This document shows, piece by piece, positions 1-64,000 of a stretch of 64,000 bases of DNA (positions are counted from its first letter, which is position 1; the number at the start of each line of letters is the position of its first letter). The position numbers were made by a program, and so were the translations under genes. The DNA is taken from the IMG/VR virus record IMGVR_UViG_3300031088_000759. The stretch is one strand, 5' to 3'. The stretch is from a virus. The notes beneath the pieces are model-generated. The model was not told where the DNA came from and ran no database searches. It worked only from the letters and a program-made list of their open reading frames with translations.

Positions 1-263
1 GATTTACCTTTTAACAATTCCTCTTGAATAAATTTGTTTTCACTTTTATCTAAGTCTTTTTTAGACTCAGCATAATAAATTAATTGTTTAGCAAAATTAG
101 ATTTACCATATTTCTTTAATGATAAACGAATCAAACGTCCTGAACCCATATAAGACAACCATTTTTCACCTTTAACAATCTTATGCTGACCAATATAAGT
201 TTTACCATTAACTAAGTTAGTAATACGATAAACATAACCATATTTTGTTTCATCTATTTCCAT
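1..263 (-). CDS. GIY-YIG (Seg-like) homing endonuclease, N-terminal part; runs off the window
   Basis: Hand translation MEIDETKYGYVYRITNLVNGKTYIGQH...YMGSG. Confidence 0.8.
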   Translation of the reverse strand, partial: MEIDETKYGYVYRITNLVNGKTYIGQHKIVKGEKWLSYMGSGRLIRLSLKKYGKSNFAKQLIYYAESKKDLDKSENKFIQEELLKGK

Positions 264-359
264 AAAAATCCTGTTCAATAATGATTTTCTCTTACTTATA
301 ATTATAACAAATTATTTCGGAAAAAATCATTATTGAACAGGATAAATAATTAAAAACAA

Positions 360-544
360 TAGCAGGATTGAAAAGGGGAAGCATTCGAAGGCTTCTATCA
401 CATTGCGGTGTGGGGGATTCCTGTTTCCCAACTACCTTTTCATTTTAACTTATTCAAGTTTGGAGTCGAACCATCTACTCGCGATTAAACGCTGGAGAAC
501 CAGTTCCAATTGGCTATGTGTTCTCTCAAAATGAGATCCTGCTA
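360..544 (-). ncRNA. Candidate structured RNA with a T-loop
   Basis: Closing inverted repeat TAGCAGGAT/ATCCTGCTA, internal stems, TGG-TTCGACT-CCA hairpin. Confidence 0.4.
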
Positions 545-549
545 TAAAG

Positions 550-622
550 TGCCTCCCCAGGGAATCGAACCCCGATTTTATGATTAAAAGTCACAAGTCC
601 TAACCAATTGAGCTAGAGAGAC
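550..622 (-). tRNA. tRNA-Lys(UUU)
   Basis: Cloverleaf, anticodon loop CTTTTAA. Confidence 0.85.
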
Positions 623-781
623 AAAGATTGATAAATGATCTTCGCAAAAACAGCACCAGCCTGGTTGTTGGTTAAACGTTCAGCAAGGGAATCGAACCCT
701 TGTATTTCTGTCTGCCACATTTTAGAATTGCTTATAGGTAACCAGCCTATTGCAACCTCAGATCGGGTATTTTTATCAATC

Positions 782-910
782 AAACGCAGGTGTGTTGCTA
801 CACCAAAAGGGACGGCACTATTGTTCTCCGTATCGGTGGCAAACCCGACTTCTGCCGAAAATTGCCCTACTCATTAAAGATGGCTACCTCTAAGCCAACT
901 ACCTGTGTTT
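782..910 (-). ncRNA. RNA resembling the 23S rRNA H43-H44 (L11-binding) domain, with an insertion
   Basis: GTTGGCTTAGAGGTAGCCATCTTTAATGAGT...GGTGTAGCAACAC closed by a 9/10-bp helix. Confidence 0.65.
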
Positions 911-1111
911 CGCTTCCCCGATAAGATTCGAACTTACTCTTCGTAATGCCTATAGAACATCAGAAGTTTCCATACTGACTAAGGAAATAATTTCCAGTAC
1001 ATACTTTCACGGCGTTCCTTCCGCTATCCTTTGCTGAGAGATCCTGCTAATAACTGGAAACCCTTATTAGCATTTTATAATGCCTCCTCTTATCGAGAAT
1101 GACATCAGGTG

Positions 1112-1184
1112 CTCCCCCACTTGGACTCGAACCAAGAACCCTCCGGTTAACAGCCGAATGCTCTGCCAATTGAGCTACAGGGGA
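1112..1184 (-). tRNA. tRNA-Asn(GUU)
   Basis: Cloverleaf, loop CTGTTAA. Confidence 0.9.
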
Positions 1185-1231
1185 ATAACTAAGTTTTGTT
1201 ACCGCGTACAAAACCTACAAAAAACGCTCCG

Positions 1232-1305
1232 AGCGGATAACGGGATTCGAACCCGTACTCTCAGTTTGGAAGACTGATATGCTAACCGTTAAACATCATA
1301 TCCGC
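1232..1305 (-). tRNA. tRNA-Gly(UCC)
   Basis: Cloverleaf, loop CTTCCAA. Confidence 0.9.
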
Positions 1306-1355
1306 ATATAATATATTCTATCAAATTATCAAACATTCTTCAACTTGTTAAACCT

Positions 1356-1386
1356 AATCTCGTCATTACTCTCAATAAGTCCTCAA
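1356..1386 (-). repeat. Promoter-proximal leader hairpin motif, copy 1 of 4 (others 10578, 20058, 29812)
   Basis: TTGAGGA..stem-(C/G)AGAG-stem..CGAGATT. Confidence 0.7.
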
Positions 1387-1403
1387 TTGGTTTAACAAAA
1401 TTA

Positions 1404-1432
1404 ATTATAACATATTGTTAAAGTTTTGTCAA
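1404..1432 (-). promoter_or_regulatory. Consensus sigma70/SigA promoter (many similar ones across the window)
   Basis: TTGACA-17nt-TATAAT with extended TG. Confidence 0.85.
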
Positions 1433-1467
1433 ATTTAATAAACTGAATTTTAAACTTCTGAATTCAG

Positions 1468-1540
1468 AGCCACCTATCGGGATCGAACCGATGACCTCTT
1501 TTTTACGAAAAAAGTGCTCTACCAACTGAGCTAAGGAGGC
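1468..1540 (-). tRNA. tRNA-Thr(CGU)
   Basis: Cloverleaf, loop TTCGTAA. Confidence 0.85.
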
Positions 1541-1548
1541 AAGGTTTA

Positions 1549-1714
1549 AGTTATGACAGGATTCCAACCTGCATGACCCTCTCCACAAGGGCAGCTTTAC
1601 CATTAAACTACATAACAGGAATTACTTATGTAAACCCTTTTTTCATGATGCCGCAGATTCAAACTGCAGTTTCCCGCTCCACAGCGGCGCATTACCTTTA
1701 CTATGCTACAATCA
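1549..1714 (-). ncRNA. Tandem pair of tRNA-like modules, copy 1 of 3
   Basis: Two D/T-arm modules with aberrant anticodon arms and an AAAAGGG..TCCT linker. Confidence 0.6.
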
Positions 1715-1718
1715 AAAG

Positions 1719-1792
1719 TACCCCGTACCGGATTCGAACCGGTGTTCTTCTGCGTGAGAGGCAGACGAGATAAACCGCTACTCCAACGGGGC
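1719..1792 (-). tRNA. tRNA-Glu(CUC)
   Basis: Cloverleaf, loop CTCTCAC. Confidence 0.9.
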
Positions 1793-1893
1793 AAGAACTA
1801 AACTCTATACAATTATCAAATACTGTAAAACTTATATCAGTATAATACCATAGTTAAAATACTTTGTCAAGTTTTTGATTATTAAAACCAAAG

Positions 1894-1965
1894 CTGGGAT
1901 ACCAGGACTCGAACCTAGAATAACGGTACCAGAAACCGTTGTGTTGCCGATTACACCATATCCCA
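1894..1965 (-). tRNA. tRNA-Gln(CUG)
   Basis: Cloverleaf, loop TTCTGGT. Confidence 0.9.
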
Positions 1966-2179
1966 ATGTAGAAGCAAATTAATACTATAAAATAAAGCAA
2001 TTATTAAAACTTTAAAACGCCTTACAAAACCACTTCCTAATACTCCCACAATAGCGGTCTTTTTCAGGGTATAAAAATGTTGTTTTTGAAGGTTTTTCTA
2101 AGAAACGCTATTTTAATGTCCCTTGCTTGAACAGAATAAAATTTTTATCAAAATCGCTTATAGAATTTTAACTATTCAG

Positions 2180-2261
2180 CGGAAGACACGGGATTCGAAC
2201 CCGCAACCCCTTTCGGAGCGACGCATTTCTAGTGCGCTTGCTGACCACTCGCCTATCTTCC
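2180..2261 (-). tRNA. tRNA-Ser(AGA), rare A34 anticodon
   Basis: Long variable arm, G73, loop CTAGAAA. Confidence 0.85.
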
Positions 2262-2459
2262 AAAGCTTCACGAATCATTGACTAAATGATTTGAAGCGAT
2301 AACATTCAACGCTGCTATACACGCCCATGATTACGGTATGGTGTCCTGATGTTCTCACATGGTTTGAGTAAAGGTTCTGCGTACTTTACCGAATATCACT
2401 ACGCTCAACTGTTTCATTCTGCGTTGACCATCCATATCAGTAGTCACTCTGATATCAGC

Positions 2460-2578
2460 ACCCGTTATAGGGATTGAACCTATATCTATCATGCGCAGGT
2501 TAATTACGCCTGCGATTCCCCTCAACGTAGTACTCCGCGTCAGGGACAAGATTGTGTTTCCCAATTACACTAAACGGC
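2460..2578 (-). ncRNA. tRNA-like RNA with a branched domain replacing the anticodon arm
   Basis: Acceptor, D and T arms present; two extra hairpins in the middle. Confidence 0.55.
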
Positions 2579-2591
2579 TAAAGCCTATTTA

Positions 2592-2719
2592 CAGCACTTC
2601 GGCATAGGCTAACCAAATAACGAATTGAATGATAAAATTCCTGATTGAATATAATATTACCATTCTCCTTGTGCTTATTCACTACTGAAACCATATTCCC
2701 ATCAGACCTAATTGGTTTC
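2592..2719 (-). ncRNA. Multi-pseudoknot RNA 3' of tRNA-Met, copy 1
   Basis: Diverged second copy at 18833-18957 with compensatory changes. Confidence 0.7.
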
Positions 2720-2723
2720 GTCG

Positions 2724-2800
2724 TAGCGGAGGCCGGATTCGAACCGACGAAATACAGGATTATGAGACCTGCGTGTTAGACCTAACTTCACCACTCCGCA
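2724..2800 (-). tRNA. tRNA-Met(CAU), initiator-like 1:72 mismatch
   Basis: Loop CTCATAA. Confidence 0.85.
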
Positions 2801-3266
2801 ATGATTTATTCTCCAAAACTATATCAGAAAACAAATATTTATTTAATTATTCAAAATTTTGAACAATATAAAAACTTACAAAAACCTTTTCGGCTCCTAA
2901 AAGATTAGTGCTTTCTTCTAGAGTACTTCAAATTCTCATCTTAGTACTCTAGAAGAAAGCACCATATGCCTTATTTTTGTCCTGGTTAGGCTTCCAGTTT
3001 GGATGACCCTTAGTACACATTGAACTTATAAAAATAAATTTAACTATTCATACAGTATTCAACTTCCCGCGAAACCCTCTGAGATTCCATCCTCAAAGGC
3101 ATCCACCAGGTTTATTCAACCAGTCCGTGCGTTGGGGTTGTGAACTACACGACAAAGGAACTAAAAATATATAAAATTATCAAACAACTATCAATCATCT
3201 TGCTTTACTTGAATATCTTAACACATTAAAAAAATTTTGTCAACTATTGAAATCAATAAACCTTTA

Positions 3267-4289
3267 TCAAGAATTATCCACACGGCGCAATTTAATAATC
3301 AAGTCAGCAGTTACCCCACCTTTATCTTCGCCCCACTTGAATTCTTTGCCTTCTTCAAGACCTATAACTTCATAAGATGATTCAGGCAACAAAACTTCAA
3401 ACTCATGTTGATGTCTGCTCACACTACTCATAACACCACCTTTATCAGTTACAATCTCTAAAGCTACATTTTTTCCTTCAACAATTTTTCCATCTACAAA
3501 ATTATTCCCTCTCATGAAACCATTTGACTGAGCAGGATTAACAGAAGTTGATAAAGCTCTATCCAACTTAATTGTAGAGCCAATTTTTGGATTCTGCGCT
3601 AAGACAAGATCTCTCGTTTCGTAAGACAACCCTGAGAACACAGTCAAAGGCTCCTCAAACTTTGGAGACTTGTGTAACGCATTATTTAAATTCTTCACAA
3701 AAACTTCGTCTTTTTCAGAAAAACTTTTTGCATATTCGTCAGAACTACAAGAATATTTGAAGACAGACCAGGCTTCATCAGAAGAGCAATTACTAATCCA
3801 TTGTTCAGCAGCTTTATCCATATCATCCCACAAATCAGGCTGATCTTTCATCATTTCTTCAACATCATTGCCAAAACCAATTATACTATCACTGGTATGT
3901 ACAACTTTAGGTGCTCTGATTTTTACAGGCTTATTATTCAATTTTCCAGAATCATTAACATTATTAGGGATATAATCATTAAGAGTATTCTCTACTTTAT
4001 TCCTTAAATCAATCAATGATGATTGTTTAGGATCACTAAAAGGGGAAGTTCTGTTTTCAACAAACTCTTTCATAATTGCTTGATGTGTTCTGCCTCTAAC
4101 ACCTATTAAACGGCTAACTTCACTAATAGGATTTTCCATTTGTTTTTCATAGGCTTTTTGTGCCTCTTCTTTCGTGTCATAATGCTCAGCGAAATCATTC
4201 TTTTCGTAAGGACAATTGCCAAAATTAGCACGACAAATATTAGCATTACCAGTCTTAGGGTTGATGTGATAACGTTTAACAGATGACAT
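3267..4289 (-). CDS. ADP-ribosyltransferase-like (VIP2/Alt type) protein with N-terminal HCCH tag
   Basis: ALSTS and HEFEVLLP motifs; GGAG RBS before ATG 4289. Confidence 0.7.
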   Translation of the reverse strand: MSSVKRYHINPKTGNANICRANFGNCPYEKNDFAEHYDTKEEAQKAYEKQMENPISEVSRLIGVRGRTHQAIMKEFVENRTSPFSDPKQSSLIDLRNKVENTLNDYIPNNVNDSGKLNNKPVKIRAPKVVHTSDSIIGFGNDVEEMMKDQPDLWDDMDKAAEQWISNCSSDEAWSVFKYSCSSDEYAKSFSEKDEVFVKNLNNALHKSPKFEEPLTVFSGLSYETRDLVLAQNPKIGSTIKLDRALSTSVNPAQSNGFMRGNNFVDGKIVEGKNVALEIVTDKGGVMSSVSRHQHEFEVLLPESSYEVIGLEEGKEFKWGEDKGGVTADLIIKLRRVDNS

Positions 4290-4426
4290 AAAAGCTCCAT
4301 GAATAATTAAATAATATGTAAAACTATTTTCTAAACTATACAAGAGAAACAACAACTTGAGCACTATTTCGTCAAGTTGTTGTTTCTCTTTGAATGTATT
4401 TATGCTTCTAACTTCTTTTTAAAAGG

Positions 4427-4984
4427 TCAAGAATTATTAAGCTCTTCTAATTCTTGTTGTAGCTGTTTAATTTTTTCTTCACGGGCTTTTTTCTTATCAT
4501 CTTTAGACAAAGGACGAATCGCTGTGAAAATTGCATGATTGTATTTATCCCAATCAGCAAAACCTGCACCTTCAGTTTGAATATAATGATACTTCAACTT
4601 GTTATCCTTGGCAAACTTTTCAGCTTCTTTTCTTGAAAAAACTTCTTTACGTGTGTTAGCTTTAGTCTTAAATACAACCTCTTCACCTTTTCTGAAAGAA
4701 ACATAAGAACTGTATTTTTGCTTTATTTTATCAGCTGTGGTGTTCTTGATAATTCCAACATTCGGATATTTTTTAGCAAACGATTCTTGAACATTCGCTT
4801 TTCGTTCATCAAAAGAAATTGTTGAATAGTTGGCAAAAGTATTCTTATCGTTTTCTGCTTCATAAGCCGCACGTGCTTCTTCTTTGGAATAAAAATGTCG
4901 ATCATCACCACCACGAGGACATGCTTTGACTTCGGCTTTACATAATGCTGTATTGCCCGCTTCAGTAATATGGTATTTAGACAT
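4427..4984 (-). CDS. HCCH-tag hypothetical protein
   Basis: YHITE..C..C..HF N-terminus; AAGGAG RBS. Confidence 0.8.
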   Translation of the reverse strand: MSKYHITEAGNTALCKAEVKACPRGGDDRHFYSKEEARAAYEAENDKNTFANYSTISFDERKANVQESFAKKYPNVGIIKNTTADKIKQKYSSYVSFRKGEEVVFKTKANTRKEVFSRKEAEKFAKDNKLKYHYIQTEGAGFADWDKYNHAIFTAIRPLSKDDKKKAREEKIKQLQQELEELNNS

Positions 4985-5103
4985 AGAATACTCTCCTTAA
5001 AATTAGCTTATTAATTGATTTTCTAATCAATTAGTCAATATACTCTCGAATTACTGAGACACCAGGTTCATCAGATTCTTCTTCCCAAATCTTAAAATCT
5101 TCT

Positions 5104-5385
5104 TCAAAAGTAAGATCCTCTTCTTGAAGATATTCGTTCATTTTTTTCAAGAGCTTCAGAAACTTGATTTTTAACAAATTCAATATAAGACTCCCAATCG
5201 TATTGTTTAAATTGATCAGTTTCCAATTCAAGGAAATCACTATCCTCACCTTCACCACCAATACCATAAGGAAGCACATCAACTACCTCGGCATTTTGAC
5301 CATTAGTTTCAACAATTACATGGTAAATAAAAGTTTCCATACTATCATCCACACGTCCACCATCAAGCTTAAGTTTATGAATCAT
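5104..5385 (-). CDS. Hypothetical protein
   Basis: ORF track, co-oriented with neighbours. Confidence 0.6.
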   Translation of the reverse strand: MIHKLKLDGGRVDDSMETFIYHVIVETNGQNAEVVDVLPYGIGGEGEDSDFLELETDQFKQYDWESYIEFVKNQVSEALEKNERISSRRGSYF

Positions 5386-5430
5386 TTTTGATCAGCTTTC
5401 TTATAGAATTTGAACATTAATTAATAATAA

Positions 5431-5814
5431 TCACAAATAACTTTTCAACATTTCTACAAAAGCAAAGGGTAAACTGTCAAGACGTTTCTCTTCTCTACCA
5501 GTATGCGAAGAAAAAGCAGAAACATAAACAGCGGTGGAATACAGAACATCACAATTAAAAGTATATGCGCCATTAAAGATTTCGTACGTCAATATAACAG
5601 AAACAGACGTATTCTCTTGTCCATTTTTTACATAAACATTTTCTTCTATAACAGCTCGTGAAACATTAGACAAGTCAAAAGATTCACCATCTTGAACGAA
5701 AGCATTCATCAAAGAAAGATCCAAGATAGCCCGCCGCTCGTGTGAAGAACTGTTGCTGATTAAAGAAATAGTGCTATTGCGCTCATCTCTACATTTTCTA
5801 TCAATATTATTCAT
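5431..5814 (-). CDS. Hypothetical protein
   Basis: ORF track. Confidence 0.6.
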   Translation of the reverse strand: MNNIDRKCRDERNSTISLISNSSSHERRAILDLSLMNAFVQDGESFDLSNVSRAVIEENVYVKNGQENTSVSVILTYEIFNGAYTFNCDVLYSTAVYVSAFSSHTGREEKRLDSLPFAFVEMLKSYL

Positions 5815-5997
5815 GATTTACTCTTTTCCGAAATATATATTACGATAATTCAATCATAGCATATACAGCAAAGAACAGCAATGATGAGATTCTAATGTTG
5901 TCGATTTTATCGTTGATATGGGATATATTGTTCCTGGAACTATTCATGAACCTCAAAGAACAGTTGAAGAACACTTGAAGAAGTGGAAGAAATAATT

Positions 5998-7023
5998 TTA
6001 GGAGTTTCTTTTACGTCTTTTATGTTCAGGACACTTTTTTGAAATCCCATACCTTAATCTAATTCCACAATCAGAACAAACAGGATATGTCAAACAGACT
6101 TTTTCATGTCGTTTAATATTCATAGCTCCCATTAATTCATCGCAATGCTGACATTTTAGTTTTGTATTTATCATTGAATGTTCTTTACAAAATTTAACAC
6201 CTTTACGAGACAGTCTAACATTGCAAGTTTGACATTTAGGAAAACTTTCACAAGCTTTCTCATGTTGGTCTATAACAGAACTTTTAAACTCAACTTCACA
6301 AAAAGAACATTTTTTATACGAAGAAATTTTTGGAATTCTTTCTTTTTTAGCAACCGGAGTTCTTTTGCTATTTGCTAATTTTTGCGACTCTTTGACAGTG
6401 CGACGTGGAATCCCTAATCTTTTCATAATATTTAAAGCCTTAGTTCTACCAACACCTAATTTTTCAGCTAATTCTGGACGAGATAAACCCTGATTCCAAT
6501 AAAGATCGTAAATATAATCGTAGTTATATTCATTAGCAGATTTTTCTTTAACATACTCGGCTTGGCATTTACGTGAACAAAAAACTCTATTTTTAATTCT
6601 ATTATGAAAAACTTCATGACAGCCAGGGCAAATCAATTTTCTAAGCATATAGTTATTCTCAGAGGAAAGTTTTTGAAGATGAGTGTTTCTAATGTTATTA
6701 CGGGTTTCTTCTGAATGTTCCCACTTTTCGTTTAAAGACGGAATTTTCCCAAAATATTTAGGACTCATATTATTAAACCATTTGATTTCAAGAGTATTTA
6801 AAGTTTTATTATCATATTTACATTCTTCTAAAATACGAAATACAAGTAATTCAGGAATAGCACCATTAGCATGATACCACTCCACAAAATCTTTTCTTTT
6901 ATGTTTTTTACTTTTTAAGTCTTTCAAATGGTATTTCCAGCGCTGTTCAATGTTCTTTGACATACCAATATACAAGCACTCATCCGTCTTACTATCAAAA
7001 ATACCATAAATGCCAACAGTCAT
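5998..7023 (-). CDS. GIY-YIG homing endonuclease with NUMOD3/HTH/Cys-rich tail
   Basis: GIYGI..YIG..R..H..E; HSEETR; CxxC repeats. Confidence 0.85.
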   Translation of the reverse strand: MTVGIYGIFDSKTDECLYIGMSKNIEQRWKYHLKDLKSKKHKRKDFVEWYHANGAIPELLVFRILEECKYDNKTLNTLEIKWFNNMSPKYFGKIPSLNEKWEHSEETRNNIRNTHLQKLSSENNYMLRKLICPGCHEVFHNRIKNRVFCSRKCQAEYVKEKSANEYNYDYIYDLYWNQGLSRPELAEKLGVGRTKALNIMKRLGIPRRTVKESQKLANSKRTPVAKKERIPKISSYKKCSFCEVEFKSSVIDQHEKACESFPKCQTCNVRLSRKGVKFCKEHSMINTKLKCQHCDELMGAMNIKRHEKVCLTYPVCSDCGIRLRYGISKKCPEHKRRKRNS

Positions 7024-7126
7024 AAAAATAGCCCCTAACTTGAAATACTCATATTAAGTATTATACCAAGTCAAAGGCTATTTTTATCATTTTTTATAAA
7101 ATTATTTTATTAAAATTTTAATACTA

Positions 7127-7205
7127 TGGCGACCACGACGGGACTCGAACCCGCAACCCTCGGAGAGACAATCCGATACTCTAACCAAAATTGAGCTACG
7201 CGGCC
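7127..7205 (-). tRNA. tRNA-Asp(GUC), CCA encoded
   Basis: Loop TTGTCTC. Confidence 0.9.
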
Positions 7206-7372
7206 ATAATGAACAAATCCTTTTCCCTAAGATTCATTCTAAAATCCGATATCTTTTACCAATATCAGAACTGTAACTATTTTGCAGAACAGTTAGGAAA
7301 AACAGCGGAAACAGTTAGTAGGGCAAACTTTTACGTTTCCTATGTAATTCGGGCTGCAACCCGTCCCTACCG

Positions 7373-7448
7373 CGATCACGATGGGATTTGAACCCACGAT
7401 CCCCAGCTTGACGAGCTGGTGCTTTAAGCCATGCTAAGCTACGCGACC
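7373..7448 (-). tRNA. tRNA-Asp(GUC), C33
   Basis: Loop TCGTCAA. Confidence 0.8.
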
Positions 7449-7541
7449 ATTTTTATATAAAATTATCAAAACTTCTAACAACCTTACATAAATTATTATA
7501 TCAAACTTTTTCAAACTTGTCAAGTAAATGAAAACTAACTA

Positions 7542-7664
7542 TCAAAGTTCTTCTAATTCTTGAATATCATCATCAGTTAGTTCAATCTTCTTGTCAAAAA
7601 GACGAACATCAGACTTCAAAGCATTGTCTAAAATTTCTTTACCTAAAACTTTATCAATATTCAT
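7542..7664 (-). CDS. Small acidic protein (40 aa)
   Basis: MNIDKVLGKE...ELEEL; AAGGA RBS. Confidence 0.5.
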   Translation of the reverse strand: MNIDKVLGKEILDNALKSDVRLFDKKIELTDDDIQELEEL

Positions 7665-7812
7665 ATATTATCCTTTTCAATAAATATTAAAAAATGCTTT
7701 CCCTCGCTTGTTTTCTCTTAGGAAAATTCACCTGCTAAGGCTTTTTTGCTAAACCTTTCGCTGATTCTAAAAACAAGAAAACCAGTTTCATCTATTTAAC
7801 AAACATTTTTCG

Positions 7813-7892
7813 TAGTTTTCCCAAGATTCGAACTTGGATCTCCTGACGCCCTAATAGGTTAGTCAGTTGCTCTTGCCTCAAGCTAGAAAACT
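7813..7892 (-). ncRNA. tRNA-like RNA with an extended anticodon arm and no 7-nt loop
   Basis: 7-bp acceptor, D and T arms; CTGAC-TAA-CCTATTAGG-GC-GTCAG. Confidence 0.6.
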
Positions 7893-7894
7893 AT

Positions 7895-7989
7895 GGGCTA
7901 GAGACTTCATGGTAGCGACCCACGAAGGATTAACATTTAAAGACCATGCTCCAGCCGTTCACGCTCTACCTTTTTCAAGGCTATTAACT
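7895..7989 (-). ncRNA. Duplicated pseudoknotted RNA, copy 1 (copy 2 at 10064-10160)
   Basis: Shared GCCTTGAAAAAGGT, TTAAATGTTAA and GGGTCGC motifs, with covariation. Confidence 0.6.
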
Positions 7990-8069
7990 CGTTCTTCACC
8001 TAATCTTAATGGTGCCTAATGACTATCACGTCAACAGAGGGCTGAGACCACAAGAATCAAAGAACAAAG

Positions 8070-8151
8070 TAGCTCCGGAGGGACTCGAACCCTCACACCT
8101 CTCGATACTTGATTTTGAGTCAAGCGCGTCTACCAATTCCGCCACAGAGCC
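8070..8151 (-). tRNA. tRNA-Leu(CAA)
   Basis: Loop CTCAAAA, long variable arm. Confidence 0.9.
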
Positions 8152-8354
8152 ATATGTGGGATAATTTGTGTGAAGCGTAAAATACCGCAACTTTTGTTTC
8201 TCCCGTATCCGGCAAGTACAGTGCTCAACTGTTGAAACTATACCGAAAAACTATAAGAATTTTTTGTTCTTAACCGTTTCGCTAAGTTTTGTAATTCTTG
8301 TTAAATCCGACTACTTAACCATTCGTTAAGCTTGCCGAAAACTTAAAACATTTA

Positions 8355-8546
8355 TCAAATCTCCATTGCAAAAGCATTATGGCAAGAAACACACAACCAA
8401 TGGTTGCTATCATCGTGATTCTTTTCTTCTTCCCAAGGGTTAGGTTCATAACTCACGGTATTTCTTGATGAACCCATACCTTCAATCCATACCGGCAAAA
8501 GTTTCTTACAATACTCGCAATGTCTATAAATATATGTTTCAACCAT
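8355..8546 (-). CDS. Small CxxC..CxxC protein, paralog of 9692-9898
   Basis: CEYC..P.EE..D...HWLC..C..MEI; AAGGAG RBS. Confidence 0.7.
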   Translation of the reverse strand: MVETYIYRHCEYCKKLLPVWIEGMGSSRNTVSYEPNPWEEEKNHDDSNHWLCVSCHNAFAMEI

Positions 8547-8694
8547 TATAATCTCCTTAAAATAAATAACATTACTAACATTCTTTTGTTATTCATCATA
8601 TTTATTTCAAAGAATTCATGAATCATAAAACTATTGTTTTTTATTCACTTATCAAATATCTTTAACTTACAAGAACAACTATAACACTATATAA

Positions 8695-9429
8695 TTATTT
8701 TGTCAAGTCTTGTGCCATCACATGCGGACAACCATTCGCAAAAGTAGATTTATAAACAATTCTACCACAACTACAATAACCATTCTTCGTGCTATCACTA
8801 TTTTTAGTATTACCATACGTTTCTGTTTGTGTATGACAATTAGCACATAAAAACCTTAAATTTTCAAATCTATTGTCAGTGCTCTCACCATTAATATGAT
8901 CAACCTGCAGAGTTATACGTTTACCACGCCACTCAGCTTTTTCATGTAGAATACAATCAACCATTGAACAAACGTATTTTACACCTTTATCCAGCATACG
9001 GTTTCTTAAAGAAACGCCACTGTGTGAAGTATCAATAGCAAAAAATTCTTCATCAGACAATCTACGTATTTTTCCAATTCTTCTGTTTGAACTAACCGCA
9101 TCATATTTTGGTAATTCAATTTTATAAAGTTTAGACAAATAACGTATTTGTTTATATCTATAGTTTTGAATTTCTGAATAGCCCAGATTTCGAATTACTT
9201 CAACAATGCTATTCGAATTACTAACAGCTTCTTGAAATTCTTCTTTTGAAATCGAATTCTTAGGTTTTTCAAAAGAAATATTTAACTCTGATATATATTT
9301 AGCAAATGATAAAGTTGATCGTGACAAACCAAAACTCCTAGCAAAAGACTGCATGGAACTATATTGTTTACTCAACTCAATAAAATCATCTTTTGGTATC
9401 TGTTTCCAATCAGGATTTTTACTTGCCAT
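8695..9429 (-). CDS. HNH homing endonuclease
   Basis: LQVDHING..DNRFENLRFLCANCH. Confidence 0.9.
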   Translation of the reverse strand: MASKNPDWKQIPKDDFIELSKQYSSMQSFARSFGLSRSTLSFAKYISELNISFEKPKNSISKEEFQEAVSNSNSIVEVIRNLGYSEIQNYRYKQIRYLSKLYKIELPKYDAVSSNRRIGKIRRLSDEEFFAIDTSHSGVSLRNRMLDKGVKYVCSMVDCILHEKAEWRGKRITLQVDHINGESTDNRFENLRFLCANCHTQTETYGNTKNSDSTKNGYCSCGRIVYKSTFANGCPHVMAQDLTK

Positions 9430-9567
9430 TTTCTCTCCATTCAATAATTTACTATTAAAAGTATTTTATCAAATAAAATTATGAAATGACTATTTTTAAC
9501 GACTATATTATACAATAAATTAAAATATTTATTAATTTCAAAAACCAGCGCTGAACTGGTCTTATCG

Positions 9568-9642
9568 TCGGGATACTCGGATTTGAACCGAGAGTCTCCG
9601 CATCCCAAATGCGGCGGATTAACCAAATTTTCCTATATCCCG
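9568..9642 (-). tRNA. tRNA-Pro(UGG)
   Basis: Loop TTTGGGA. Confidence 0.9.
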
Positions 9643-9691
9643 AAATTGAGCACATTTTTTAACGTGGTTAAAACTCATTCCACAATAATTA

Positions 9692-9898
9692 TCAAATCTC
9701 CATCCGCGAATTATAGTAGCAATCATCACACAACCAATGGTCAGTGAAATCACCACGAATTTCTTCATTAAATGGATCAGGACGATAAGAAATCGTATTT
9801 TGAACAGTGCCATTATACGAACGCTTTATACCTGAGCCGTTATTTGGAGCAATCGGATAAACATTCTCACAATATTCACAAACATGTGTTTTAATCAT
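9692..9898 (-). CDS. Small CxxC..CxxC protein
   Basis: Paralog of 8355-8546 with the same upstream region. Confidence 0.7.
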   Translation of the reverse strand: MIKTHVCEYCENVYPIAPNNGSGIKRSYNGTVQNTISYRPDPFNEEIRGDFTDHWLCDDCYYNSRMEI

Positions 9899-9985
9899 TA
9901 TAATCTCCTTAAAAATAAACAAAATGTTTTTTAACATTCTTTTGTCATATTCAATAATGCTTATTTTTGAAAGATTTTATAATCG

Positions 9986-10059
9986 TAGTCCTGGAGGGAT
10001 TCGAACCCACAACACACTGATTCTTAGTCAGCGTCCTCTACCAGTTGGGATACAGAACC
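9986..10059 (-). tRNA. tRNA-Leu(AAG), short variable arm
   Basis: Loop CTAAGAA. Confidence 0.8.
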
Positions 10060-10063
10060 AAAA

Positions 10064-10160
10064 GGCCCTGAGACTTCACGGTTGCGACCCGTAAAGGATT
10101 TAACATTTAAAACACACGCTCAGTCCTAATCGTGTATTACCTTTTTCAAGGCTGTTTAAC
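10064..10160 (-). ncRNA. Duplicated pseudoknotted RNA, copy 2
   Basis: See 7895-7989. Confidence 0.6.
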
Positions 10161-10331
10161 AAAAAATGGAAAAGATAAAAATGCTTGGACAAACCCGAAA
10201 GTTCATGCCCCAAAACATTCTACTGAAAATGTTCCGCGATACACCACAAGCCCATTTGGACCCCGCCAGCCGCGACACTGGCACCTTTATCTCATCCCTT
10301 GCTAAACCGTTCAGTAATTGATTTAACAAGT

Positions 10332-10416
10332 TGGTAGGCACGGTGAGATTCGAACTCACGAAGACTTAACACTACTTTATCAGAGTAGCCCCTTTGAACC
10401 GCTTGGATACGTGCCT
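10332..10416 (-). tRNA. tRNA-Ile(GAU), long variable region, CCA encoded
   Basis: Loop CTGATAA. Confidence 0.8.
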
Positions 10417-10739
10417 ATAATTTTTCATTCACTATTATATTATCAAAAAAACTTTATCTTACATTTAGATTATATCAAACTTTTTCTTTCTTGTCAAGTC
10501 AGCGGATAAATTATTTACTATCAATTTCCTTCTTGACACTCACTACTATACTACACTTAATATCTTTTGTCAAATCCAATCTCGTTATCGCTCTGGATAA
10601 TTCCTCAACTTCGTTCAACAATGTATACTGTATCAAACTTTTTTCTGCATGTCAAGTTTTCTTGTTAGATAGTTTTCATTAACAAAGAGAGCATAGCAAG
10701 AATTTTATCCCACTATGCTCCCGAATGTTAAAAAGAATT

Positions 10740-11318
10740 TCAACGAGGTTCTTTGTCGAAAAGTTCATACATCTCCTGAGCCTTATCATACGCATTATTA
10801 GCGCTAACTTTATGCGAAGCTTGAACAAAGAGTCCATCTTCATCTTCCAAATAAACAGAATATGATTTATCTTTGTCTTCCACAACTCTTACAGAATATT
10901 CTACTGGAATGTGCCCTGATTCATCCATATGTTCTGAAATTTTATTTCTTATATCTTCGTTAATTTTCGATGATTGCTTACCTAAAATCAAATCTTTTCC
11001 AACATCACCATAATCAAAATGTTTAATATGTTTTAATTGTTCAGCATCATCTTTGCTGTTATTCATCAACTGTTCGAACTCATACCCTTTTGGATGTTCA
11101 TAGATTGAAGAAGATAATTCCAGTGATTGTTTTGCTTTTTTGAAAGAAGCTATTTTGTCATACTTTTCAGAGAGAATTTTTTCATTTGCAGAATTTGCAT
11201 CATTAATATTGTCAAAATGGTTTTCTGATTTGCTGACAGGACATTTTTCAGAAGTTGTGGTACATCTTCCCACTTTATTTGAAAAATTGATGTGATAACT
11301 GCTTTTTTGCTTTGCCAT
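10740..11318 (-). CDS. HCCH-tag hypothetical protein
   Basis: YHINF..C..C..HF N-terminus. Confidence 0.8.
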   Translation of the reverse strand: MAKQKSSYHINFSNKVGRCTTTSEKCPVSKSENHFDNINDANSANEKILSEKYDKIASFKKAKQSLELSSSIYEHPKGYEFEQLMNNSKDDAEQLKHIKHFDYGDVGKDLILGKQSSKINEDIRNKISEHMDESGHIPVEYSVRVVEDKDKSYSVYLEDEDGLFVQASHKVSANNAYDKAQEMYELFDKEPR

Positions 11319-11506
11319 TGCTTGCCCCTCTGGATTTGTATTGTTGTACTAATTATCCAAATAGATTCTATAACGCAAAACGAAGAGAGCACAACAAGAA
11401 TATTATCTCGCTGTGCTCCCGAATGTTAAAACATAATATCAAACTTCAACAATTTTGTCAAGATATCCAAAATATTGTCCGCTGTTTATAGAATGTATAA
11501 TTTTTA

Positions 11507-12325
11507 TTACTTTTGCGTGTGTTTATAATCTGTAAAATATGCTTTTATTATATTGGTATGAGCACCGTTTTTAACAAAAGCGACACCTGTTTTATCATTA
11601 ATATGTTCAATATTATGTTGAGTAAAAAACTTATTAATATTAGGACTATTGTAAAAAGCTACTTCACGCGATGATGGAAAAAGTTCAACATAATCAAAAG
11701 TTTGCGAGGACAATATAATTGTTTTATTAAAAGATTTTAAAATTCTGTAATCCATCGTTAATAATTCTCGAAATTCTTCCGAAAGATGACTATAATGTGG
11801 TAAACTATCTAGGATAAGAAACTTTGTTTTGTCATGCTGACCGACTACGTTTGATCGCACAAAATTAAATAGTGCTTCAGTTATGTAGTCGATATCATCT
11901 TTGTGAAAGTCAAAGTATTTGTATTGATTTTTGTTATTTTTTAAATTCTCGATAAATGTATTGATAAATATGCTTTTTCCTATTCCTGTCATTCCTGTGA
12001 CATGAACGAAGGGAGATGTGTTTTCATTATCTATTTTCCAATAATAATTTTTATTATCAATTCCTAAGCCTAAATTGATTTGACCCTTTGTTTTATTTTT
12101 CTCTAGTCTATGAAATTTCATTAATCGTGAAATTTCATAGTTCGAGTATTTGCCAATATTCATTGCATTTCGTATGCTAGTGTCTTCTATACTTCCAGGT
12201 TTAATGTTAATTTTAAATCCTTCTTTGCGAAAAATAGGATCTTTGGAAATGATTCTTATCGTATTTGTCTTATTGTCTAAAACTGCTTTCACATTGTGTA
12301 AATCAATAATCTTGTTTTTTGACAT
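11507..12325 (-). CDS. P-loop NTPase (FtsK/HerA-like)
   Basis: GMTGIGKS Walker A, LILD Walker B, SSQ. Confidence 0.6.
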   Translation of the reverse strand: MSKNKIIDLHNVKAVLDNKTNTIRIISKDPIFRKEGFKINIKPGSIEDTSIRNAMNIGKYSNYEISRLMKFHRLEKNKTKGQINLGLGIDNKNYYWKIDNENTSPFVHVTGMTGIGKSIFINTFIENLKNNKNQYKYFDFHKDDIDYITEALFNFVRSNVVGQHDKTKFLILDSLPHYSHLSEEFRELLTMDYRILKSFNKTIILSSQTFDYVELFPSSREVAFYNSPNINKFFTQHNIEHINDKTGVAFVKNGAHTNIIKAYFTDYKHTQK

Positions 12326-12432
12326 ATTATTTTTCCTTTTCTATTATTTTTTATGTAGATGGGCTGGAGAATGCCAGTTCATAATAAAATCTTTTCTATG
12401 TTACTTAAATGATGTTAAAGAATTGAAGAAAT

Positions 12433-12585
12433 CTATCGAAGTTTAGAACCTTTTTCTAATCGTTCTCTCTCACGCTTAGCACGCCTTTGCTTCTTAGCTT
12501 GCTGAATTTTTCGTTCTTCAGGATCATTTCGTAAAAATTCAGCATATTCAACATACATCTCATCAAGCGATTTTTCGTTATTCAT
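12433..12585 (-). CDS. Small basic protein (50 aa)
   Basis: Hand-read ORF overlapping the stop of the upstream gene. Confidence 0.5.
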   Translation of the reverse strand: MNNEKSLDEMYVEYAEFLRNDPEERKIQQAKKQRRAKRERERLEKGSKLR

Positions 12586-12947
12586 TCAAATACTCCATCA
12601 ACCCAATCGTATTTTTTCACACGATTTTTTTCAACTCTTTCTTCTTCCATATTCAGCAAATCTTCAGCAAGATTTTTTAAACAGTTTTCTACAGAACCAT
12701 AGGTTTTAAGATTATCCATTGATACGCTGTATGAAACAGTACGTTGCCAAAAACCTAAAATATTCTTTTGTAATTCAAGCTCAAAAACAAGTGTTTCTTC
12801 TCTGCTCACTTTAAGTTTCCAGCGGTAATCTTTACGAAGCTCGGGAAGTAAAGACATAATATCTTCTTCCATCACTCGTTTGTAAAGCGTTTCTTTCTGT
12901 TCTTTATTGTATGATGGAACTAAAATCTTTTCAGCCATGTTCATCAA
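12582..12947 (-). CDS. Hypothetical protein
   Basis: ORF track, translationally coupled. Confidence 0.7.
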   Translation of the reverse strand: MMNMAEKILVPSYNKEQKETLYKRVMEEDIMSLLPELRKDYRWKLKVSREETLVFELELQKNILGFWQRTVSYSVSMDNLKTYGSVENCLKNLAEDLLNMEEERVEKNRVKKYDWVDGVFE

Positions 12948-13339
12948 CTTTCATTAGTAGTATCTTTGTGCGATTCTTTTCCTACACTTTTCATAGCTTT
13001 AAGAATCAAGTCTACATCATCTCCATCAAACTCCCAGCTTAAAGCGATTCCGTAATCTTCGCCTAATTGAGAAATTTTGTTTTTCAATTCTTGTCTTTCA
13101 GGGTCTTCTTCAAATCCCGACAATATTACCTTACTATGATACCATTTTCCAGTGTAATTCTCAGCTTTTTCAATAATTTCTTTCATTTCTTGAATATTTG
13201 GCAAATCATAATGAATAATTTCAGAATCTTCATCAATGGTGCGTAGTTCATTGAGCAATTCGTCAATTTCTTCTTCACTACATTCATGATTTGGGGCACA
13301 AGTAGAGACTCTTCGTACTTTTTCAGTCATATATATCAA
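12944..13339 (-). CDS. Hypothetical protein
   Basis: ORF track, RBS. Confidence 0.7.
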   Translation of the reverse strand: MIYMTEKVRRVSTCAPNHECSEEEIDELLNELRTIDEDSEIIHYDLPNIQEMKEIIEKAENYTGKWYHSKVILSGFEEDPERQELKNKISQLGEDYGIALSWEFDGDDVDLILKAMKSVGKESHKDTTNES

Positions 13340-13444
13340 CCTCTTTTAAATAGGTGCTTAAAAATTTAATAAGCATTTATTTACTATGAATTTGTTGATC
13401 TATTTATCAATCTCATTTGACCTCATGCCAAAAGTTCTGTGAAT

Positions 13445-14125
13445 TCACCAACCGAAATCTACTGGAACATAGACTTGTGATTGTGGTCTAATAAATTCTT
13501 TTGTTCGTGGTTTAAGAACATCTGATTCTGTTACACGAATAAGTAATCTCCAACCTGTTTTATCAGCCGGAATAGCACGGTGAACATTCCACCAGTCCCA
13601 TGAAACCCAAGCATCACTCAAAGAAACAACATCAAGTTTACTTTCTTCTACTAGAGGATTGACTTTTTGGGTCAACTCTTTGTACAAGTCAGGATTGTCA
13701 AAGTTTTCAATGTCTAATTCAAAAGGTTGGTTAACAAATTCAGTAGGTGAATCTAAACCTACAGAAATAACGTGATAATGTGGCGCAATTTCTGGCAATT
13801 CTGCTTGTTTGTCTAAGCGAGGTTTTCCCTTAGCATCAGGAAGCAGCTCTTCGCCACGCGGAACACCATCTGTGTGCCAACCAGGGATGGCAGGATACCA
13901 ACCAGGCATAAGTAATGTAACCTTTGTGTCAACTGTTATGTAGTTTTTATCCCCGACTAATGGAACAGTTTCTAAAAGTTCACGCATCAAAGGTCCACCA
14001 TACATGACAGCATTTTCTAAAGATGGACGGCGTAATACAGGAGTTGACTCCACCGCTTCCCCCGAAATATTTTCAACAACTTTTTCGTGAATAGTAATAG
14101 GGTTTTGGCTGAATACGAATTTCAT
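13445..14125 (-). CDS. 2OG-Fe(II) dioxygenase-like protein
   Basis: WHTDG (HxD), VHRA, WRLLIRV. Confidence 0.7.
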   Translation of the reverse strand: MKFVFSQNPITIHEKVVENISGEAVESTPVLRRPSLENAVMYGGPLMRELLETVPLVGDKNYITVDTKVTLLMPGWYPAIPGWHTDGVPRGEELLPDAKGKPRLDKQAELPEIAPHYHVISVGLDSPTEFVNQPFELDIENFDNPDLYKELTQKVNPLVEESKLDVVSLSDAWVSWDWWNVHRAIPADKTGWRLLIRVTESDVLKPRTKEFIRPQSQVYVPVDFGW

Positions 14126-14212
14126 AAATAATCACCTTTTCGTAGAATTGATAGTTGATAGTGAATTTTAAGAATCACATTGATTATTATATCAACTCAT
14201 CAGAAATATTGT

Positions 14213-14473
14213 TTAAATGTCCCTGTTATTGTTCTTGTTATATTTATGAACAAGATTATATCCTTCTTGAACATTGCTGAAATCTATTCCATATCCAAAT
14301 CCGTCATAGCGCTCATCAAATCTTCTATCAGTAGGACCATTGTCACCTGTCTCGGTGGTATATATAAAGTTTTCTTCATATTTGGGGCATTTTTCGTCAT
14401 CATCGTATAAAGCTACGTCAAGATCATTAGCATTACAAAAAATACACCTTCCGCCTTGATAAACATGGTTCAT
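14213..14473 (-). CDS. Hypothetical protein
   Basis: ORF track; likely start MNHVY. Confidence 0.55.
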   Translation of the reverse strand: MNHVYQGGRCIFCNANDLDVALYDDDEKCPKYEENFIYTTETGDNGPTDRRFDERYDGFGYGIDFSNVQEGYNLVHKYNKNNNRDI

Positions 14474-14710
14474 AATATAGTTATCTTTCTTAAACGTATA
14501 AATGTAATTCAAAAGTAAAAAGGAAACAGTAATAGAGTTAATTAAGTTCTATGTATTTTTACAACACTCCTGTTTCACAAGTGTCAAGATGGATCTCCCA
14601 GCTCTATCCATCTGATCACATGATTGGCTTCTCCTCGCAAGACAATAACGTTTGTTGCTAAGTATCTTAAGTTTTTAGAACAAATATTATCGAATTACTA
14701 TGTGATTCCG

Positions 14711-14780
14711 AGCGGGCGAGAAGAATCGAACTTCTACTTTCAGCTGGTCTGCTGATGTTCTACCATTAAACTACTGCCGC
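14711..14780 (-). pseudogene. Gly-like tRNA with a 6-nt loop (AGACCA)
   Basis: D and T arms intact, imperfect acceptor. Confidence 0.55.
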
Positions 14781-15112
14781 ATAACGCCCGTGGGGATACA
14801 CAGGCGGGCTTTTTAACAAGTTTAGCAATAATCCCTTATCTAACTCATTCTACGCCACCACAGCGCGTTCTATCAAGTTCTATCGCGTCCTCTGACTTGG
14901 TAAGAACTAAGATGCTGGTTATGAGTCATACATCTATTGTCATAGAAACATAAATTATCTTATCACAAAAACAAGATAATGGTGAATATAGTTTTTCATC
15001 TAATCCAATAGCCAGCAGGAATCGAACCTACTTACACCACCACTATTAAATCCATATAGTTAGCCTATTCCAAGATTATCCGTGATTAAATCAGAACTGT
15101 GTACCAGTGTTG

Positions 15113-15239
15113 AGCTTAATCGGACTCGAACCGCGTTCAAAGTGTTCCACTAAGAACTCACCATTCCGCTCATGCCAATAGTCATCAACTATCTGCATCA
15201 AAATCAACAAAGATTAGCTATTTCTTTGTCAATCAAGCT
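15113..15239 (-). ncRNA. T-arm-containing multi-helix RNA
   Basis: AGCTTGAT/ATTAAGCT closure, CGG-TTCGAGT-CCG. Confidence 0.45.
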
Positions 15240-15283
15240 TTATATTGTAGAAACTAAACCCTTATTCAAAGTTTAACATCCAT

Positions 15284-15631
15284 TCAGTTTTTGAGAAATA
15301 CACCAGGTTCGGGTAATTCATCAGGCATCAATTCGGCAAAATCGCATTCTTCTGTAATGATTGTTCCATCAGCCAACTCGATATCTCTGTAAAGAATAGC
15401 TGAATTATCCGAATAAGCGGATAGAACCTCTCTCTTGCCATCACGAACATCATTTAATACGTTTTCATCAACTTGTGAGAAGAGGAACAATGGACCACCA
15501 AGAGAACAGTCAGCATAAGAGCTAAAATAATATTGCTTTTTATTCTCATCCTCTAAAACACCTACTTGAGGTCCATCATAATAAAACCATGTTTCAAGAA
15601 GTTTCATATCATCTTTATTAAACATAAACAC
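15284..15631 (-). CDS. Hypothetical protein
   Basis: ORF track. Confidence 0.7.
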   Translation of the reverse strand: MFMFNKDDMKLLETWFYYDGPQVGVLEDENKKQYYFSSYADCSLGGPLFLFSQVDENVLNDVRDGKREVLSAYSDNSAILYRDIELADGTIITEECDFAELMPDELPEPGVFLKN

Positions 15632-15660
15632 CTGATTCTTTTAGTCAGTTATAAAAACTA

Positions 15661-15780
15661 GAAACACACCGGGGATTCGAACCCCGCTCAGATTCATTAG
15701 ACCAGTTACCACAGCCGGATTTATCCCACTGCAAGGGACTCAAACCCTATTCTTTCACTTTCGCCAATTTCGTGCATTTC
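15661..15780 (-). ncRNA. Double-T-loop RNA
   Basis: 9-bp closure enclosing two T-arm hairpins. Confidence 0.5.
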
Positions 15781-15861
15781 GTCCAAAGGATTTCTTGAAC
15801 AACCATGAATGATCAGTTCATGTCATTTCACAAAGTTTTGAACCTTCATGAAATACCTACG

Positions 15862-15933
15862 CGATTCTATGGAGACTCGAACTCCAATGACCGGATCGAC
15901 AATCCAGCATAATAACCTTTATATGATAGAACC
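15862..15933 (-). tRNA. tRNA-Asp(GUC)
   Basis: Loop TTGTCGA. Confidence 0.85.
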
Positions 15934-16009
15934 ATGTTTGACAAAATCAATTATTACATAAAATATAAATTTTGTCAAACTTTATACAACTTCTAGAATA
16001 CGAAACTCA

Positions 16010-16348
16010 TCACTTCATGATGTCTGACATCTTCACACGGTGCTCAACAATAAGCTCATCAGCCCTATGCTTAGTTCCAAAATCTCCCCAACCAGAATGA
16101 TTGAACATAACACGAACAGTAAGAGCACCATTAGCCTTCAGCTTAAAATTAGGAAAGACAAAGAAATACCCACCGAAATCCTGGTAATCCTTATCGTCAA
16201 TCAGACGAACATGATTCTCGAGATTCTTCTTTACCTTATTGATAAGAACATTCTTCTTTACCTTAATCTTCTTTGCCTCCGCAACAGTCATGTCATCCGA
16301 CACAACCAGTTTAGCAAGATTCTTCTCAAAGACTGCCTTGTTCATCAT
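16010..16348 (-). CDS. Hypothetical protein under a putative NAD+-II riboswitch
   Basis: ORF; start moved to 16348 on SD spacing. Confidence 0.75.
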   Translation of the reverse strand: MMNKAVFEKNLAKLVVSDDMTVAEAKKIKVKKNVLINKVKKNLENHVRLIDDKDYQDFGGYFFVFPNFKLKANGALTVRVMFNHSGWGDFGTKHRADELIVEHRVKMSDIMK

Positions 16349-16358
16349 TCTAACCATT

Positions 16359-16394
16359 CTCCTTGTTTTTTCTCCGGCGTAGGAATAACCCGGA
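16359..16394 (-). promoter_or_regulatory. Mini-NAD+-II-like riboswitch, copy 1
   Basis: TCCGG-GTT-ATTCCT-ACG-CCGGA-GAAAAAAC-AAGGAG; same motif precedes pnuC. Confidence 0.7.
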
Positions 16395-16484
16395 CTTTTT
16401 ATCTTTCTTGTTATGTTTTAATAATACCATAAAACATAAATTTTGTCAAACTTTTCAAAACTGTTCATTATAAACTTTTAAATC

Positions 16485-16877
16485 TTAAACAGTAGTGTAA
16501 ACTGTTGTAGTAGTCTTCTTCTCCAAAAGTTCAACAATCTTCTCATCAGGGATATAGAAATTCCTATATTCCCAATCAATAATTTCCATACCGAAACCAA
16601 AAACCTGAACATCCTCATCATTCTCACGAAGACAAATCAAAGCAATATTCTTGTCATATCCAAAAATACTCTCTTCATCTTCAACAACCCACACCTGATA
16701 ATGACGACCACTCTCAGTGTAAACATCCATAAAATCTTCAAAAAGAAAAACCTTAGAAAGCTCACTGAACGTTTCAACAGACTTTGAAGGCTGATAATCA
16801 TCAACAACCACAGTTACAGAACTATTGATCAAATCATTATAGACATCATCCGCTGAAATTTTTGTGAACTCTGGCAT
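16485..16877 (-). CDS. Hypothetical protein
   Basis: AAGGAG RBS, own promoter. Confidence 0.75.
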   Translation of the reverse strand: MPEFTKISADDVYNDLINSSVTVVVDDYQPSKSVETFSELSKVFLFEDFMDVYTESGRHYQVWVVEDEESIFGYDKNIALICLRENDEDVQVFGFGMEIIDWEYRNFYIPDEKIVELLEKKTTTTVYTTV

Positions 16878-16973
16878 TGCCTTCTCCTTGAGATGATTTT
16901 ACTTTTCAAAAGAAGCATACCACATTTAACAAATAGTGTCAAATAGTTTTCACGGATTTAACAAATTATTACC

Positions 16974-17456
16974 TTAAAGTGGTAAAGAAACTTGCTCTTG
17001 TTCAGTCTCAGAAAAAATTATAATTTCCAAACTATCTTCTGTAAAATAGAACTTTCCTTCAATGTACTTATCCTCTGAAGAAATTCCATGAAAATCAACC
17101 GCACTCCCGTTAAACATAGCATCAGTTGTTTCGTCATTCTCTAGATAATCAATATTGTCAAGTTCTGTTTCTTCTTTAAGAAGTCCTAAAATCTTGTCCC
17201 TGTCAATATGAATTTCTTTAAAAGTTTTGGGTTCTGCATAATAGTTTTGAATTGTAACGGGCGTATCAGAAGCTATCTTTACAGGACTATTGAAAGCAAC
17301 TGCTGTAATTATAATTACAGCTACAATACTTGCTCCTCCTACCAAAAGCCCGCTAAGCTCATCTAAATCATGAAAAACAAAAATAAGTATAATGACAATA
17401 GGGATAATAATAACAACAGGTAGAAGCCATTCAGGTAACCATTCAATACTAAACAT
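16974..17456 (-). CDS. Membrane protein with two TM segments
   Basis: Likely start MFSIEWLP; hydrophobic N-terminus. Confidence 0.7.
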   Translation of the reverse strand: MFSIEWLPEWLLPVVIIIPIVIILIFVFHDLDELSGLLVGGASIVAVIIITAVAFNSPVKIASDTPVTIQNYYAEPKTFKEIHIDRDKILGLLKEETELDNIDYLENDETTDAMFNGSAVDFHGISSEDKYIEGKFYFTEDSLEIIIFSETEQEQVSLPL

Positions 17457-17535
17457 TTTACAATCCAACTTTCGCTTTGACAGATAAAAAGAAAAGTGAA
17501 AAATACGATATAAACAAATGGTGTTTTTCACTTCG

Positions 17536-17722
17536 TGGCAGGTAATGGATTCGAACCACTCCAGCATTTCAAAGAGATCAACCTCTGAAACAATCAAACT
17601 AAACACATTTCATTACTGAACATCAGGTACCTTAATGTTCTTTAACTACTTTTGTATTCCCGCTTGATTTAGTGCAACTATCTGACCGATAGCCTCTGCT
17701 TCACCACGCAAAGCAACCTACC
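17536..17722 (-). ncRNA. Giant tRNA-like RNA (187 nt) with an inserted multi-helix domain
   Basis: GGTAGGT/ACCTGCC-A acceptor, D arm, T arm. Confidence 0.65.
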
Positions 17723-17779
17723 ATATTAAACATTTCCATCAATTGCTCAATAATCAGATCAACTATTATTCAACAATCG

Positions 17780-17863
17780 TGCGGATGAGAGGACTCGAAC
17801 CTCCACGCTTTTACCAAGCACCAGGGCCTAAACCTGACGTGTCTACCATTTCACCACATCCGC
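17780..17863 (-). tRNA. tRNA-Leu(UAG)
   Basis: Loop TTTAGGC. Confidence 0.9.
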
Positions 17864-18280
17864 AAAACAATGGAATAAGGATAGTTAATCCCGCACCATC
17901 ACATACCATCAATTGTCAGCGTTCAAGGATTACAAGTGCTCTACAATTGTTTTACAGCAGGTATTTACCGAGTCTCAGAAACTACCTATATGGATCTTCA
18001 CAGTGCCATATTACTGACCAAGGAACAACCTTGATAAAACTATACTAACATAGATAAGAATATTTGTCAACTCATGTTGAGAGAATCTACGAGAGGTTAT
18101 AGCAATCCACACAATGCTTTGTTAAGGGATGAGAAATCGTTTTTGAACAATCTACACTTATTATTGTTTCGTGCTTTCTGGGACCGCTGTGAGGCTTTTA
18201 AAAACAAAAAAGTGCCGATTATGATGGAGAAAAGATTTGAGAATAAATTTAAACCATTAACCATAATCGGCACTTTTACG

Positions 18281-18361
18281 CGGAAGGCACGAGGCTCGAA
18301 CTCGCAACCCTATCGGGCATCTCCGTAGCAAGGAGACTGCTTTCCAATTCGCTTACCTTCC
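18281..18361 (-). tRNA. tRNA-Ser(GCU)
   Basis: Loop TTGCTAC. Confidence 0.85.
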
Positions 18362-18517
18362 ATAATTCGTAAAGCGCGTATTCTTTAACAAGGGCGCTAC
18401 CCCCGGAACCTGGCTTTACTTTTTCAGGTTTTGTGTGCTCAAAGCCTTTGCTCTGAGCCTCAAAGATTAGAGAAGCCCGCTTTTATCCAAAACTTAATTT
18501 GGAAGCCAGCCTCTCAG

Positions 18518-18591
18518 TACCCCGTACCAGATTCGAACTGGTGTCAATTTGAGTGAAAATCAAATATCCTAGGCCGCTAGATCAACGGGGC
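18518..18591 (-). tRNA. tRNA-Glu(UUC)
   Basis: Loop TTTTCAC. Confidence 0.9.
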
Positions 18592-18832
18592 GTACATTAT
18601 TCACGTTAACTAACTTTTAACTAATAATTCTTAAATATCCACCGTCCCAAACCTGAGACACGCACCGTAGTGATACGACAATTTCAATTTAAGCAAATCT
18701 CTATTTTATTTTTTCAACAAGTTTATTCTAACATATTAAAATAATTTTGTCAAATTATACTAACTTTTGAAAACCTATCCATGAACATTATTTACACAGA
18801 GGGAATAGGTGTCTAACAAAAAATCCTATTTT

Positions 18833-18957
18833 TAGCACACTGGCATAGGCAACCAGTTAACTAATTGATTATTAAAATTCCTGCTTGAATGTATTTTTAA
18901 TAATCTTCTCGTGCTATTAACAACTGAAACTAACTTCCCAGCAGACCTATTAGTTTC
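18833..18957 (-). ncRNA. Multi-pseudoknot RNA 3' of tRNA-fMet, copy 2
   Basis: See 2592-2719. Confidence 0.7.
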
Positions 18958-18961
18958 TTCG

Positions 18962-19035
18962 TAGCGGGAGCAGGATTCGAACCTGCGACCTCTTGGTTAT
19001 GAGCCAAGCGAGCTACCGAACTGCTCCACCCCGCG
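18962..19035 (-). tRNA. Initiator tRNA-fMet(CAU)
   Basis: CGCGGGGTGGAGCAG start, loop CTCATAA. Confidence 0.9.
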
Positions 19036-19106
19036 ATGTTTTACATACTTATCTTATCAAAGAAATATTGTTTTGTCAAATGTTTTAAAACTTTTCTTCA
19101 ATATCG

Positions 19107-19177
19107 AGCGGATAACGAGAATCGAACTCGTGTCAACTGCATGGCAAGCAGTTATAATACCATTATACCATATCCGC
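19107..19177 (-). tRNA. tRNA-Gly(GCC)
   Basis: Loop TTGCCAT. Confidence 0.9.
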
Positions 19178-19217
19178 GTATTCATTATTAAATATCAAAA
19201 CAATTTTTTAATACACG

Positions 19218-19290
19218 CTCCCCCACCTGGACTCGAACCAGGAACCCTCCGGTTAACAGCCGAATGCTCTGCCAATTGAGCTATAGAGGA
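19218..19290 (-). tRNA. tRNA-Asn(GUU)
   Basis: Loop CTGTTAA. Confidence 0.9.
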
Positions 19291-19431
19291 ATGTGGTAAG
19301 CCCTGCAGAACTTACCAAGAGTCTTTGTTGAGATTGTTAAACCTCTTTTTGAAACCCTGAAAAAATACGACCAGTTTCGGAAAACGACCGTAAGCAATGT
19401 AGTTGAAAACATTTTATGAATGATTCAACCG

Positions 19432-19503
19432 AGCGGGTAGCGAGAATCGAACTCGCGTCGTCTGCTTGGAAGGCAGAAGTAATAGCCGTTATACCATACC
19501 CGC
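19432..19503 (-). tRNA. tRNA-Gly(UCC)
   Basis: Loop CTTCCAA. Confidence 0.9.
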
Positions 19504-19601
19504 ATGATTGGCTGTTCCTGACATTTACCCGCATGTCCAAAATACGGGCACCAATTCTAAACTATTTAATTATATTGATTAACCTTTTATCAAGGCTTAG
19601 T

Positions 19602-19673
19602 ATACTAAATGGGACTCGAACCCATGCTGACACTCCTTCTCGGAGCCGCTCTAGCCAACTGAGCTATTAGTAC
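19602..19673 (-). ncRNA. tRNA-like RNA with a 5-nt GAGAA loop in place of the anticodon
   Basis: Canonical D and T arms. Confidence 0.6.
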
Positions 19674-19783
19674 AATTTTTTTGACAATGAACACCATACT
19701 TGAAGAAACCCTAATCTCTTCTCCGATTTGAAACATTGCTTTATTCAAAAAAGTTAGGGCAATTTTGAACAAAGAAAATAAAT

Positions 19784-19861
19784 AACGTTTTCTGGAATCG
19801 AACCAGGTCGCCATCTTCCCGGATGGTTATTAACGAGCATTGCCATTATGCTAAAAACATT
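19784..19861 (-). ncRNA. tRNA-like RNA with a bulged extended anticodon arm
   Basis: 8-bp acceptor, 4-bp T stem, CCATC-CGGGAA-GATGG. Confidence 0.55.
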
Positions 19862-19868
19862 ATTTAAG

Positions 19869-19942
19869 TACCCCCCCTGGGACTCGAACCCAGACTCTGC
19901 GGATTAAAAGTCCGAAGCTTTAACCAATTAAGCTAGAGAGGC
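19869..19942 (-). tRNA. tRNA-Lys(UUU)
   Basis: Loop CTTTTAA. Confidence 0.85.
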
Positions 19943-19954
19943 ATACATTATAAA

Positions 19955-19977
19955 ACACTATTAAATTATCAATCAAC
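19955..19977 (-). promoter_or_regulatory. boxA-like leader element (representative copy)
   Basis: GTTGATTGATAATTTAATAGTGT between a promoter and the first tRNA. Confidence 0.55.
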
Positions 19978-20192
19978 TTCTTATGAAACTATTCTATCAA
20001 ACTTTTTCCTGCTTGTCAAACTGTTTTAAAACTTTTTTGTCAAACTGTATCTTCAAAAATCTCGTTATTACTCTGAATAAGTCCTCAACTTTTGTTGATA
20101 CACATATCTTAACATACTGCATAGTAATTTGTCAATTTACAAAATATATTTCTTGAATTTATCAGCCTATCATTTAGCAATGATGAATTCAG

Positions 20193-20265
20193 AGCCAATG
20201 GTGGGAATTGAACCCGACGACTTCCATCGTACCAAGATGGCGATCTACCACTGATCTACATTGGC
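20193..20265 (-). tRNA. tRNA-Thr(GGU)
   Basis: Loop TTGGTAC. Confidence 0.8.
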
Positions 20266-20273
20266 AAGGTTTA

Positions 20274-20438
20274 AACTATGGCAGGATTCGAACCCGCATG
20301 AACCGCTTCACAAGCGGCAGTTTTGCCGTTAAACTACATAGTAGGAAATGCTTTCACACACCCTTTTCACATCCGCACTGAAATATCGACTTTCAGATAC
20401 CTCTCTCGAGCGCATTAATCCAGTTTATGCTATACGGA
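20274..20438 (-). ncRNA. Tandem tRNA-like pair, copy 2 (His-like GUG module plus GNRA module)
   Basis: Loop TTGTGAA; CTC-GAGA-GAG. Confidence 0.6.
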
Positions 20439-20555
20439 ACACCATATGACTACTTATTCACAATCACTATACACTATGATCACTTGTGTACAACTTTTGT
20501 AAATTTTCTTCACTTAGAGGAAAATTAATGAATTGTATACTATCATTAATTTTCG

Positions 20556-20627
20556 TAGTCATGGAGAATTTCGAAATCCCAACATCTTACATGTAAAGCA
20601 AGCGCTCTTCCTTTGAGCTACATGACT
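20556..20627 (-). tRNA. tRNA-Val(UAC)
   Basis: Loop TTTACAT. Confidence 0.85.
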
Positions 20628-20635
20628 GTGTTTTA

Positions 20636-20803
20636 AGTTATGGTAGGAATCGAACCTACTTAAAGTGCTCCCACGCACCCTGTTTTTACCATTAAACTAC
20701 ATAACAGGAGAAACTTTCATCAACCCTTTTTTCATCGTTATCAGGTGCTCGATAGCCTGAATACCTGTTCCCAGTGCATTATCCCGATTTTATGCTATAA
20801 CGA
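20636..20803 (-). ncRNA. Tandem tRNA-like pair, copy 3
   Basis: CTG-GGAA-CAG replaces the anticodon arm. Confidence 0.6.
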
Positions 20804-20924
20804 AAACCATATGATTACTTGTTAAAACTTCCATAACATTATGTACACTTGTGAAACTTCTTTTTTAACTTTTGTCACTTAGGTAAAGTTCAACAAGAAT
20901 GTTAACACTGCTTATTAAACTTCG

Positions 20925-20996
20925 TAGTCATGGAGAATTTCGAAATCTCAACCCCTTGCGTGTAAAGCAAGTGCTCTTCCTTTGAGCTACACGACT
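20925..20996 (-). tRNA. tRNA-Val(UAC)
   Basis: Loop TTTACAC. Confidence 0.85.
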
Positions 20997-21342
20997 AAAA
21001 TTCTATTGTTTACCCGCGTGCAACCTCTAACACCGGCCCTCTCAACTTTTATTGAGTGTGCTTCCTTTATTTCAGCTTCTTAGATGAAGCCTTCCTTGCT
21101 TTACACCACACAATAGAATAAGTTTTTATAAAATTATCAAACATCTTTTCTTACATTAGAAGTATAACATATTAAAAAATAATTGTCAAGTTTTAAAAAA
21201 TAGTAAGGAAATCATAGTCTGCACTCTCAGAAGCAACTCATCAAACAATCGCACTAACGACAACAATTTACTCACCGGTTTTCAACTGTATCGCACTACC
21301 TGTTGAGGCTATTCTTGAGCAAGGTAGTTTTCTTTCCATACG

Positions 21343-21415
21343 TGCCATTCCTCGGGGTCGAACCGAGAACCTTCCGGGCTTCAACCGGACGCTCTTCCAA
21401 CTGAGCTTGAAAGGC
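21343..21415 (-). tRNA. tRNA-Phe(GAA)
   Basis: Loop TTGAAGC. Confidence 0.85.
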
Positions 21416-21530
21416 AAACCCTCGTAAACGTCTCATCTAGAGAAGTCTACAAGGAATAAACTTGTATAAAGCACTCAGAACTGCTCTATATGCCTTTTTA
21501 AGCGACTTATAGGTTCTTCTTCACACTTCG

Positions 21531-21839
21531 TGGCGCAGACCGGATTTGAACCAATGATATGACATTATGAGCGTCATTTGAATTCTCCCCGTAGCTAAAG
21601 CCAGGGGATTCTTACCTCAAACAGCCTGCGCCAGCGAACCAGCAACAGGTCTTACATTCTCAACAGTAAAAGGGTTAAAACCAGCCCTATATAAAACATT
21701 ATATCAAATAATCTTGATATAATGCTGTTTGTATGAAAATTGTTTTTATTTTTGTTTAATTGTTTTCCTCCCCCATAGCTAAAAGCAAGGGGCATCCAAC
21801 AACAAAACGATTGGTGATACCGAACTTCACTACCGCGCA
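21531..21839 (-). pseudogene. tRNA-Met(CAU) split by a mini IS605-type element (5' half 21814-21839, 3' half 21531-21577)
   Basis: The halves rejoin into a complete cloverleaf. Confidence 0.85.
21578..21813 (-). mobile_element. Non-autonomous IS200/IS605-family mini element (left end plus omegaRNA/right end)
   Basis: Ends match the tnpB element at 40430-41678; ATCAC target, TTCAA right end. Confidence 0.9.
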
Positions 21840-21933
21840 TCAACTTAGGTAACGGTAACCCGCTGAGAGAACAATTAATCCCTAAGTAAATTAATCGCTA
21901 ATATTTTTCAATATTCTGTTATTTCACAGCCCG

Positions 21934-22006
21934 TGGACACTATGAGAATTGAACTCACCACACCGATCTTGCAAGGATCAGTCGCCCCCTTGGTACATGA
22001 GCGCCC
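21934..22006 (-). tRNA. tRNA-Ala(UGC)
   Basis: G3:U70, loop CTTGCAA. Confidence 0.8.
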
Positions 22007-22102
22007 AAATGTTCAACAATCAAAAATTATTCAACAAATTTTCCAACACTGACTTCAGTATAACATATTTCATAACATTCTGAAGTTTTTACAGCGATTT
22101 TA

Positions 22103-22252
22103 TCAACTCTTTGGCAAACTACTGCGAGAAAACTTAGCTTTAGACTTCGAAGCTTCTGCTGCTTTTTTCCACAATTCCTCATCATTAAGAACAGCCAATT
22201 CATCATCAGTCAAATCTTTATTTTCTTCAAACTTTTCTACATTATTATTCAT
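22103..22252 (-). CDS. Small hypothetical protein (49 aa)
   Basis: AGGAG RBS, hand translation. Confidence 0.55.
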   Translation of the reverse strand: MNNNVEKFEENKDLTDDELAVLNDEELWKKAAEASKSKAKFSRSSLPKS

Positions 22253-22504
22253 ACTTCGCTCCTAAGTTTTAAAAAATCCAATATCATTTGCTTAGACATA
22301 GAAAAATGTGAACACCCAAATGATCAGGTGTAATGTAAGTCAATTTCTTTAAATCTAAATGTAATGATACGTGATCATTAAAAAATTATAAAAACTTGTT
22401 AAATAACCTTACCTTTGTATTGTTGTTCTTTTTGAACCAATATTTCAAGCAACTGATACAAGCAACTGATAATAGCCAAAGGTATTTATTGTTATTGTTT
22501 AGCG

Positions 22505-22591
22505 CGGAGAGCAAGGGAATTGAACCCTCACCGCTGTTACACGGACATGTTTTCGAGACAAGCACGACAAACCAATATTCGACTACTCTCC
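22505..22591 (-). tRNA. tRNA-Ser(CGA)
   Basis: Loop CTCGAAA. Confidence 0.8.
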
Positions 22592-22627
22592 AAAGCAACA
22601 ATTGCTAATACAACATATATTGTATCG

Positions 22628-22700
22628 CTCCCAGGGTAGGAATCGAACCTACGATGGCTCTGATTCAAAGTCAGAGTTGCGTGCCAGCACACACCGGGGA
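22628..22700 (-). tRNA. tRNA-Gln(UUG), atypical D arm
   Basis: Loop CTTTGAA. Confidence 0.7.
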
Positions 22701-22730
22701 ATAAATATTTTGAACAATTTTTATTCAAAG

Positions 22731-22810
22731 CGGAAGGCACGGGATTCGAACCCGCAACCCTATCGGGCGACCGATTTCAAGTCGGTGTGCTAACCATTCG
22801 CCTACCTTCC
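22731..22810 (-). tRNA. tRNA-Ser(UGA)
   Basis: Loop CTTGAAA. Confidence 0.85.
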
Positions 22811-23053
22811 AAAATTCTTGAAGACTGTTGTTTTTCTCAGCTCTTTCACAAGGTTGCCACAAAAATTAAGACCATAGTTTAGAGGGCTTGTGATCCCACT
22901 TCCACTAATTCTCATCAATGGTATCAGATCTTCAAGAACAAGATTATTGAAAATACACTATTAAAATTATCAAATATTTTTAAACTTATTATGAATAAGT
23001 ATAACACAATATTTTTCTTTTGTCAAATTTATTGTTTAAATATTTGATAAATG

Positions 23054-23125
23054 AGCCTATGGTGCGAATTGAACGCACGACTTCCATCGTACCAAGATGG
23101 TGATCTACCACTGATCTACACAGGC
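23054..23125 (-). tRNA. tRNA-Thr(GGU)
   Basis: Loop TTGGTAC. Confidence 0.85.
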
Positions 23126-23148
23126 AAAATATGTTTGAAAATTTTAAG

Positions 23149-23224
23149 CACGCCTGACAGGATTTGAACCTGCATGTATCCGTTAACCTTTCAGCTGGTT
23201 CGAAGCCAGAGGGTTTACAAGCGC
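23149..23224 (-). tRNA. Rearranged tRNA-Arg(UCG), D-loop-like segment 3' of the anticodon
   Basis: CTGG-CTTCGAA-CCAG then TAACGGATA. Confidence 0.7.
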
Positions 23225-23254
23225 ATATCTTACACTCCGCTAAAAGTATAAGAA

Positions 23255-24020
23255 AGGTAATCAGACTGAGAATACATCTTCTTATCAGCAAACTTTTGTC
23301 AGATTATGGATTCCTGACGTTTCCACGATATCCCTACCGTATTTGCCATGCCTGGTAAGTTAAGCTCACCAATCTTTATGTTATACGCTACTCCACAGAT
23401 TTCAATTCGACAAACAGTTGCAAGCCATTCATCTGCATTACTTTCTTATGAACTTTACAAAACCTTGCGAGCTTCATAAAGACTTGATTCTCAAAGAGTC
23501 AAGCATTAAGGCACTTTCGCACATAACAGGAAAAGTCTTTCGCTTTTTACAATATACAGGAGTCGAACCTGTAACGCATCGTTTTGAGACGATTGTTCTG
23601 CCATTGAACTAATATTGGGAATAATGACTGGAGATGTGCTTTTCCATGAAGCTTCGCAACCTTTGGGATTACAAAATACTTCACACCTCTCCCGCTTTCA
23701 TTGTCACACTACTCACAGTCAAAGCTTTATAATGAATTCGCCAATCCATTAATAAACTTTATAGTATCCGCCTTTGATTGACAGTCTCAGACTAAAATAC
23801 CTTCCTACAAGAAGTTTCTGTTTATTGTAACCCACTCATCTACCCTGCGTGGATAGCTTTCTTTACACCGATTGGCTCTGAGAAAGATGTGGCAACTCAC
23901 AAAAACCGTATCCAGTTCCACCTGAATACTTAACTCATAGAAATTGTATGATTTACCTTTTATCAAGGCGATAGATTGTCACACTACCTTTCACTAACTT
24001 ACGCTAGCTTATGCGTCATA
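23255..24020 (-). ncRNA. Probable GOLLD RNA with an embedded tRNA-like element
   Basis: About 770 nt structured tract with no credible ORF in a tRNA array; AAAAGCGAAAGAC..CGAAAG..CGCAAG..TGTATTCTCAG resemble my recollection of the GOLLD 3' domain. Confidence 0.6.
23549..23618 (-). pseudogene. Trp-like tRNA with a 6-nt loop (CTCAAA)
   Basis: D and T arms intact; lies inside the GOLLD candidate. Confidence 0.55.
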
Positions 24021-24028
24021 CCGCTTTG

Positions 24029-24108
24029 CGGAAGGCACGAGACTCGAACTCGCAACCCTATCGGGCATCATCGTTCCAGGATGACTGCTTTCCATTCGCT
24101 TACCTTCC
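24029..24108 (-). tRNA. tRNA-Ser(GGA)
   Basis: Loop CTGGAAC. Confidence 0.85.
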
Positions 24109-24274
24109 AGGAGATCCACCAAGGTTTTCAGCCAAGATCTTTTTAAACCGTTTTGAAAAGTTTAAAATGTGTTATGAATATTTTACACCAGTGGATAATG
24201 AAAGATTGTCATAAATTTAATTAAACAATTCTTTAAAAATTCAGGTATAAATCACGAAAGATTCACTCCGAAAG

Positions 24275-24346
24275 TGCCTCCACAAGGATTCGAACCTTGG
24301 ACCTGTCGCTTAAAAGGCGAAAGCTCTACCGCTGAGCTATAGAGGC
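24275..24346 (-). tRNA. tRNA-Lys(UUU)
   Basis: Loop CTTTTAA. Confidence 0.9.
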
Positions 24347-24449
24347 ATAAACAATATTCTGCTAAGAAGGAATTGTTAAACCTTGAATAATTGCTTTATT
24401 TAATTCGTCTTTATCAATCATATTTTTACCTTACTTTTACCCCGCTAAG

Positions 24450-24525
24450 CGCGCCCAAAGGGACTCGAACCCCCATGTATCCATTAGCCTTTCTACTCGT
24501 CCGTAGCGAGAGGGCATATAGGCGC
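24450..24525 (-). tRNA. Rearranged tRNA-Arg(ACG), D-loop-like segment 3' of the anticodon
   Basis: CTCG-CTACGGA-CGAG then TAATGGATA. Confidence 0.7.
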
Positions 24526-24579
24526 ATTATTTAACTATTCTACCTCACTCTTTCTTCAAAGTTTTTGGTAAAATAAAAG

Positions 24580-24654
24580 GGTGCCATACGAGATTCGAAC
24601 TCGCACTCTCCCGAGTCACAGTCGGGGGCTTTAACCAGTTAAGCTAATGGCACC
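24580..24654 (-). tRNA. tRNA-His(GUG), G-1 encoded
   Basis: Loop CTGTGAC, G-1:C73. Confidence 0.9.
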
Positions 24655-24789
24655 ATGATAATAAAATTCGCTAACATTCAACAAACTTATTATTATATTT
24701 TTCATACTATTTTTAAATCCTCTATGAAAAGGATTATACAACACCCTATTTGCTCTTAGTGATTTTCCTGAAGGAAGAAACAAGGGTTA

Positions 24790-24863
24790 AGCGGGAACAC
24801 GAAGAATCAAACTCCGGCCAAGAGGTTTGGAAGCTCTTGTGCTATCACTACACCATATTCCCA
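24790..24863 (-). pseudogene. Degenerate tRNA-Gly(UCC)
   Basis: Enlarged loop, T-loop TTTGATT. Confidence 0.5.
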
Positions 24864-24900
24864 TACAACAACATGTTCATAAAACATATTGAAGAATAAT

Positions 24901-24980
24901 TATCCAAGACAGGATTCGAACCTGCAAGTTATTGTCAATCCTTTTTCAAGGCAAGTGTTTACCATTCCACCACTCGGATA
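24901..24980 (-). ncRNA. Leu-like tRNA body with a CCTT-GAAA-AAGG hairpin instead of an anticodon arm
   Basis: Intact acceptor, D and T arms. Confidence 0.6.
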
Positions 24981-24983
24981 AAG

Positions 24984-25056
24984 TGCCTTCCCTCGGGGTC
25001 GAACCGAGAACCTTCCGGGCTTCAACCGGACGCTCTCCCATCTGAGCTTGAAAGGC
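24984..25056 (-). tRNA. tRNA-Phe(GAA)
   Basis: Loop TTGAAGC. Confidence 0.85.
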
Positions 25057-25181
25057 AAGATCCCATAAACGTTTCATCACGAAAAATTTATGGAACATAT
25101 TAAAATCAACTGGTTTAAATAATTCCCTAAGATTGATGAAGTCTTAGTTAGGTTATCATCCTAAAATTATTCAGACCTTCG

Positions 25182-25252
25182 AGGCGCGTAGGAGAGTTGA
25201 ACTCCTCTAGGCTGTTTTGCAGACAGCTACCTGGCCGCTCGGTCAACGCGCC
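25182..25252 (-). tRNA. tRNA-Cys(GCA)
   Basis: Loop CTGCAAA, U73. Confidence 0.9.
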
Positions 25253-25357
25253 ATATGTTTTACTTAACCCGCAGGTCAAGTAAATTTTTTTAAATATATT
25301 CATAAAAATATTATACCAAGAAAAAGAGTATTTTGTTAATATTTTTTCAAATATTAG

Positions 25358-25446
25358 TCCATAACCGAAGAATCGAACTTCGCAAAAATAATAAATATTC
25401 ACCATATTATCAGTATGGCAGCTCCAACCAGTTGCGTTTGTTATGG
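25358..25446 (-). tRNA. tRNA-Ile(GAU)-like, long variable arm
   Basis: Loop CTGATAA, weak D arm. Confidence 0.6.
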
Positions 25447-25737
25447 AAAGCTGAATAGATTGCCCCGTCCACGCCTCTATTCTGTTATGCCTGCCATTCC
25501 ATACATAACACCCATTTATTCATTCACCATTATGTTTGTCAGCCCCTTTAAAAGTAAAGTAGATTACCTTTACTCCCACGCTCAAACATTACCACCCCTT
25601 GATTTAATAATATGGATAGCCCCAATTCTAAAAAGTTAATAACCATTTTAGAAACTGTTTGCTTATACAGCTTTCACTGGTATCTGTTTCAGAACGGCTA
25701 TTAACCGTAAGGGAATCCCACCCTTTTATAAGCAAAG

Positions 25738-25818
25738 TGCCCTCAGAGAGATTCGAACTCTCACTCCTTGCGGAACTTGTGTTTGAAACAAGCGTGTCTA
25801 CCATTCCACCACAAGGGC
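25738..25818 (-). tRNA. tRNA-Leu(CAA)
   Basis: Loop TTCAAAC. Confidence 0.85.
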
Positions 25819-25826
25819 ATAATTTA

Positions 25827-25930
25827 AAGAATATGGCGAATAGGAATCGAACCTATTTCAGCCTGCGCGCAAGTGCTGGTCTCCATGACTCTTTGGGATT
25901 CGAACCCACCCTGCCCGGGACCATATTCTT
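25827..25930 (-). ncRNA. Double-T-loop RNA
   Basis: 10-bp closure AAGAATATGG/CCATATTCTT, two GGTTCGA hairpins. Confidence 0.55.
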
Positions 25931-25960
25931 CAAAATTTTTCAACTTTTTTCAAAGTTAAG

Positions 25961-26044
25961 TGCGTATGAGAGGATTCGAACCTCCAAGCCCTATACGGGC
26001 AACGGCTTCTTAGACCGTCGTGTATACCGTTCCACCACATACGC
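25961..26044 (-). tRNA. tRNA-Leu(AAG), long variable arm
   Basis: Loop CTAAGAA. Confidence 0.85.
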
Positions 26045-26218
26045 ATATTGAACGAAGAAAAGAAAGCCTCTTACTTTCTACTGCCGGGAGTTTTTCGCAT
26101 AATCCGCCGACTATGCTACTCGCCCCCAGAGTGCCACCTGGTTAATTCCAGCTTACACCATTTCTTCTTCTATTTATTCAACAACAAGTGCGACCAAGTT
26201 GTCAAACAAATATTTCAG

Positions 26219-26299
26219 TGGTAGTGACAGGATTTGAACCTGCAAGTCCGAAGAGCCTGATTTACAGTCAGGTGAGCCAGCCAATTGCTCAACACTACC
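26219..26299 (-). tRNA. tRNA-Tyr(GUA)
   Basis: Loop CTGTAAA. Confidence 0.9.
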
Positions 26300-26497
26300 A
26301 TGCTTTTTACTCTATTTATTTTTCAAACATTTTCTTCAACTTCTTATACAACTATCCTAACATGTTGAAAATATTTTGTCAAGTATCTTCAACAATTAGT
26401 TCAACAATCTTTAACAAGCGTTTTAACGAACTTTCTACAATGTTTTGATGAACTATTCGTTAAGCCTTTAAAAACCTGTGAGAAGGTTTTTAAAGCG

Positions 26498-26568
26498 TGC
26501 CCCCGGTAGGAATCGAACCTACGTCCATGGATTAAAAGTCCAGTGCTAATCCCCTCAGCTACAAAGGC
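26498..26568 (-). tRNA. tRNA-Lys(UUU)
   Basis: Loop CTTTTAA. Confidence 0.8.
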
Positions 26569-26614
26569 ATATATAATAAAATATACAAGTTATTCATTTT
26601 TGTTTAAAAACGTT

Positions 26615-27397
26615 CTAAACAAAGCTCCCCGAATAACACTCTCTGGAACAATATTTTCTTTTTTGTGCTGGGACACTGTTAAAGGTTCTTTTACACTTTA
26701 AACATACTGTGTAATTTTTAATACTGGAAAATCTGTCAATAGAAGATTCTTGTATCTTTTTCAAACTTTCCTTATTGTGCTTTTTCCCTTTGAAACCTGT
26801 ATTAGTCAAAGCAAAGCCTTCATGTTTTAAAAATGCTGTTACTTTACGTTTACTCAATCCCAGTTCTTTCGATATTGTTCTTGCAGATTTATTTTCATTA
26901 ATAAACTTTTTAATAATTATTTTTTTATATTTCTTCTCAAACTCTTTCTTTTGTGATTCTAAACTACATTCTAAACACATAGAAGAATCTATTTTTGTGG
27001 TAAATTGAGATCCACAGACACAACTCTTTGTGATTCTCTTTCCACCTTTATATAAAGAATTTGCAATTTTAATTTTAGTTTCTTCTGAATGCTTCCATTT
27101 TTCATTTAAAGAAGGCTTCTTACCATAGTATTTAGGACTCATCTTATTAAACCATTTGATTTCTAAAACATTCAAAATACCATTATCGTATTCGCATTCT
27201 TCCAATACACGAAGAACAATCAAATCAGGAACAGCACCATTAGAATGATACCACTCAACAAAATCTTTGCGCTTATGACTCTTAGATTTTAATTCTTTTA
27301 AATGTGATTTCCAGCGCTGTTCAATATTCTTTGACAAGCCAACATATAAACACTCATTATTATGAGCATCAAAAATACCATATATTCCTACTGTCAT
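26615..27397 (-). CDS. GIY-YIG homing endonuclease with NUMOD3; catalytic domain close to 5998-7023
   Basis: MTVGIYGIFD..YVG..; HSEETKIKI. Confidence 0.85.
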   Translation of the reverse strand: MTVGIYGIFDAHNNECLYVGLSKNIEQRWKSHLKELKSKSHKRKDFVEWYHSNGAVPDLIVLRVLEECEYDNGILNVLEIKWFNKMSPKYYGKKPSLNEKWKHSEETKIKIANSLYKGGKRITKSCVCGSQFTTKIDSSMCLECSLESQKKEFEKKYKKIIIKKFINENKSARTISKELGLSKRKVTAFLKHEGFALTNTGFKGKKHNKESLKKIQESSIDRFSSIKNYTVCLKCKRTFNSVPAQKRKYCSRECYSGSFV

Positions 27398-27504
27398 ATT
27401 TTGCTCTTTTCGCTGGTTAAATACTTGTTTCTTACTATGTATCTTACCAATAAAAAAATATTTTTGACAGTTTTTACTAAGAATTTTCAATCATTCTTAG
27501 CAAG

Positions 27505-27589
27505 CTCCCCGACCTGGATTCGAACCAGGACAAGCATTTTCTGTTTACTGAGTCAGAGTCAGTCGTGTTGCCAATTACACTATCGGGGA
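27505..27589 (-). tRNA. tRNA-Gln(CUG), long variable region
   Basis: Loop CTCTGAC. Confidence 0.8.
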
Positions 27590-27762
27590 ATAAAAGTAAA
27601 TGTAAAAAGTATAGGACTTATGAAACAATGTTTTCACTGAGCCATTCACCTAATTTTGTTTTCTTCTTTTTACATCCAGATCCTAATTTTTCATAAACCT
27701 TTAAAGAACTTATTGTTCAATTGCAGATTCGAACTGCTTTACGAAAAATTATTCACCTTTCG

Positions 27763-27836
27763 TCTGAGCAGGTGGATTTGAACCACCGATCTCTCCTGTC
27801 CAAGAGGAGTGACTTACCTGACTAGCCTACACCCAG
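27763..27836 (-). tRNA. tRNA-Pro(UGG)
   Basis: Loop CTTGGAC. Confidence 0.8.
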
Positions 27837-27984
27837 AAATTGCGACTATGAACAAGCATTCATAGAGGCTTTACGATCATTTTTTTAGAGACATGCCGAA
27901 GTCTCGTTCTTACCGTCCATCCCACGTCAGGGCGACTTCTGTCTAGGTGATACAACCTGTTAAGAATTTGCTTGAATTCTTACG

Positions 27985-28059
27985 TCGGGATAGCAGGATT
28001 TGAACCTGCAGTCTCTTAGCCCCTAACTAAGCGGATTAACCAAATTTTCCTATATCCCG
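27985..28059 (-). tRNA. tRNA-Pro(AGG), rare A34 anticodon
   Basis: Loop TTAGGGG. Confidence 0.85.
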
Positions 28060-28292
28060 TTATTAAAACAAACCATTATCACTCTGCCGCAGATACTATA
28101 GGAGAGCTCAGGAGTCGAACCGTAATGCCTATTCCCTATAGGATAATGATTTGCTAAAAGTGTGTGAAAGAAACCCGGCGTTCAGCCCAACATAAACTAG
28201 CCTAGTATATGTCCGCAACGGGTTTTACAAGGGTGCTCAACTTCCACAATATTGTATTTTCACATGGCTTGTGCTAATTCTACAATATTTCG

Positions 28293-28365
28293 TCGGAAAG
28301 AAAGGAATCGAACCTTTCCTAAAGCGCCCCAAACGCCTCGTGCTCAGCCAATACACCACATTCCG
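28293..28365 (-). tRNA. tRNA-Pro(UGG)
   Basis: Loop TTTGGGG. Confidence 0.8.
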
Positions 28366-28467
28366 ATACATAGAACCTGCGTCTATTTTCTTAGCCTTTC
28401 ACTAAGTTTGCCGAGTTTCACGGTCCTGTCCAGAAGTAATTCCATTATACTATTAGCCCATGAAAAG

Positions 28468-28630
28468 TGGACTAAACGGGAATCGAACCCGTTTTTTCTA
28501 GATCCTCGCAGAAGAGGTGGCTTCGATACCACTATTCATCAATAACTTTTTAAAAATTATCGCTCTTCCATGCATGTTCATAGCCCCCGTTCCATCGCTT
28601 GAACATTGCCACACCTTTTCGTATAGCCCC
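28468..28630 (-). ncRNA. Short tmRNA-like RNA with an Ala-type acceptor
   Basis: GGGCTA/TAGTCC-A with G3:U70, T arm, no D stem. Confidence 0.5.
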
Positions 28631-28679
28631 GTTTTTGTAATATATTGAAAAATTAAGTATTTTGTTCATATTACAAAAG

Positions 28680-28760
28680 TAGCTCAGGTGGGATTCGAAC
28701 CCACAATCCATAAGGCGGCTGATTTTAAGTCAACTGTGTATACCATTCCACCACTGAGCC
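28680..28760 (-). tRNA. tRNA-Leu(UAA)
   Basis: Loop CTTAAAA. Confidence 0.9.
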
Positions 28761-28845
28761 ATGTATAGGAGGTCTCGACTCTCCGAAGCAAGACTTAAAG
28801 CGCCTTGCCCGCACCACAATAGGGAGTTGAACCCCAGCTTTACCG

Positions 28846-28918
28846 TGCCCCATCAGGGATTCGAACCCCGGACCTGCTCCTTAAGAGGGAGAAGCTCTAA
28901 CCGCTGAGCTAATGAGGC
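28846..28918 (-). tRNA. tRNA-Lys(CUU)
   Basis: Loop CTCTTAA. Confidence 0.9.
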
Positions 28919-29105
28919 AAATAATAGGTAGCTGAGGGCGTTGTTAACGCTTCTATTACCAGTCAGCTTTCAATATATCTATCCCACTCTGGAACAGTCA
29001 CGAACTGTTGGTGGATTCGACCTATTAAAAATCTTTCGCTATTTGTTTATCAATAACTTAACTATAACATGTTGTTAAAATATTGTCAAGTTTTTTGAAG
29101 AAACG

Positions 29106-29190
29106 CTCCCCAACCTGGGTTCGAACCAGGACAAGCAGTTTATGTCTCCTGATCCAAAGTCAGGCGTGTTGCCAATTACACCATTGGGGA
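29106..29190 (-). tRNA. tRNA-Gln(UUG), long variable region
   Basis: Loop CTTTGGA. Confidence 0.8.
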
Positions 29191-29272
29191 ATAAACTCAT
29201 TTGTAAAAACGAGTTAAGTAAACCTTAGTCAATCATTTATATTAGTTTAAATTACAGAATATTGCTCCTGCG

Positions 29273-29343
29273 CTCTTCCACTTGGATTCGAACCAAGAGT
29301 CACTCCTTAACAGGGAGTTGGTTTGCCCTTAACCGATAGAAGA
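29273..29343 (-). tRNA. tRNA-Asn(GUU)
   Basis: Loop CTGTTAA. Confidence 0.8.
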
Positions 29344-29376
29344 ATATTTTGTATAAAATTCTATAAGAATAATACG

Positions 29377-29458
29377 CTCTCGCACCTGGACTCGAACCAG
29401 GAGGTATAAATACACAGGTTAACAGCCTGCCCCGCTGCCAGTTACGGTTTATACGAGA
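29377..29458 (-). tRNA. tRNA-Asn(GUU), long variable arm
   Basis: Loop CTGTTAA; GTAT-TT-ATAC arm. Confidence 0.75.
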
Positions 29459-30333
29459 ATGATGTTCAAAAGAAATAACCTTTTGAACAGTTGCTATATG
29501 TATATTGTTCAACATGTCGTTATTTGACAATAATGTTGTATAAATATAACAGAAGTTTTATTTATATTCCGCATAAGCGGCGCTCCACCTCCAGAATCAG
29601 GTTATGTCTCACGACAATACCTTCAACCTTAAATTGAGGTCAAACACATATTTCCCTATCGACGGTAACGTATGATTGCGTCATCACTATCTTCCACCAG
29701 CTCGTGCGCCTGGTCCTATATTAAATTAAAGTCTATGTCCACAGTTTAACATAATTTAATTTTTTGTCAAATTTTGTAAAACTTGTGTATATTCATATTA
29801 TATCATCAATAAATCTCGTTGTCAACTCTGGACAAGTCCTCAACCATTGATTATGTTTATATGAACAGCCTACACTGCTTTAAAAACTTTGTCAAATGTA
29901 TTCAATTATGTTTTCTTTGTGGGATTTTCACGATGCTCTTCGGCTTCTTTTATCAAGGCTTTCGTGGGAAACCTTTGAGATTCATTTAATCAGATTATTT
30001 AAATTATAATTATGTTGTTGAATCTCGGATTGCCATGTATTATGCTTCAACCCTGAGGGGAGCTGACACAAGGAGGCACCCGTAAATCGCTGTGAGCGAC
30101 TATTGGCTTGTTTGGTAATTGTATACTCAGCCATTTCGGAACCTCCTAATCTTTTGTGTCTTTTAGCAATCGAATTATTTTCTAAACAATATCAGAAAGT
30201 TGTTTTTTCTTTTTCAACTTTCGATAAACATATCTTAACAAATATTTTTCAACTTGTCAAGAAGCAATATCAAAACTTTTTAAAAAACCTTATTTGTGCT
30301 GTTCAAAGCATATAAAAAATTTTTAAACATTTA

Positions 30334-31089
30334 TCAGAACAGTGTTTCTTCCTTGTTGGAGTTTTCTTTAAATTTTATCTCAGAGTTCAGAACGTTGCTC
30401 TCTGGTGAACCTTCTAGAGTAATCAAATCTCCTGAACTAGAATTTCTTAGATCTTTCCAGTTGTCAGGAACAAGTGTGTACGAAACTTTTCTTTTTTCAG
30501 CTTGTTTAATTGTGTTTGGCCTAACATCCAGTGCTGTGAGAATAACTTCTATTTCTGTGTCAGGGTGTTGATCAGTCAAAGCGTTGCGATATCTGACACA
30601 TTGATCAATAGCTCCTAGCATGGCAATTCTTTTGACTTCTACTCCTAATAGTCCTGTTTCTGTTTTGAACATTAGATCAATCGCTCCTGCAGAAGTTTGA
30701 TACTCACGTTCTAATGGTGTTAAACCTTTTCTTATAATGTTAGGGTTGTCAAATAACCAAGCTTGTAAATGTGCTTCTGTTCCATCTCGTACTAACGGAA
30801 CAGAACCATCATCTAATTCTTGATCAAAATCGGCTAAGACTTTGTATATAGATACTTCAATATATTCTTTCCTGCTGTCAAACCGCCACGTCATGATGCC
30901 TGTGTCTTCATCAATTGTTTCAGTGAATGTGTTGTCTTTACCCATATAGTTCAAAGGTTTGTTGCTTATATCATTATGTACACTTACAGCACCATCTTGT
31001 TTGATCATTATAGATCTTATTGCTCTACCTAATGTAGTATCTCCACGCCCTGAGTATAAGACAGAACATTCAGCAATGATGATTCTCAT
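30334..31089 (-). CDS. nucS: Mismatch endonuclease NucS/EndoMS
   Basis: MRIIIAECSVLYSGR..KQDG.V.VH..KPLNYM..DGTEAHLQ..REY.T..G.ID..VEVKR. Confidence 0.9.
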   Translation of the reverse strand: MRIIIAECSVLYSGRGDTTLGRAIRSIMIKQDGAVSVHNDISNKPLNYMGKDNTFTETIDEDTGIMTWRFDSRKEYIEVSIYKVLADFDQELDDGSVPLVRDGTEAHLQAWLFDNPNIIRKGLTPLEREYQTSAGAIDLMFKTETGLLGVEVKRIAMLGAIDQCVRYRNALTDQHPDTEIEVILTALDVRPNTIKQAEKRKVSYTLVPDNWKDLRNSSSGDLITLEGSPESNVLNSEIKFKENSNKEETLF

Positions 31090-31151
31090 GAATTTTTCAA
31101 CAACTTTCTTTACAGTTTGACAATGTGGTTTATTTGATAATTACAATTTTA

Positions 31152-32939
31152 TCAACTTAACCTGTTAGGTGGTGTTGTTTTAGCAGCTGCTTCACGGAAT
31201 AATTTGTCTAAGAATTCAGCATCATCAATATTAGAGCCAGTCATAGAGCGCATATTTGCTGTCTTATTTGTGTAGCTCTGAACAATCTTTTCATCAACGG
31301 TTTTTTCAAGCATAGGGATATATGCAACGCTGTTTTCACCTGATCTATGACATCTTCCCAGAATTTGTTCATTTCTTAAATTATTCTCTCTGAGATCAGC
31401 AAGAATAGTTACACGAGTTGAATTAGTTGCCTTACTTCCGTCAGGCAATATCTCATTTGCATGAAAGCTGACTCCTTCGCTTACTGTACAAATAACAACA
31501 TCAGCTTGTCCTTTTTGGAATTTTATTCTTTCTCTATCTCTTTCTTCTACATTTCTACCGCTAAATTCAACAACCGTTAGCTTTTTGTTTTCCAGAGCTT
31601 CTTTGTATTTATCAATGGTTTCCATAAATTCTACTGATAAGAAAACTTGGCTCCCTGATTCAACAAAATCAACTATTGCATCTACCATAGCATCAACTTT
31701 TAATAATGAAGATTTTTGACGATATCGTAAGTTTTCTACAAGAGCACCTTTAGGGTCTTTGTTAGCTGGGGTAAGACGTAAGAAGTTTCTAAATCTTGTC
31801 CAAGCTTCTTCATAAACAGGTCTTTGTTTAGCAGTTAATTGGATAGGGAAAGGTATAACTTGTTGTTCCGGCCATCCAGCAACATCTTTTGGTGAGCGCA
31901 TAATAAAAGGAGCATTAGGCTTTAATAATGCTTTGCCTATTCTTTGAGCATCTTTACGCTGAACTTGTTTTATTTTTTTTACTTCAAAATCATATTTACG
32001 TTTTTCGGCAGGATCTGACTGAATACTCTTTCCGCCCCAAGGCATAGGTGCCCAAGTCCAACCAGTTTTCCCTTTTTTCACTGCAAATCCTTCTTTTTCA
32101 AGAAAAGCACCCCAAGTAGCAGGTGTTACATTTTGAGCACCTGGCGAACTAGATAGCAGCGGAGCTATAATACCTGCCATGACTGAAAAGTTTAATGGAG
32201 TTGCACCTGGTGTAGCAGTTGAGAAAATTACAAAAGGCTCAACTGTTTTTCGATACTTATCATTTAATTTTGCAATGTTTACAGCAGCCATAGACGTACT
32301 AGAGCTAGGAAAATTCTTCAAATAATGAGATTCATCAAATACAATATAATCCCAATCAATATTAGGAGTTCCTTTTGCTGCTGTTTGTCTATTTTTTTTA
32401 TAATTCTTTTTAGTAACTCTAGCTGTTGAAGGTGCTTCTAAAAGTTTATTCAACTGTTGATAATTGATAATCATAGGTCTTAATAAGGCTGACGCTACGG
32501 GGTAGTTGTGGATTGTTTGTCGCCATTGCGGAATAACACTCTTAGGACACACAATAAGAAGTTTACCTTTGTTTTTAGTTCCAAAACCTTCTTGTTTAGC
32601 AATTGCTGAGATTCCTGCAAGCCCTGCTAAAGTTTTGCCTAATCCTGTTTTATCAGCTAACAAAAATCCTCTCTGACCAGAAGAATAACACTTGAAAAGC
32701 GCTTTTGCCGCATCCAATTGATGTTCTCTCGGGGTGTATTTTGCATGTCCTTTTTCTGGTGGCATAACAATACCATTTAGTTCATCTTCTTGCCACCTAC
32801 CATAACTAAAATCCTCAGAGGCATACGGTCTTAACTCATGAGGAAGTATAGCACCTTTATAAACACTGATTTTACGATCTTTCCAGTATTGAACATTAGG
32901 AAACTTCACACCCCATGGAAGATCAAGAACAAAATACAT
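31152..32939 (-). CDS. SF2 (SNF2-like) helicase
   Basis: DKTGLGKT, DESH, TAT, QILGRCHR. Confidence 0.85.
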   Translation of the reverse strand: MYFVLDLPWGVKFPNVQYWKDRKISVYKGAILPHELRPYASEDFSYGRWQEDELNGIVMPPEKGHAKYTPREHQLDAAKALFKCYSSGQRGFLLADKTGLGKTLAGLAGISAIAKQEGFGTKNKGKLLIVCPKSVIPQWRQTIHNYPVASALLRPMIINYQQLNKLLEAPSTARVTKKNYKKNRQTAAKGTPNIDWDYIVFDESHYLKNFPSSSTSMAAVNIAKLNDKYRKTVEPFVIFSTATPGATPLNFSVMAGIIAPLLSSSPGAQNVTPATWGAFLEKEGFAVKKGKTGWTWAPMPWGGKSIQSDPAEKRKYDFEVKKIKQVQRKDAQRIGKALLKPNAPFIMRSPKDVAGWPEQQVIPFPIQLTAKQRPVYEEAWTRFRNFLRLTPANKDPKGALVENLRYRQKSSLLKVDAMVDAIVDFVESGSQVFLSVEFMETIDKYKEALENKKLTVVEFSGRNVEERDRERIKFQKGQADVVICTVSEGVSFHANEILPDGSKATNSTRVTILADLRENNLRNEQILGRCHRSGENSVAYIPMLEKTVDEKIVQSYTNKTANMRSMTGSNIDDAEFLDKLFREAAAKTTPPNRLS

Positions 32940-33027
32940 TTAACAATTCCTTTTCACATAAAAGATTTAAGTCTAGCCAAACCGATAGATATAAAACAAA
33001 ACTCACTGATTGCTTTACTGACAAACA

Positions 33028-33216
33028 TTAAGAAACTTCATAGTCTTCCGAAACCACCGTTTCACGAGGGCCAGGAGCTTGTACTTCTCCTCTATCATTA
33101 TTAAGATTCCCGAAGACTAAAACAGCAACAAGAAATATAATGACTATTATTGCTGCACACAATAGAAAGATTTTATCTTTCTTCTTCATCTTCGAGTCTT
33201 TTTCAGGGAATCTCAT
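33028..33216 (-). CDS. Small membrane protein
   Basis: One TM segment. Confidence 0.6.
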   Translation of the reverse strand: MRFPEKDSKMKKKDKIFLLCAAIIVIIFLVAVLVFGNLNNDRGEVQAPGPRETVVSEDYEVS

Positions 33217-33222
33217 AATTAT

Positions 33223-33585
33223 TCACCATTCTTCGCCTTTAATATATATTGTTTCTTGAGGCATAGTCCACGTTGTATCAGTAATATCTTCATCTTCTAA
33301 GTCATAAAGAATGCTGTCTATATCGCTAATAACTGAATCTTCATCTTCTTCTGACTCAACACTGTTTTCATCAACATTGAAACCATATTTACTAAGGTTA
33401 ATGTCAACAAAATTAATATCTCTGTTGCGTACAGCACTGCGAAATCTGTCTAATAGAGATTGACGGACCTCACCACTAGAAAGTCCCATTTCTACTTCTA
33501 TAAGATCATTTTGACAATCTTCAAAAATAAAGTCATTTGCGTTTTCATCAACTACATCTGATATGTCATAAATCGTGAATTCCAT
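33223..33585 (-). CDS. Acidic hypothetical protein
   Basis: AGAGG RBS before MEFTI. Confidence 0.7.
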   Translation of the reverse strand: MEFTIYDISDVVDENANDFIFEDCQNDLIEVEMGLSSGEVRQSLLDRFRSAVRNRDINFVDINLSKYGFNVDENSVESEEDEDSVISDIDSILYDLEDEDITDTTWTMPQETIYIKGEEW

Positions 33586-33677
33586 ATTAACACCTCTTTT
33601 TCGTACTGATTTTGACAAAGTTAATATTAAAACTTTTGTCAATGTTAAACGATTGTAAAAGAATTATATCAACAATA

Positions 33678-34571
33678 TTACTCATTTTGAGCAGTGATGT
33701 ATTTTAGCACTGCGTTAGTATCACTGAAATCAACCTCATCTGGATTCATAATTATATTATTTACATAAACTAATGGCGGATAATAACCTGTCTGTAGCTT
33801 TTCGTCATTTCCAACTGCAATAATCCAACTGGCAAAAGTACCATTCTTTATACTTTCCTCGTTAACACGGGGAATGTTTAATTCTTCAGTTTTTGCTACT
33901 AACGCTGTTAAAGGATCCAATTCTTTATCGGCCTGTACCTCAGCTGAAAGCTGCATGGTACTTATCAAAAAGTTCCAAGCACTATTCGGTGCAGTAACAA
34001 AAGTTTCAGCAATAGCCTCAGGAGAATAAATAGATAAAGGTGTACCAGAAGAAACAGGATGAATTCTTAGTTCAACAATTCCGCTTTCCACAAGGTCTTT
34101 AAAAGTTAGTTGATTAATGAGCAAAAAATCTCTTGACCTTTGAGAGTCAAAATCAACATACACATCTACTATTTCCTGATCAGCGTTTTTGCCATTTGAA
34201 AAAATGAATACAGCTGACTGTTCTGAATCATTAGCACTACCTCCCGTAAGGGCTTTTTGCTCAATATTGGCTGATTCAATTTTTTGCCCAGAGAAAACAG
34301 TAAGCTTTGTATTAACTGGTGCAATGTTGCCTCTTTGATTTCCAATGTTAATCAGCTTATTCTTCGCATCCTTAGATTGATTTCTCATTTTTAACAAATA
34401 ACCTGAACCAATTCCTAATGGAACAGCTGAAATAGCAGCTGTAATACCGAAAATAAGAACACCACGACGATTAGGAGTGCGTTCATCATTTGATTCATTT
34501 GACTCATCGGATTCAGCAATGTTTTCAATATCCTCTGCATCCATGTCTAAATCTTCTTCTTTCTCAGTCAT
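33678..34571 (-). CDS. Membrane DsbA/thioredoxin-fold protein lacking CxxC
   Basis: VDVYVDFDSQRS at the DFxCPxC position; TM anchor. Confidence 0.6.
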   Translation of the reverse strand: MTEKEEDLDMDAEDIENIAESDESNESNDERTPNRRGVLIFGITAAISAVPLGIGSGYLLKMRNQSKDAKNKLINIGNQRGNIAPVNTKLTVFSGQKIESANIEQKALTGGSANDSEQSAVFIFSNGKNADQEIVDVYVDFDSQRSRDFLLINQLTFKDLVESGIVELRIHPVSSGTPLSIYSPEAIAETFVTAPNSAWNFLISTMQLSAEVQADKELDPLTALVAKTEELNIPRVNEESIKNGTFASWIIAVGNDEKLQTGYYPPLVYVNNIIMNPDEVDFSDTNAVLKYITAQNE

Positions 34572-34595
34572 TATATAACCCTCTTTTTCTTCTTC

Positions 34596-35855
34596 TCATT
34601 CATCATCTGAATCTAAAGCTGCTTCTTGTCCTGATTTTACAAAGTTTTTAGCATCTTGGAGAACTTTTGTGCGAAAATCGTCACTGAGATTCTTCAAAGT
34701 AGTAGAGTTTTTCGACCAATCATCATATGCCTGTAAAACGTCTGTTGATGCTGCTATTTCGCCATATTTTAATTCAATAGAATTGGACTCACGTGCTTCT
34801 TCATGCGGAGAGTGCTGTAACTTCCAGCTCATAGTATGCTGAATGTTTTGATCAATAATTTTGTAATCTAAACCAGAATATTTTGAAGAACTTAGGTTCA
34901 CAATTTTCTGTCTCACTATGGGAGCATGATGTGTGTCAAATTCCGTCGAATTATTGATTTGAGTAGATTGTAAGTTTGAAACTATAAGGTCTGTAACTTC
35001 AGGTGCGGATAAATCAGTTGCATCAATTATTTCAAAGTCATATTGTGGACGTTGAGCAACAGTTTTAGGGTATGCTTTGAAACCACCTTGTGAATCAATT
35101 TCCCAAAGTGTCCATCCTCTTCCTAAAGGAACTTCTTTATCACTAAACCCTCTTCGTATTAAACTTCCATTGTAGTAAATTCTACTTTGTGCTGTGTCAG
35201 TTTTCTTATCTTTGGAACCTACCCAACCTCTTTCATGAATATGCCCCAACATCATATAATCCCATTCGTAGCTCAATAATTCATCGGGTATGACAATTTC
35301 ACGAGGTGAGTGTTCGGTATGTAATTTATGTTCTAGAATAGGATCTACAACACTTCCATGAGTAGCAAAAATATTGATTTCCCCATCCACAGGTTTTATT
35401 TGTCCCATAGTGTCTTTTTGATCGCTATACATATGATGAGAAACCATATGTAGATTAATTCCATCAGCAATTTGATGTTTCACATAAGGTTCCGCATGAG
35501 AATATATTTTCTTCCACGGATCATCGAGAATTCTTGAACTAGCGATATTTTCTCGAATATCATCGACATCGTGGTTTCCACTGAGAATGTAAACAGGCAC
35601 TCCAGCTTGCCATAAGCGCCATAATTGTCTCTGAACAAACTGAACTGAACGCATATTAGGTGAGGGAGTGTGAAAAGTATCTCCAGGAATGACAACCGCA
35701 TCTACTTCATGATCAATAACATCTGTAATCATCTTCTTTAAGGCAATATATCCATCAGCTTCACGAAGATTTATACCTTGAGCATTAACTTTTCGAGTGG
35801 CAGTATAACCAGCATGTATATCACTTAAATGAGCTATCTTAAACATATGGTACAA
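34596..35855 (-). CDS. sbcD: SbcD/Mre11-like metallophosphoesterase nuclease
   Basis: SDIH, GDTFH, GNHD, HG, GHIH. Confidence 0.85.
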   Translation of the reverse strand: MYHMFKIAHLSDIHAGYTATRKVNAQGINLREADGYIALKKMITDVIDHEVDAVVIPGDTFHTPSPNMRSVQFVQRQLWRLWQAGVPVYILSGNHDVDDIRENIASSRILDDPWKKIYSHAEPYVKHQIADGINLHMVSHHMYSDQKDTMGQIKPVDGEINIFATHGSVVDPILEHKLHTEHSPREIVIPDELLSYEWDYMMLGHIHERGWVGSKDKKTDTAQSRIYYNGSLIRRGFSDKEVPLGRGWTLWEIDSQGGFKAYPKTVAQRPQYDFEIIDATDLSAPEVTDLIVSNLQSTQINNSTEFDTHHAPIVRQKIVNLSSSKYSGLDYKIIDQNIQHTMSWKLQHSPHEEARESNSIELKYGEIAASTDVLQAYDDWSKNSTTLKNLSDDFRTKVLQDAKNFVKSGQEAALDSDDE

Positions 35856-35860
35856 AATCC

Positions 35861-37048
35861 TTAAACAATCGACAAAATACTCTTAACATAGGCTATCTTA
35901 TCAATTTCTGAACCTAATTTGATCCAATCATCCTCCCAAATATGAACAAGTTTAATATTCTTTTCAAAACACAATTTACTTTTGACTGCTTCTCTTGTTT
36001 TAAACGTCCCTTGTTCTACATCAGATAACCATGCTTTTTTATCATGCCAATAATTACCATTAAACTCAAGCGCCATACTCAACTCAGGAAGCCACAGATC
36101 AAGCTCTTTCGGAGAAATTATTGTTCTGTCATTCTGGACAACATTTAACTTTAAAACATTAATCAAGATTGAGAATATTTCTCTTTCATACTTAGAGGGA
36201 GAAACAGCAAAAGCACCTGGATTAAATTCTCCATATTTTTTCATATTAGTTTGAAATCTTTTATGGTTCTTATGTGTTCTTATGGCAATACTGTCTTTTT
36301 TTAAATCATACGCTTTTAATGATTTTCTAAGAACAGTAGGTGAAATCTTGAATTTTTCAAATATGTCATCCATGGACATAGAACTATTCACATAATTTTC
36401 TAAAAGCCACTTTTCATCAATTCCGTACTTTTCAAAGACATGCAACTTTACAATTTCTGGTTCTGTTGAAACTTTGCACGTTCTACATCCAAACCTACGC
36501 ATAGTCCTATTTCTTACAGCAGTTTTAAAACTATGATTAAATTGACAGTTCCACCAAACTTGGCTTCCTGAATTAAAAAGAATCTCTTCGGGAGCTATTT
36601 TATTTCTTTTATAGTCCCATTCAATAAGCAACTCAGGATTTTTTGTTGCTAAATCATTTAAACCTTTTAAAAGCCTTTTATTCGAACAATAAAAACATTC
36701 AGTCATATTTACTTTGTCATGAATTTTGTTTATCGTTTCACCTTTGCATTCAGGACATTTCCAATGGACTTTCAAACTTGAGCTTGCATAAACTTCTTCG
36801 AAAGAAACAGTATTTTTCTCGTAATCCCAATGTTCTTCTAAAAAGGGAAATTTAAAATAAAGCTTCAAACATCCTTGGCAATTTTTGTTCGATGATTGAT
36901 TAATGACCTTGTTTATCCAACTATGCCTATTTTCGCATAGAAAATGTAGTTTTGTTGTTGAAAATAGTGATATCTCCTCAGGATTAAACTCATGGTTTTT
37001 GTCATAATCCCAAAATCTTAGTAAATTTTCTCGAGTATGTTTTAGCAT
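35861..37048 (-). CDS. Zinc-ribbon repeat protein with a C-terminal Vsr/DUF559-like nuclease (probable homing endonuclease)
   Basis: WDY.KN..W.C..H repeats; ELDLW..EFNGNYWH..IWE. Confidence 0.8.
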   Translation of the reverse strand: MLKHTRENLLRFWDYDKNHEFNPEEISLFSTTKLHFLCENRHSWINKVINQSSNKNCQGCLKLYFKFPFLEEHWDYEKNTVSFEEVYASSSLKVHWKCPECKGETINKIHDKVNMTECFYCSNKRLLKGLNDLATKNPELLIEWDYKRNKIAPEEILFNSGSQVWWNCQFNHSFKTAVRNRTMRRFGCRTCKVSTEPEIVKLHVFEKYGIDEKWLLENYVNSSMSMDDIFEKFKISPTVLRKSLKAYDLKKDSIAIRTHKNHKRFQTNMKKYGEFNPGAFAVSPSKYEREIFSILINVLKLNVVQNDRTIISPKELDLWLPELSMALEFNGNYWHDKKAWLSDVEQGTFKTREAVKSKLCFEKNIKLVHIWEDDWIKLGSEIDKIAYVKSILSIV

Positions 37049-37182
37049 AATACATTTATCTCTCCATGATTGTTCTACGCATATTCTAACAATAGAACAG
37101 ATTAGGGGTACCACATTCTAACGATTTAAAGAATGTGGTACCCCTAAAATAATATTTTGACAACTTTACTTATCAAATTTTT

Positions 37183-39306
37183 TCAATTAACAAAATTTTT
37201 TGTAAATTCCTCAGCAGACATGAATTCAATGCCTAAACTTACAGCTTTCTTTACTTTGGATGAAGATCCATTTTTGTCAGCAATCATATAAGAAGTTGAT
37301 GCTTTTGGTGATGAATGAAATTCTCCACCTTGTGATTCTACAAAATCAACCCAATCATTACGCTTAGCAAAAGGTGAAGGAACTACTCCACTGATAGCAA
37401 ACGACAGATTGTTCAAAGAAGATGAATTATTCACAATTTCATTATTCTTGTCTTCGTTGTGTTCATTGCTTTTGAACAACACTCCAGCTTCACGCATACG
37501 CTGAATCATGGGAATACGTGAAGTTAATCCTTTAATAGTGTTCTCAGCTAAAATTTCACCCATTCCATCAATTGCCGCAACTTCATCAATTGACGCTTTA
37601 AGAATGTTGTCTAATGAACTGAATTCATGTATAAGCTTCTTTGATACAAGACGGCCAACTTTGGGGATTCCAAATGAAGCAATAATCACCTCAGCAGGAA
37701 GGTTCTTAGCTTTCTCTAAATATTCAAGAATGTTTTTTGTACGCTTCTGTCCGAAAACAATATCTTCTCCTTTAGAAGAGACTCCTACAACAGTATTAGC
37801 CAAAGAGTTTTCGTCAAGGTAGAACAAATCAGAAATGTCATTGACAATACCTACTTTATGAAGAGAATCTAATGTTGATGCACTAAGTCCTTTGATGTTC
37901 AAATAATCGCTACCTACTGCAAACACTAATGATTCAAAATTACGAGCAGGGCATAATTCATTCTCACAGGATAAAGTTTTAGGAGGATATGAATCATTCT
38001 TGTCAAAGTATAGAACAGAACCACATGAAGGACAGTTTTTAGGGACTTCTACACTTCGTGAATCTTCTGGACTGCTGATAACAGAAACAATCTGCGGAAT
38101 AATTTCATTGGCTTTTTCTACAATAACAATTGACCCTGGTCTCACATCTTTTTCTGAAACTAGAGAAAAGTTGTGCAATGAAGCTCGTGAAACTTTAGAA
38201 TTGTCCAGCATAACAGTGTCAAACAAAGCCACGGGGGTAACTCGTCCTGACTTGCCAACAGTGTTAATAATTTCGGTAATTTTTGTTTCTACCTTCTCAG
38301 AGGGGTATTTCCAAGCAATTTGAGAAGAAGGGTGATGTGAAGTGTTTCCCATTGTTTTGTGTAGAGCAACTTCATCAACAGGTTTAATCACTACTCCATC
38401 AATAGGGAAATCGAAAGAATGGGATAACTTACCAAAGCTCTCAATGGCTTGATGAATTTCTTCGTTATTTGCAAAATTAGATAGCTTACATGATTTAGAG
38501 TCAATTTTATTTACAGTATCTAAAGTAAGTTTATCTACTGTAATAAAGTTGTCATGAACATCAATGTGAGACAGTGACATAATACTGTTCTCATTCCATA
38601 CAGAATACGCTGCAAACGTCATTTCAGCTTTGTATTTCATGCCTTTTTTAGAACGGTTGATAATTCCAAAAGTAGCATTCCTAGACACTTCGAATTTAGT
38701 TTCATCAAATTCAAAACGATTTTTGTTTGTCTGTTCAAATTGTTCATCAAACATAAAGATTTCACCGCGTACTTCAATGTATTCCGAAGAATTAATTGTT
38801 GTTGGAAGACCTTTAACTATAATGTTTTTATCTTTAACCAAATGCGTAATATTCTTGCCAATAGTGCCAGAACCACGTGTTGCTAGAAACGTAAGATTGC
38901 CTTTGTTATATATAGCAGAAGCTGCGATGCCATCTAGTTTTGCTTGTAGTCTAAAATCTTTAGCTCCATAACCACGAACTTTTTTCAAATAACTATCTAA
39001 CTGCTCAGGCTTCTTGGCCTTTGCTAGTGAAAGCATAGGAGATTTATGAACAACATCTTCGCCATCCATTTCGTCCATTTCTGCACCTAACAGAACATCA
39101 CCTTCAAGAATTTTGAATCCATCTGTACCCGGAGCAAATAATTCAGGAAAATCCTCACTGTGGATTTGAAGAAAATCTTGTTTAGCATCAAATTCTTCAT
39201 CACTTAAAAAAGAATCTTCGTCAGCAAGATAATATAGCCGGGATGCTTCTTTAAGCTCTTCAATAACTTGTTTAACTTCTTCTGTGGATACAATAACTTT
39301 ACTCAT
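37183..39306 (-). CDS. ligA: NAD-dependent DNA ligase
   Basis: KLDG, EVRGE, DGVVIK, Zn finger, HhH, BRCT. Confidence 0.95.
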   Translation of the reverse strand: MSKVIVSTEEVKQVIEELKEASRLYYLADEDSFLSDEEFDAKQDFLQIHSEDFPELFAPGTDGFKILEGDVLLGAEMDEMDGEDVVHKSPMLSLAKAKKPEQLDSYLKKVRGYGAKDFRLQAKLDGIAASAIYNKGNLTFLATRGSGTIGKNITHLVKDKNIIVKGLPTTINSSEYIEVRGEIFMFDEQFEQTNKNRFEFDETKFEVSRNATFGIINRSKKGMKYKAEMTFAAYSVWNENSIMSLSHIDVHDNFITVDKLTLDTVNKIDSKSCKLSNFANNEEIHQAIESFGKLSHSFDFPIDGVVIKPVDEVALHKTMGNTSHHPSSQIAWKYPSEKVETKITEIINTVGKSGRVTPVALFDTVMLDNSKVSRASLHNFSLVSEKDVRPGSIVIVEKANEIIPQIVSVISSPEDSRSVEVPKNCPSCGSVLYFDKNDSYPPKTLSCENELCPARNFESLVFAVGSDYLNIKGLSASTLDSLHKVGIVNDISDLFYLDENSLANTVVGVSSKGEDIVFGQKRTKNILEYLEKAKNLPAEVIIASFGIPKVGRLVSKKLIHEFSSLDNILKASIDEVAAIDGMGEILAENTIKGLTSRIPMIQRMREAGVLFKSNEHNEDKNNEIVNNSSSLNNLSFAISGVVPSPFAKRNDWVDFVESQGGEFHSSPKASTSYMIADKNGSSSKVKKAVSLGIEFMSAEEFTKNFVN

Positions 39307-40429
39307 GTTTTCTCCTGGCTTAACCTATATTCGTTAACTTATTTTATCATAATATTGCAGAAAAATCAATTTTTTGTTTGGTCTTTATAATCAATTGAGG
39401 ATTTATATTTACAAAAAAGATATATATCATATTTCTCATTATGAAACCATTTCACAATGTTTTCTTTAACGTATTCCTGACTGTTTTTCCAATCTTGCTC
39501 CCAGATAAAAATTAAATCAATATCTTTATCAGCACAGAGCTTCTTTTTAAGTCTATGGTATTTTTCTGCGCTCATGCCTGTTCTCTTTGTTATTAATTCA
39601 TTACTATGCCAATAATCACCATTAACTTCTATGGCTTTTTTTAATGAATCCACATATAAATCTAGCTCTAAGGAAATAATTTTTCTTGTGTTAGTCGCTA
39701 TTTCTTTCTTGTTTATTAATGTTTTTAAAAAATCATGAATTTGATATTCAACAGAAGATCGAGAACATTGTAAGCATCTGAAACCAAGATTGAGATATCT
39801 ACAATTTTGTTTCGTTGAATGATTATTATCGCATACCCAGTAATATTCGTGAGTACTGTTAAATTTAACTTGCGATGGATCCATAGTATTTTTATTGTAA
39901 TCCCAGTGTTTTAAAATACTCGGAAATTTTGTTTTTAGATCATTGAAACCTGATAGGAGGAGATGATTCGAACAATATGGACAATTGAAATTTCTACTTA
40001 TTATTTTTCCAATTGACCTTCTGAATTCATGTCCTAAACTGCATTCTAAAATTGCTTTATAGTTTGAAGATGGTGAGAGATTCTGTAATTGTTTTGTATT
40101 TTTATCTGACCAATATTCTTTGATTTCTGGAGTAAAAATCAACAAGTTATTATTCGTCAGATCAGTTTTCTTATTACAACAATAGGAGCATTTATCTTTT
40201 TTACTCAAAAATTCTGAAACTCGTGCTTTGAAACTATGTCCATTTAAACATTTCCAGTAAACTGATTTAATACTATGCGGAGTAATCTTGCATGGTTGGA
40301 TATTTTTGTTTTTCTGATAATCCCAATATTTCTCAATTTCTGGATTCAAAGTTTTTAAATCATTGAAACCTTTAAGGATAGATTGACCGGTACAATATGG
40401 ACAATCAGGAGATCTAACTTTGTTTGAAG

Positions 40430-41678
40430 TTGAATTCTCCCCATAGCGTAGAGCAAGGGGATTCTGATCTCAAACAGCCTGCGCCAGCGAACCAGCAACA
40501 GGTCTTACATTCTCAACAATCAAAGGGTTAAAACCAGCCCTATTTAAAATATTACACGCAGCATTATAATCACGATCAATACACACACCACACGATTCAC
40601 AAACAAACACTCTTACAGATAGTTCAATACGGTTCTTGGCTCTCAAACCGCACTTAGAACAATCCATAGTAGTGTATTTTGGCGGAACCAACACCACCCT
40701 ACGCCCCACCAACAGGCTCTTTTCATATAAAACTCGTTTCACCAAACCAACAGCATTATCACCAGCAGATCTCGCCATTTTCGATTGAAACAAAAACTTA
40801 GACTTAAAATCTTCCACAGCAATCTGATCAAACTCATTCACAATTTTAAAAGCCCACTTATGCGCTAAATCCTTCCTCTGGTTAGCTACTTTCTTATGTA
40901 ATCTCGCAACACGCTTCTTTGATTGAGCACGATGATTACTACCTTTTTTACGACGCGCTAATTCTCTCTGCGCTCTTGCTAACTGAGCTTGCGCTCTTCT
41001 CGAAAACTTTGGTTGTTCAAGATTAAAATCACTACTCGTAGTAGTAGCGATAGTTTTAACTCCCCAATCAATACCAATGCTCTTATTAGTTTTAGGTAAA
41101 TCATCTTTATCCACACTCACAACGAATGAGGCATACCAATGACCGATACTATCTTGATATACGCGCACGCTGGTTGGTGGAGAGGGTAGCTTTCTTGACC
41201 AAACCACAGGAATAATATGCCCACCAGCAATTTTCAAACGAGTTTTTATTTCACCAGTTATTAAATCGACTTGATCAATAAGGCTGAAACCACGCTGTGT
41301 GTAATTCACGCTTGGTAATGATTTATGTCGAGATTTGAACTTCTTTTTACCTTTAGATTGTTTGAAGTCTCTTAATGATTGTTGTTGGCTGACTACGCTG
41401 CCTTGTTTTAGCCAATCATGTTTTTGTCGGAGTTTTGTGATGGTTTTATCATTCATCCATGTTTGATTGGTTTTTAGTTCTGCTACTGCTTGGTTGTAGA
41501 TGTATCGGGCGTTATCGTTTTCCTGAATGAGCCTCTTCACAGCTTGTTGTCCAGGTCTTATTCGATAGGTGTAGCGTAGTTTGTTTGTCATAATGTTTAT
41601 TTTATCAAGATTATTTTAAAAGTTGTGTTGTTTTCTTCCTCTTAGCTGAAGCAAGGGGTATGTCAACAACAAAAACTG
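40430..41678 (-). mobile_element. IS200/IS605-family (IS1341-like, tnpB-only) element
   Basis: Subterminal hairpins, ATCAC target, TTCAA right end, no target duplication. Confidence 0.9.
40470..41591 (-). CDS. tnpB: RNA-guided nuclease TnpB
   Basis: GIDWG, VED, Zn finger, DRDYNAA; RuvC D-E-D intact. Confidence 0.95.
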   Translation of the reverse strand: MTNKLRYTYRIRPGQQAVKRLIQENDNARYIYNQAVAELKTNQTWMNDKTITKLRQKHDWLKQGSVVSQQQSLRDFKQSKGKKKFKSRHKSLPSVNYTQRGFSLIDQVDLITGEIKTRLKIAGGHIIPVVWSRKLPSPPTSVRVYQDSIGHWYASFVVSVDKDDLPKTNKSIGIDWGVKTIATTTSSDFNLEQPKFSRRAQAQLARAQRELARRKKGSNHRAQSKKRVARLHKKVANQRKDLAHKWAFKIVNEFDQIAVEDFKSKFLFQSKMARSAGDNAVGLVKRVLYEKSLLVGRRVVLVPPKYTTMDCSKCGLRAKNRIELSVRVFVCESCGVCIDRDYNAACNILNRAGFNPLIVENVRPVAGSLAQAV

Positions 41679-42071
41679 GTGATCTTCTATATTCGCCTCT
41701 ACAAATAGAACAATCCCATAAAACAACTTTATTTGACTGTTCCGCAATTTCATATACTGATTTAATGTTTTTGGAAGAGTAATCTGAAAGCTCTTCTTGT
41801 TTAAAACCGAAGGATTTACATTTCGCACATGTAGCATTAGGGTAATGTGTTCGATTATATATTGATTTTTTCCATGAATGTCCCTTTAAGCAAATCCACC
41901 AAACTTCTTTGTTTGAACCAGTTGTTATTGTAGAAGGATCGAGTTGATTCTTCTCGCGATCCCACTCTTTCATTAGTTTAGGAAACTCATCAGACAACAT
42001 AAAAACCACCTTAAAAAGATTTTAGTAATCTTATCAAAGGTGGTTCTTATGTAGCTGCCGTAGTGAATCAA

Positions 42072-42641
42072 TCAGACACGGTGCTGTCGAGAGTACTCGC
42101 TCATGATACACGAAGCAGCCTGAGCAATATTGAGGGATCTGACGCTACCTACCTGATTGATGAAAACCATGTCATCACACAGTTCAATCTCCTCAGGCTG
42201 AAGACCCCGCTGCTCTTCTCCATACACAAAAGCACTCTTCTCCGGGAAATCTACATCCCAGATGTTCTTAGGCTTGTATGAATCAATATTATCAACAGCA
42301 TACACAGTGTAGCCGTCAGCATGAAGAGTCTCAATGACTTCAGCAAGATTGTCAGCACTCTTCACATGCTCATACTGATGAGTTCCCACAGTCCCAATAC
42401 GGTTATAGTGACGACGCCCCACAAGATACACCTCAGAGCCAAGGAACGCATTGTTAGCACGAATGACAGAAGCCTTGTTGAAGTCCTTAGTAAGGTTCAT
42501 GCAAATGTTCACAAGACCAGTACGACGAGTATCCAGATCAGCCCGAATCTCTTCCATGGTCCAATTCTTGTACATTTCAGCAACATTTGCATTCGCACTA
42601 TTTGCGTTCTCAAGATTAACGTTATAAGGCAGGATAGCCAT
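42072..42641 (-). CDS. SpoU/TrmH-family RNA 2'-O-methyltransferase
   Basis: N.ASVIR, GEEQRGL, SLNIAQAA. Confidence 0.85.
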   Translation of the reverse strand: MAILPYNVNLENANSANANVAEMYKNWTMEEIRADLDTRRTGLVNICMNLTKDFNKASVIRANNAFLGSEVYLVGRRHYNRIGTVGTHQYEHVKSADNLAEVIETLHADGYTVYAVDNIDSYKPKNIWDVDFPEKSAFVYGEEQRGLQPEEIELCDDMVFINQVGSVRSLNIAQAASCIMSEYSRQHRV

Positions 42642-42888
42642 TTTGTGCTCCTTTAAGCTTGTGTCGTAATTATATATATACTATACCACAGAATTTAAGT
42701 TCTTGTCAAATTTTTAAACATAATTGTTCTATATGGTTAACAATGCGCACTTATTGCTCATTTCGCATAAAACAAAAGTAGCCTATAAAAATCTAGTTTA
42801 ATTCTCCCAATAATTAGAGCAAAGAGACATTCAAAAATAATAAATCGGTGATATTAAGATGAAGATCTATAATATTTAGGAGATACTA

Positions 42889-43368
42889 ATGAGTCCAGAA
42901 GAAGAAAAAATTGAAGATGAAATTAAAGAAGCTTTAAATAATCTTCAAACAATTCTTATCCAGAATGTTTATAATCTTAAAAAAGGATTATCCTCGTCTT
43001 TTAGCCCTGTTGTCTTTACGGCTGGTTTAATTGTTCTTATAGGTGGTGGCTTAGTACTATCACTTAATTTGTTTTTGTTGAATATCTTGGCATTAGTTTT
43101 AGCATTAGTGGTTTTTGCCGGTTTATTGATTGTCAGGTACTTTTCTTTTATCAGAGCTACGAATAGTGCTTCTGAGTACATTTCACTAGGAACACCTTTA
43201 AAAAGCCCCAAAGAAATAAATCTTCTTAAAAGATTCATTACGTTTACCTCTCCCCAAGATGTTTATGAAGCTGCTGTTTCTGAGCTTGATGAAGAATGGT
43301 TGCCATTGATTCCAATTTTTGAAGAAAGTTTGGAAATCATCAATGATTCTGAAAAAGAAAATAGTTGA
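42889..43368 (+). CDS. Membrane protein
   Basis: AGGAG RBS, two TM segments. Confidence 0.75.
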   Translation: MSPEEEKIEDEIKEALNNLQTILIQNVYNLKKGLSSSFSPVVFTAGLIVLIGGGLVLSLNLFLLNILALVLALVVFAGLLIVRYFSFIRATNSASEYISLGTPLKSPKEINLLKRFITFTSPQDVYEAAVSELDEEWLPLIPIFEESLEIINDSEKENS

Positions 43369-43555
43369 TTATTAGCAGCATCAGGATTTCAACATAATCA
43401 ATTTTTAGAGCACAAAATTTCTTTTTGTGATGAGAGACCCTATTTTAGACTTTTCAAGAAAAAGCTTTTAAAAACAAAATATTACCCCCAAATAACTCGG
43501 TTTGTAAGCCTATTATTTGGGGGTAATATTTTAAAGCGTTTTCAGGGTGTATGGA

Positions 43556-44884
43556 TCAAGCAATCCTAGCACCTTTTGCGCCGTCATCTAAGAACCATCC
43601 GATTCCTGAGACAACTACTTTATTATTGCTTCGTGAAGCGTGGATCATTTTTCCATCACCAACGTAGATACCAATATGAGAACTAGTCCATAATAAATCA
43701 CCAGGTTCTAATTGACTAATAGGAACGGGTTGAGCACTAGAACCTTGTTGTTTAGCAGTTCTTGGAATATCCACATTCAAATTTTGATTGTAAATCCAGT
43801 AAATCAAACCTGAACAGTCAAAGCTTCTTTCACCACTAGCTGCCCATACATATTCACTACCTAATCTAGTGTATGCCAAATCTACTGCTTTTTGACCTCT
43901 AGCTTTTTTGCTTGAAACAATAGATGATGGTGCTGTTGAACTAGCTGAAACGGAAGCACCATTAGGAGTAGAATATCCTGATCCACCTGTGCTTGGTGAA
44001 TTAGTGCTTGTGCTTAGAGGTTCTCCAGATATTGGATCTCTGTCTGTTTCATTGTTTGATGCAGAAGTATTAGACAATTGAGGTGAAGCACTATTATCAG
44101 AAGAATCAACTGTGTTTTCTTCAAGAACTTCCGGCTCTACTTCTGGTTCTGGTTCAGGTTCAGGAGTTGGTTCAGGAATAGGCTTAGTTCCTACAAGAAC
44201 TATTTTAGCCTCAGGCTTAACCAAAACAGTTAAAGAATTAACCTCAGATTCAGGGGAAGTCTTGTTTTCCGCACTAGAATTTATCTTTTTATTTGAGCTT
44301 AAATCATTTGTTTCAACCAAAGTCTTTAAAGCTTTACCCGGCTTTCCTTCTGTTTTTACCTTTTTTTCACCTACGTAGATATCATCAGATTCTTCTTCAA
44401 TGGTAGGAACACTTAGCTCAACAACTTCTGATGTAGCTGAAACTTCTCTTTTGAAAAGCAAAAGTTCTTCACCATCAGCTACTTGGTACTCTGGGTCAAG
44501 TGCTTCACCTTTAGAATTTCGGTAATCGCTAAGATTCACACCGTAGTTCTCGGCAATCTGGGAAAGTTTAACCTGTTCTTTTAAATCAATTACTGTTGTT
44601 TTTTCAGAAGTTCTAACAATAAGTTTTGCTCCGGAAAAAGCTTTTTCTTCTTCAGCAATCTCTTTATTTTGATTTGCTGCGGAAGGAGTGATAACATCAG
44701 ATTTTTCAGTTTCAGCCTGAACAGTCTGAGTAGTTTGAATATTTTTTTCATCAGATGTAGTTTCAGCATTTGCTGCTGCTGGTAAGAAACTACTTACCCC
44801 AACTGTAATGAGGGCTATCGTTGATACAATTTTCGTTCTTTTCATTGGTCTCTTTCGGTCAGGAGAGAACAGCTTCTGAAACAA
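43556..44884 (-). CDS. Secreted G5 plus NlpC/P60 peptidoglycan hydrolase
   Basis: Signal peptide, FDCSGL, HIGIYVG..MIHA; start may be 44845. Confidence 0.9.
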   Translation of the reverse strand: MFQKLFSPDRKRPMKRTKIVSTIALITVGVSSFLPAAANAETTSDEKNIQTTQTVQAETEKSDVITPSAANQNKEIAEEEKAFSGAKLIVRTSEKTTVIDLKEQVKLSQIAENYGVNLSDYRNSKGEALDPEYQVADGEELLLFKREVSATSEVVELSVPTIEEESDDIYVGEKKVKTEGKPGKALKTLVETNDLSSNKKINSSAENKTSPESEVNSLTVLVKPEAKIVLVGTKPIPEPTPEPEPEPEVEPEVLEENTVDSSDNSASPQLSNTSASNNETDRDPISGEPLSTSTNSPSTGGSGYSTPNGASVSASSTAPSSIVSSKKARGQKAVDLAYTRLGSEYVWAASGERSFDCSGLIYWIYNQNLNVDIPRTAKQQGSSAQPVPISQLEPGDLLWTSSHIGIYVGDGKMIHASRSNNKVVVSGIGWFLDDGAKGARIA

Positions 44885-45107
44885 TTAGACACAATTTTTT
44901 CCTCCAAGCAATTCCTCATAATTAATACACTTACTTTTTAATCCTTTAATCTTTATAAAGCATTACATCTGAAATATCATTGTAGGTTCACATTAAACCC
45001 AGTTTTTTAACATTGCTTTACTAAAATTTTATAATAAGTATGAAAGAAATCACAAAAGATTTACATTCAAACAGATTTATCACAAATATACTACAAAATT
45101 TTCTTTA

Positions 45108-46181
45108 TTATTCAGTTTCTTCGCTAGTAGGATCTGAAGTTTCAGATGAAGATTCAGGTTGTGAAACCACTACTACTATCTGAGAATCTGTTGATGCTTT
45201 CTGTCCTACACCAGGAACAATCTCAGTAACTTGTTCACTGTCTACAGAAGAACTAGTTACACTAACAACTTTAATATTAGTAAAGCCAGAAACCGCAAGT
45301 AGAGACTGTGCTTCTTCAATTGTCAAACCTTTAACTTCAGGAACTTCTACTTCCACAATTTCTGCTGGTTTAGCTATGTTGACTTTTACAGTAGCATCTT
45401 CTGTAACTTCTCCAGCTGCTGGATCTTGGGATAATGCAATTCCTGGGGTTTTATCGGAAGTTTCTTCCACAAATTCCACAGTAATGCCGTATTTTTGAGA
45501 GTCAGCTTCTACAAAGTCTTTGCTTTTGCCTGTCCAGTCAGGTATTTCTATGGCACCATCGGAAATTTGAATACTAACTTCTGTACCATTTTCTACCACA
45601 GCACCAGAGTCAATACTTGTTGAAACAATTCTTCCTGCGGGTATTCCATCACCTTCAGTCTCTGTGACTTCTGTTACTGTCACACCCATTTCATACAGAA
45701 CTTCTTCTGATTCTGAAAGTTCTTGTCCAACTAAATTAGGAAATTCACTTTCAGAAGGACCCATAGAGTATGTCAAAACTACCTTTGTACCAGGGTCCAC
45801 TTGTTCACCAGTAGCGATTGATTGAGCCAGAAGGTTCCCTCTGTCAGCATTCTCGTCAGTAGTCCAATTGACTTCGCATTGAAGCGACAAATCAACAAAG
45901 TCTGAACACAATGTTTCATTACTAGTTTCGGACTCGTAGGCTACATACTTAGTTGCTTCAGGAACTTCAACATTGTCTTTATTAGAGTACCATTCATATC
46001 CATAATACGATCCAACAGATAATCCAGCTAACAGCACAACAGATACAGCTCCTACTGTAAAGCGATTAATTTTCTTTTTAGATTCAGCATTACGCTCATT
46101 AATAGCTAATGGCTTTTTCGTAGGGCTAACAGGTGTTTCACTGTTTTCCTCTTCACTCAAAGAATCTTCCTTATTCATCAT
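45108..46181 (-). CDS. Membrane-anchored PASTA-repeat protein without a kinase domain
   Basis: P(N/D/E).(V/T)G....A..Q.P..G repeats. Confidence 0.85.
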   Translation of the reverse strand: MMNKEDSLSEEENSETPVSPTKKPLAINERNAESKKKINRFTVGAVSVVLLAGLSVGSYYGYEWYSNKDNVEVPEATKYVAYESETSNETLCSDFVDLSLQCEVNWTTDENADRGNLLAQSIATGEQVDPGTKVVLTYSMGPSESEFPNLVGQELSESEEVLYEMGVTVTEVTETEGDGIPAGRIVSTSIDSGAVVENGTEVSIQISDGAIEIPDWTGKSKDFVEADSQKYGITVEFVEETSDKTPGIALSQDPAAGEVTEDATVKVNIAKPAEIVEVEVPEVKGLTIEEAQSLLAVSGFTNIKVVSVTSSSVDSEQVTEIVPGVGQKASTDSQIVVVVSQPESSSETSDPTSEETE

Positions 46182-46268
46182 AAACCTTTCACACTTCTTA
46201 TTTTAAAAACTATCAGTCGTATTTTAACAAAAAACTATTGACAAAGATTCGTCAATAGTTTTTATGTT

Positions 46269-47864
46269 TTATTTAGAATCAGCATCCTTTTGAGCTCTTC
46301 TACTTCCTGATTCTTCAATATTCCACACCAGAGCGTGGGACTCTCTAATAGTCAAGTATGTTTCATAGTGGTCTCTGTTGTTTATGAAATTTTCTCGACT
46401 TTCCTTAGCTTTCTTTTTTACAGCCTTTGAAATCTTAAATGACATTGGATCAATCTCTAATGCTTCTTCACTGAAATCTTTTATCAATAAATTTTTAGCG
46501 TCACGAATTCGAGACAATGCTACATACCCTAATCCAGGTGTGAAACACTTTGATAGATCAACTTCAACACCATCAAAGGTTTGACCCTGAGATTTATGGA
46601 CAGTAATTGCATAGCCTAATTTTACAGGGAATTGCGAAACACTTGCTACTACTTCATCAATATAGATAGTTTCACCTTTAGCGTTGCTTAATTCCATTTT
46701 TTCTGTTAAATCATAATCTTGTCTAAAAATTCCATGTTCTTCACCATTGTTAAGTTTTATCATCATGCTAAAATTCGTTAGTTTGGTGATTTTTCCAACA
46801 CTTCCGTTAGCTACTGTGATTTGCCCTTCGGGATCTCTGACATTGGAAGTCACAATAACCAAAGCGCCTACTTTAAGTTCAATTTCTTCGGCTAAGCCAC
46901 GTGAAGTAATAAGTTTTTCTGTATTTTTAGCATTACCCAATTGTTTATTTAATTTAAATATTTGAGATTTGTTATTATTTGCTTCAAGCATTTTTTGATT
47001 GTATGAATCAACGTCTCTATTCGTTGTGAACAAAGTTGTGTAGTTCTTTTCAGGGTCACGTGTATTATTCATACAAGCTGAAAGAATCCTTTGGGTCATT
47101 TCTGTTATATTGTTGCTTTCAATACTGCTTAACAAATACTTTAAGAATTTGTCAGACGCACGATGAGTTTTATCCATGTAGCAATAATTAACATCAGCTT
47201 TCTTCCACGATTTACTTGTTATTGCATAACCATAATTAACACCTTCTAAGGCTACTTTAGGCGGAACGGGGGGCAATTGAAGAAAATCACCTAAGAATAC
47301 TACTTGAATTCCGCCGAAAGGCTTGTTATTTCGACGGAAATATTTACAAGCAGCATCTATATTGTCTAAGTAATAAGCTGGAAGCATAGAGATTTCGTCA
47401 ATAATCAAAACATCTGTATATTTAATAGTATTCTTAGCCCTCCAAAAAGCCATGGGGAAATCAGGATCCTTACGGTCTCTTGGATTAAAGTTTTTAGAAT
47501 ATATGCCTAAGCCTGACCAGCTATGTATTGTTCTTCCATTGATCAATTTAGCTGCTAAACCTGTACTTGCAGTAATAGCCACAGTAAAGTTGCCTTTAAA
47601 CTGAGCATCTAAAATGTCAATAAATTTTTTAATAATTGTTGTTTTTCCCGAACCTGCTGGACCTGAAATAAAAAGATTTTCTCTATTCAAAAGTCTGGCT
47701 AAAACCTCTGTTTGACTTGTGATTTTACAATCATTAAGAGCATCATCTAAACTGTTGTAGCCAAGAAAAGGTTGATTGTCAAAATCATTGAGAATGCCCA
47801 TTCGTTTTTCGGCAATCTGATTTTCAATTTCTTGTAGATGCTTCTGCTTTTTAAAAGAAACCAT
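46269..47864 (-). CDS. PIF1/RecD-like SF1B helicase
   Basis: GPAGSGKT, DEISM, GDFLQLPP, TVHKSQG. Confidence 0.9.
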   Translation of the reverse strand: MVSFKKQKHLQEIENQIAEKRMGILNDFDNQPFLGYNSLDDALNDCKITSQTEVLARLLNRENLFISGPAGSGKTTIIKKFIDILDAQFKGNFTVAITASTGLAAKLINGRTIHSWSGLGIYSKNFNPRDRKDPDFPMAFWRAKNTIKYTDVLIIDEISMLPAYYLDNIDAACKYFRRNNKPFGGIQVVFLGDFLQLPPVPPKVALEGVNYGYAITSKSWKKADVNYCYMDKTHRASDKFLKYLLSSIESNNITEMTQRILSACMNNTRDPEKNYTTLFTTNRDVDSYNQKMLEANNNKSQIFKLNKQLGNAKNTEKLITSRGLAEEIELKVGALVIVTSNVRDPEGQITVANGSVGKITKLTNFSMMIKLNNGEEHGIFRQDYDLTEKMELSNAKGETIYIDEVVASVSQFPVKLGYAITVHKSQGQTFDGVEVDLSKCFTPGLGYVALSRIRDAKNLLIKDFSEEALEIDPMSFKISKAVKKKAKESRENFINNRDHYETYLTIRESHALVWNIEESGSRRAQKDADSK

Positions 47865-47926
47865 TAAAATATAACCAACCTAATTCTATCGTCTATTTGT
47901 GTTTCCGCTATCTTATCAAAATCGAA

Positions 47927-48877
47927 TCATTTTTTGAAAATATGTGCTATCTTCATCAAAGCAATTTCCATAACTACATCATTGTTAGCGCTTGAACCAC
48001 CTTTAAGGTTTGCCTCAGCATTTATCACAATAGTCAAAACATTTGAGATTTTGTCAAACCCTGTTCTTTTAGCGTTTTCATATGCCAGTTTAAACGGATA
48101 ATTCTTTGCCACTCCCAATCTTTCAGCTGCTTGAGACTCTGAGATCTTAGGGTTGTCCGCTATCAATGAAGCAATTCTCCAGGAAAGAGTGAATTTTGTT
48201 TTCAATAAAGATAAAACTACAAGTACATGAGTATGAGAAGTTATTCTTCTGAAAAGTTCAATAGTTTTAACCGTATCACCTTTTAACAATGGTTTTTCTA
48301 TTTCCCAGGGCGGAACAGCACCAGGAGGTTTTGGCAATCTAATGTAAAGGTCTTCAATGCTTACACGAGACTGCGCTTCAGGTGGAATCTCTGACATGGT
48401 TTGTACGATACTTACTAACAGTTCGTAGTCATCAGCAGCATACTCCACGAGAAAATCTTTAACAGGTTTCGATAGTTTAAGTTGAGAAACCATTTTAGAA
48501 GAAACATTTGTTTTATCTTTAGCGGATTCTTTAGCAAGAATTACTTTTCCTCCTGCTTTTTTGATTATTTCTTCTGCTTTTTTAGTGCTATTGCGGGCTA
48601 ATGTTGTTGTAATCACAAGACCTTGCGAAACTTTTGTTTCTAAAACTCCTTCTTGAACAGATTTTTCAATATCTGAAGTAAGTTTTTTCCACTGGTCAAG
48701 ACTATTGACTGACATTGCAGCTGGCATAGAATCACCAAAAATAGTTTCTTCACCTACTCTACTGAAGCTTTCAGTGTTTTCAACTTCTGATTCTTCTATA
48801 CCCCATGATTTCAGTACATTCGTTTTTTCAAAACCAATGTATGATTCAGACTTGTCAATAATCAAAGCTAATTTCAT
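47927..48877 (-). CDS. holA: DNA polymerase III delta subunit-like protein
   Basis: HolA-like layout, C-terminal ..AEANLKGG. Confidence 0.65.
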   Translation of the reverse strand: MKLALIIDKSESYIGFEKTNVLKSWGIEESEVENTESFSRVGEETIFGDSMPAAMSVNSLDQWKKLTSDIEKSVQEGVLETKVSQGLVITTTLARNSTKKAEEIIKKAGGKVILAKESAKDKTNVSSKMVSQLKLSKPVKDFLVEYAADDYELLVSIVQTMSEIPPEAQSRVSIEDLYIRLPKPPGAVPPWEIEKPLLKGDTVKTIELFRRITSHTHVLVVLSLLKTKFTLSWRIASLIADNPKISESQAAERLGVAKNYPFKLAYENAKRTGFDKISNVLTIVINAEANLKGGSSANNDVVMEIALMKIAHIFKK

Positions 48878-48892
48878 ACTTTTATCCTAATC

Positions 48893-49462
48893 TCAAAATT
48901 TAAAAACTACTTCTCCATAATTCTTTATTGAATTTCTTGGAACAAACATATCTTTCTCATCTCCATCACAGAAGATTCTTCGTGAATCAAGACTCACCTG
49001 AGCGTTATCACCCAACACAAATAACTCTCTATTCGTCAAAGTGTGTTCATAATTAGAAGTGCCATTTTGACATTCATAGTTATTTTCTTCAATATTGTAT
49101 ACTTCATCACCATTAACAGTAAATATCCCATCTTGATATCTTAGCGTATCACCTGGAACAGCAGCAATTCTTTTTACTAATGTTATGTCATTATCAGCAT
49201 AATTGTCCCATTTTTCAGGTTTCTCAAAAAAAACTATTTGATTTTTTGAAACATTTCTCTCTTGAGAAATAATTAAAGAGTCTTTGTCAGAGAATGTTGG
49301 TTCCATAGAGTCACCTGAAACAGCATATAAAGAAATTCCATTTTTTATTAAAGCAAATAAAACAGCTCCTGAAAGAATCAGCACAGCAATGATTAATATT
49401 ACGGCAATTTTACGAATTCTCTTTTTTAAATCTTTAGTTGCTAAATCTTCACTCATGGTCAC
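48893..49462 (-). CDS. lepB: Signal peptidase I
   Basis: SMEPT, VKRI..PGD, LGDN..SLDSR. Confidence 0.9.
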   Translation of the reverse strand: MTMSEDLATKDLKKRIRKIAVILIIAVLILSGAVLFALIKNGISLYAVSGDSMEPTFSDKDSLIISQERNVSKNQIVFFEKPEKWDNYADNDITLVKRIAAVPGDTLRYQDGIFTVNGDEVYNIEENNYECQNGTSNYEHTLTNRELFVLGDNAQVSLDSRRIFCDGDEKDMFVPRNSIKNYGEVVFKF

Positions 49463-49926
49463 TCCATTTTAATTTGTTGTCTGAGGTTGTTCCCAAGTCC
49501 TTGAAGAGTTTGAAGTTCAAGACGAATAGCAGCGCTTAACCTATTCAACTCACCACGCAATTGTTCATATACAATAACCTTATTCTCAAGCTCTTCACAA
49601 AGAAGATCAGCACGGGCTTTTTTTAGGCTTTCTGTTTTTTCATTACTGTTCAAATATGAACGTCTCCATTCTCTTTCATATTTGACTTTTGATACTCTTT
49701 CAACTCGTTCACATTCATTTATTTTGTCTGTAAGCTCAAAAAGGGCAAAGCGAGCACTTTTGATTGCTGAGTTCAGTTCTTCTATCTGCTCATAATCAAA
49801 TATATGGTTTTCATAATCGTAGAACCTTGAACCCTTCCAGTTTTTTATGCTTGGAAGAGTATAAGAAACTACTTCTGATTCATCTAATGGAATTTCAGAA
49901 ATGTCTTGATCTTCAAACGTACTCAA
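49459..49926 (-). CDS. Coiled-coil protein, possibly UvsY-like
   Basis: Helical profile and replication context. Confidence 0.5.
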   Translation of the reverse strand: MSTFEDQDISEIPLDESEVVSYTLPSIKNWKGSRFYDYENHIFDYEQIEELNSAIKSARFALFELTDKINECERVERVSKVKYEREWRRSYLNSNEKTESLKKARADLLCEELENKVIVYEQLRGELNRLSAAIRLELQTLQGLGNNLRQQIKME

Positions 49927-50211
49927 AATGACTCCTTTATAGGCTTTTGCTGTGATTATCTAACTACTCAAAATGGCTTAAAAAACACCACCCGAATAAC
50001 ACCGATAGATACAGGTTTATTTTAACAAAAAATTCAAACAAAAATGAAAAAAATTCAAAAACCCTTATTTCAGTAAAGGGGATTAAAACAGAATATATTT
50101 TTATCAGAAACTCTTACAGTATTATTATCATAACAAATTATTTTTATAGATTACACAAAAATACACTGATAATTACGATTGATAATTATCAGTGTATTTT
50201 ATACCTGTTTG

Positions 50212-50709
50212 TCAAGACTGCTTAGCGTTGGCCTTAGCCTTCTTCATAAAAGGAGTTCCACCAACGGTGCTGTTCAGAAGAACATCCGCGAGAGAGTTCT
50301 TAAAATCAGTAGCAAAACTATCAGGATTGACAGCATAAGGAACCAGTGCATCATGCAGGTCACTGTAATTAGGGGAATAATGACGAGCATCATCAACCTG
50401 AACAACCTTAGCAGTAATATCACCCATTTGAGCGTTAACATCGCTGTTCACAAGCTGAGACTGGATAAGACTGCGAACAAGACCCTGAACCATTCCTTCG
50501 CTTTCCTGACGACCAGTATAAGCCTTCACCTGCTTAGGCTCATCAAGAAAAACATACTTAGAAGAATCATAGTCAAAAAGCCTGACCTGGAAACCCGAAA
50601 CACCACTGCTGTCAACTAGCTTCTGCAGAAAACGAGCATTCTCTACTGCCTGCTTCTTGTCAGAGGCAGAAACAACAGAACCAGAAACCTCAAAACGGAA
50701 ATTCGACAT
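50212..50709 (-). CDS. Hypothetical protein
   Basis: Own promoter, RBS and downstream hairpin. Confidence 0.7.
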   Translation of the reverse strand: MSNFRFEVSGSVVSASDKKQAVENARFLQKLVDSSGVSGFQVRLFDYDSSKYVFLDEPKQVKAYTGRQESEGMVQGLVRSLIQSQLVNSDVNAQMGDITAKVVQVDDARHYSPNYSDLHDALVPYAVNPDSFATDFKNSLADVLLNSTVGGTPFMKKAKANAKQS

Positions 50710-50777
50710 CTTCAAACCTTTCAACGATTAACTTTATAGTACTATAATACAACAATATATTTTCATTGTCAAATCAC

Positions 50778-51596
50778 TCACAAATTTTCTAAAGTTTCAA
50801 TAAGCTTCTTAATACTTTCCATTGACTCTTTTGATTCTTTATAAGCATCAGACATCCATTGATCTAAAAATATATCACCAGAATGGCGTCTTGACTCTAA
50901 ATACTCATAAACAGAGGCAACATAGTTATAAGAATCATACAAAGAAGCCAATGAACCACTTTTAGCAGGGAAAACAGGTTTTAAAGAAATTTCTGAAGCT
51001 TTTGGCACATAAGTTTTCATCTTATCTATTGCAACTTCTTTCCTCAAAACTTCTTTAACCTTGAAACCGTAATCTTGCAGTTCAGAAAGATATATAAAAG
51101 ATTTCTTAAAAATAATCATGTTTTTTGAGCTAAAACCCAACCCATTTCGCTTTGAATACACCTTAACCATGGGAAAATTAATTTTTTCATCCAGAGAGGA
51201 GAGCGTAATAACATCATTCTCTTGAATCTCTGATTTATTGTCCACTGGAACAAACTTAACAATTTGTTTCTTGTCTATTTTAGGATGGCGATATTTTGAA
51301 TCAGAACTTCCATAGACTTTTTCTTTATAGAATCTGTCTGATTTGTATACAACCAAATATTCAGGTTGTGAGTACAAAGAAAGATCAGGGTTTCGGTATT
51401 CCATTAATGATGAAATACATTCTGTAGCATCTGCTAAAGCTGCTTCAATTGTGTTTATCTCACGAGATTTTTTATTAGCTGGTCCAGCACCACCAACAAA
51501 TAAACTACCTACTTGAATTTCAGTAGAAAAATAAGTCTTATCTGTGTCATCGTAAAACAAATCTTTCTCTACTATTTTTGCGATGATAGGTATCAT
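50778..51596 (-). CDS. Hypothetical protein
   Basis: GGGAGG RBS inside a 20-bp hairpin. Confidence 0.7.
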   Translation of the reverse strand: MIPIIAKIVEKDLFYDDTDKTYFSTEIQVGSLFVGGAGPANKKSREINTIEAALADATECISSLMEYRNPDLSLYSQPEYLVVYKSDRFYKEKVYGSSDSKYRHPKIDKKQIVKFVPVDNKSEIQENDVITLSSLDEKINFPMVKVYSKRNGLGFSSKNMIIFKKSFIYLSELQDYGFKVKEVLRKEVAIDKMKTYVPKASEISLKPVFPAKSGSLASLYDSYNYVASVYEYLESRRHSGDIFLDQWMSDAYKESKESMESIKKLIETLENL

Positions 51597-51719
51597 AAAA
51601 TTCCTCCCATAGAATGATATATAACATATTCTAGCATATCATTCTATGGGAGGAAAATCAAGTCGTTAAACTAACATTTTACAACTATTATTTATTTTCG
51701 TATAATTATTAAAATTCTA

Positions 51720-52877
51720 TTACGCTTTAGTAGCACAAGTCTTCCCTATGTTTCCTCCGTTTTTCAGTTTAGAACCACAGCGAATACAAAAACCACTACC
51801 ATACACAGTGTTTATTTCTGGTTCAGGGTAAGTGTCAAGAATGTTGTTAGTATCTACTTTTGGTTTATTAACTTGTGTAGTCATTATTCCCAGTTGAGTA
51901 AACATTTGTAAATCTTTGTCTCGATCATCAATTGCTTGAACGATGATTAATCCTTCTTTTTGGAGCTTCTTTACAGTGTCTCTTTTATGCTCACTGCTTG
52001 GTCTATTATCTCCTTCTCGTTTCATTATTAACTGAGAAATTTTCGCACCACTTTTATCTAATGCTTGGATAAGTTCAGAAGCGTAGTCATCACTTCTTCC
52101 AGTTACAGCAACAATAGTTAAATTATCATTATCTCTCATGGAATTTACGAGGTTAAGAACCTTCTTATTTACAGGTGCTTTGACTATATTTTGATAAAAG
52201 CTTCTGAAATCTTTTTTCTTTCCGGGTGTTCCTAAGTATCGTGCAGCATCAGCTTCATTATTGAACAAAGTTCCATCCATATCAAGAATAACTACTGCTT
52301 TTCCTTTTGGTGGGTTTTCGGCTATTTGTCTGTTGTTGAATTCTTTGATTTTTTTCATTCCAACAGTTGTTTTTTCTACTGCAAAAACGGAACCATTGTC
52401 AGCTATGATGAAGTCTTTTAGATGCCCTTCTTTATCATAAGCGTTTTGAGCCATGGAATCAATTACTTCATCAGGGACTCTTCTTCCGCCAGCGTCACCA
52501 CGTGCTTTATTTCTGCGTTTACATTCGTCTACAGGAACATCTACATGTACTTGTTCAATCTCAGCATTATACTTACGTGCTAGATCTACAAGTGGCTTGA
52601 CTCGCCTCGGGTTAAGGTTTGTGTCATCTACAATAACAGTTTTTCCCTCACGAAGAGACTTTTTGATAATCTCTTGTTGAACGTGTGAAACGTTGTTTTC
52701 TACATCTTTACGAGGAGATCCTTTATGGTATTTTTCTCCTTCGGGAGCAAGAATAGTTCTAAGGTCATCACGATTCGCACGAACAATATTCTGAGGATCA
52801 TCTTCTAACATTTTTAAAGCCTGAGTTGTTTTGCCACTTCCAGGCAAGCCGTGAGTAATAACTACTTTTCCTGACAT
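51720..52877 (-). CDS. pseT: Polynucleotide kinase/phosphatase (T4 PseT-like)
   Basis: GLPGSGKT, RDDLR, DDTN; HAD motif DMDGT, TGR, DDR. Confidence 0.9.
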   Translation of the reverse strand: MSGKVVITHGLPGSGKTTQALKMLEDDPQNIVRANRDDLRTILAPEGEKYHKGSPRKDVENNVSHVQQEIIKKSLREGKTVIVDDTNLNPRRVKPLVDLARKYNAEIEQVHVDVPVDECKRRNKARGDAGGRRVPDEVIDSMAQNAYDKEGHLKDFIIADNGSVFAVEKTTVGMKKIKEFNNRQIAENPPKGKAVVILDMDGTLFNNEADAARYLGTPGKKKDFRSFYQNIVKAPVNKKVLNLVNSMRDNDNLTIVAVTGRSDDYASELIQALDKSGAKISQLIMKREGDNRPSSEHKRDTVKKLQKEGLIIVQAIDDRDKDLQMFTQLGIMTTQVNKPKVDTNNILDTYPEPEINTVYGSGFCIRCGSKLKNGGNIGKTCATKA

Positions 52878-52924
52878 TTCTTATCTCCGTGTGTTCATTG
52901 ATTAATGTTTACCATATTTGTATA

Positions 52925-53296
52925 TTAAAAAGCATTTAAGATTTTTCTCATTTTTCGAACTCTTGTTTTCTCAGGCTCATTAATCGGATAAATCATATGG
53001 TCATGTTTTTTAATAAAATCTTGTTCAAGGTTTTTATGTTTTTGTTTTTGTTTAAAAGCTTTTAAATCAGCAATAGCTTTTTCTTTTCCTGTTAGCTCTT
53101 TTGATTGAGCTGCTTTTCTCGCTGATAGAGATTTTTTTGTAGCTGAAACAATATGTCCATTCTCTTCAAACATTCTTTTTTCGTAAAATCTTTGAGCATC
53201 AGAAATATTGTCAAAGTGAGATACAGGTTTACCATATTTACAAGTTCCTATTGTTGCTGTACATGGTTTAGGACCATCTGGTGTTATATGATACAT
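52925..53296 (-). CDS. HCCH-tag hypothetical protein
   Basis: YHITP..C..C..HF. Confidence 0.8.
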   Translation of the reverse strand: MYHITPDGPKPCTATIGTCKYGKPVSHFDNISDAQRFYEKRMFEENGHIVSATKKSLSARKAAQSKELTGKEKAIADLKAFKQKQKHKNLEQDFIKKHDHMIYPINEPEKTRVRKMRKILNAF

Positions 53297-53351
53297 TAAA
53301 ACTCCCTACAAAAATGCTTGATAAAATAAAGTGCATACTTTTGTTTCTAAA

Positions 53352-53717
53352 TCAAATATCTAGCTTATTCATCACACTTAATCGCCAATTTACAAAACTT
53401 CCAACAACTGAAATCAATTCGGCATCACTGAGAGCGTAAACTTCGGAGTTTTTGTTTTCGTCTTCATCAGAACTTATCGTAATACTTCCATCAGGTGCTA
53501 TAAAAAAGTCTAACCCAAAGAGAGACAGAGAGACACCTTCAGGTTTCCAAGCGTTTTTGAATTTGGAAAGAATCAGAGATAACTCACTAATCTCGTAAAC
53601 CCTATAAGTTGTTCCACCTATATCACGAGTGTCAAATTCTCCATGATCACGTATAGCAATCACTAGTCTTTTAAAAGTTTCTTTCGTCAGCATAGTTTCA
53701 TAACGCCGTTCTCTCAA
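53352..53717 (-). CDS. Hypothetical protein
   Basis: ORF track. Confidence 0.6.
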   Translation of the reverse strand: MRERRYETMLTKETFKRLVIAIRDHGEFDTRDIGGTTYRVYEISELSLILSKFKNAWKPEGVSLSLFGLDFFIAPDGSITISSDEDENKNSEVYALSDAELISVVGSFVNWRLSVMNKLDI

Positions 53718-53833
53718 GGAAAAATGCTATCAATAATATCATCTATTTAAAATATTCTACCAAAAAATAGAATTAACCAAAGCATATTCTAAAACGCTTT
53801 GGTTAATTCTATTTTGAAATATTTGTATTTTTA

Positions 53834-54388
53834 TCAAGATGTTCCAAATGGTTTAACTTCGCCATTTTCATCTTCAACATTTGAATATACTAAATCTTCT
53901 GGATTACCTTGGTTTTCTGATAGAAGAACATCTTCCTCATGTAGCTGACTATCGTGTTCATCAAGATCAGAACCTTCATCCAGTGAGGAAACATAATCAT
54001 CTTCAGCTGAAAGCGATTCATTCTCTGTTATCAAATTTTCGTTTGCTCTTTCATGATCAGAGCTTGTATCATCTAAACCGGCATAACTGTCATTTAGTGC
54101 TGTATAATCGTCTACTGAATTAATTTCCTGATTCAGATCATAATCAGTTTCTAACCTTTCTACACTATCCTCTTCTGGAATTGAATCAGAAAGACTCTCT
54201 TCTTCAATTCTTTCATTATGCGGATCATGTGCTGAAGCGTCATACGTATCCTGATTTAATCCAGAATCATTACTATCAGAATTTAAAGCATCAGTATTAT
54301 GTTGTTCTGTCGAGTCATTACCTAGATCGTTTTTTATTTCATCTAGTTTGTTTGTCAATGTTTCTTTAAGATTGTCAAAAGTGCTCAT
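53834..54388 (-). CDS. Very acidic low-complexity protein
   Basis: D/E/S/N-rich; AGGAG RBS. Confidence 0.7.
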   Translation of the reverse strand: MSTFDNLKETLTNKLDEIKNDLGNDSTEQHNTDALNSDSNDSGLNQDTYDASAHDPHNERIEEESLSDSIPEEDSVERLETDYDLNQEINSVDDYTALNDSYAGLDDTSSDHERANENLITENESLSAEDDYVSSLDEGSDLDEHDSQLHEEDVLLSENQGNPEDLVYSNVEDENGEVKPFGTS

Positions 54389-54530
54389 TAGAACCAACTC
54401 CTGTTATATCATCATGCGCTTATATATGTATAAACAACAACACATAAGAACATTTTTTATTACTTCGCTTTTATGCTAATATGTGTTAATCTTTTAATAT
54501 CACAAAAAGATAACTTTTATTTTGAATGAT

Positions 54531-54833
54531 TCAGTTTTGTTGTTTTCCATCTAAAAATATTTTTACATGTTCTGGGATAATAGTTCCATCATCATATGTG
54601 ATTATTTGTTTAACTGGTGAAAGATCTCTTGTACAAATCATTCCGGTATAGTCTTTTGTTGTTAAGTGTATCTCATTTCCTGTTTGTTCAACGTTTTCAA
54701 TTATTGGTGGACAAGAAGAACTTCCACGTGATACGTAAACAATTTTACCATCTTCTATATATGCTTTATTATGAGGTAGCATTTTATCTTCCGTGATGTC
54801 TACTCTTTTGATCTTAAAAACTTTGCTATTCAT
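54531..54833 (-). CDS. Hypothetical protein with GSSSCPP..CTRD motif
   Basis: ORF track, RBS. Confidence 0.7.
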   Translation of the reverse strand: MNSKVFKIKRVDITEDKMLPHNKAYIEDGKIVYVSRGSSSCPPIIENVEQTGNEIHLTTKDYTGMICTRDLSPVKQIITYDDGTIIPEHVKIFLDGKQQN

Positions 54834-54852
54834 TTTTCTTTCCTTTCAAAAA

Positions 54853-56061
54853 TCAAAGCATAACAATGTGCGGTTTAAATGTTGAATGCAATCCCAATAG
54901 AGGCATCTTAGTTTCTTGTATTCCTAAACCAGCTAAATTTCCAGCTACTGTAAAGAAACTAAGATACACAAAATGATTATTTCCGTCTTCTTCTTTATAT
55001 CTTTTTGGTATTTCAAGTTTTCGATATACCATGTTCTTTTGATTTTTGAAATCTTTTACATCTTCCGCCCAGGATGTAAAACGACGACCTTTTAAAATAC
55101 CTAGTTCATTTCTAGATACAGATGATGACAAAGGTGCAGCTACAATGTCATTTCCCAATTTCTTTGAACGAGACATAGATGATGGGGATATAAGGGCTGA
55201 TCTAGGATATAGTTCATGCAAAGCGGGCAACATAGCACGATTGCCTAAGATTGTCTTCCATGATGGTTCAAAAGTTTTTTCTAATCTTCCACTATGGGCA
55301 ATGAAGTCTCTTGTGATTCCATGCGATAATAGCATTTCCCAGGGAAATTGTTTATAGATGTTAGTGATGTTATCACCTTTTCCATCATGCCAAATTCCTT
55401 GGTTTTTATCCCACTCAAGGTCTTTCAGCCTTACACGTCCCACATTCCATCCACCTTTTTCAGCTAATCCTTTAACTAATGATGAAACAATCCAATCACG
55501 TCCCCGAGAAGCTGTATTGTCAAGTATATGCATGTTTCCGGTCTTTGACATATCATTTAATTGCTGGAAAGCGTTTATTGTCATTTCTGGGATAGAATTT
55601 AGCTGAGTTATTTTGTGTTGTTTAGCTTTTTGGGAAAATTTGTCCCATAACCATGCCCTTTGAGATTGCGCTGCCTCTACAAACATTCTTGGAGCATCAG
55701 CGTCAATATTAACCAGCTTTACTTGACCATTTCCTAAATATGCAAAATCATACCTAGTAAACATTTCAATTTCTTGATCATCAAAACTATTTCTAGCATA
55801 TTCAAAAACTGGTCTTGTTAAACCTAATGTTCCCCATTCACCATCCAGTAAAAAGTCTACTGCTTCACGACTCATCTGAGTTATAGCTGACACTTTATCA
55901 AGTATTGTATCTACTTCGTTCTTTGTAATGATATAAGCTGAACTTTCATCCCAGGTTCTATAGCTTTCCCCATTTTCAAGCGTTCTTTCTACGCGAAAAA
56001 CACCTGATTCATGCGCTTTATCATCGCTGTTATCGCGCAACGCTACGGGGACTCTTTTCAT
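54853..56061 (-). CDS. Glutathionylspermidine synthase-like ATP-grasp protein (divergent)
   Basis: WDES..RYDFAY..IYK.FPWE..EPSWK. Confidence 0.8.
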   Translation of the reverse strand: MKRVPVALRDNSDDKAHESGVFRVERTLENGESYRTWDESSAYIITKNEVDTILDKVSAITQMSREAVDFLLDGEWGTLGLTRPVFEYARNSFDDQEIEMFTRYDFAYLGNGQVKLVNIDADAPRMFVEAAQSQRAWLWDKFSQKAKQHKITQLNSIPEMTINAFQQLNDMSKTGNMHILDNTASRGRDWIVSSLVKGLAEKGGWNVGRVRLKDLEWDKNQGIWHDGKGDNITNIYKQFPWEMLLSHGITRDFIAHSGRLEKTFEPSWKTILGNRAMLPALHELYPRSALISPSSMSRSKKLGNDIVAAPLSSSVSRNELGILKGRRFTSWAEDVKDFKNQKNMVYRKLEIPKRYKEEDGNNHFVYLSFFTVAGNLAGLGIQETKMPLLGLHSTFKPHIVML

Positions 56062-56296
56062 TGAAACAACTTTCTCTAATCGTATCCAATAACAATATTA
56101 CTACATTAATATCTTTAAAGATATTTTCTAAACTACTGAGTGCTCTTCTCAAAAAACAGCACAATCAAAATCTTAACAAAGTAATTATACAATAGAATTA
56201 TTCTATCAAAAATAACACAAAAGAAACCGCTGAACCAAGGAGAAAGTTCAGCGGTTTCTATCAGGAGAAAACTATGTCAATTATTTAATTTTATTT

Positions 56297-56641
56297 TCAA
56301 ACACGTTCCGCATTTGAAGATGCTTCAGCAAATTCTTTAACAATAACAGGTGAAGGAACTTTACCGAAACGATTATGATTCAGGCTAACATCAAGATCAA
56401 GGCTTCTGCTATTATGAACAGCACCAGCTGAACGACGTTTGTCCCGAGGTGATAAACCATGATCACGACGACCACGCTTCATAGTTGAAAGTGTATCAAA
56501 GCGATCTTGAAGAACTTGCTCTGCTTTCACAGTTGCTTCTACTTTATCAGTAAAATGACGGTCGCTTCCAAACTCACAAAGACGTTGAGAAGCCACACAA
56601 CGAAGGACACGTCCATCATCTGTAACATGTAATTTACTCAT
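56297..56641 (-). CDS. HCCH-tag hypothetical protein
   Basis: LHVTD..C..C..HF. Confidence 0.8.
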   Translation of the reverse strand: MSKLHVTDDGRVLRCVASQRLCEFGSDRHFTDKVEATVKAEQVLQDRFDTLSTMKRGRRDHGLSPRDKRRSAGAVHNSRSLDLDVSLNHNRFGKVPSPVIVKEFAEASSNAERV

Positions 56642-56949
56642 TTGATTCTCCTTTTAATACTGCTTTACAACAATAAACCTGGTTTAACATTATATAATAT
56701 CAATATTTCTAAACAATTTTTTTAAAAATTTTAGTATGATACAAACATTTTTCAAAAGTTATCCACATAACATCAAAAAAATACGGTAAAACCTTAACAA
56801 ATTGAATACATATTTTTTTGAAAATGTGGAAAAAAATGAGGATAAAAAATTACTTTAATCTTTTCTTCAATAAAAGAACACATCAAACTGTAAAAATTTT
56901 AAAAAGGATAGCCAGTATAGTTAGGCTTGAAAAAACTTGTAATTCAACC

Positions 56950-57984
56950 TCATGTTCTTGCGAAATTTCTCAATGAAAATGTTTTAGCTTCAAAGCGCAT
57001 TTTAATATCTTTGCTAATCCAATGACTCTTTTTATCAACGCTACCAGGTGGCACAAGTATATATTCTTGATTGAATTCTTCAAGTAGATCAATCCAAAAC
57101 TTTAAAGAGGATTCTCGCTTATTACCGCCGTATCTCAAAGGATCTTTTACCAAAGGAATATTGTCAGGCAAAAGATAATATACATCAGCTTCAAAATTTA
57201 AAGCATCCTTAACTAATTGTTCTGGAACAGGTTCATTCATAATACGATAATAGCCTATTGTGCTAAACAAATCTGTGTCAAAGACCAACGCCGGATGCGA
57301 AGCTTTATAAGAAAATAAATTTTGAAGAGAATTCTGTCCCAAATGAATGTGGTTCATTTTCTTCATAGACAATTCAGCTCCAACTTCTTCAAGATAAGGC
57401 CGAGCATATTCAACAATCCAAGGAATGTTTAAAATGCTGCTCACTTCGCAAGAAAGCGTAGTTTTACCTACTGATTCTTGACCAAACATTACAGCTTTGA
57501 ACAGTAGTTTTCTTTGTATTAAAGGTAGAATATTGTCCCAGTTGTTCCATATGTCTTCTCTTACAGAAGTGCTTTTAGTTTTATTATGGAATCTAGATAT
57601 GTCATAAGGGATGAAGTCAGCTTCCAGGGATTCAGCAACACTTTTACCATAAGACTCAGAAGCAACAACATAATCCCATTTCTCAACATTAGGGAAATTT
57701 TTATTAATTTCATTTCGCCACCATTCCCAAAAACCAACTTTCATATCAGAAGGGTTTTGAGGAGCATCATCATTAGTAGAGTACTTTATCTGAACATTAT
57801 CAAAACTTTTTATCGAATATTCTTTTAATGCCTCAACTCTTAAATAGCCTTCTAGTGGTTCGAACGTTCTGCTATTAACAAGAACATGAACTTGTGTATC
57901 AGCGAAATTTTTAGCAAAATTTATCAGATCAGCATGACCCGTAGTAGGTAAAAGAGCTGTCATAAGAATAATAGTATTTTTCAT
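56950..57984 (-). CDS. nadR: NadR-like NMN adenylyltransferase/nicotinamide riboside kinase
   Basis: PTTGH, SESYG, GQESVGKTT, EYARPY, DTD, DPLR. Confidence 0.9.
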   Translation of the reverse strand: MKNTIILMTALLPTTGHADLINFAKNFADTQVHVLVNSRTFEPLEGYLRVEALKEYSIKSFDNVQIKYSTNDDAPQNPSDMKVGFWEWWRNEINKNFPNVEKWDYVVASESYGKSVAESLEADFIPYDISRFHNKTKSTSVREDIWNNWDNILPLIQRKLLFKAVMFGQESVGKTTLSCEVSSILNIPWIVEYARPYLEEVGAELSMKKMNHIHLGQNSLQNLFSYKASHPALVFDTDLFSTIGYYRIMNEPVPEQLVKDALNFEADVYYLLPDNIPLVKDPLRYGGNKRESSLKFWIDLLEEFNQEYILVPPGSVDKKSHWISKDIKMRFEAKTFSLRNFART

Positions 57985-58697
57985 AGTTTGCCTTCTCCTT
58001 CAAAAGGTGTTCCTGCTACAGAGGTAGCAATATTCACTGTTTCAACTTCTTGCGGATTTTGATTCATGGTTTTTCGCCATTGAAAATAAGCAAAGATAGC
58101 GTTGAACAAAAACAGCATGAATTGAGCGGCTAGAAGATACAATCCGCTTTCAAAATACACATAGACAGAAACAATATTAACTAAGACCCATACAATCCAA
58201 GTTTCAATCTTTTTGCGATCTAACAGGAATTGAGCAAGAACTGTTCCGACTAAGAGCCACCCGTCAAGAGCAACCATATTGCCACCAAAGCTTGTAATGA
58301 TGAAGTAAGCACCAGTCCATGTCAATGCTGTGAAAAATATGTAAAGAACAATTTTCTTAGGCTGAACATGTTGAACAGGTTTAGGGTTAGTGTCTCTCCC
58401 CCACATAAACCAACCTATAATGACAGTAGGAATAAGGTATATGTTAAGAGCCATGGACCCATATAATCCAGCTTGGTAAAAAGTAATAACCAATAAAGTT
58501 GTAGAAACAACCCCTAAAACATAGTTAAATCTAACTTGTCTAGTGCAAAGCCATGTGCATGCAAAAGAAAAGAAAACAGAAGCAGTCTCAATCCAATTTA
58601 TTTTTTCATTCATCAGTGTCATTGCTAAGAGCAAAACGCCTGTAATAGCAAAAGCAATAATAAAAGACTCTAAAATATAGCGTTTAGTAAGTATCAT
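57981..58697 (-). CDS. pnuC: Nicotinamide riboside transporter PnuC
   Basis: Multi-TM, AQFLLDRKKIETW.VW..VN. Confidence 0.9.
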   Translation of the reverse strand: MILTKRYILESFIIAFAITGVLLLAMTLMNEKINWIETASVFFSFACTWLCTRQVRFNYVLGVVSTTLLVITFYQAGLYGSMALNIYLIPTVIIGWFMWGRDTNPKPVQHVQPKKIVLYIFFTALTWTGAYFIITSFGGNMVALDGWLLVGTVLAQFLLDRKKIETWIVWVLVNIVSVYVYFESGLYLLAAQFMLFLFNAIFAYFQWRKTMNQNPQEVETVNIATSVAGTPFEGEGKL

Positions 58698-58703
58698 TTT
58701 TTT

Positions 58704-58739
58704 CTCCTTGTTCTTCAACCGGCGTAAGAGCAACCCGGT
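58704..58739 (-). promoter_or_regulatory. Mini-NAD+-II-like riboswitch, copy 2, on the pnuC SD
   Basis: ACCGG-GTT-GCTCTT-ACG-CCGGT-TGAAGAAC-AAGGAG. Confidence 0.75.
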
Positions 58740-58921
58740 AATTTAAATATAAACTTTCTTACAAAATAACAACAAGAATATTTTTATATCAATGCTGCTA
58801 TGCTTAAAAACATTATAACACATTAAATATCAAAGTGATACTTAAAAGTAAATAAAAATTTTGGAACCCGGAATTATAATCCTGAGTTCCAAAATAATAA
58901 GAGTGCAATTAAGCAACAAAA

Positions 58922-59455
58922 TTATTCTTTGCTCTGTTCTTGAACAATCAGAGGTGATGAAGAACCATAGTTATTTAAAGAATTAACTCTATACTTCAAC
59001 AACTCTTCATAAAACTTCTTGGTTCCTAGCCCTACCATTAAAGCTATAATTGAAACTATCATACCTAGAATGTTAAGAACAGAAAGCAGAATCAATCCAA
59101 CTCCGCCCCATATACTACCGCTCATAGCGCTTAAATAAGACAAGAACAAGAATGAAGAAACAATAGCTTCTACGATTAACAAATTTTTTGCTAAATCTTT
59201 TGTAAAAGACTTTTGGCTTCTATGTAAAACTTCCACAGCTTTCGTCCTTAAATATGTAAAAGGAAAGAGGGTAAAAACTGCAGAAATAACAAGCAGAAAC
59301 ATGGCTACTGGTCCTACAAATCTAAAATCTACATTATTGCCAACATTAGATGATAGAGCTATAAAAGCCACGCCGAGAGAAGAGGCAAAAATCACAAGCG
59401 TATGAATTATAGAATAACGTAGTCGTTTTTGTGTAATATATTTAAAAATATTCAT
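58922..59455 (-). CDS. Four-TM membrane protein
   Basis: Hydrophobic segments, RBS. Confidence 0.75.
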   Translation of the reverse strand: MNIFKYITQKRLRYSIIHTLVIFASSLGVAFIALSSNVGNNVDFRFVGPVAMFLLVISAVFTLFPFTYLRTKAVEVLHRSQKSFTKDLAKNLLIVEAIVSSFLFLSYLSAMSGSIWGGVGLILLSVLNILGMIVSIIALMVGLGTKKFYEELLKYRVNSLNNYGSSSPLIVQEQSKE

Positions 59456-59525
59456 AAATCTTCCTCTCCTGCTTTTTCCATCGTATATTATTAATATCTT
59501 AAAACTGTTTATAATAAAAATTAAC

Positions 59526-60275
59526 TTAATTTGCTAAAATTTCTTTAAAACTAGACACTGTGCTCTCTGTGGTGTCTCTAAGAGCTGCAACAGAAACCAT
59601 TTTATTCCTCACAACTTCTACTTTTTCAATTTCGCCATTTTTCTTATTCAAATATTCCACAGTTTGTTCAAATGGCTTTCGAACGATGAGCCTACCATTA
59701 AAAAATGTTTCAGGAAGTTTTTCAAATTCTGTTCCAATAAGAAGTTCAGTTCTTTTACTAGTAGAAACATTCAACAGTTCTTTGTGGCTGAATAAACTTT
59801 CAGCTGCCATAGTGATAGCGTTCTTTCTAGCGTCCAGTCTCCTCCAGTCCATGTACTCTTGAACTTCTTCTAAGTCTTGAAGCCGAAAAATTCTCGCATC
59901 AAAGACAGGGATTCCTTGACAGTTTGGTTCGGATTTAAGAAACGCACCTGTTGCTAGCGAAGCAGAAGTAGAAAGAATTTTTTCAATTTTGCCATCAAAA
60001 AGAAATTGATTCTTAGGTCCCCATTTATCTGTAAAGAAAATTGTAATCTCATCAGATTGAACGTAGCCAAACATAGCACCCGTAATAAGGTTATTCATCA
60101 AACTAATAGCAGTTTGATCCATAGTATTCATAAAACCTTCGTCAAAAGGGCGATTGTACTGTTTAGTAAAAGTGTGAAAAGATTTACCATCCAGACGAAT
60201 TCCAATTATAGATTGAGCTGGTAGCCTGCTTCTGAAGTCTGATTCAAGACTTTTAAACTTTTCATTCATCTTCAT
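59526..60275 (-). CDS. thg1: tRNA(His) guanylyltransferase/Thg1-like protein
   Basis: RLDGKSFHTFT, QSDE, FDGKIEK, FDAR, WRRLDA. Confidence 0.9.
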   Translation of the reverse strand: MKMNEKFKSLESDFRSRLPAQSIIGIRLDGKSFHTFTKQYNRPFDEGFMNTMDQTAISLMNNLITGAMFGYVQSDEITIFFTDKWGPKNQFLFDGKIEKILSTSASLATGAFLKSEPNCQGIPVFDARIFRLQDLEEVQEYMDWRRLDARKNAITMAAESLFSHKELLNVSTSKRTELLIGTEFEKLPETFFNGRLIVRKPFEQTVEYLNKKNGEIEKVEVVRNKMVSVAALRDTTESTVSSFKEILAN

Positions 60276-60318
60276 GGCTCAAAACTTTCTATTGTATCCG
60301 TATAGTGCTCTGATTTTA

Positions 60319-60981
60319 TCAATCCCACCAAATGTATTTTTCAACTTCTTCATAAATAACTTCATCATTCACAAAATCGTCTTTTTCCATCAATTCTTCA
60401 TACTCTTCACCCAGAGTGTTATAAGTGTTAGCAATCTTTTTCAGATTTGCCTTGCGATTTGTTTTAGAGTGTTTAACTCTACCATTCCCCCAGCCCCAGC
60501 CTGAACGGTATTCTTTCTTATCATAAAAATACACATCAGGAACACAAGAAGCAATTTTCCCATTGCTTTTATCAACAAAACTATGAGGGTCGAAATCCTT
60601 AGCATCAACACATTTTTCAGATTGTACTCGTTTTCTCTCATATTCCACTTCGATATGAAAAGCAATCTTTTTAGGTTCGTAGCCAATAATGGATCGAGTG
60701 TAAAACCCTAAGCGTGGATTATATACGGCTTTTGTAAGAGGGTAGCCTGGCTCTTCTTCGATAGTGTATTCAAATTCTTGCTCATCCAAAGCTTTTTTAT
60801 AAGCAAAAATGGATGCACTATCTTTTTTATAAAACTTTACTTTTTCAATTCGTGTGTAAGTTTTTGAACTATTTTGATCAATAGTCCAAAAATGGTGATC
60901 AAACCCGTGCTCAAAATGACCATCTTGCATTTTGTGCAGCTGTTTGACACGATAAGGTAAATCTTTATATGTTCGTGACAT
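60319..60981 (-). CDS. Hypothetical protein with a structured leader
   Basis: AAGGAG RBS. Confidence 0.75.
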   Translation of the reverse strand: MSRTYKDLPYRVKQLHKMQDGHFEHGFDHHFWTIDQNSSKTYTRIEKVKFYKKDSASIFAYKKALDEQEFEYTIEEEPGYPLTKAVYNPRLGFYTRSIIGYEPKKIAFHIEVEYERKRVQSEKCVDAKDFDPHSFVDKSNGKIASCVPDVYFYDKKEYRSGWGWGNGRVKHSKTNRKANLKKIANTYNTLGEEYEELMEKDDFVNDEVIYEEVEKYIWWD

Positions 60982-61200
60982 TGTATTAGTCTCCTTAACT
61001 ATAATAAGCTAAGAAAGTCAATGTTTCTCATTGTGAAAAACACAGCTTAGCTTATTCAGAAGGAGTTAAGCGCATAATAATTCATAAAATCCAGCCTTTC
61101 AAAGTAGTTTTATATATTATATCTTATCCAATAGTCTTTGTCAAATAAAAGATTAGCGCAACAGGATTTTAAACTGTTGCGCTAATCTTAACATTTATTT

Positions 61201-62205
61201 TCAGCTTCTTGCATCAAACCTAGTTCCTCTTTTGTCATGTTTAGCTCTAGTTTGTGCTCTTCTTTCAGAAGCTTTAATTTTTGCTTCTTTTCTCATTTCT
61301 TGAAATTCTTCTTTTGTTGGCATTTTCTGTAAGCTACGAACAGTGTTATAAACTTGGTTCTCATAAGATACGCTAACATAGTAATTTTCAAGAGCGTTAT
61401 AATAATTATTCTCTTGCTCCAAGAAATCATGATCTTCTGCTAAATCAGACTCGGATAATGATTTTTTCTTATCATTAAGCAATTTGTTCAGTTTTCGTCT
61501 TTCAGTTTCATATTCTTTATGAGATGTCTGGCTTTCAGTTGCTATTTCTACACGATTATAAAAACCACGGTTGAAATAATCTATCTGACTGTTAGAGTCA
61601 TCATAATTATAAGCATCATGGAGATTGGACACTCTTTCTGACAATTGCTTATATTCAGGCTTTAACTGAATACTATAAAAGTTTGGATCATATTCATGTG
61701 TTTCAGATATATCTCCCGCACCATATACAACAGTGTTAATAAATGAACCACCAGAATAATTATCTACGGTAACACTATATTTAAATCCATTAGGCAAGTA
61801 TCCACCAACAGTTGCTTCTTTTAAATCTTGACGAATTTTTTTCGCAATTTCACGGGTAGGTACATATTTGTTATCTTCAGATAGTTTAGAACCTACCCAA
61901 GCGTTTCCTCCATAACCTCCATCTTTTACAGCAATTCGAGAAGGTTCTTTATAATTGCTCGGTTTACTATTCATAATCTCAAGGTTTTTAGTTGGTGATT
62001 CTTTTTGAGGATTTTTAGTGCCACTTTTTAGAACTCTACTAGTTTCACCATATTGTTGTTGCATGCTTTTTTCAGCATAGTTTCTTGCTTCTTCTTTGTT
62101 ATTAAAGTGAGGTGGTTCTTGCCCATCAACAGCAAAGTCGCACTTAATTTTTGCTTTACAGATGTTAGGTCTACCTGATTCTGGGTTAACATGATATCTT
62201 GTCAT
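61201..62205 (-). CDS. HCCH-tag protein with an LPD29-like domain
   Basis: IAKKIRQDLK..KYSV..YSGGS..YNYDDS...DYF. Confidence 0.75.
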   Translation of the reverse strand: MTRYHVNPESGRPNICKAKIKCDFAVDGQEPPHFNNKEEARNYAEKSMQQQYGETSRVLKSGTKNPQKESPTKNLEIMNSKPSNYKEPSRIAVKDGGYGGNAWVGSKLSEDNKYVPTREIAKKIRQDLKEATVGGYLPNGFKYSVTVDNYSGGSFINTVVYGAGDISETHEYDPNFYSIQLKPEYKQLSERVSNLHDAYNYDDSNSQIDYFNRGFYNRVEIATESQTSHKEYETERRKLNKLLNDKKKSLSESDLAEDHDFLEQENNYYNALENYYVSVSYENQVYNTVRSLQKMPTKEEFQEMRKEAKIKASERRAQTRAKHDKRGTRFDARS

Positions 62206-62311
62206 TTTTTCTCCTAAATAAACATTAAGTACAATGATTTTCTAACTTAATTTTATAAAGATGAATTATAGAATTACACCGATATCACAAAATAAAGAAC
62301 TATACTGAAAT

Positions 62312-63103
62312 TCAAATTTTCAAGTTAATCCAAAGTTCACTCATTTTATTAACCCAATTCATTCCAGAATCGAAACTTTCGTTAGCGAAATACCAGGAAG
62401 ATGTTGCTGCTGTTCGGTAGTTTGCTGACCATTGAAGCAAATTGCTATTCATTGTTGAGTATTCATGTGCTTCGTCAAAAGCAAAATGAGCTAAATCCGT
62501 TCTACCATATTCATACAAATATGATACAAGTGATATAACTGCGAACTCCCATGGAGCGATTAAAGCACTCTCCCAGTCAATTAATTCTAAAGTTCCACTT
62601 TCTTCACGTACCCAATTTGCAGGTCTAGGGTCAGAATGGACTAAACCTAAAACATAATTTGAACAAGATGCAGCTGGCGGAAGAACATCTAGCAGAAATT
62701 TAGGATTCTGATCCATGTCAATTCGGTATTGAATTTTTTCCTGCATAGTGTTTCTGAAATCGTTCCAAGAAGGTACAATTTTCGCAACCTGATTATACTT
62801 ATTTGGAGATATATAGTGAACTTCCAGCATAACCCGCAGTGCTTCTCTTACAAAGCTTTCACGAACATCTTTAGCAGTTAGAGAGTTTCCTACTCTTTCT
62901 GATAAAACACTCACAGGTGGGCCAGGGAATAGTTCTGATTTACGGCCAAGAATAGTATTTACAGTGTGCTCTAAAACGATATTTGCTGAACTGTTGTTAT
63001 CACGTGCTCTTTTGTAAAAGACTGTTCCATCTGAGTATACTCGGTGATTAGAGTTAGAAATCAGCGGAAGCTGATTTAAATACTCGTAATTATATTTGTT
63101 CAA
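62312..63103 (-). CDS. APH/choline-kinase-like phosphotransferase
   Basis: HSDPRPANW, LIDWE. Confidence 0.8.
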   Translation of the reverse strand: MNKYNYEYLNQLPLISNSNHRVYSDGTVFYKRARDNNSSANIVLEHTVNTILGRKSELFPGPPVSVLSERVGNSLTAKDVRESFVREALRVMLEVHYISPNKYNQVAKIVPSWNDFRNTMQEKIQYRIDMDQNPKFLLDVLPPAASCSNYVLGLVHSDPRPANWVREESGTLELIDWESALIAPWEFAVISLVSYLYEYGRTDLAHFAFDEAHEYSTMNSNLLQWSANYRTAATSSWYFANESFDSGMNWVNKMSELWINLKI

Positions 63104-63339
63104 TTAAAAAACCTCTCCCATTTCTATTATGCTTGCTTCTAAAGTAGTTTTACAATTTTTTAAATAATACTTATGGTTATATATGAAGTACCTTATCAAA
63201 CAAAACAGAATAAATCAAGATTATTATGTGCTTGACTATTCTTGTCATGTTTGATATCCTATTCAAAATATGTTTGTTCATTGCTTACTCACTATCAGCA
63301 ACGAACATTAATCCATTTAAAAAAAGAGGAGACTGTCAA

Positions 63340-63789
63340 ATGGCACTTAAAGAAGCACTAAAAACAGACATGGTAAAAGCAATGAAAGCTAAAGAGAAAA
63401 TTCGATTGAGCACACTCCGAAGCGCTTTGTCCTCTATTACTGATGCCGAAACAAAAGGCAAAGAACGACGTGAATTAACGGATAGCGATGTTATTGCGGT
63501 TCTAAAGAAACTTGTGAAGACTCGTCGGGAATCTGCTGTTATTTACAAAGAGGCAGAAGCTTACGACCGATCTGAGGCAGAAAACACGGAAGCTGACATT
63601 CTTGAAGAGTACCTTCCACAGCAAAAATCAGAAGAAGAAGTAAGAGCTTTGGTGAATGAGATTATCGAAAATAATGGACTTGCAGAATCTGGTGCCAGAG
63701 GAATTGGTCAAGTCATGAAAGAACTCAAGAACAGAAATGATGTAGATTCTGCTTTGGCTTCAAAAATTGCTCGTGAGATTCTTCAGTAA
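63340..63789 (+). CDS. GatB/YqeY-domain protein
   Basis: LK..LK.DM..AMKAKEK..R...E..IL.EYLPQQ; GAGGAG RBS. Confidence 0.9.
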   Translation: MALKEALKTDMVKAMKAKEKIRLSTLRSALSSITDAETKGKERRELTDSDVIAVLKKLVKTRRESAVIYKEAEAYDRSEAENTEADILEEYLPQQKSEEEVRALVNEIIENNGLAESGARGIGQVMKELKNRNDVDSALASKIAREILQ

Positions 63790-64000
63790 TCTCACATAGC
63801 AAAACCAAGGATCTATAAAACTTTTAGCAAAGGAAAATATTTAATATGATTACAGGACTTTTGATAGGTGGTTTAGTAGGATTAATTACTTCTGTTCCTG
63901 CTGCTGTTGTTTACTCTAAAAAGACTCTAGAAAACGAAGAAAATATGATTGAGTCTCCTAGTTTAGTAAGAACATCATCAGCTACTGAACCTATCGTAAC

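Follow-up and report, generated by a model that had tools for sequence, protein, structure and literature searches.

Few natural RNAs of compact size contain three helices that cross one another, and the majority of such folds have proved to be ribozymes, riboswitches or particles that self-assemble. Small stable RNAs of ~120-140 nt, RNA C and RNA D (species 1 and 2), are cut from the tRNA cluster transcript of phage T4, and phage tRNA islands also carry GOLLD (RF02032) and ROOL, which are rich in kissing loops and several hundred bases long. A further RNA, manA (RF01745), bears the textbook label of a 5'-UTR riboswitch candidate; to our knowledge, no function has been established for manA or GOLLD alike. 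According to one report, manA is a cage-forming RNA that assembles into 8-, 10- and 60-mers via intermolecular kissing loops (10.64898/2026.07.01.735769). Similarly, another indicates that a ROOL kissing loop predicted from covariation turned out to be intermolecular, and places GOLLD env-38 downstream of a Met-tRNA (PMC12286853). Theta ribozymes are minimal HDV-like RNAs of phages, and those classed as tRNA-associated are defined by a position within ±5 nt of a tRNA 3' end (PMC10879173).

The window, the whole 64,000-nt stretch of DNA that was analysed, comes from a ~727-kb phage-like contig, likely that of a giant phage, which carries a 62-tRNA array. Both of its tRNA-Met(CAU) genes precede a non-coding element of ~135 nt, whose first helix (P1) begins, as the initial annotation had stated, behind an initiator-type tRNA after a 4-nt spacer from A73 (CGAC in copy A, CGAA in copy B). 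The relevant features are as follows.

2458..2579, minus strand: tRNA-Gly(CCC)-like gene, 32.7 bits, ~48-nt insertion in the anticodon loop
2584..2719, minus strand: element copy A, 136 nt
2719-2713/2693-2687, minus strand: copy A, P1
2710-2706/2609-2605, minus strand: copy A, L1-L4 pairing
2705-2701/2645-2641, minus strand: copy A, L1-L3 kiss
2682-2677/2625-2620, minus strand: copy A, P2
2675-2671/2597-2593, minus strand: copy A, crossing helix AGCAC/GTGCT
2665-2657/2635-2627, minus strand: copy A, P3
2650-2647/2640-2637, minus strand: copy A, P3b
2617-2612/2603-2598, minus strand: copy A, P4
2588-2584, minus strand: copy A, 3' tail ATAGG
2723..2800, minus strand: tRNA-Met(CAU) A, 49.5 bits, initiator-like, U1·U72 mismatch, A73, no encoded CCA
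2818..2826, minus strand: extended -10-like motif TG-A-TATAGT, read from the sequence, 17 nt upstream of tRNA A
18818..18823, minus strand: six-T run directly after copy B, possible transcript end
18825..18957, minus strand: element copy B, 133 nt
18957-18951/18932-18926, minus strand: copy B, P1
18949-18945/18850-18846, minus strand: copy B, L1-L4 pairing
18944-18940/18885-18881, minus strand: copy B, L1-L3 kiss
18921-18916/18865-18860, minus strand: copy B, P2
18915-18911/18838-18834, minus strand: copy B, crossing helix AGCAC/GTGCT
18905-18897/18875-18867, minus strand: copy B, P3
18890-18887/18880-18877, minus strand: copy B, P3b
18857-18852/18844-18839, minus strand: copy B, P4
18829-18825, minus strand: copy B, 3' tail
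18961..19035, minus strand: tRNA-Met(CAU) B, 61.3 bits, initiator-type, C1·U72 mismatch, A11-U24, A73, no encoded CCA
19051..19079, minus strand: unit B promoter-like site TTGACA-17-TAAGAT with TG extension, a consensus match only, 15 nt upstream of the tRNA
23263..24027, minus strand: GOLLD RNA, Rfam match 23263-23691, with a putative 5' extension up to tRNA-Ser

Copy A occupies precisely the interval that separates two tRNA genes (2580-2722), and the tRNA-Gly(CCC)-like gene, which starts right at its 3' end, would set its 3' boundary. The terminator scan made no call at the six-T run behind copy B, nor downstream of either copy. The copies share no ORF, and neither is directly followed by one. 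Parts of the array lie on the contigs of close relatives (runs X2 and X3; RNA runs X22 and X23), with copy B outside the listed pieces. Marker proteins at 59-83% identity (P0002-P0013) are also encoded on Logan/ENA contigs. The initial annotation had described both tRNAs as intact, which is generous for the somewhat aberrant tRNA A (49.5 bits, versus 61.3 for tRNA B): its anticodon stem contains a U·U pair, and it has U11-A24 where an initiator has A11-U24. The -10-like motif upstream of tRNA A, which the promoter scan did not report, corresponds in position to the -10 of unit B. Other duplicated flanks also occur in the array.

Because the units also resemble each other in the promoter region upstream of the tRNA (63% across 60 nt, versus 42% downstream), the sequences indicate that a single promoter–tRNA–RNA unit was duplicated whole, rather than two elements being recruited independently. 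That both copies lie behind tRNA-Met therefore counts as a single event and does not by itself point to a role tied to Met. The same similarity speaks against a parasitic or vestigial element that had integrated at the 3' ends of tRNA-Met genes and kept its structure for its own mobility rather than for the phage. Such an origin would fit the frequent use of tRNA 3' ends as insertion targets, the identity of CCGCTACGA at both junctions and the abundance of homing endonucleases in the array; however, the 64 kb contain no third copy, and the element has neither terminal repeats nor an ORF, making this scenario very improbable.

Evidence for a folded RNA comes from the differences between the copies. 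Of 27 substitutions, 16 make up 8 compensatory pairs, and none of the 47 predicted pairs is broken, which bears out the earlier claim that the stems covary. Three kinds of null controls, each comprising 2,000 alignments, gave means of 1.3-1.5 and maxima of 5-6 compensatory pairs, with none of the 6,000 alignments reaching 8; a separate covariation-tool shuffle yielded 3/500, which is about the floor for two sequences. As only two sequences are available and no homolog was found, these values are not R-scape-grade statistics. Nevertheless, the paired changes show that the element has a conserved RNA fold, and its G·U pairs, which work only on the tRNA strand, assign the RNA to that strand. A neutral leftover of tRNA duplication, lacking a selected structure, could explain why copy A folds no better than its shuffles (z -0.64, unremarkable, versus a strong -3.17 for copy B) and would match the other duplicated flanks in the array. 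This explanation is, however, largely refuted, and hardly credible, given that the element is more conserved than the tRNAs (78% versus 70% identity) and that its 8 compensatory changes leave no pair broken.

The predicted fold opens with a 5' hairpin, continues into a long arm, ends in a second hairpin at the 3' side (P4) and includes up to three pseudoknots. All five pairings named in the initial annotation are present in both copies, whereas P4 had been missed (TTTGGT/GCCGAA in copy A versus ACTGGT/GCCAGT in copy B, with two compensatory changes and one wobble change). L1 can indeed pair with two distant loops, through the L1-L3 kiss, which changes in a compensatory manner from CTGAT/ATCAG to CTGCT/AGCAG, and through the invariant L1-L4 pairing TAGGT/GCCTA; AGCAC/GTGCT, likewise identical in both copies, crosses P2 (GTGAAT/ATTCGT in copy A, GTTAAT/ATTAGT in copy B). 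Since TAGGT/GCCTA and AGCAC/GTGCT never vary, covariation lends them no support, and the L1-L3 kiss and P2 have one covariation each, so that either could be false, given that chance yields ~1.3-1.5 compensatory pairs per alignment. An extension of the helix CAGT..AAT/ATT..CTG into P4 was dropped, as it clashes with the better-supported P4. The unpaired bases GGGAA in L1, AGT and the AG.A purines are invariant. Conservation continues to AAATAGG at 2584/18825, which provides a second possible partner for GCCTA besides TAGGT in L1. Loop L4 (GCCUAU) thus has two possible partners in both copies, L1 or the 3' tail, and hence spare valency. The L1-L3 kiss is copy-specific by energy (A×A -5.7, B×B -7.7, cross-pairs -2.9 and -3.1 kcal/mol), although every kissing pair can be drawn inside one molecule in the model. 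RNAalifold favours a nested three-way junction without P2 (-23.8/-22.7 kcal/mol), which is near-equal in energy to the P2 form (-15.3/-12.5 kcal/mol) once about -8 is added for the crossing helix.

The P2 form and the P2-free form, together with the two partners of L4, would be the alternative states of a cis-acting module that stays attached to the precursor to control or protect it. Such a module would either sense a ligand or protein as a switch or act as a roadblock to exonucleases, and would thereby govern how the initiator tRNA matures or whether transcription reads through to the tRNAs downstream. A three-way junction with a loop-to-3'-tail pairing moreover resembles the topology of flaviviral xrRNA, in which a pseudoknot between loop and tail closes a ring around the 5' end and 5'-3' decay is blocked. 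However, an expression platform with a downstream gene is absent, as copy A leads into a tRNA-like gene and copy B into the T-run and a new promoter-like site, and no terminator was called. In addition, riboswitch aptamer models (SAM classes, T-box and others in Rfam) gave no match, and the four tRNA-element helices of >=5 bp are weak, G·U-rich and free of covariation. A search of the rest of the array for perfect 9-nt matches complementary to the loops gave 5 scattered sites, none common to both copies. Altogether, a module of this kind appears unlikely.

Another possibility is that the element represents a previously undescribed class of small ribozyme, which would cleave itself at the tRNA 3' end or slightly beyond it and fill the role of theta ribozymes through a fold of its own. 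This would be in line with the compact multi-pseudoknot architecture and its invariant unpaired bases, as in small ribozymes, with the lack of CCA in both tRNAs, and with a polynucleotide kinase/phosphatase in the window (51720-52877) that could heal a cyclic phosphate but is also a standard tRNA-repair enzyme. Like theta, the element is a pseudoknotted phage RNA a few bases behind a CCA-less tRNA 3' end, and its start, 4 nt after A73 in both copies, lies within the ±5 nt that defines tRNA association for theta ribozymes and their cleavage site G1 (PMC10879173). In both copies a G, at most a putative G1, opens the first helix 5 nt after A73. In contrast to theta, it has no nested double pseudoknot, no equivalent of J4/2 in the covarying fold and thus no J4/2 catalytic cytosine, its first helix is a local hairpin, and it is more than twice as long as the 56-nt example given there (PMC10879173). 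In the same source, 77% of theta sites are no more than 1 nt away from the end of the tRNA (PMC10879173), whereas cleavage ahead of P1 would leave four bases too many. Neither copy matched any Rfam family, and no ribozyme model there, including the HDV-like, hammerhead, hairpin, twister, twister-sister, pistol, hatchet and glmS ones, gave a hit at E<=10. A P1-P2-P3-P1.1 descriptor of HDV-like folds that included the J4/2 cytosine, used with no positive control, had 0 matches 0-8 nt from either tRNA end and, over the whole element, 0 in copy A and 3 loose ones in copy B only. Core motifs of small ribozymes were absent or not common to both copies, except for the trivial NGUC. The novelty and the absence of an obvious theta match asserted in the initial annotation therefore stand. 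A new multiply knotted RNA is thus supported, whereas its proposal of a ribozyme or ligand-binding RNA is possible but not the best reading. The element is missing from ~60 other CCA-less tRNAs of the array (~60 of 62 lack CCA, two carry the element) and from all nine initiator tRNAs examined across five related records, a cut at P1 would leave the four bases, and no ORF follows either copy. We therefore regard a self-cleaving ribozyme as unlikely.

No homolog of the element was found in any database searched. BLAST against INPHARED returned 5 and 2 records with at most 34% query coverage and E>=0.01, and BLAST of copy B only against PLSDB a single record (28%, E 0.4). Pattern searches of IMG/VR yielded 0 matches with the first pattern and 8 and 12 with two further ones, none a real homolog; those of JGI metagenomes and GTDB genomes gave 0, with all these patterns confirmed to match both window copies. 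A second IMG/VR pattern (30/64 parts) matched at least 120 stretches (estimated 260), none of those listed containing the rest of the element, and a looser GTDB pattern gave at least 119 matches (estimated 260), with no full match among those listed. IMG/VR also holds at least 120 CCA-less Met tRNAs (estimated 470) with 109 distinct trailers, and none of those listed matches the element. A covariance model (R1), built on two sequences and therefore giving rough E-values, found only the two window copies in 88 sources (1.01 Mb). Its weak matches (L326/L363, L316, L366 and L498, the last inside a 757-codon ORF) had no adjoining tRNA and did not keep the fold. A sequence-free topology descriptor recovered both copies and 0 hits in 1.40 Mb of other loci. 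The literature searched contained no description of the motif, and four short motifs had 0 matches in the PMC10690425 supplements other than files 1, 2 and 4, which could hold it.

The closest parallel in position is manA. In three related large contigs, it begins 6 nt after the initiator tRNA-Met (L288, 72.0 bits; L292, 75.1 bits; L293, 71.9 bits; cut-off 55.2 bits), and in L288 and L293 the next gene is a tRNA rather than an ORF. The lack of a gene behind manA in this slot argues against its riboswitch label. The element shares with manA the slot, a length under 200 nt and a layout in which a 5' hairpin leads into a body of several helices whose loops are complementary. However, the manA model matched neither copy at E<=10, the element is shorter (135 nt versus about 190 nt), differs in helix order and lacks the GGGAG/CUCCC helix closing the manA multiloop. 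The conserved CUGAAUAA internal loop of manA corresponds to GUGAAUAA in copy A and GUUAAUAG in copy B, both inside P2, and is not kept in copy B. As the manA-bearing relatives are distant (~35% identity in a marker protein), the slot argument is one of analogy, not homology. Of these contigs, L288 and L292 carry an SRP RNA behind another CAU tRNA, and an RNase P-like RNA lies behind tRNA-Cys in related contigs. GOLLD lies in the same array as the element, behind tRNA-Ser (24028-24108); it and ROOL are several times longer, and their models left the element unmatched, the sole GOLLD match in the window being 23263-23691. Unlike T4 RNA C and RNA D, which it would resemble as a small RNA from a phage tRNA cluster, the element has no T-arm or CCA end, and no sequence match among annotated phages.

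We tentatively favour, with a probability of roughly 0.45, the view that the element founds a new family of small stable RNAs which are set free as tRNAs are processed. The promoter of the initiator tRNA probably drives transcription of both the tRNA and the element behind it, and ordinary tRNA-processing nucleases cutting at the tRNA ends would likely yield a free stable RNA of ~140 nt. Its 5' end would arise from the tRNA 3' cut behind A73, its 3' end from RNase P cleavage of the following tRNA in copy A and from the T-run in copy B. This reading is supported by the exact fit of copy A between two tRNAs, the promoter-like signals just upstream of both units and an array architecture that also carries known free ncRNAs (manA, SRP, RNase P-like RNA and GOLLD). 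The loop-loop pairings are predicted to close the RNA into a compact knot. It is tempting to speculate that they may also form between molecules, giving rise to small RNA-only oligomers, as suggested by the copy-specific L1-L3 kiss and the spare valency of L4, and that the product may serve as a scaffold or as a protein or RNA decoy during infection. A triple-pseudoknot RNA of a new class that either is a self-cleaving ribozyme freeing the tRNA 3' end, the first outside the HDV type, or forms an RNA-only assembly is possible, if doubtful. In the latter case, one loop of a 135-nt RNA could dock two others to build cages, and the exchange of one base pair within the kiss might keep the two paralogs apart.

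With no known relative, the element represents a new multiply knotted RNA that matches neither Rfam nor theta/HDV models. Copies A and B amount to a natural pair of compensatory mutants, and as two short constructs they could be transcribed and assayed within days. More broadly, the locus points to a wider pattern in which giant-phage tRNA arrays may use tRNAs, notably initiator tRNA-Met, as leaders for free structured RNAs.

Only two tRNAs of the array carry the anticodon CAU, and each of these tRNA-Met genes (A and B) is followed by one copy of a non-coding folded RNA of ~135 nt, the element, which starts four bases behind A73 in both cases, the spacing reported in the initial annotation:

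2723-2800 (-), tRNA-Met(CAU) A
2584-2719 (-), element copy A
18961-19035 (-), tRNA-Met(CAU) B
18825-18957 (-), element copy B

Both tRNAs have a mismatched first pair, A73 and no encoded CCA, consistent with their earlier assignment to the initiator type, although A lacks the initiator pair A11-U24 found in B and has the weaker score (49.5 bits, against 61.3 for B). The two units agree at 63% of positions in the 60 bases ahead of the tRNA, at 70% within the tRNA itself, at 78% within the element and at 42% over the next 60 bases downstream. Unit B is preceded by a good match to the sigma-70-type consensus and unit A, at the corresponding position, by an extended -10-like motif (read by eye; the promoter scan made no call). 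The similarity of upstream region, tRNA and element, together with these promoter signals, indicates that promoter, tRNA and element were duplicated as one unit and that the Met-tRNA link represents a single event. No ORF common to both copies was found. Copy A is bounded on its 3' side by a tRNA-Gly-like gene starting at 2579, copy B by six T's and a new promoter-like site. The former gene (2458-2579, minus strand; tRNA-Gly(CCC)-like) has a hairpin-rich anticodon-loop insertion of ~48 nt and a G·G mismatch in its acceptor stem; further long insertions, at 17535-17722 and 21530-21839, are predicted by ARAGORN in intron mode.

To derive the fold, every helix open to both copies was enumerated and its pairs were counted. 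The result comprises eight helices and 47 pairs, none of them broken in A or B:

P1, 7 bp, 1 compensatory change
P2, 6 bp, 1 compensatory change
P3, 9 bp, 3 compensatory changes
P3b, 4 bp, none
P4, 6 bp, 2 compensatory changes and one wobble change
L1-L3 loop-loop pairing (kiss), 5 bp, 1 compensatory change
L1-L4, 5 bp, none
AGCAC/GUGCU, 5 bp, none; crosses P2

The copies differ by 27 substitutions, of which 17 affect paired columns; 8 compensatory pairs account for 16 of the latter. Because the structure had been drawn from the same two sequences, the helix search was repeated on null alignments, namely 2,000 with shuffled columns and, for each copy, 2,000 carrying random substitutions. Compensatory pairs averaged 1.3-1.5 in these controls, peaked at 5-6 and never reached 8, bearing out the proposed covariation of the stems. 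A second shuffle test gave 3/500, near the floor for a two-row alignment, and sliding the partners by 1-3 columns left 0-1 compensatory pairs. Copy A has 6 G·U pairs and copy B has 4; read on the opposite strand, these would turn into A·C mismatches, which identifies the element as an RNA in the sense of the tRNA. P1, P3 and P4 are secure on these counts. P2 and the L1-L3 kiss are weaker: each has a single change, and chance alone yields about one per alignment, although in both L1 and L3 the substitution stands alone in a block that is otherwise invariant. Of the two distant pairings proposed for the first loop, L1-L3 gains one compensatory change, while L1-L4 can form but is invariant. The AGCAC/GUGCU helix, also invariant, does cross another helix, as initially described. 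The structure favoured by RNAalifold is nested, a three-way junction that AGCAC/GUGCU closes and that lacks P2; its energy is close to that of the P2 form when the crossing helix is counted with the latter. The 3' tail (AUAGG) is another invariant partner for L4. L1 is predicted to offer two adjacent docking strands, and L4 to accept two possible donors. Folding energy is better than that of shuffles for B (z -3.17) and no better for A (z -0.64), and the kiss is ~3-4 kcal/mol better within than across copies. These data demonstrate an RNA structure under selection, on the same strand as the tRNA that precedes it and followed by a tRNA-like gene or a T-run. A neutral leftover, which is barely credible, and a selfish insert, which is very improbable, both fit this picture poorly. 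The alternative pairings would suit a switch acting in cis or a nuclease roadblock, but with no gene to control and no covarying tRNA-element contact, such a role is decidedly unlikely.

The Rfam search suggested in the initial annotation returned no match at gathering level; at E<=10, run on 326 and 363 bases that enclose the copies, it gave nothing above noise. The hallmarks of theta ribozymes are the nested double pseudoknot known from HDV, a catalytic C located in J4/2 and cleavage <=5 nt from the tRNA end, with 77% of sites within 1 nt (PMC10879173). An HDV-like descriptor, applied without a positive control, found no match starting near either tRNA end and none anywhere in copy A. Together, these results exclude a theta ribozyme, in agreement with the dissimilarity noted initially, and the Rfam results exclude manA, GOLLD and the listed riboswitches. 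Using BLAST, exact patterns, a profile HMM, a covariance model (built from two sequences and insensitive to distant relatives) and a sequence-free topology search, we found no homologs in INPHARED, PLSDB, IMG/VR, JGI metagenomes or GTDB genomes; for three of the pattern scans, this refers to the matches listed. Close relatives exist, represented by 12 marker proteins that are 59-83% identical. The literature searched, including part of the supplement of the large viral RNA survey PMC10690425, contained no account of the motif.

The window is part of a 727,572-base contig; the sequencing run that represents it best is labelled phyllosphere metagenome and may be its source. Within the first 30 kb of the window lie 58 tRNA genes (62 by ARAGORN intron mode), all on the minus strand, besides a GOLLD RNA and several HNH and GIY-YIG endonucleases; the remainder contains replication, tRNA-repair and NAD genes with phage-family matches. 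The window, which has no capsid gene, likely stems from a giant phage. According to the tRNA calls, CCA is encoded only by Asp 7127 and Ile 10332, leaving ~60 of the 62 tRNAs without it. A new self-cleaving ribozyme would agree with the position, compact knot and invariant unpaired bases of the element, but these ~60 tRNAs manage without it, as do the initiator tRNAs of relatives, making this function unlikely.

Several further features were observed. A tRNA/NAD cluster (51720-63789) encodes polynucleotide kinase-phosphatase, NadR-like, PnuC, Thg1 and YqeY proteins; NucS (30334-31089), a SpoU methylase (42072-42641), a signal peptidase and PASTA and NlpC/P60-G5 proteins are encoded as well, which hints at a Gram-positive host. 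Within the array, a 365-aa protein (3267-4364, minus strand) has no Pfam or PHROG match; a distant homolog carries PF03496 (ADP-ribosyltransferase), and family members occur on 670-830-kb contigs. A pseudo-tRNA plus tRNA-Val unit is tandemly duplicated (20270-20627 and 20632-20996, 72% identity).

Related large contigs, reached through the marker protein (~35% identity for L288, L292 and L293; 60% for the closer G001), and the window itself show other RNAs that follow tRNAs:

L288:8288-8468, L292:7646-7827, L293:7944-8126, manA (RF01745, 72-75 bits, above cut-off), 6 nt behind initiator tRNA-Met
L288:2181-2265, L292:1853-1937, L293:2049-2133, covarying four-way junction, ~85 nt, behind the second initiator tRNA
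L288:3482-3620, L292:2943-3080, L293:3240-3380, conserved non-coding trailer with no Rfam name, behind elongator tRNA-Met
window 23263-24027 (-), GOLLD, ~765 nt apparent size, directly behind tRNA-Ser(GGA)

The element follows none of the nine initiator-type tRNAs of L288, L292, L293, G001 and G002, and those of the latter two precede plain hairpins. The four-way junction shows 4 compensatory pairs across its three sequences; one of its loops (UUCGAG) is T-loop-like, another (CCUAGG) is palindromic, and one arm is D-loop-like. Its arm order resembles that of Y RNA-like (YrlA) RNAs, without an Rfam match. In L288 and L293, the next gene after manA is a tRNA and not an ORF. All three arrays also contain GOLLD and an RNase P class A-like RNA (77-81 bits, under cut-off), and those of L288 and L292 SRP RNA; the SRP and RNase P-like RNAs lie directly behind tRNAs. 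Five non-tRNA stretches of the window (14984-15220, 7676-7815, 28372-28511, 28167-28315 and 623-700, minus strand), 78-87% identical to the G001 array and without Rfam names, are likely to be additional ncRNAs that have yet to be named; in the window and in G001 alike, 7676-7815 begins immediately after a tRNA-like gene. The unrelated-looking Met-tRNA trailers of two other IMG/VR loci (L229 and L275) share CTACCCGGCA and TCCGGCAGACCTGAGAACGA, possibly another unnamed motif. The GOLLD of the window includes a tRNA-like piece (23548-23618) and is represented by contigs of 601 and 624 nt, with one difference each, in two soil RNA-library runs of one study, in which DNA carry-over is possible. No piece listed from these runs covers copy B, the copy considered, as loss of short RNA would explain.

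Endonucleases such as RNase Z cut CCA-less tRNA precursors behind A73, and RNase P cuts at the 5' end of the next tRNA. By this tRNA biology, the two cuts would set the element free, and, by analogy with the related arrays, the punctuation of the tRNA array may serve to produce free ncRNAs. We give this reading, a stable RNA released by tRNA processing, a probability of roughly 45%. Like RNAs in the same slot, the element might then self-assemble via kissing loops, the weakest link of the proposal. The RNA manA, originally a 5'-UTR riboswitch candidate (PMC2864571), forms 8-, 10- and 60-mers through intermolecular kissing loops (10.64898/2026.07.01.735769, whose text makes no mention of tRNA). 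GOLLD and ROOL assemble into cages; covariation had predicted a kiss in ROOL that turned out to be intermolecular, and the env-38 GOLLD is located downstream of a Met-tRNA (PMC12286853). Mechanisms beyond those discussed retain a small share of the probability. Of the initial proposal of a new ribozyme or ligand-binding RNA, the novelty holds, while both functions rank below a free stable RNA. That the element belongs to a new class of ribozyme or builds a self-sorting RNA assembly is doubtful, if conceivable. The element is a real, previously undescribed multi-pseudoknot RNA family among the known ncRNAs of phage tRNA arrays.

Follow-up and report, generated by a model that had tools for sequence, protein, structure and literature searches.

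A 36-nt RNA leader, likely a miniature variant of the NAD+-II riboswitch, overlaps the SD of a 112-aa orphan gene in a very large, tRNA-rich phage. The reading preferred here, at a probability of roughly 0.6, is that the leader is an NAD/NMN-sensing switch and that the orphan protein contributes to how the virus responds to a shortage of NAD. As judged from sequence, the leader is real and conserved, and it is highly probable that it is a riboswitch for nicotinamide nucleotides, whatever its exact specificity. On the same grounds it marks out a small regulon in the phage, orphan genes included; a multi-gene regulon with orphans is new here. The DNA analysed is a 64,000-nt stretch of a viral record, termed the window. 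The database copy of the 112-aa protein sits on a contig of 727,572 bp, and motif scans of the phage's own genome covered the 64 of 727 kb that form the window.

The leader and promoter of the orphan gene

The features of the orphan gene and its leader are as follows, with leader numbering mapped on PMC10085692.

16421..16449 (-): sigma-70-type promoter of the orphan gene; TTGACA, 17 nt, TATTAT, extended TG; 11/12 matches
16359..16394 (-): P1a-less NAD+-II-like riboswitch candidate, copy A; 36 nt, pseudoknot-type, overlapping the SD of the 112-aa gene
16394-16390 pairing with 16377-16373 (-): P1 of copy A
16389-16387 (-): GUU
16385-16381 (-): anti-SD
16380-16378 (-): ACG
16371-16366 (-): A-tract, followed by C at 16365
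16364-16359 (-): SD
16010..16348 (-): orphan gene; 112 aa, basic, pI 9.7, predicted to form two helices and a three-stranded sheet

An earlier note on this DNA, made from the letters alone, had described the motif, its promoter and a match in the pnuC leader about 42 kb away, and these descriptions hold. The motif is present letter for letter at 16394-16359 (-). The second copy is 42.3 kb distant, and the compensatory change claimed in P1 is found in the outer pair, which is U-A in copy A and A-U in the pnuC copy. Five pairs are possible between the anti-SD and AGGAG. TTGACA-17-TATTAT lies at 16449-16421, with 11/12 consensus matches and the extended TG. In a promoter scan 8 sites were found vs 5.3 in shuffles, and the promoter case therefore rests on the score of the site and not on the count. 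Since the 11/12 promoter ends 27 nt upstream of the leader, the orphan gene looks like its own transcription unit. A 19-nt stretch in the -35 region is identical at 16436-16454 and 15965-15983 (-), one copy before the orphan gene and the other before the next tRNA, which suggests that the orphan cassette arrived with a duplication of the promoter.

A pattern of stem, GTT and ACG occurs twice in the window, at 16374-16393 and 58719-58738, and 0 times in 100 shuffles; a looser descriptor returns the same two copies (shuffle mean 0.36, maximum 4). With a covariance model the two copies, both members of its training set, score 64 and 68 bits, and the rest of the window stays at or below 12.4 bits. 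Eleven open reading frames in the window are led by AAGGAG, and only two of these, the orphan gene and pnuC, have an upstream GTN..ACG element. No riboswitch match in the window was returned by Rfam at the gathering score.

The reading frame gives 112 aa from the ATG at 16348, 10 nt past the SD, or 115 aa from an in-frame ATG at 16357, 1 nt past the SD; the database entry (P0002) has the 112-aa form. An in-frame ATG placed 1 nt past the SD and ahead of a usable start is also seen at another copy of the leader, L120 (2536 region). This extra ATG may be noise or a part of the switch.

The pnuC copy and the NARP3-type gene pair

Copy B leads a pair of genes for NAD salvage.

58704..58739 (-): riboswitch candidate, copy B, covering the pnuC ribosome-binding site
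57981..58697 (-): pnuC, nicotinamide riboside transporter; ATG 6 nt past the SD; PF04973 E 5.9e-44; TIGR01528 above cut-off
56950..57984 (-): nadR-like NMN adenylyltransferase / NR kinase; PF13521; TIGR01526 E 7e-26, under its cut-off; no HTH apparent

The two genes overlap by 4 nt and form a NARP3-type pair; the nadR-like gene has matches in 335 phage records. NARP3 is described as a pair of PnuC-like and NadR-like proteins that restores NAD+ against Sir2-HerA (PMC13464706). The adjacent PnuC-like and NadR-like genes of the window encode the same two components. However, the pair in the window sits under an RNA leader common to a distant orphan gene; in the main text of PMC13464706 the word riboswitch occurs 0 times, and the phages described there are those of Enterobacteriaceae. 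In the cultured phages Cece and vB_OspM_OC, both with pnuC and nadR, no covariance-model match to the leader was found.

Eight copies and the genes behind them

Eight distinct copies of the leader are found on 5 contigs, 5 of them before NAD-salvage genes and 3 before orphan genes of two families.

Copy B: pnuC-nadR, window
L012: pncB directly behind the leader, 345-kb phage
L122: pncB-nadE and an ORF that we take to be pncA-like
L115: PRTase, presumably nadV-type, 3' of a prs-like gene, 5.5-kb contig
L120: 44-aa ORF, 98-aa ORF, then pncB
Copy A (window), L001 and L003: stand-alone orphan genes

The commonest target is thus pncB, in 3/8 copies. Matches were kept where P1 had at least 4 pairs and was accompanied by an anti-SD, an A-rich tail and a start codon. 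In viral contigs a CGG/CCG pattern gave 13 matches, of which 3 were kept, and a loose pattern gave 87 matches, of which the same 3 were kept; of the 15 matches in metagenomes 5 were kept, including 2 that repeat the DNA of L001 and L003. The copy at L003 was found in the record of L001 with a pattern free of any P1 term. L012, L115, L120 and L122 were found with patterns that fix the P1 core, GT, ACG and the SD end, and in some scans two loop pyrimidines as well; invariance at those positions in these four copies is no evidence, since they were selected by the search pattern. Three borderline metagenome candidates (L114, L119, L124) were dropped for a weak P1, a weak anti-SD or a GC-rich tail.

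Several wider scans were negative. The strict two-copy pattern had 0 matches in viral contigs, and blastn of the leader against GenBank phages gave none. A scan with a Streptococcus-like four-A tail gave at least 120 matches in the 27 of 64 parts covered, and among the matches listed none had a good P1 and a start codon. In GTDB genomes none of 9 matches combined P1, anti-SD, A-rich tail and start codon, as judged by eye, in a scan that used the CGG/CCG stem only and so is no proof of absence in bacteria.

The second orphan family is represented by P0013 (L003 1542-1976, +), an acidic protein of 144 aa with a C-terminal coiled coil, as seen by eye, and 2 homologs; this family was not found in the window. 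At L120 the 44-aa and 98-aa ORFs lie between the leader and pncB at 2545-2978 (+), and the 98-aa ORF is without a match in Pfam or NCBIfam. A similar-looking coiled-coil gene lies upstream in both L120 and L012.

A homolog with the same leader

A protein-based scan of viral contigs confirmed one locus among 193 candidates, L001, whose protein is 55% identical to the orphan protein of the window. This homolog was found via the protein search and not via the motif. The earlier note had set against its own reading the case that homologs of the gene never carry the motif. That case does not apply, since L001, the one locus covered among the 23 other aligned family members, keeps the motif over its SD. 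Its neighbour genes are other than those of the window, and no tRNA lies within 10 kb on either side. Between the window and L001, identity is 29/36 nt in the motif, 208/341 nt in the gene, 28/52 in the upstream flank and 21/53 in the downstream flank.

The homolog belongs to a 681-kb phage: the L001 and L003 loci are 100% identical to a contig of 681,631 bp. The L001 record itself (G001, 309 kb) is listed by IMG/VR as a complete provirus, and the 681,631-bp contig carries more genes of the same kind; G001 may be a fragment cut from a single giant phage. Runs X4 and X5, both from one study, have 40 nt of the leader with 1 difference and other flanks, before another reading frame, at a depth <5. 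Run X7 has 41 nt of the leader unchanged with a different upstream flank, again at a depth <5.

The mobility of the leader has to be weighed here. It is possible, if rather improbable, that the riboswitch is real and the orphan gene a passenger, with leaders shuffled or homogenised, or small genes dropping in behind them, and a protein unrelated to NAD. At L120 two small ORFs stand between leader and pncB, and at L012 pncB is directly behind it; the near twin of the promoter 470 nt downstream of that of the orphan gene suggests the insertion of a cassette. The leader also precedes unrelated orphans, namely P0013, the 44-aa ORF and another frame in X4 and X5, and the leaders group partly by genome and not by gene. 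Between the L001 leader and that of the pncB operon in the same genome there are 3 nt of difference, against 7 nt between L001 and copy A, and the leader nearest to copy B is that of the L003 orphan, at 5 nt. Leaders that do not track genes would fit independent recruitment or gene conversion, and also casual shuffling. However, in two phages that share only 208/341 nt of the gene the motif at the SD is still intact and compensated, with the gene a stand-alone unit among other neighbours in each. Decay would be the expectation for a neutral leader.

The earlier note had proposed a phage regulon that senses NAD collapse and induces salvage together with the orphan protein. Its tie to NAD metabolism stands, with salvage genes behind 5/8 copies and an orphan homolog that keeps the motif. 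The 112-aa family is probably linked in function to NAD status; the anti-defence role suggested for the protein is doubtful.

RNA structure and comparison with NAD+-II

In an automatic alignment of the 8 copies, in which the L003 row is off by one at the left, 93% of cells pair vs 39-55% in slid controls. Of 500 shuffles, 22 reach the covariation score, which by the warning that comes with the tool is modest support. Counted by hand, P1 comprises 4-7 pairs; C-G stands at position 4 in six copies and U-A in two, and position 5 is A-U in three, U-A in two, G-C in one and unpaired in two. The pseudoknot on the SD pairs in 31/32 cells, also by hand. Folding without the pseudoknot leaves the SD 0.84-0.98 unpaired, and at -3.1 to -6.5 kcal/mol the anti-SD forms a weak duplex. 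The modelled folds fit a default-ON switch that is shut by ligand, because the SD is open without the pseudoknot and the anti-SD duplex is weak.

In the solved NAD+-II structure the nicotinamide lies on the G33:C46 pair, with C5:G34:A45 as the floor below and the G6:C32:A47:U7 quartet above, and each of the changes G33A, C46U and C5U blocks complex formation (PMC10085692). The pocket is described in the same way in PMC9841397, where G33 and C46 mutants abolish binding. The phage leaders share the order of elements: P1, GUU, anti-SD, ACG, the P1 3' strand, A-tract, C-A and SD. Counterparts of G6, U7, A31, C32, G33, C46 and A47 are found in 8/8 copies, though partly fixed by the search pattern in four. 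The carboxamide-reading pair G33:C46 corresponds to G16378 and C16365 in copy A and is kept in 8/8 (pattern-fixed in four), and the bases for a G6:U7:C32:A47 quartet appear in 8/8. The known riboswitch, too, leads pnuC; NAD uptake or salvage genes are behind 5/8 copies, and by analogy translational OFF control would be expected.

There are also departures. P1a is missing in 8/8 copies. The pocket floor is G-C in 8/8, in contrast to C5:G34 in Streptococcus. Two A's follow C46 instead of four, G15 is absent and U8 is replaced by A in 3/8 copies. The U8:A50:A31:G15 quartet thus cannot form as solved. In part of the text of PMC7749635 the NAD+-II motif is reported only from Streptococcus, whereas the present leader is in a phage, in several copies per genome, and before pncB, nadV-type and orphan genes. 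Since it lacks P1a and has the pocket-floor pair reversed, the leader is best described, as far as its anatomy and gene context go, as NAD+-II-like and not a strict member, i.e., a variant. The earlier designation as an NAD+-II-like riboswitch is accordingly kept for the pocket bases, P1, the pseudoknot on the SD and the NAD genes behind 5/8 copies, and is not borne out for P1a, the floor and the second quartet.

Natural 'mini-NAD+-II' riboswitches have reportedly been described by the Breaker laboratory, and the phage leader may be an ordinary member of that group. Engineered aptamers that lack P1a are also compact H-type pseudoknots, as are the phage copies. They bind NMN (18 uM with the best linker) and NAD+ much less well (PMC9841397); unlike the phage leaders, they retain C5:G34 and G15. 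A two-strand form without P1a is reported to assemble only with NMN (PMC10085692).

These differences bear on the identity of the ligand. The fold could be NAD+-II-like and read another or narrower ligand, such as NaMN, nicotinamide or an ADP-ribose-type defence by-product, through the altered pocket floor. The G-C floor of 8/8 copies is that of preQ1-I scaffolds, the commonest target, pncB, makes NaMN, and deletion of P1a costs the engineered constructs much of their affinity for NAD+ (PMC9841397). This reading is nonetheless improbable: G33:C46, which reads the carboxamide, is intact in 8/8 copies, and among the targets are NR, nicotinamide and nicotinate routes, in keeping with a common end product.

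A short, repeated element that overlaps an SD might also be the site of a translational repressor protein, e.g., NadR or the basic orphan protein itself (pI 9.3-9.8 in the orphan family), and not a metabolite aptamer. However, its unpaired bases agree one by one with those of the NAD+-II ligand pocket, and the 345-kb record (G002) has the motif, yet scans of the viral collection for the orphan family gave only G001; a repressor site is very improbable. A preQ1-I riboswitch would suit a phage with about 50 tRNAs, and it has the same H-type pseudoknot layout, G-C floor and A-rich tail over the SD, with copy A within the tRNA region, but preQ1-I requires a cytosine specificity base before the P1 3' strand and U6 (PMC11625349), both of these are G in 8/8 copies, no copy precedes a recognisable que gene and the homolog locus is without tRNA genes within 10 kb on each side, so that preQ1 is an unlikely ligand and this last alternative is scarcely credible.

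The orphan protein family

The earlier note had recognised no family for the 112-aa protein, and this assessment is borne out by searches of Pfam, of PDB by profile and of GenBank phages (queried with 4 family members), all of which were without a match. ESM Atlas features gave no usable match, and PHROGs gave only a weak one, phrog_3972 (E 0.004, 4/14). In a metagenome scan for the orphan gene 0/593 candidates were confirmed. No name for the family was found in the sources searched, and the searches brought up nothing in family, structure or sequence that connects the protein with NAD or with known anti-defence proteins.

Relatives comprise 4 close clusters, 8 more distant ones (10 matches less 1 already known and 1 by chance) and 19 matches by profile. 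P0020 was excluded from the family as a low-complexity chance match. The family alignment has 24 sequences of 97-122 aa and 21-82% identity, with near-duplicate cluster members left out. T21, L35 and G74 are invariant in all 24, and a GWGDF-type loop is present in 19/24; the other 5 have lost it. Four members were measured, and all are basic (pI 9.3-9.8). Structure prediction gives a confident alpha/beta model.

Tad1, Tad2 and DSAD1 are small phage anti-defence proteins that act against NADase systems and have no catalytic signature. The orphan protein is alike in size (about 100-125 aa) and in showing no catalytic signature; no sequence or profile match to them was found. To our knowledge, none of the three is riboswitch-controlled.

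The virus and other genes of the window

The window has 51 tRNA matches and a GOLLD RNA by Rfam. The GOLLD RNA (23263-23691, -; 230.9 bits) is within the 51-tRNA array and overlaps a tRNA match at 23548-23618. Because NAD-dependent DNA ligase, NucS, PASTA and NlpC/G5 genes are present, the host would appear to be Gram-positive and probably actinobacterial. The phage's own NAD-dependent DNA ligase (37183-39306, -) is an NAD consumer and NMN producer, and is without the motif.

Other genes of the window, all on the (-) strand, include a set for tRNA repair and modification: PNKP-like (51720-52877), Thg1 (59526-60275) and SpoU methylase (42072-42641). There are also a TnpB-like gene and genes for two GIY-YIG and one HNH endonuclease (40470-41591, 5998-7023, 26615-27490 and 8695-9444), the last three among tRNAs. 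Unrelated proteins at 52925-53296, 61201-62205 and 10740-11318 (-) have a common N-terminal YH...C...C motif. The same start is found in L001, L120 and L122, with no Pfam match for those scanned; by eye, L122 shares the cysteine-bearing N-terminal repeat of the phage family. At L001 2359-3390 (-) and L120 37-885 (+) an ADP-ribosyltransferase-like C-terminal signature, seen by eye, is joined to the phage's repeated N-terminal motif, with no Pfam match.

Proposed mechanism and implications

By analogy with the solved NAD+-II RNA, P1 would form with the A-tract in its minor groove, and the nicotinamide ring would lie on the G(16378):C(16365) pair beneath a G-U-C-A quartet. Ligand binding would lock a pseudoknot of 4-5 bp on GGAG, and without ligand the SD would stay open. 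Should the NAD/NMN-sensing reading hold, the orphan protein might bind and inhibit a host NAD-degrading or defence enzyme, though this step is more doubtful than the switch itself. A broader proposal is that miniature NAD riboswitches serve giant phages of Gram-positive hosts as an alarm for NADase immunity, in which a collapse of NAD+/NMN would lead to translation of salvage enzymes and at least two new counter-defence families; this is unlikely. An NMN-preferring aptamer could report plain salvage supply, with no link to immunity.

Riboswitches are described as rare in phages, with glutamine and psbA cases given (PMC9004378), and no title or abstract opening on a phage NAD riboswitch was found in the literature covered, to which subscription journals did not belong. 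NARP3, as a known phage pathway that rebuilds NAD, is described in the main text of PMC13464706 without RNA-level control. A multi-copy NAD switch in a phage, if true, would mean that the virus reads the NAD state of its host directly. The regulation ties small orphan genes to NAD biology and so provides a short list of candidates for counter-defence or NAD handling, and both the 36-nt RNA and the 112-aa protein are easy to test. If the alarm proposal is true, the motif could also be used to mine new anti-defence genes.

Follow-up and report, generated by a model that had tools for sequence, protein, structure and literature searches.

The cloverleaf order of parts is usually treated as fixed for tRNAs that work on bacterial ribosomes. 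In the permuted and split tRNA genes of algae and archaea, the order of parts in the gene departs from the cloverleaf, the permutations are circular, and the transcripts are spliced to canonical mature tRNAs. tmRNA, the Y RNA YrlA and mascRNA reach the tRNA elbow or L shape by other connectivities, as domains of longer RNAs or without a decoding anticodon. The same is said of viral TLS in part of PMC9976931. Like the genes described below, the D-armless mitochondrial tRNA-Ser discussed in a portion of PMC7609411 has no D hairpin between the acceptor and anticodon arms. Also like them, the allo-tRNAs, selC* and 8/4 tRNA-Ser/His (Mukai et al., PMC5389517, in the part consulted) are non-standard, occur in bacteria and phages, are missed by tRNA finders and in some cases carry Arg or Ile anticodons.

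The window, a 64,000-nucleotide stretch of virus DNA (IMG/VR record IMGVR_UViG_3300031088_000759), contains two 76-nt genes on the minus strand, with the ends given in the earlier note, in which the parts of a tRNA-Arg stand in a different order. From the 5′ end, both have a 7-bp acceptor stem, U8, an 8-nt connector ending in CCCU, and an anticodon arm with a 4-bp stem and a 7-nt loop (UCG or ACG); the 3′ half consists of a GAAAGG linker, the segment YUAAYGGAUACAU, a 5-bp T arm with a normal loop, and a discriminator G. This layout had been read from the letters beforehand, along with the lack of a D arm in the normal place, and both readings held for each gene. A canonical tRNA has a D hairpin after U8, between positions 9 and 26, and both genes lack it; the 7-bp acceptor stem, 5-bp T stem and 7-nt T loop are those of canonical RF00005.

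The tRNA-Arg(UCG) gene (23149..23224, minus strand) and the tRNA-Arg(ACG) gene (24450..24525, minus strand) share a design that we call type I; canonical numbering of the reordered genes is our own assignment. In the UCG gene, the strand equivalent to D-stem positions 22-25 lies directly after U8-A (23212..23215), and is followed by the anticodon arm (23195..23209, anticodon 23203-23201) and, after a GAAA linker, by the strand equivalent to positions 10-13 (23185..23188); covariation identifies both strands. A D-loop-equivalent segment (23174..23184), which by inferred numbering contains A14, A15 and G18-G19-A20 (23181-23179), leads to U48 and a canonical T arm (23157..23173). The discriminator G is at 23149 and CCA is not encoded. 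In the ACG gene, the corresponding positions are 24516-24513 (strand 22-25), 24504-24502 (anticodon), 24489-24486 (strand 10-13), 24482-24480 (G18-G19-A20) and 24450 (discriminator G). Both genes end in G73-C74, as do most neighbouring array tRNAs. A contig of run X1, which may be the source sample, spans 23000-24700 with no differences to the window, and a 151-nt contig from another study is identical to 24434-24528.

Both genes lie within a phage tRNA array (549..29458) in which ARAGORN reports 58 genes, all on the minus strand and none for Arg. As the earlier note had anticipated, tRNA finders overlook the pair: ARAGORN skips both, and their scores against the Rfam tRNA model (28.2 and 22.8 bits) fall under its 29-bit gathering cut-off. 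The claim that they are the only Arg tRNAs holds within the window; the array extends as far as position 549 and may continue past the window. The suggested covariance-model search found only these two genes above 24 bits in the window (92 and 90 bits, with a family model built partly from the two genes themselves). Single-sequence folding of each gene was no better than that of shuffles (z -0.05 and -0.60) and is uninformative, so the case for the reordered structure rests on comparison.

RNAalifold, given 74 aligned copies alone, returned a three-way structure in which 15 of 19 pairs had changed on both sides. Its acceptor stem has 7 bp; a helix of 3 bp, separated from the 4-bp anticodon arm by a 2x6 internal loop, closes that arm; and 12 unpaired nucleotides lead to the T arm. 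In canonical numbering the 3-bp helix is D-stem 23-25 with 12-10; the 22-13 apposition beside it is mostly U-U (276/297 type I genes listed). A scan in which both D-stem strands were left free yielded at least 107 distinct genes, 99 after dereplication, and among these listed copies pairs 25-10, 24-11 and 23-12 were each formed in 99/99. Pair 25-10 was CG in 89 copies, UA in 4, GC in 3 and AU in 3; 24-11 was CG in 78, UA in 14 and GC in 7; and 23-12 was CG in 45, AU in 36, GC in 15 and UA in 3. Shuffles reached at most 90, 82 and 57 for the three pairs and none of 2000 reached 99, a comparison that ignores kinship. The two window genes themselves differ at 23-12 (A-U and G-C).

The earlier note had proposed that a D-stem equivalent forms and that the stems covary. 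A relocated, covarying stem is supported, but its register was off by one: the pairing is RCC/GGY. In the CCU/AGG register no two-sided change was seen, and the shifted pair was present in 0/13 and 1/24 copies with a non-G at position 10 or 11. The RCC/GGY register gives a chain order that reads 1-8, 22-45, 10-20, 48-73 in the aligned copies, with two inner blocks exchanged and normal ends. At the level of comparative analysis, the secondary structure shown is a three-way junction of the acceptor stem, the T arm, and a D stem that is joined to the anticodon arm by an internal loop and closes it; every helix covaries. The alternative connectivity proposed beforehand is thus supported by covariation of the D stem, as it is by covariation of 18/55 and by the tracking of Arg anticodons by A20 (both below). 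We infer that three backbone links alone differ from normal tRNA (8 to 21/22, 45 to 9/10 and 20 to 47/48), and these join residues that we take, from the yeast tRNA-Phe structure, to lie close together in the core. The search patterns fixed many of the conserved core bases, so the invariance of these bases is not evidence.

An anticodon-blind core pattern matched 57 viral loci, 38 of them with the full element; it also matched 98 loci in metagenomes, of which 96 were full, 1 ran into a contig end and 1 was broken. A loose NCG pattern gave 120 loci, 13 of them with the full element by filter. Together with the window genes, this first set amounted to 100 distinct genes, every one with an Arg anticodon (ACG 47, UCU 37, UCG 9, CCU 4, GCG 2, CCG 1), and all six Arg anticodons are present in the family. 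The covariance model led to diverged copies in Streptomyces phage Mildred21 and others. Among them were an Ile-GAU gene whose GG is followed by U, a UCG gene that differs in its D stem, and a second core design. A wider set was assembled with four more scans and a parser that does not require the D stem, giving 396 rows; two of these scans covered 20 and 40 of 64 database parts, and the counts are therefore lower bounds. We dropped 25 of the 396, 19 as misparsed canonical or unclear and 6 as apparent further reordered variants. The remainder includes at least 297 distinct type I genes, which have the GAAA linker (199 Arg, 95 Ile, 2 CAU and 1 Val), and at least 74 distinct type II genes, all Arg, in which A20 was fixed by the pattern.

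Type II has a UGGC strand with a GYGCAU partner, an apparent bulged G and no GAAA linker (e.g. L281:11520-11594, L228:826-899). Its 10-25 position is G-G or A-G in 74/74 copies listed, so its core differs and canonical numbering fits it less well; it may represent a second origin. Six reordered copies with other linker lengths belong to neither type (L307:196-268, L348:182-258, L419:192-270, L555:400-476, L624:271-344 and L627:357-434). Copies L580:269-346, L405:284-360 and L510:284-359 are one Val (UAC) and two CAU with U20 and A73, the CAU copies perhaps being lysidine Ile tRNAs.

Cultured carriers, judged by sequence, are Mildred21 (four genes), Microbacterium phage A3Wally, Rhodococcus phage NiceHouse, Alishewanella phage Slicko01 and Pseudomonas phage vB_PsaM_M1, and blastn with type I queries matched 44 to 77 Streptomyces phage records per query. 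Under 40 blastn matches listed there was no annotation in 38, an unannotated record in 1 and a hypothetical CDS in 1. Two other copies, both Arg, are mislabelled, as tRNA-Phe in Mildred21 (L281:16508-16583) and as tRNA-Ser in Slicko01 (L723:396-474). In NiceHouse, a hypothetical CDS overlies the reordered gene (L725, about 586-660). In A3Wally (L282), tRNAs appear to be labelled with the anticodon read as a codon. Two carrier phages have amber (CUA-anticodon) tRNAs (L291:7838-7910, L294:7669-7744). Adjacent pairs of reordered genes occur in G015 (141088-141246), G018 (79283-79449), G022 (51079-51247) and G027 (57472-57639); their anticodons differ where read, which suggests tandem duplication followed by anticodon change. 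A scan of prokaryotic genomes with the pattern for one subset gave 2 matches, neither tRNA-like, and plasmid blastn with one query gave none. As far as these searches reach, the family is widespread in phages, mostly unannotated, and consists of Arg and Ile genes.

Arg identity is assigned to A20, C35, U/G36 and A/G73 in the part of PMC9976931 consulted, whose text prints 'U/C36'; G36 follows as a determinant from the CGN codons. Both window genes carry A20, C35, G36 and G73, position 20 being our own assignment. When A20 was fixed and the anticodon left free, the matches listed were Arg in 105/107, with 1 Ile and 1 Val; when A20 was excluded, the 94 listed were 92 Ile and 2 CAU, with no Arg. 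The suggestion that the A after GG is the ArgRS identity base therefore agrees both with the anticodons that it tracks and with the determinant published in PMC9976931 (in the part seen). Among the copies listed, Ile genes have U after GG in 94/95 and A73 in 95/95, and Arg type I genes have A/G73 in 182/199; these discriminator bases likewise match the determinants published in PMC9976931. The label tRNA-Arg stands for the two window genes and fails as a limit of the family, to which Ile genes also belong. Arg and Ile copies are built on one core sequence, so one of the two forms probably arose from the other by a switch of identity, with joint changes to the anticodon, 20 and 73.

The Arg, Ile, Met and Val synthetases are all of subclass Ia, and class I synthetases approach the tRNA from the side away from the variable loop. 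One may speculate that this approach explains why only these identities tolerate the moved links, with the proviso that the search patterns were seeded on Arg copies. In the window, ACG and UCG genes would together cover the CGN box; of the 570 Arg codons in 51 ORFs, 272 belong to that box. Genes with UCU or CCU anticodons were not found in the window.

In addition to the window, 34 records were used to measure the replacement of canonical genes, each over 35-55 kb surrounding the reordered gene; 29 of the arrays had at least 20 canonical tRNAs; 2 of 36 carrier records had no covariance-model match at 1e-6. In the 29 arrays, a canonical gene of the same anticodon accompanied the reordered gene in 4 of 42 cases, where 25.3 were expected. 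A canonical ACG gene was found in 0/15 arrays with a reordered ACG gene versus 9/14 of the others, and a canonical UCU gene in 2/11 versus 13/18. Without the near-duplicate G002 the figures were 4/40 versus 71/128 (Fisher p 1.5e-7, for lineages that are not independent). Both forms of one anticodon occur together in G021, G028, G031 and Mildred21 (GAU), and in A3Wally (ACG), which is outside the 29-array set. Around 99 short loci, another tRNA lay nearby in 83, on the same strand in 384/386, with Arg the commonest neighbour. An ArgRS domain was absent from 5/5 near-complete carrier genomes.

The most serious alternative is that these RNAs are folded tRNA mimics, decoys for ArgRS/IleRS or for a tRNA-cutting defence, that deliver no amino acid on the ribosome. 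It would fit the facts that only synthetase-facing marks are shown to be kept, that a canonical twin co-occurs in a few phages, that other odd tRNAs lie in the same array, and that the anticodon stem has 4 pairs, 27-43 being weakened to U-U in 245/297 type I genes listed. A decoy would not, however, be expected to replace the canonical gene as extensively as the 4 of 42 cases indicate, to keep U33 (100/100) and a purine at 37 (100/100) in copies found with anticodon-blind or partly blind patterns, or to move its anticodon among all six Arg triplets. T stems of the G49-U65 type are also kept, as are C74 (289/297 type I genes listed) and CCA (complete in 96/297). We consider mimicry unlikely, and working tRNAs the probable reading.

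Covariation at the elbow bears on a second alternative, that these are D-armless tRNAs with a long variable loop, in which GG(A) is conserved for some other reason and no elbow forms. Canonical contacts include G18-U55, G19-C56 and U8-A14 (PMC7609411, in part). A pattern with G55 fixed and position 18 free returned 17 loci, 9 of them with a reordered gene, and these had A18-G19 in 9/9, while hundreds of family members have G18 with U55. One G55/A18 copy (L206) surfaced independently of this pattern, and canonical tRNAs of the same phages with G55 have A18 in 17/18 (by a crude parse of 885/960 tRNAs). The GG-A segment after the stem, which the earlier note called D-loop-like, accordingly gains the support of nine covarying copies. 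A15 accompanies U48 in 289/297 type I genes listed, a combination largely fixed by the search patterns. In the proposed fold, the single strand before the T arm would do the work of the D loop, forming U8-A14, A15-U48, G18-U55 and G19-C56, and the predicted overall shape is the normal L. The lack of a D hairpin and the absence of the short D stem from single-sequence folds are what a D-armless tRNA would lead one to expect; three covarying D-stem pairs, A18 with G55, and a base after GG that follows amino-acid identity are not, and we find this alternative hard to credit.

It is harder still to credit that the genes are scrambled and that their transcripts are cut and religated to a canonical cloverleaf, as with permuted and split tRNA genes. 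RNA repair enzymes are encoded (a polynucleotide kinase (PNK) in the window, and an RNA ligase and PNK in Mildred21), but three cuts and joins would be required. The genes are 75-78 nt long, with no spacer, intron or bulge-helix-bulge at the junctions and with acceptor strands that flank the gene in normal order, and the fixed linkers suggest that they belong to the mature fold. Decayed pseudogenes or chance matches, for which the low Rfam tRNA scores and near-zero folding z-scores might be cited, can be dismissed given 221 clusters at 90% identity among at least 297 type I copies, 99.2% of paired cells in the family alignment against 70.4% in shuffles, a fixed length, and covariation that contradicts decay.

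On comparative grounds, then, the reordered genes probably encode working tRNAs that are cut from the array transcript, CCA-completed and charged by the host ArgRS. RNase P and 3′ trimming would free the tRNA, the host would complete its CCA, host ArgRS would read A20, C35, G36 and G73, and the charged tRNA-Arg would read CGN codons during infection. No RNA contigs covered either gene, and contigs cannot show the absence of a transcript; the one match inside the ACG gene, an 18-nt piece at 24458-24475, is without meaning.

Why the reordered form is kept is a matter of tentative guesses. Colicin D cleaves tRNA-Arg, and Ile-tRNA is the target of some GNAT toxins. According to parts of PMC10264068, PMC11464382 and PMC11555353, tRNAs encoded by phages can restore translation when defences attack tRNAs. 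Our leading guess, held at somewhat less than even confidence, is escape from defences that cut or modify tRNAs; neutral replacement comes next, and nuclease resistance of the reordered tRNAs is speculation. The whole proposal, put forward with reserve, is of a natural class of translating tRNAs with a three-way-junction backbone and no splicing. The class would be spread over large phages whose hosts belong to several bacterial phyla, with two or more core designs and almost exclusively Arg and Ile identities, and it would be retained because relocating the backbone evades tRNA-targeting defences while host synthetases and the ribosome still accept the RNA.

The window comes from a large phage-like genome with a tRNA array, a GOLLD RNA, and GIY-YIG, HNH, Thg1, PNK and SpoU methylase genes. 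The GOLLD RNA (23263..23691, minus strand; Rfam 230.9 bits) lies directly upstream of the UCG gene, as an element separate from the tRNA. In four soil metatranscriptomes of one study, a near-identical phage is represented by RNA contigs that cover 23324-24017 with one difference each; because they reach 24017, the start of the GOLLD RNA probably lies about 330 nt further upstream than that of the Rfam match. At 23548-23618 the GOLLD RNA contains a tRNA-like insert whose anticodon loop has 6 nt; tRNAs in a GOLLD linker are mentioned in part of PMC12286853. Other tRNA-like genes have abnormal anticodon loops or arms and are unassigned or missed by ARAGORN (7812-7892, 14710-14780, 20635-20706, 19783-19861), and long variable regions occur on Ile, Phe-like, two Gln and Asn tRNAs, where they are normally short (10332-10416, 24901-24979, 27504-27589, 29105-29190, 29376-29458). 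GIY-YIG and HNH endonuclease genes interrupt the array (5998-7023, 8695-9444 and 26615-27490, minus strand), and a TnpB-like gene is at 40470-41591. We read the SpoU methylase (42072-42641), polynucleotide kinase-phosphatase (51720-52877) and Thg1 (59526-60275), all on the minus strand, as a phage tRNA maintenance set; the methylase is closest to TrmH (G18 methylase), below cut-off. Genes with PASTA, G5 and NlpC/P60 domains hint at a Gram-positive host, and a ligase tblastn for the phage host gave about 29% identity at best.

If the working-tRNA reading is true, synthetases and ribosomes need shape and not connectivity, and several hundred phage genes form a natural test system; cultured Streptomyces phages carry reordered genes, so the idea is testable now. 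Because these genes are left blank or mislabelled, the phage Arg and Ile tRNA counts behind ideas of codon compensation and defence evasion are too low. Engineered tRNAs may also gain new scaffolds from the reordered ones. The layout has no family in Rfam 15, the Rfam YrlA and mascRNA models gave no match above noise on either gene, and full-text searches of open-access literature did not find it described, nor does it appear in the parts consulted of the tRNA accounts in PMC7609411, PMC5389517, PMC9897764, PMC12286853 and PMC9976931. An earlier report is improbable. We regard the genes as real, as a variant not previously described in the literature searched, and as probably working like tRNAs although they fail the cloverleaf definition.

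Compared with canonical class I tRNA-Arg and tRNA-Ile (RF00005), the reordered genes share the 7-bp acceptor stem, the 5-bp T stem with its 7-nt loop, the 7-nt anticodon loop, U8, G18-G19, the A20/C35/73 determinants, a length of about 76 nt and a place in tRNA arrays. They differ in having no D hairpin, in the inverted order of blocks 10-20 and 22-45, in a three-way rather than four-way junction, and in a 4-bp anticodon stem. Allo-tRNAs and selC*, as far as the part of PMC5389517 consulted describes them, keep the cloverleaf order with 8/4 or 9/3 acceptor/T stems and a long V arm, whereas the reordered genes are 7/5 in a new order. D-armless mitochondrial tRNA-Ser has lost the D stem and loop (PMC7609411, in part); the reordered genes keep both, relocated, with a normal T loop and the marks of an elbow. 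TLS-type domains sit in longer RNAs or lack a decoding anticodon, in contrast to the genes described here. Unlike permuted and split tRNA genes, finally, the reordered genes have normal ends and two swapped inner blocks.
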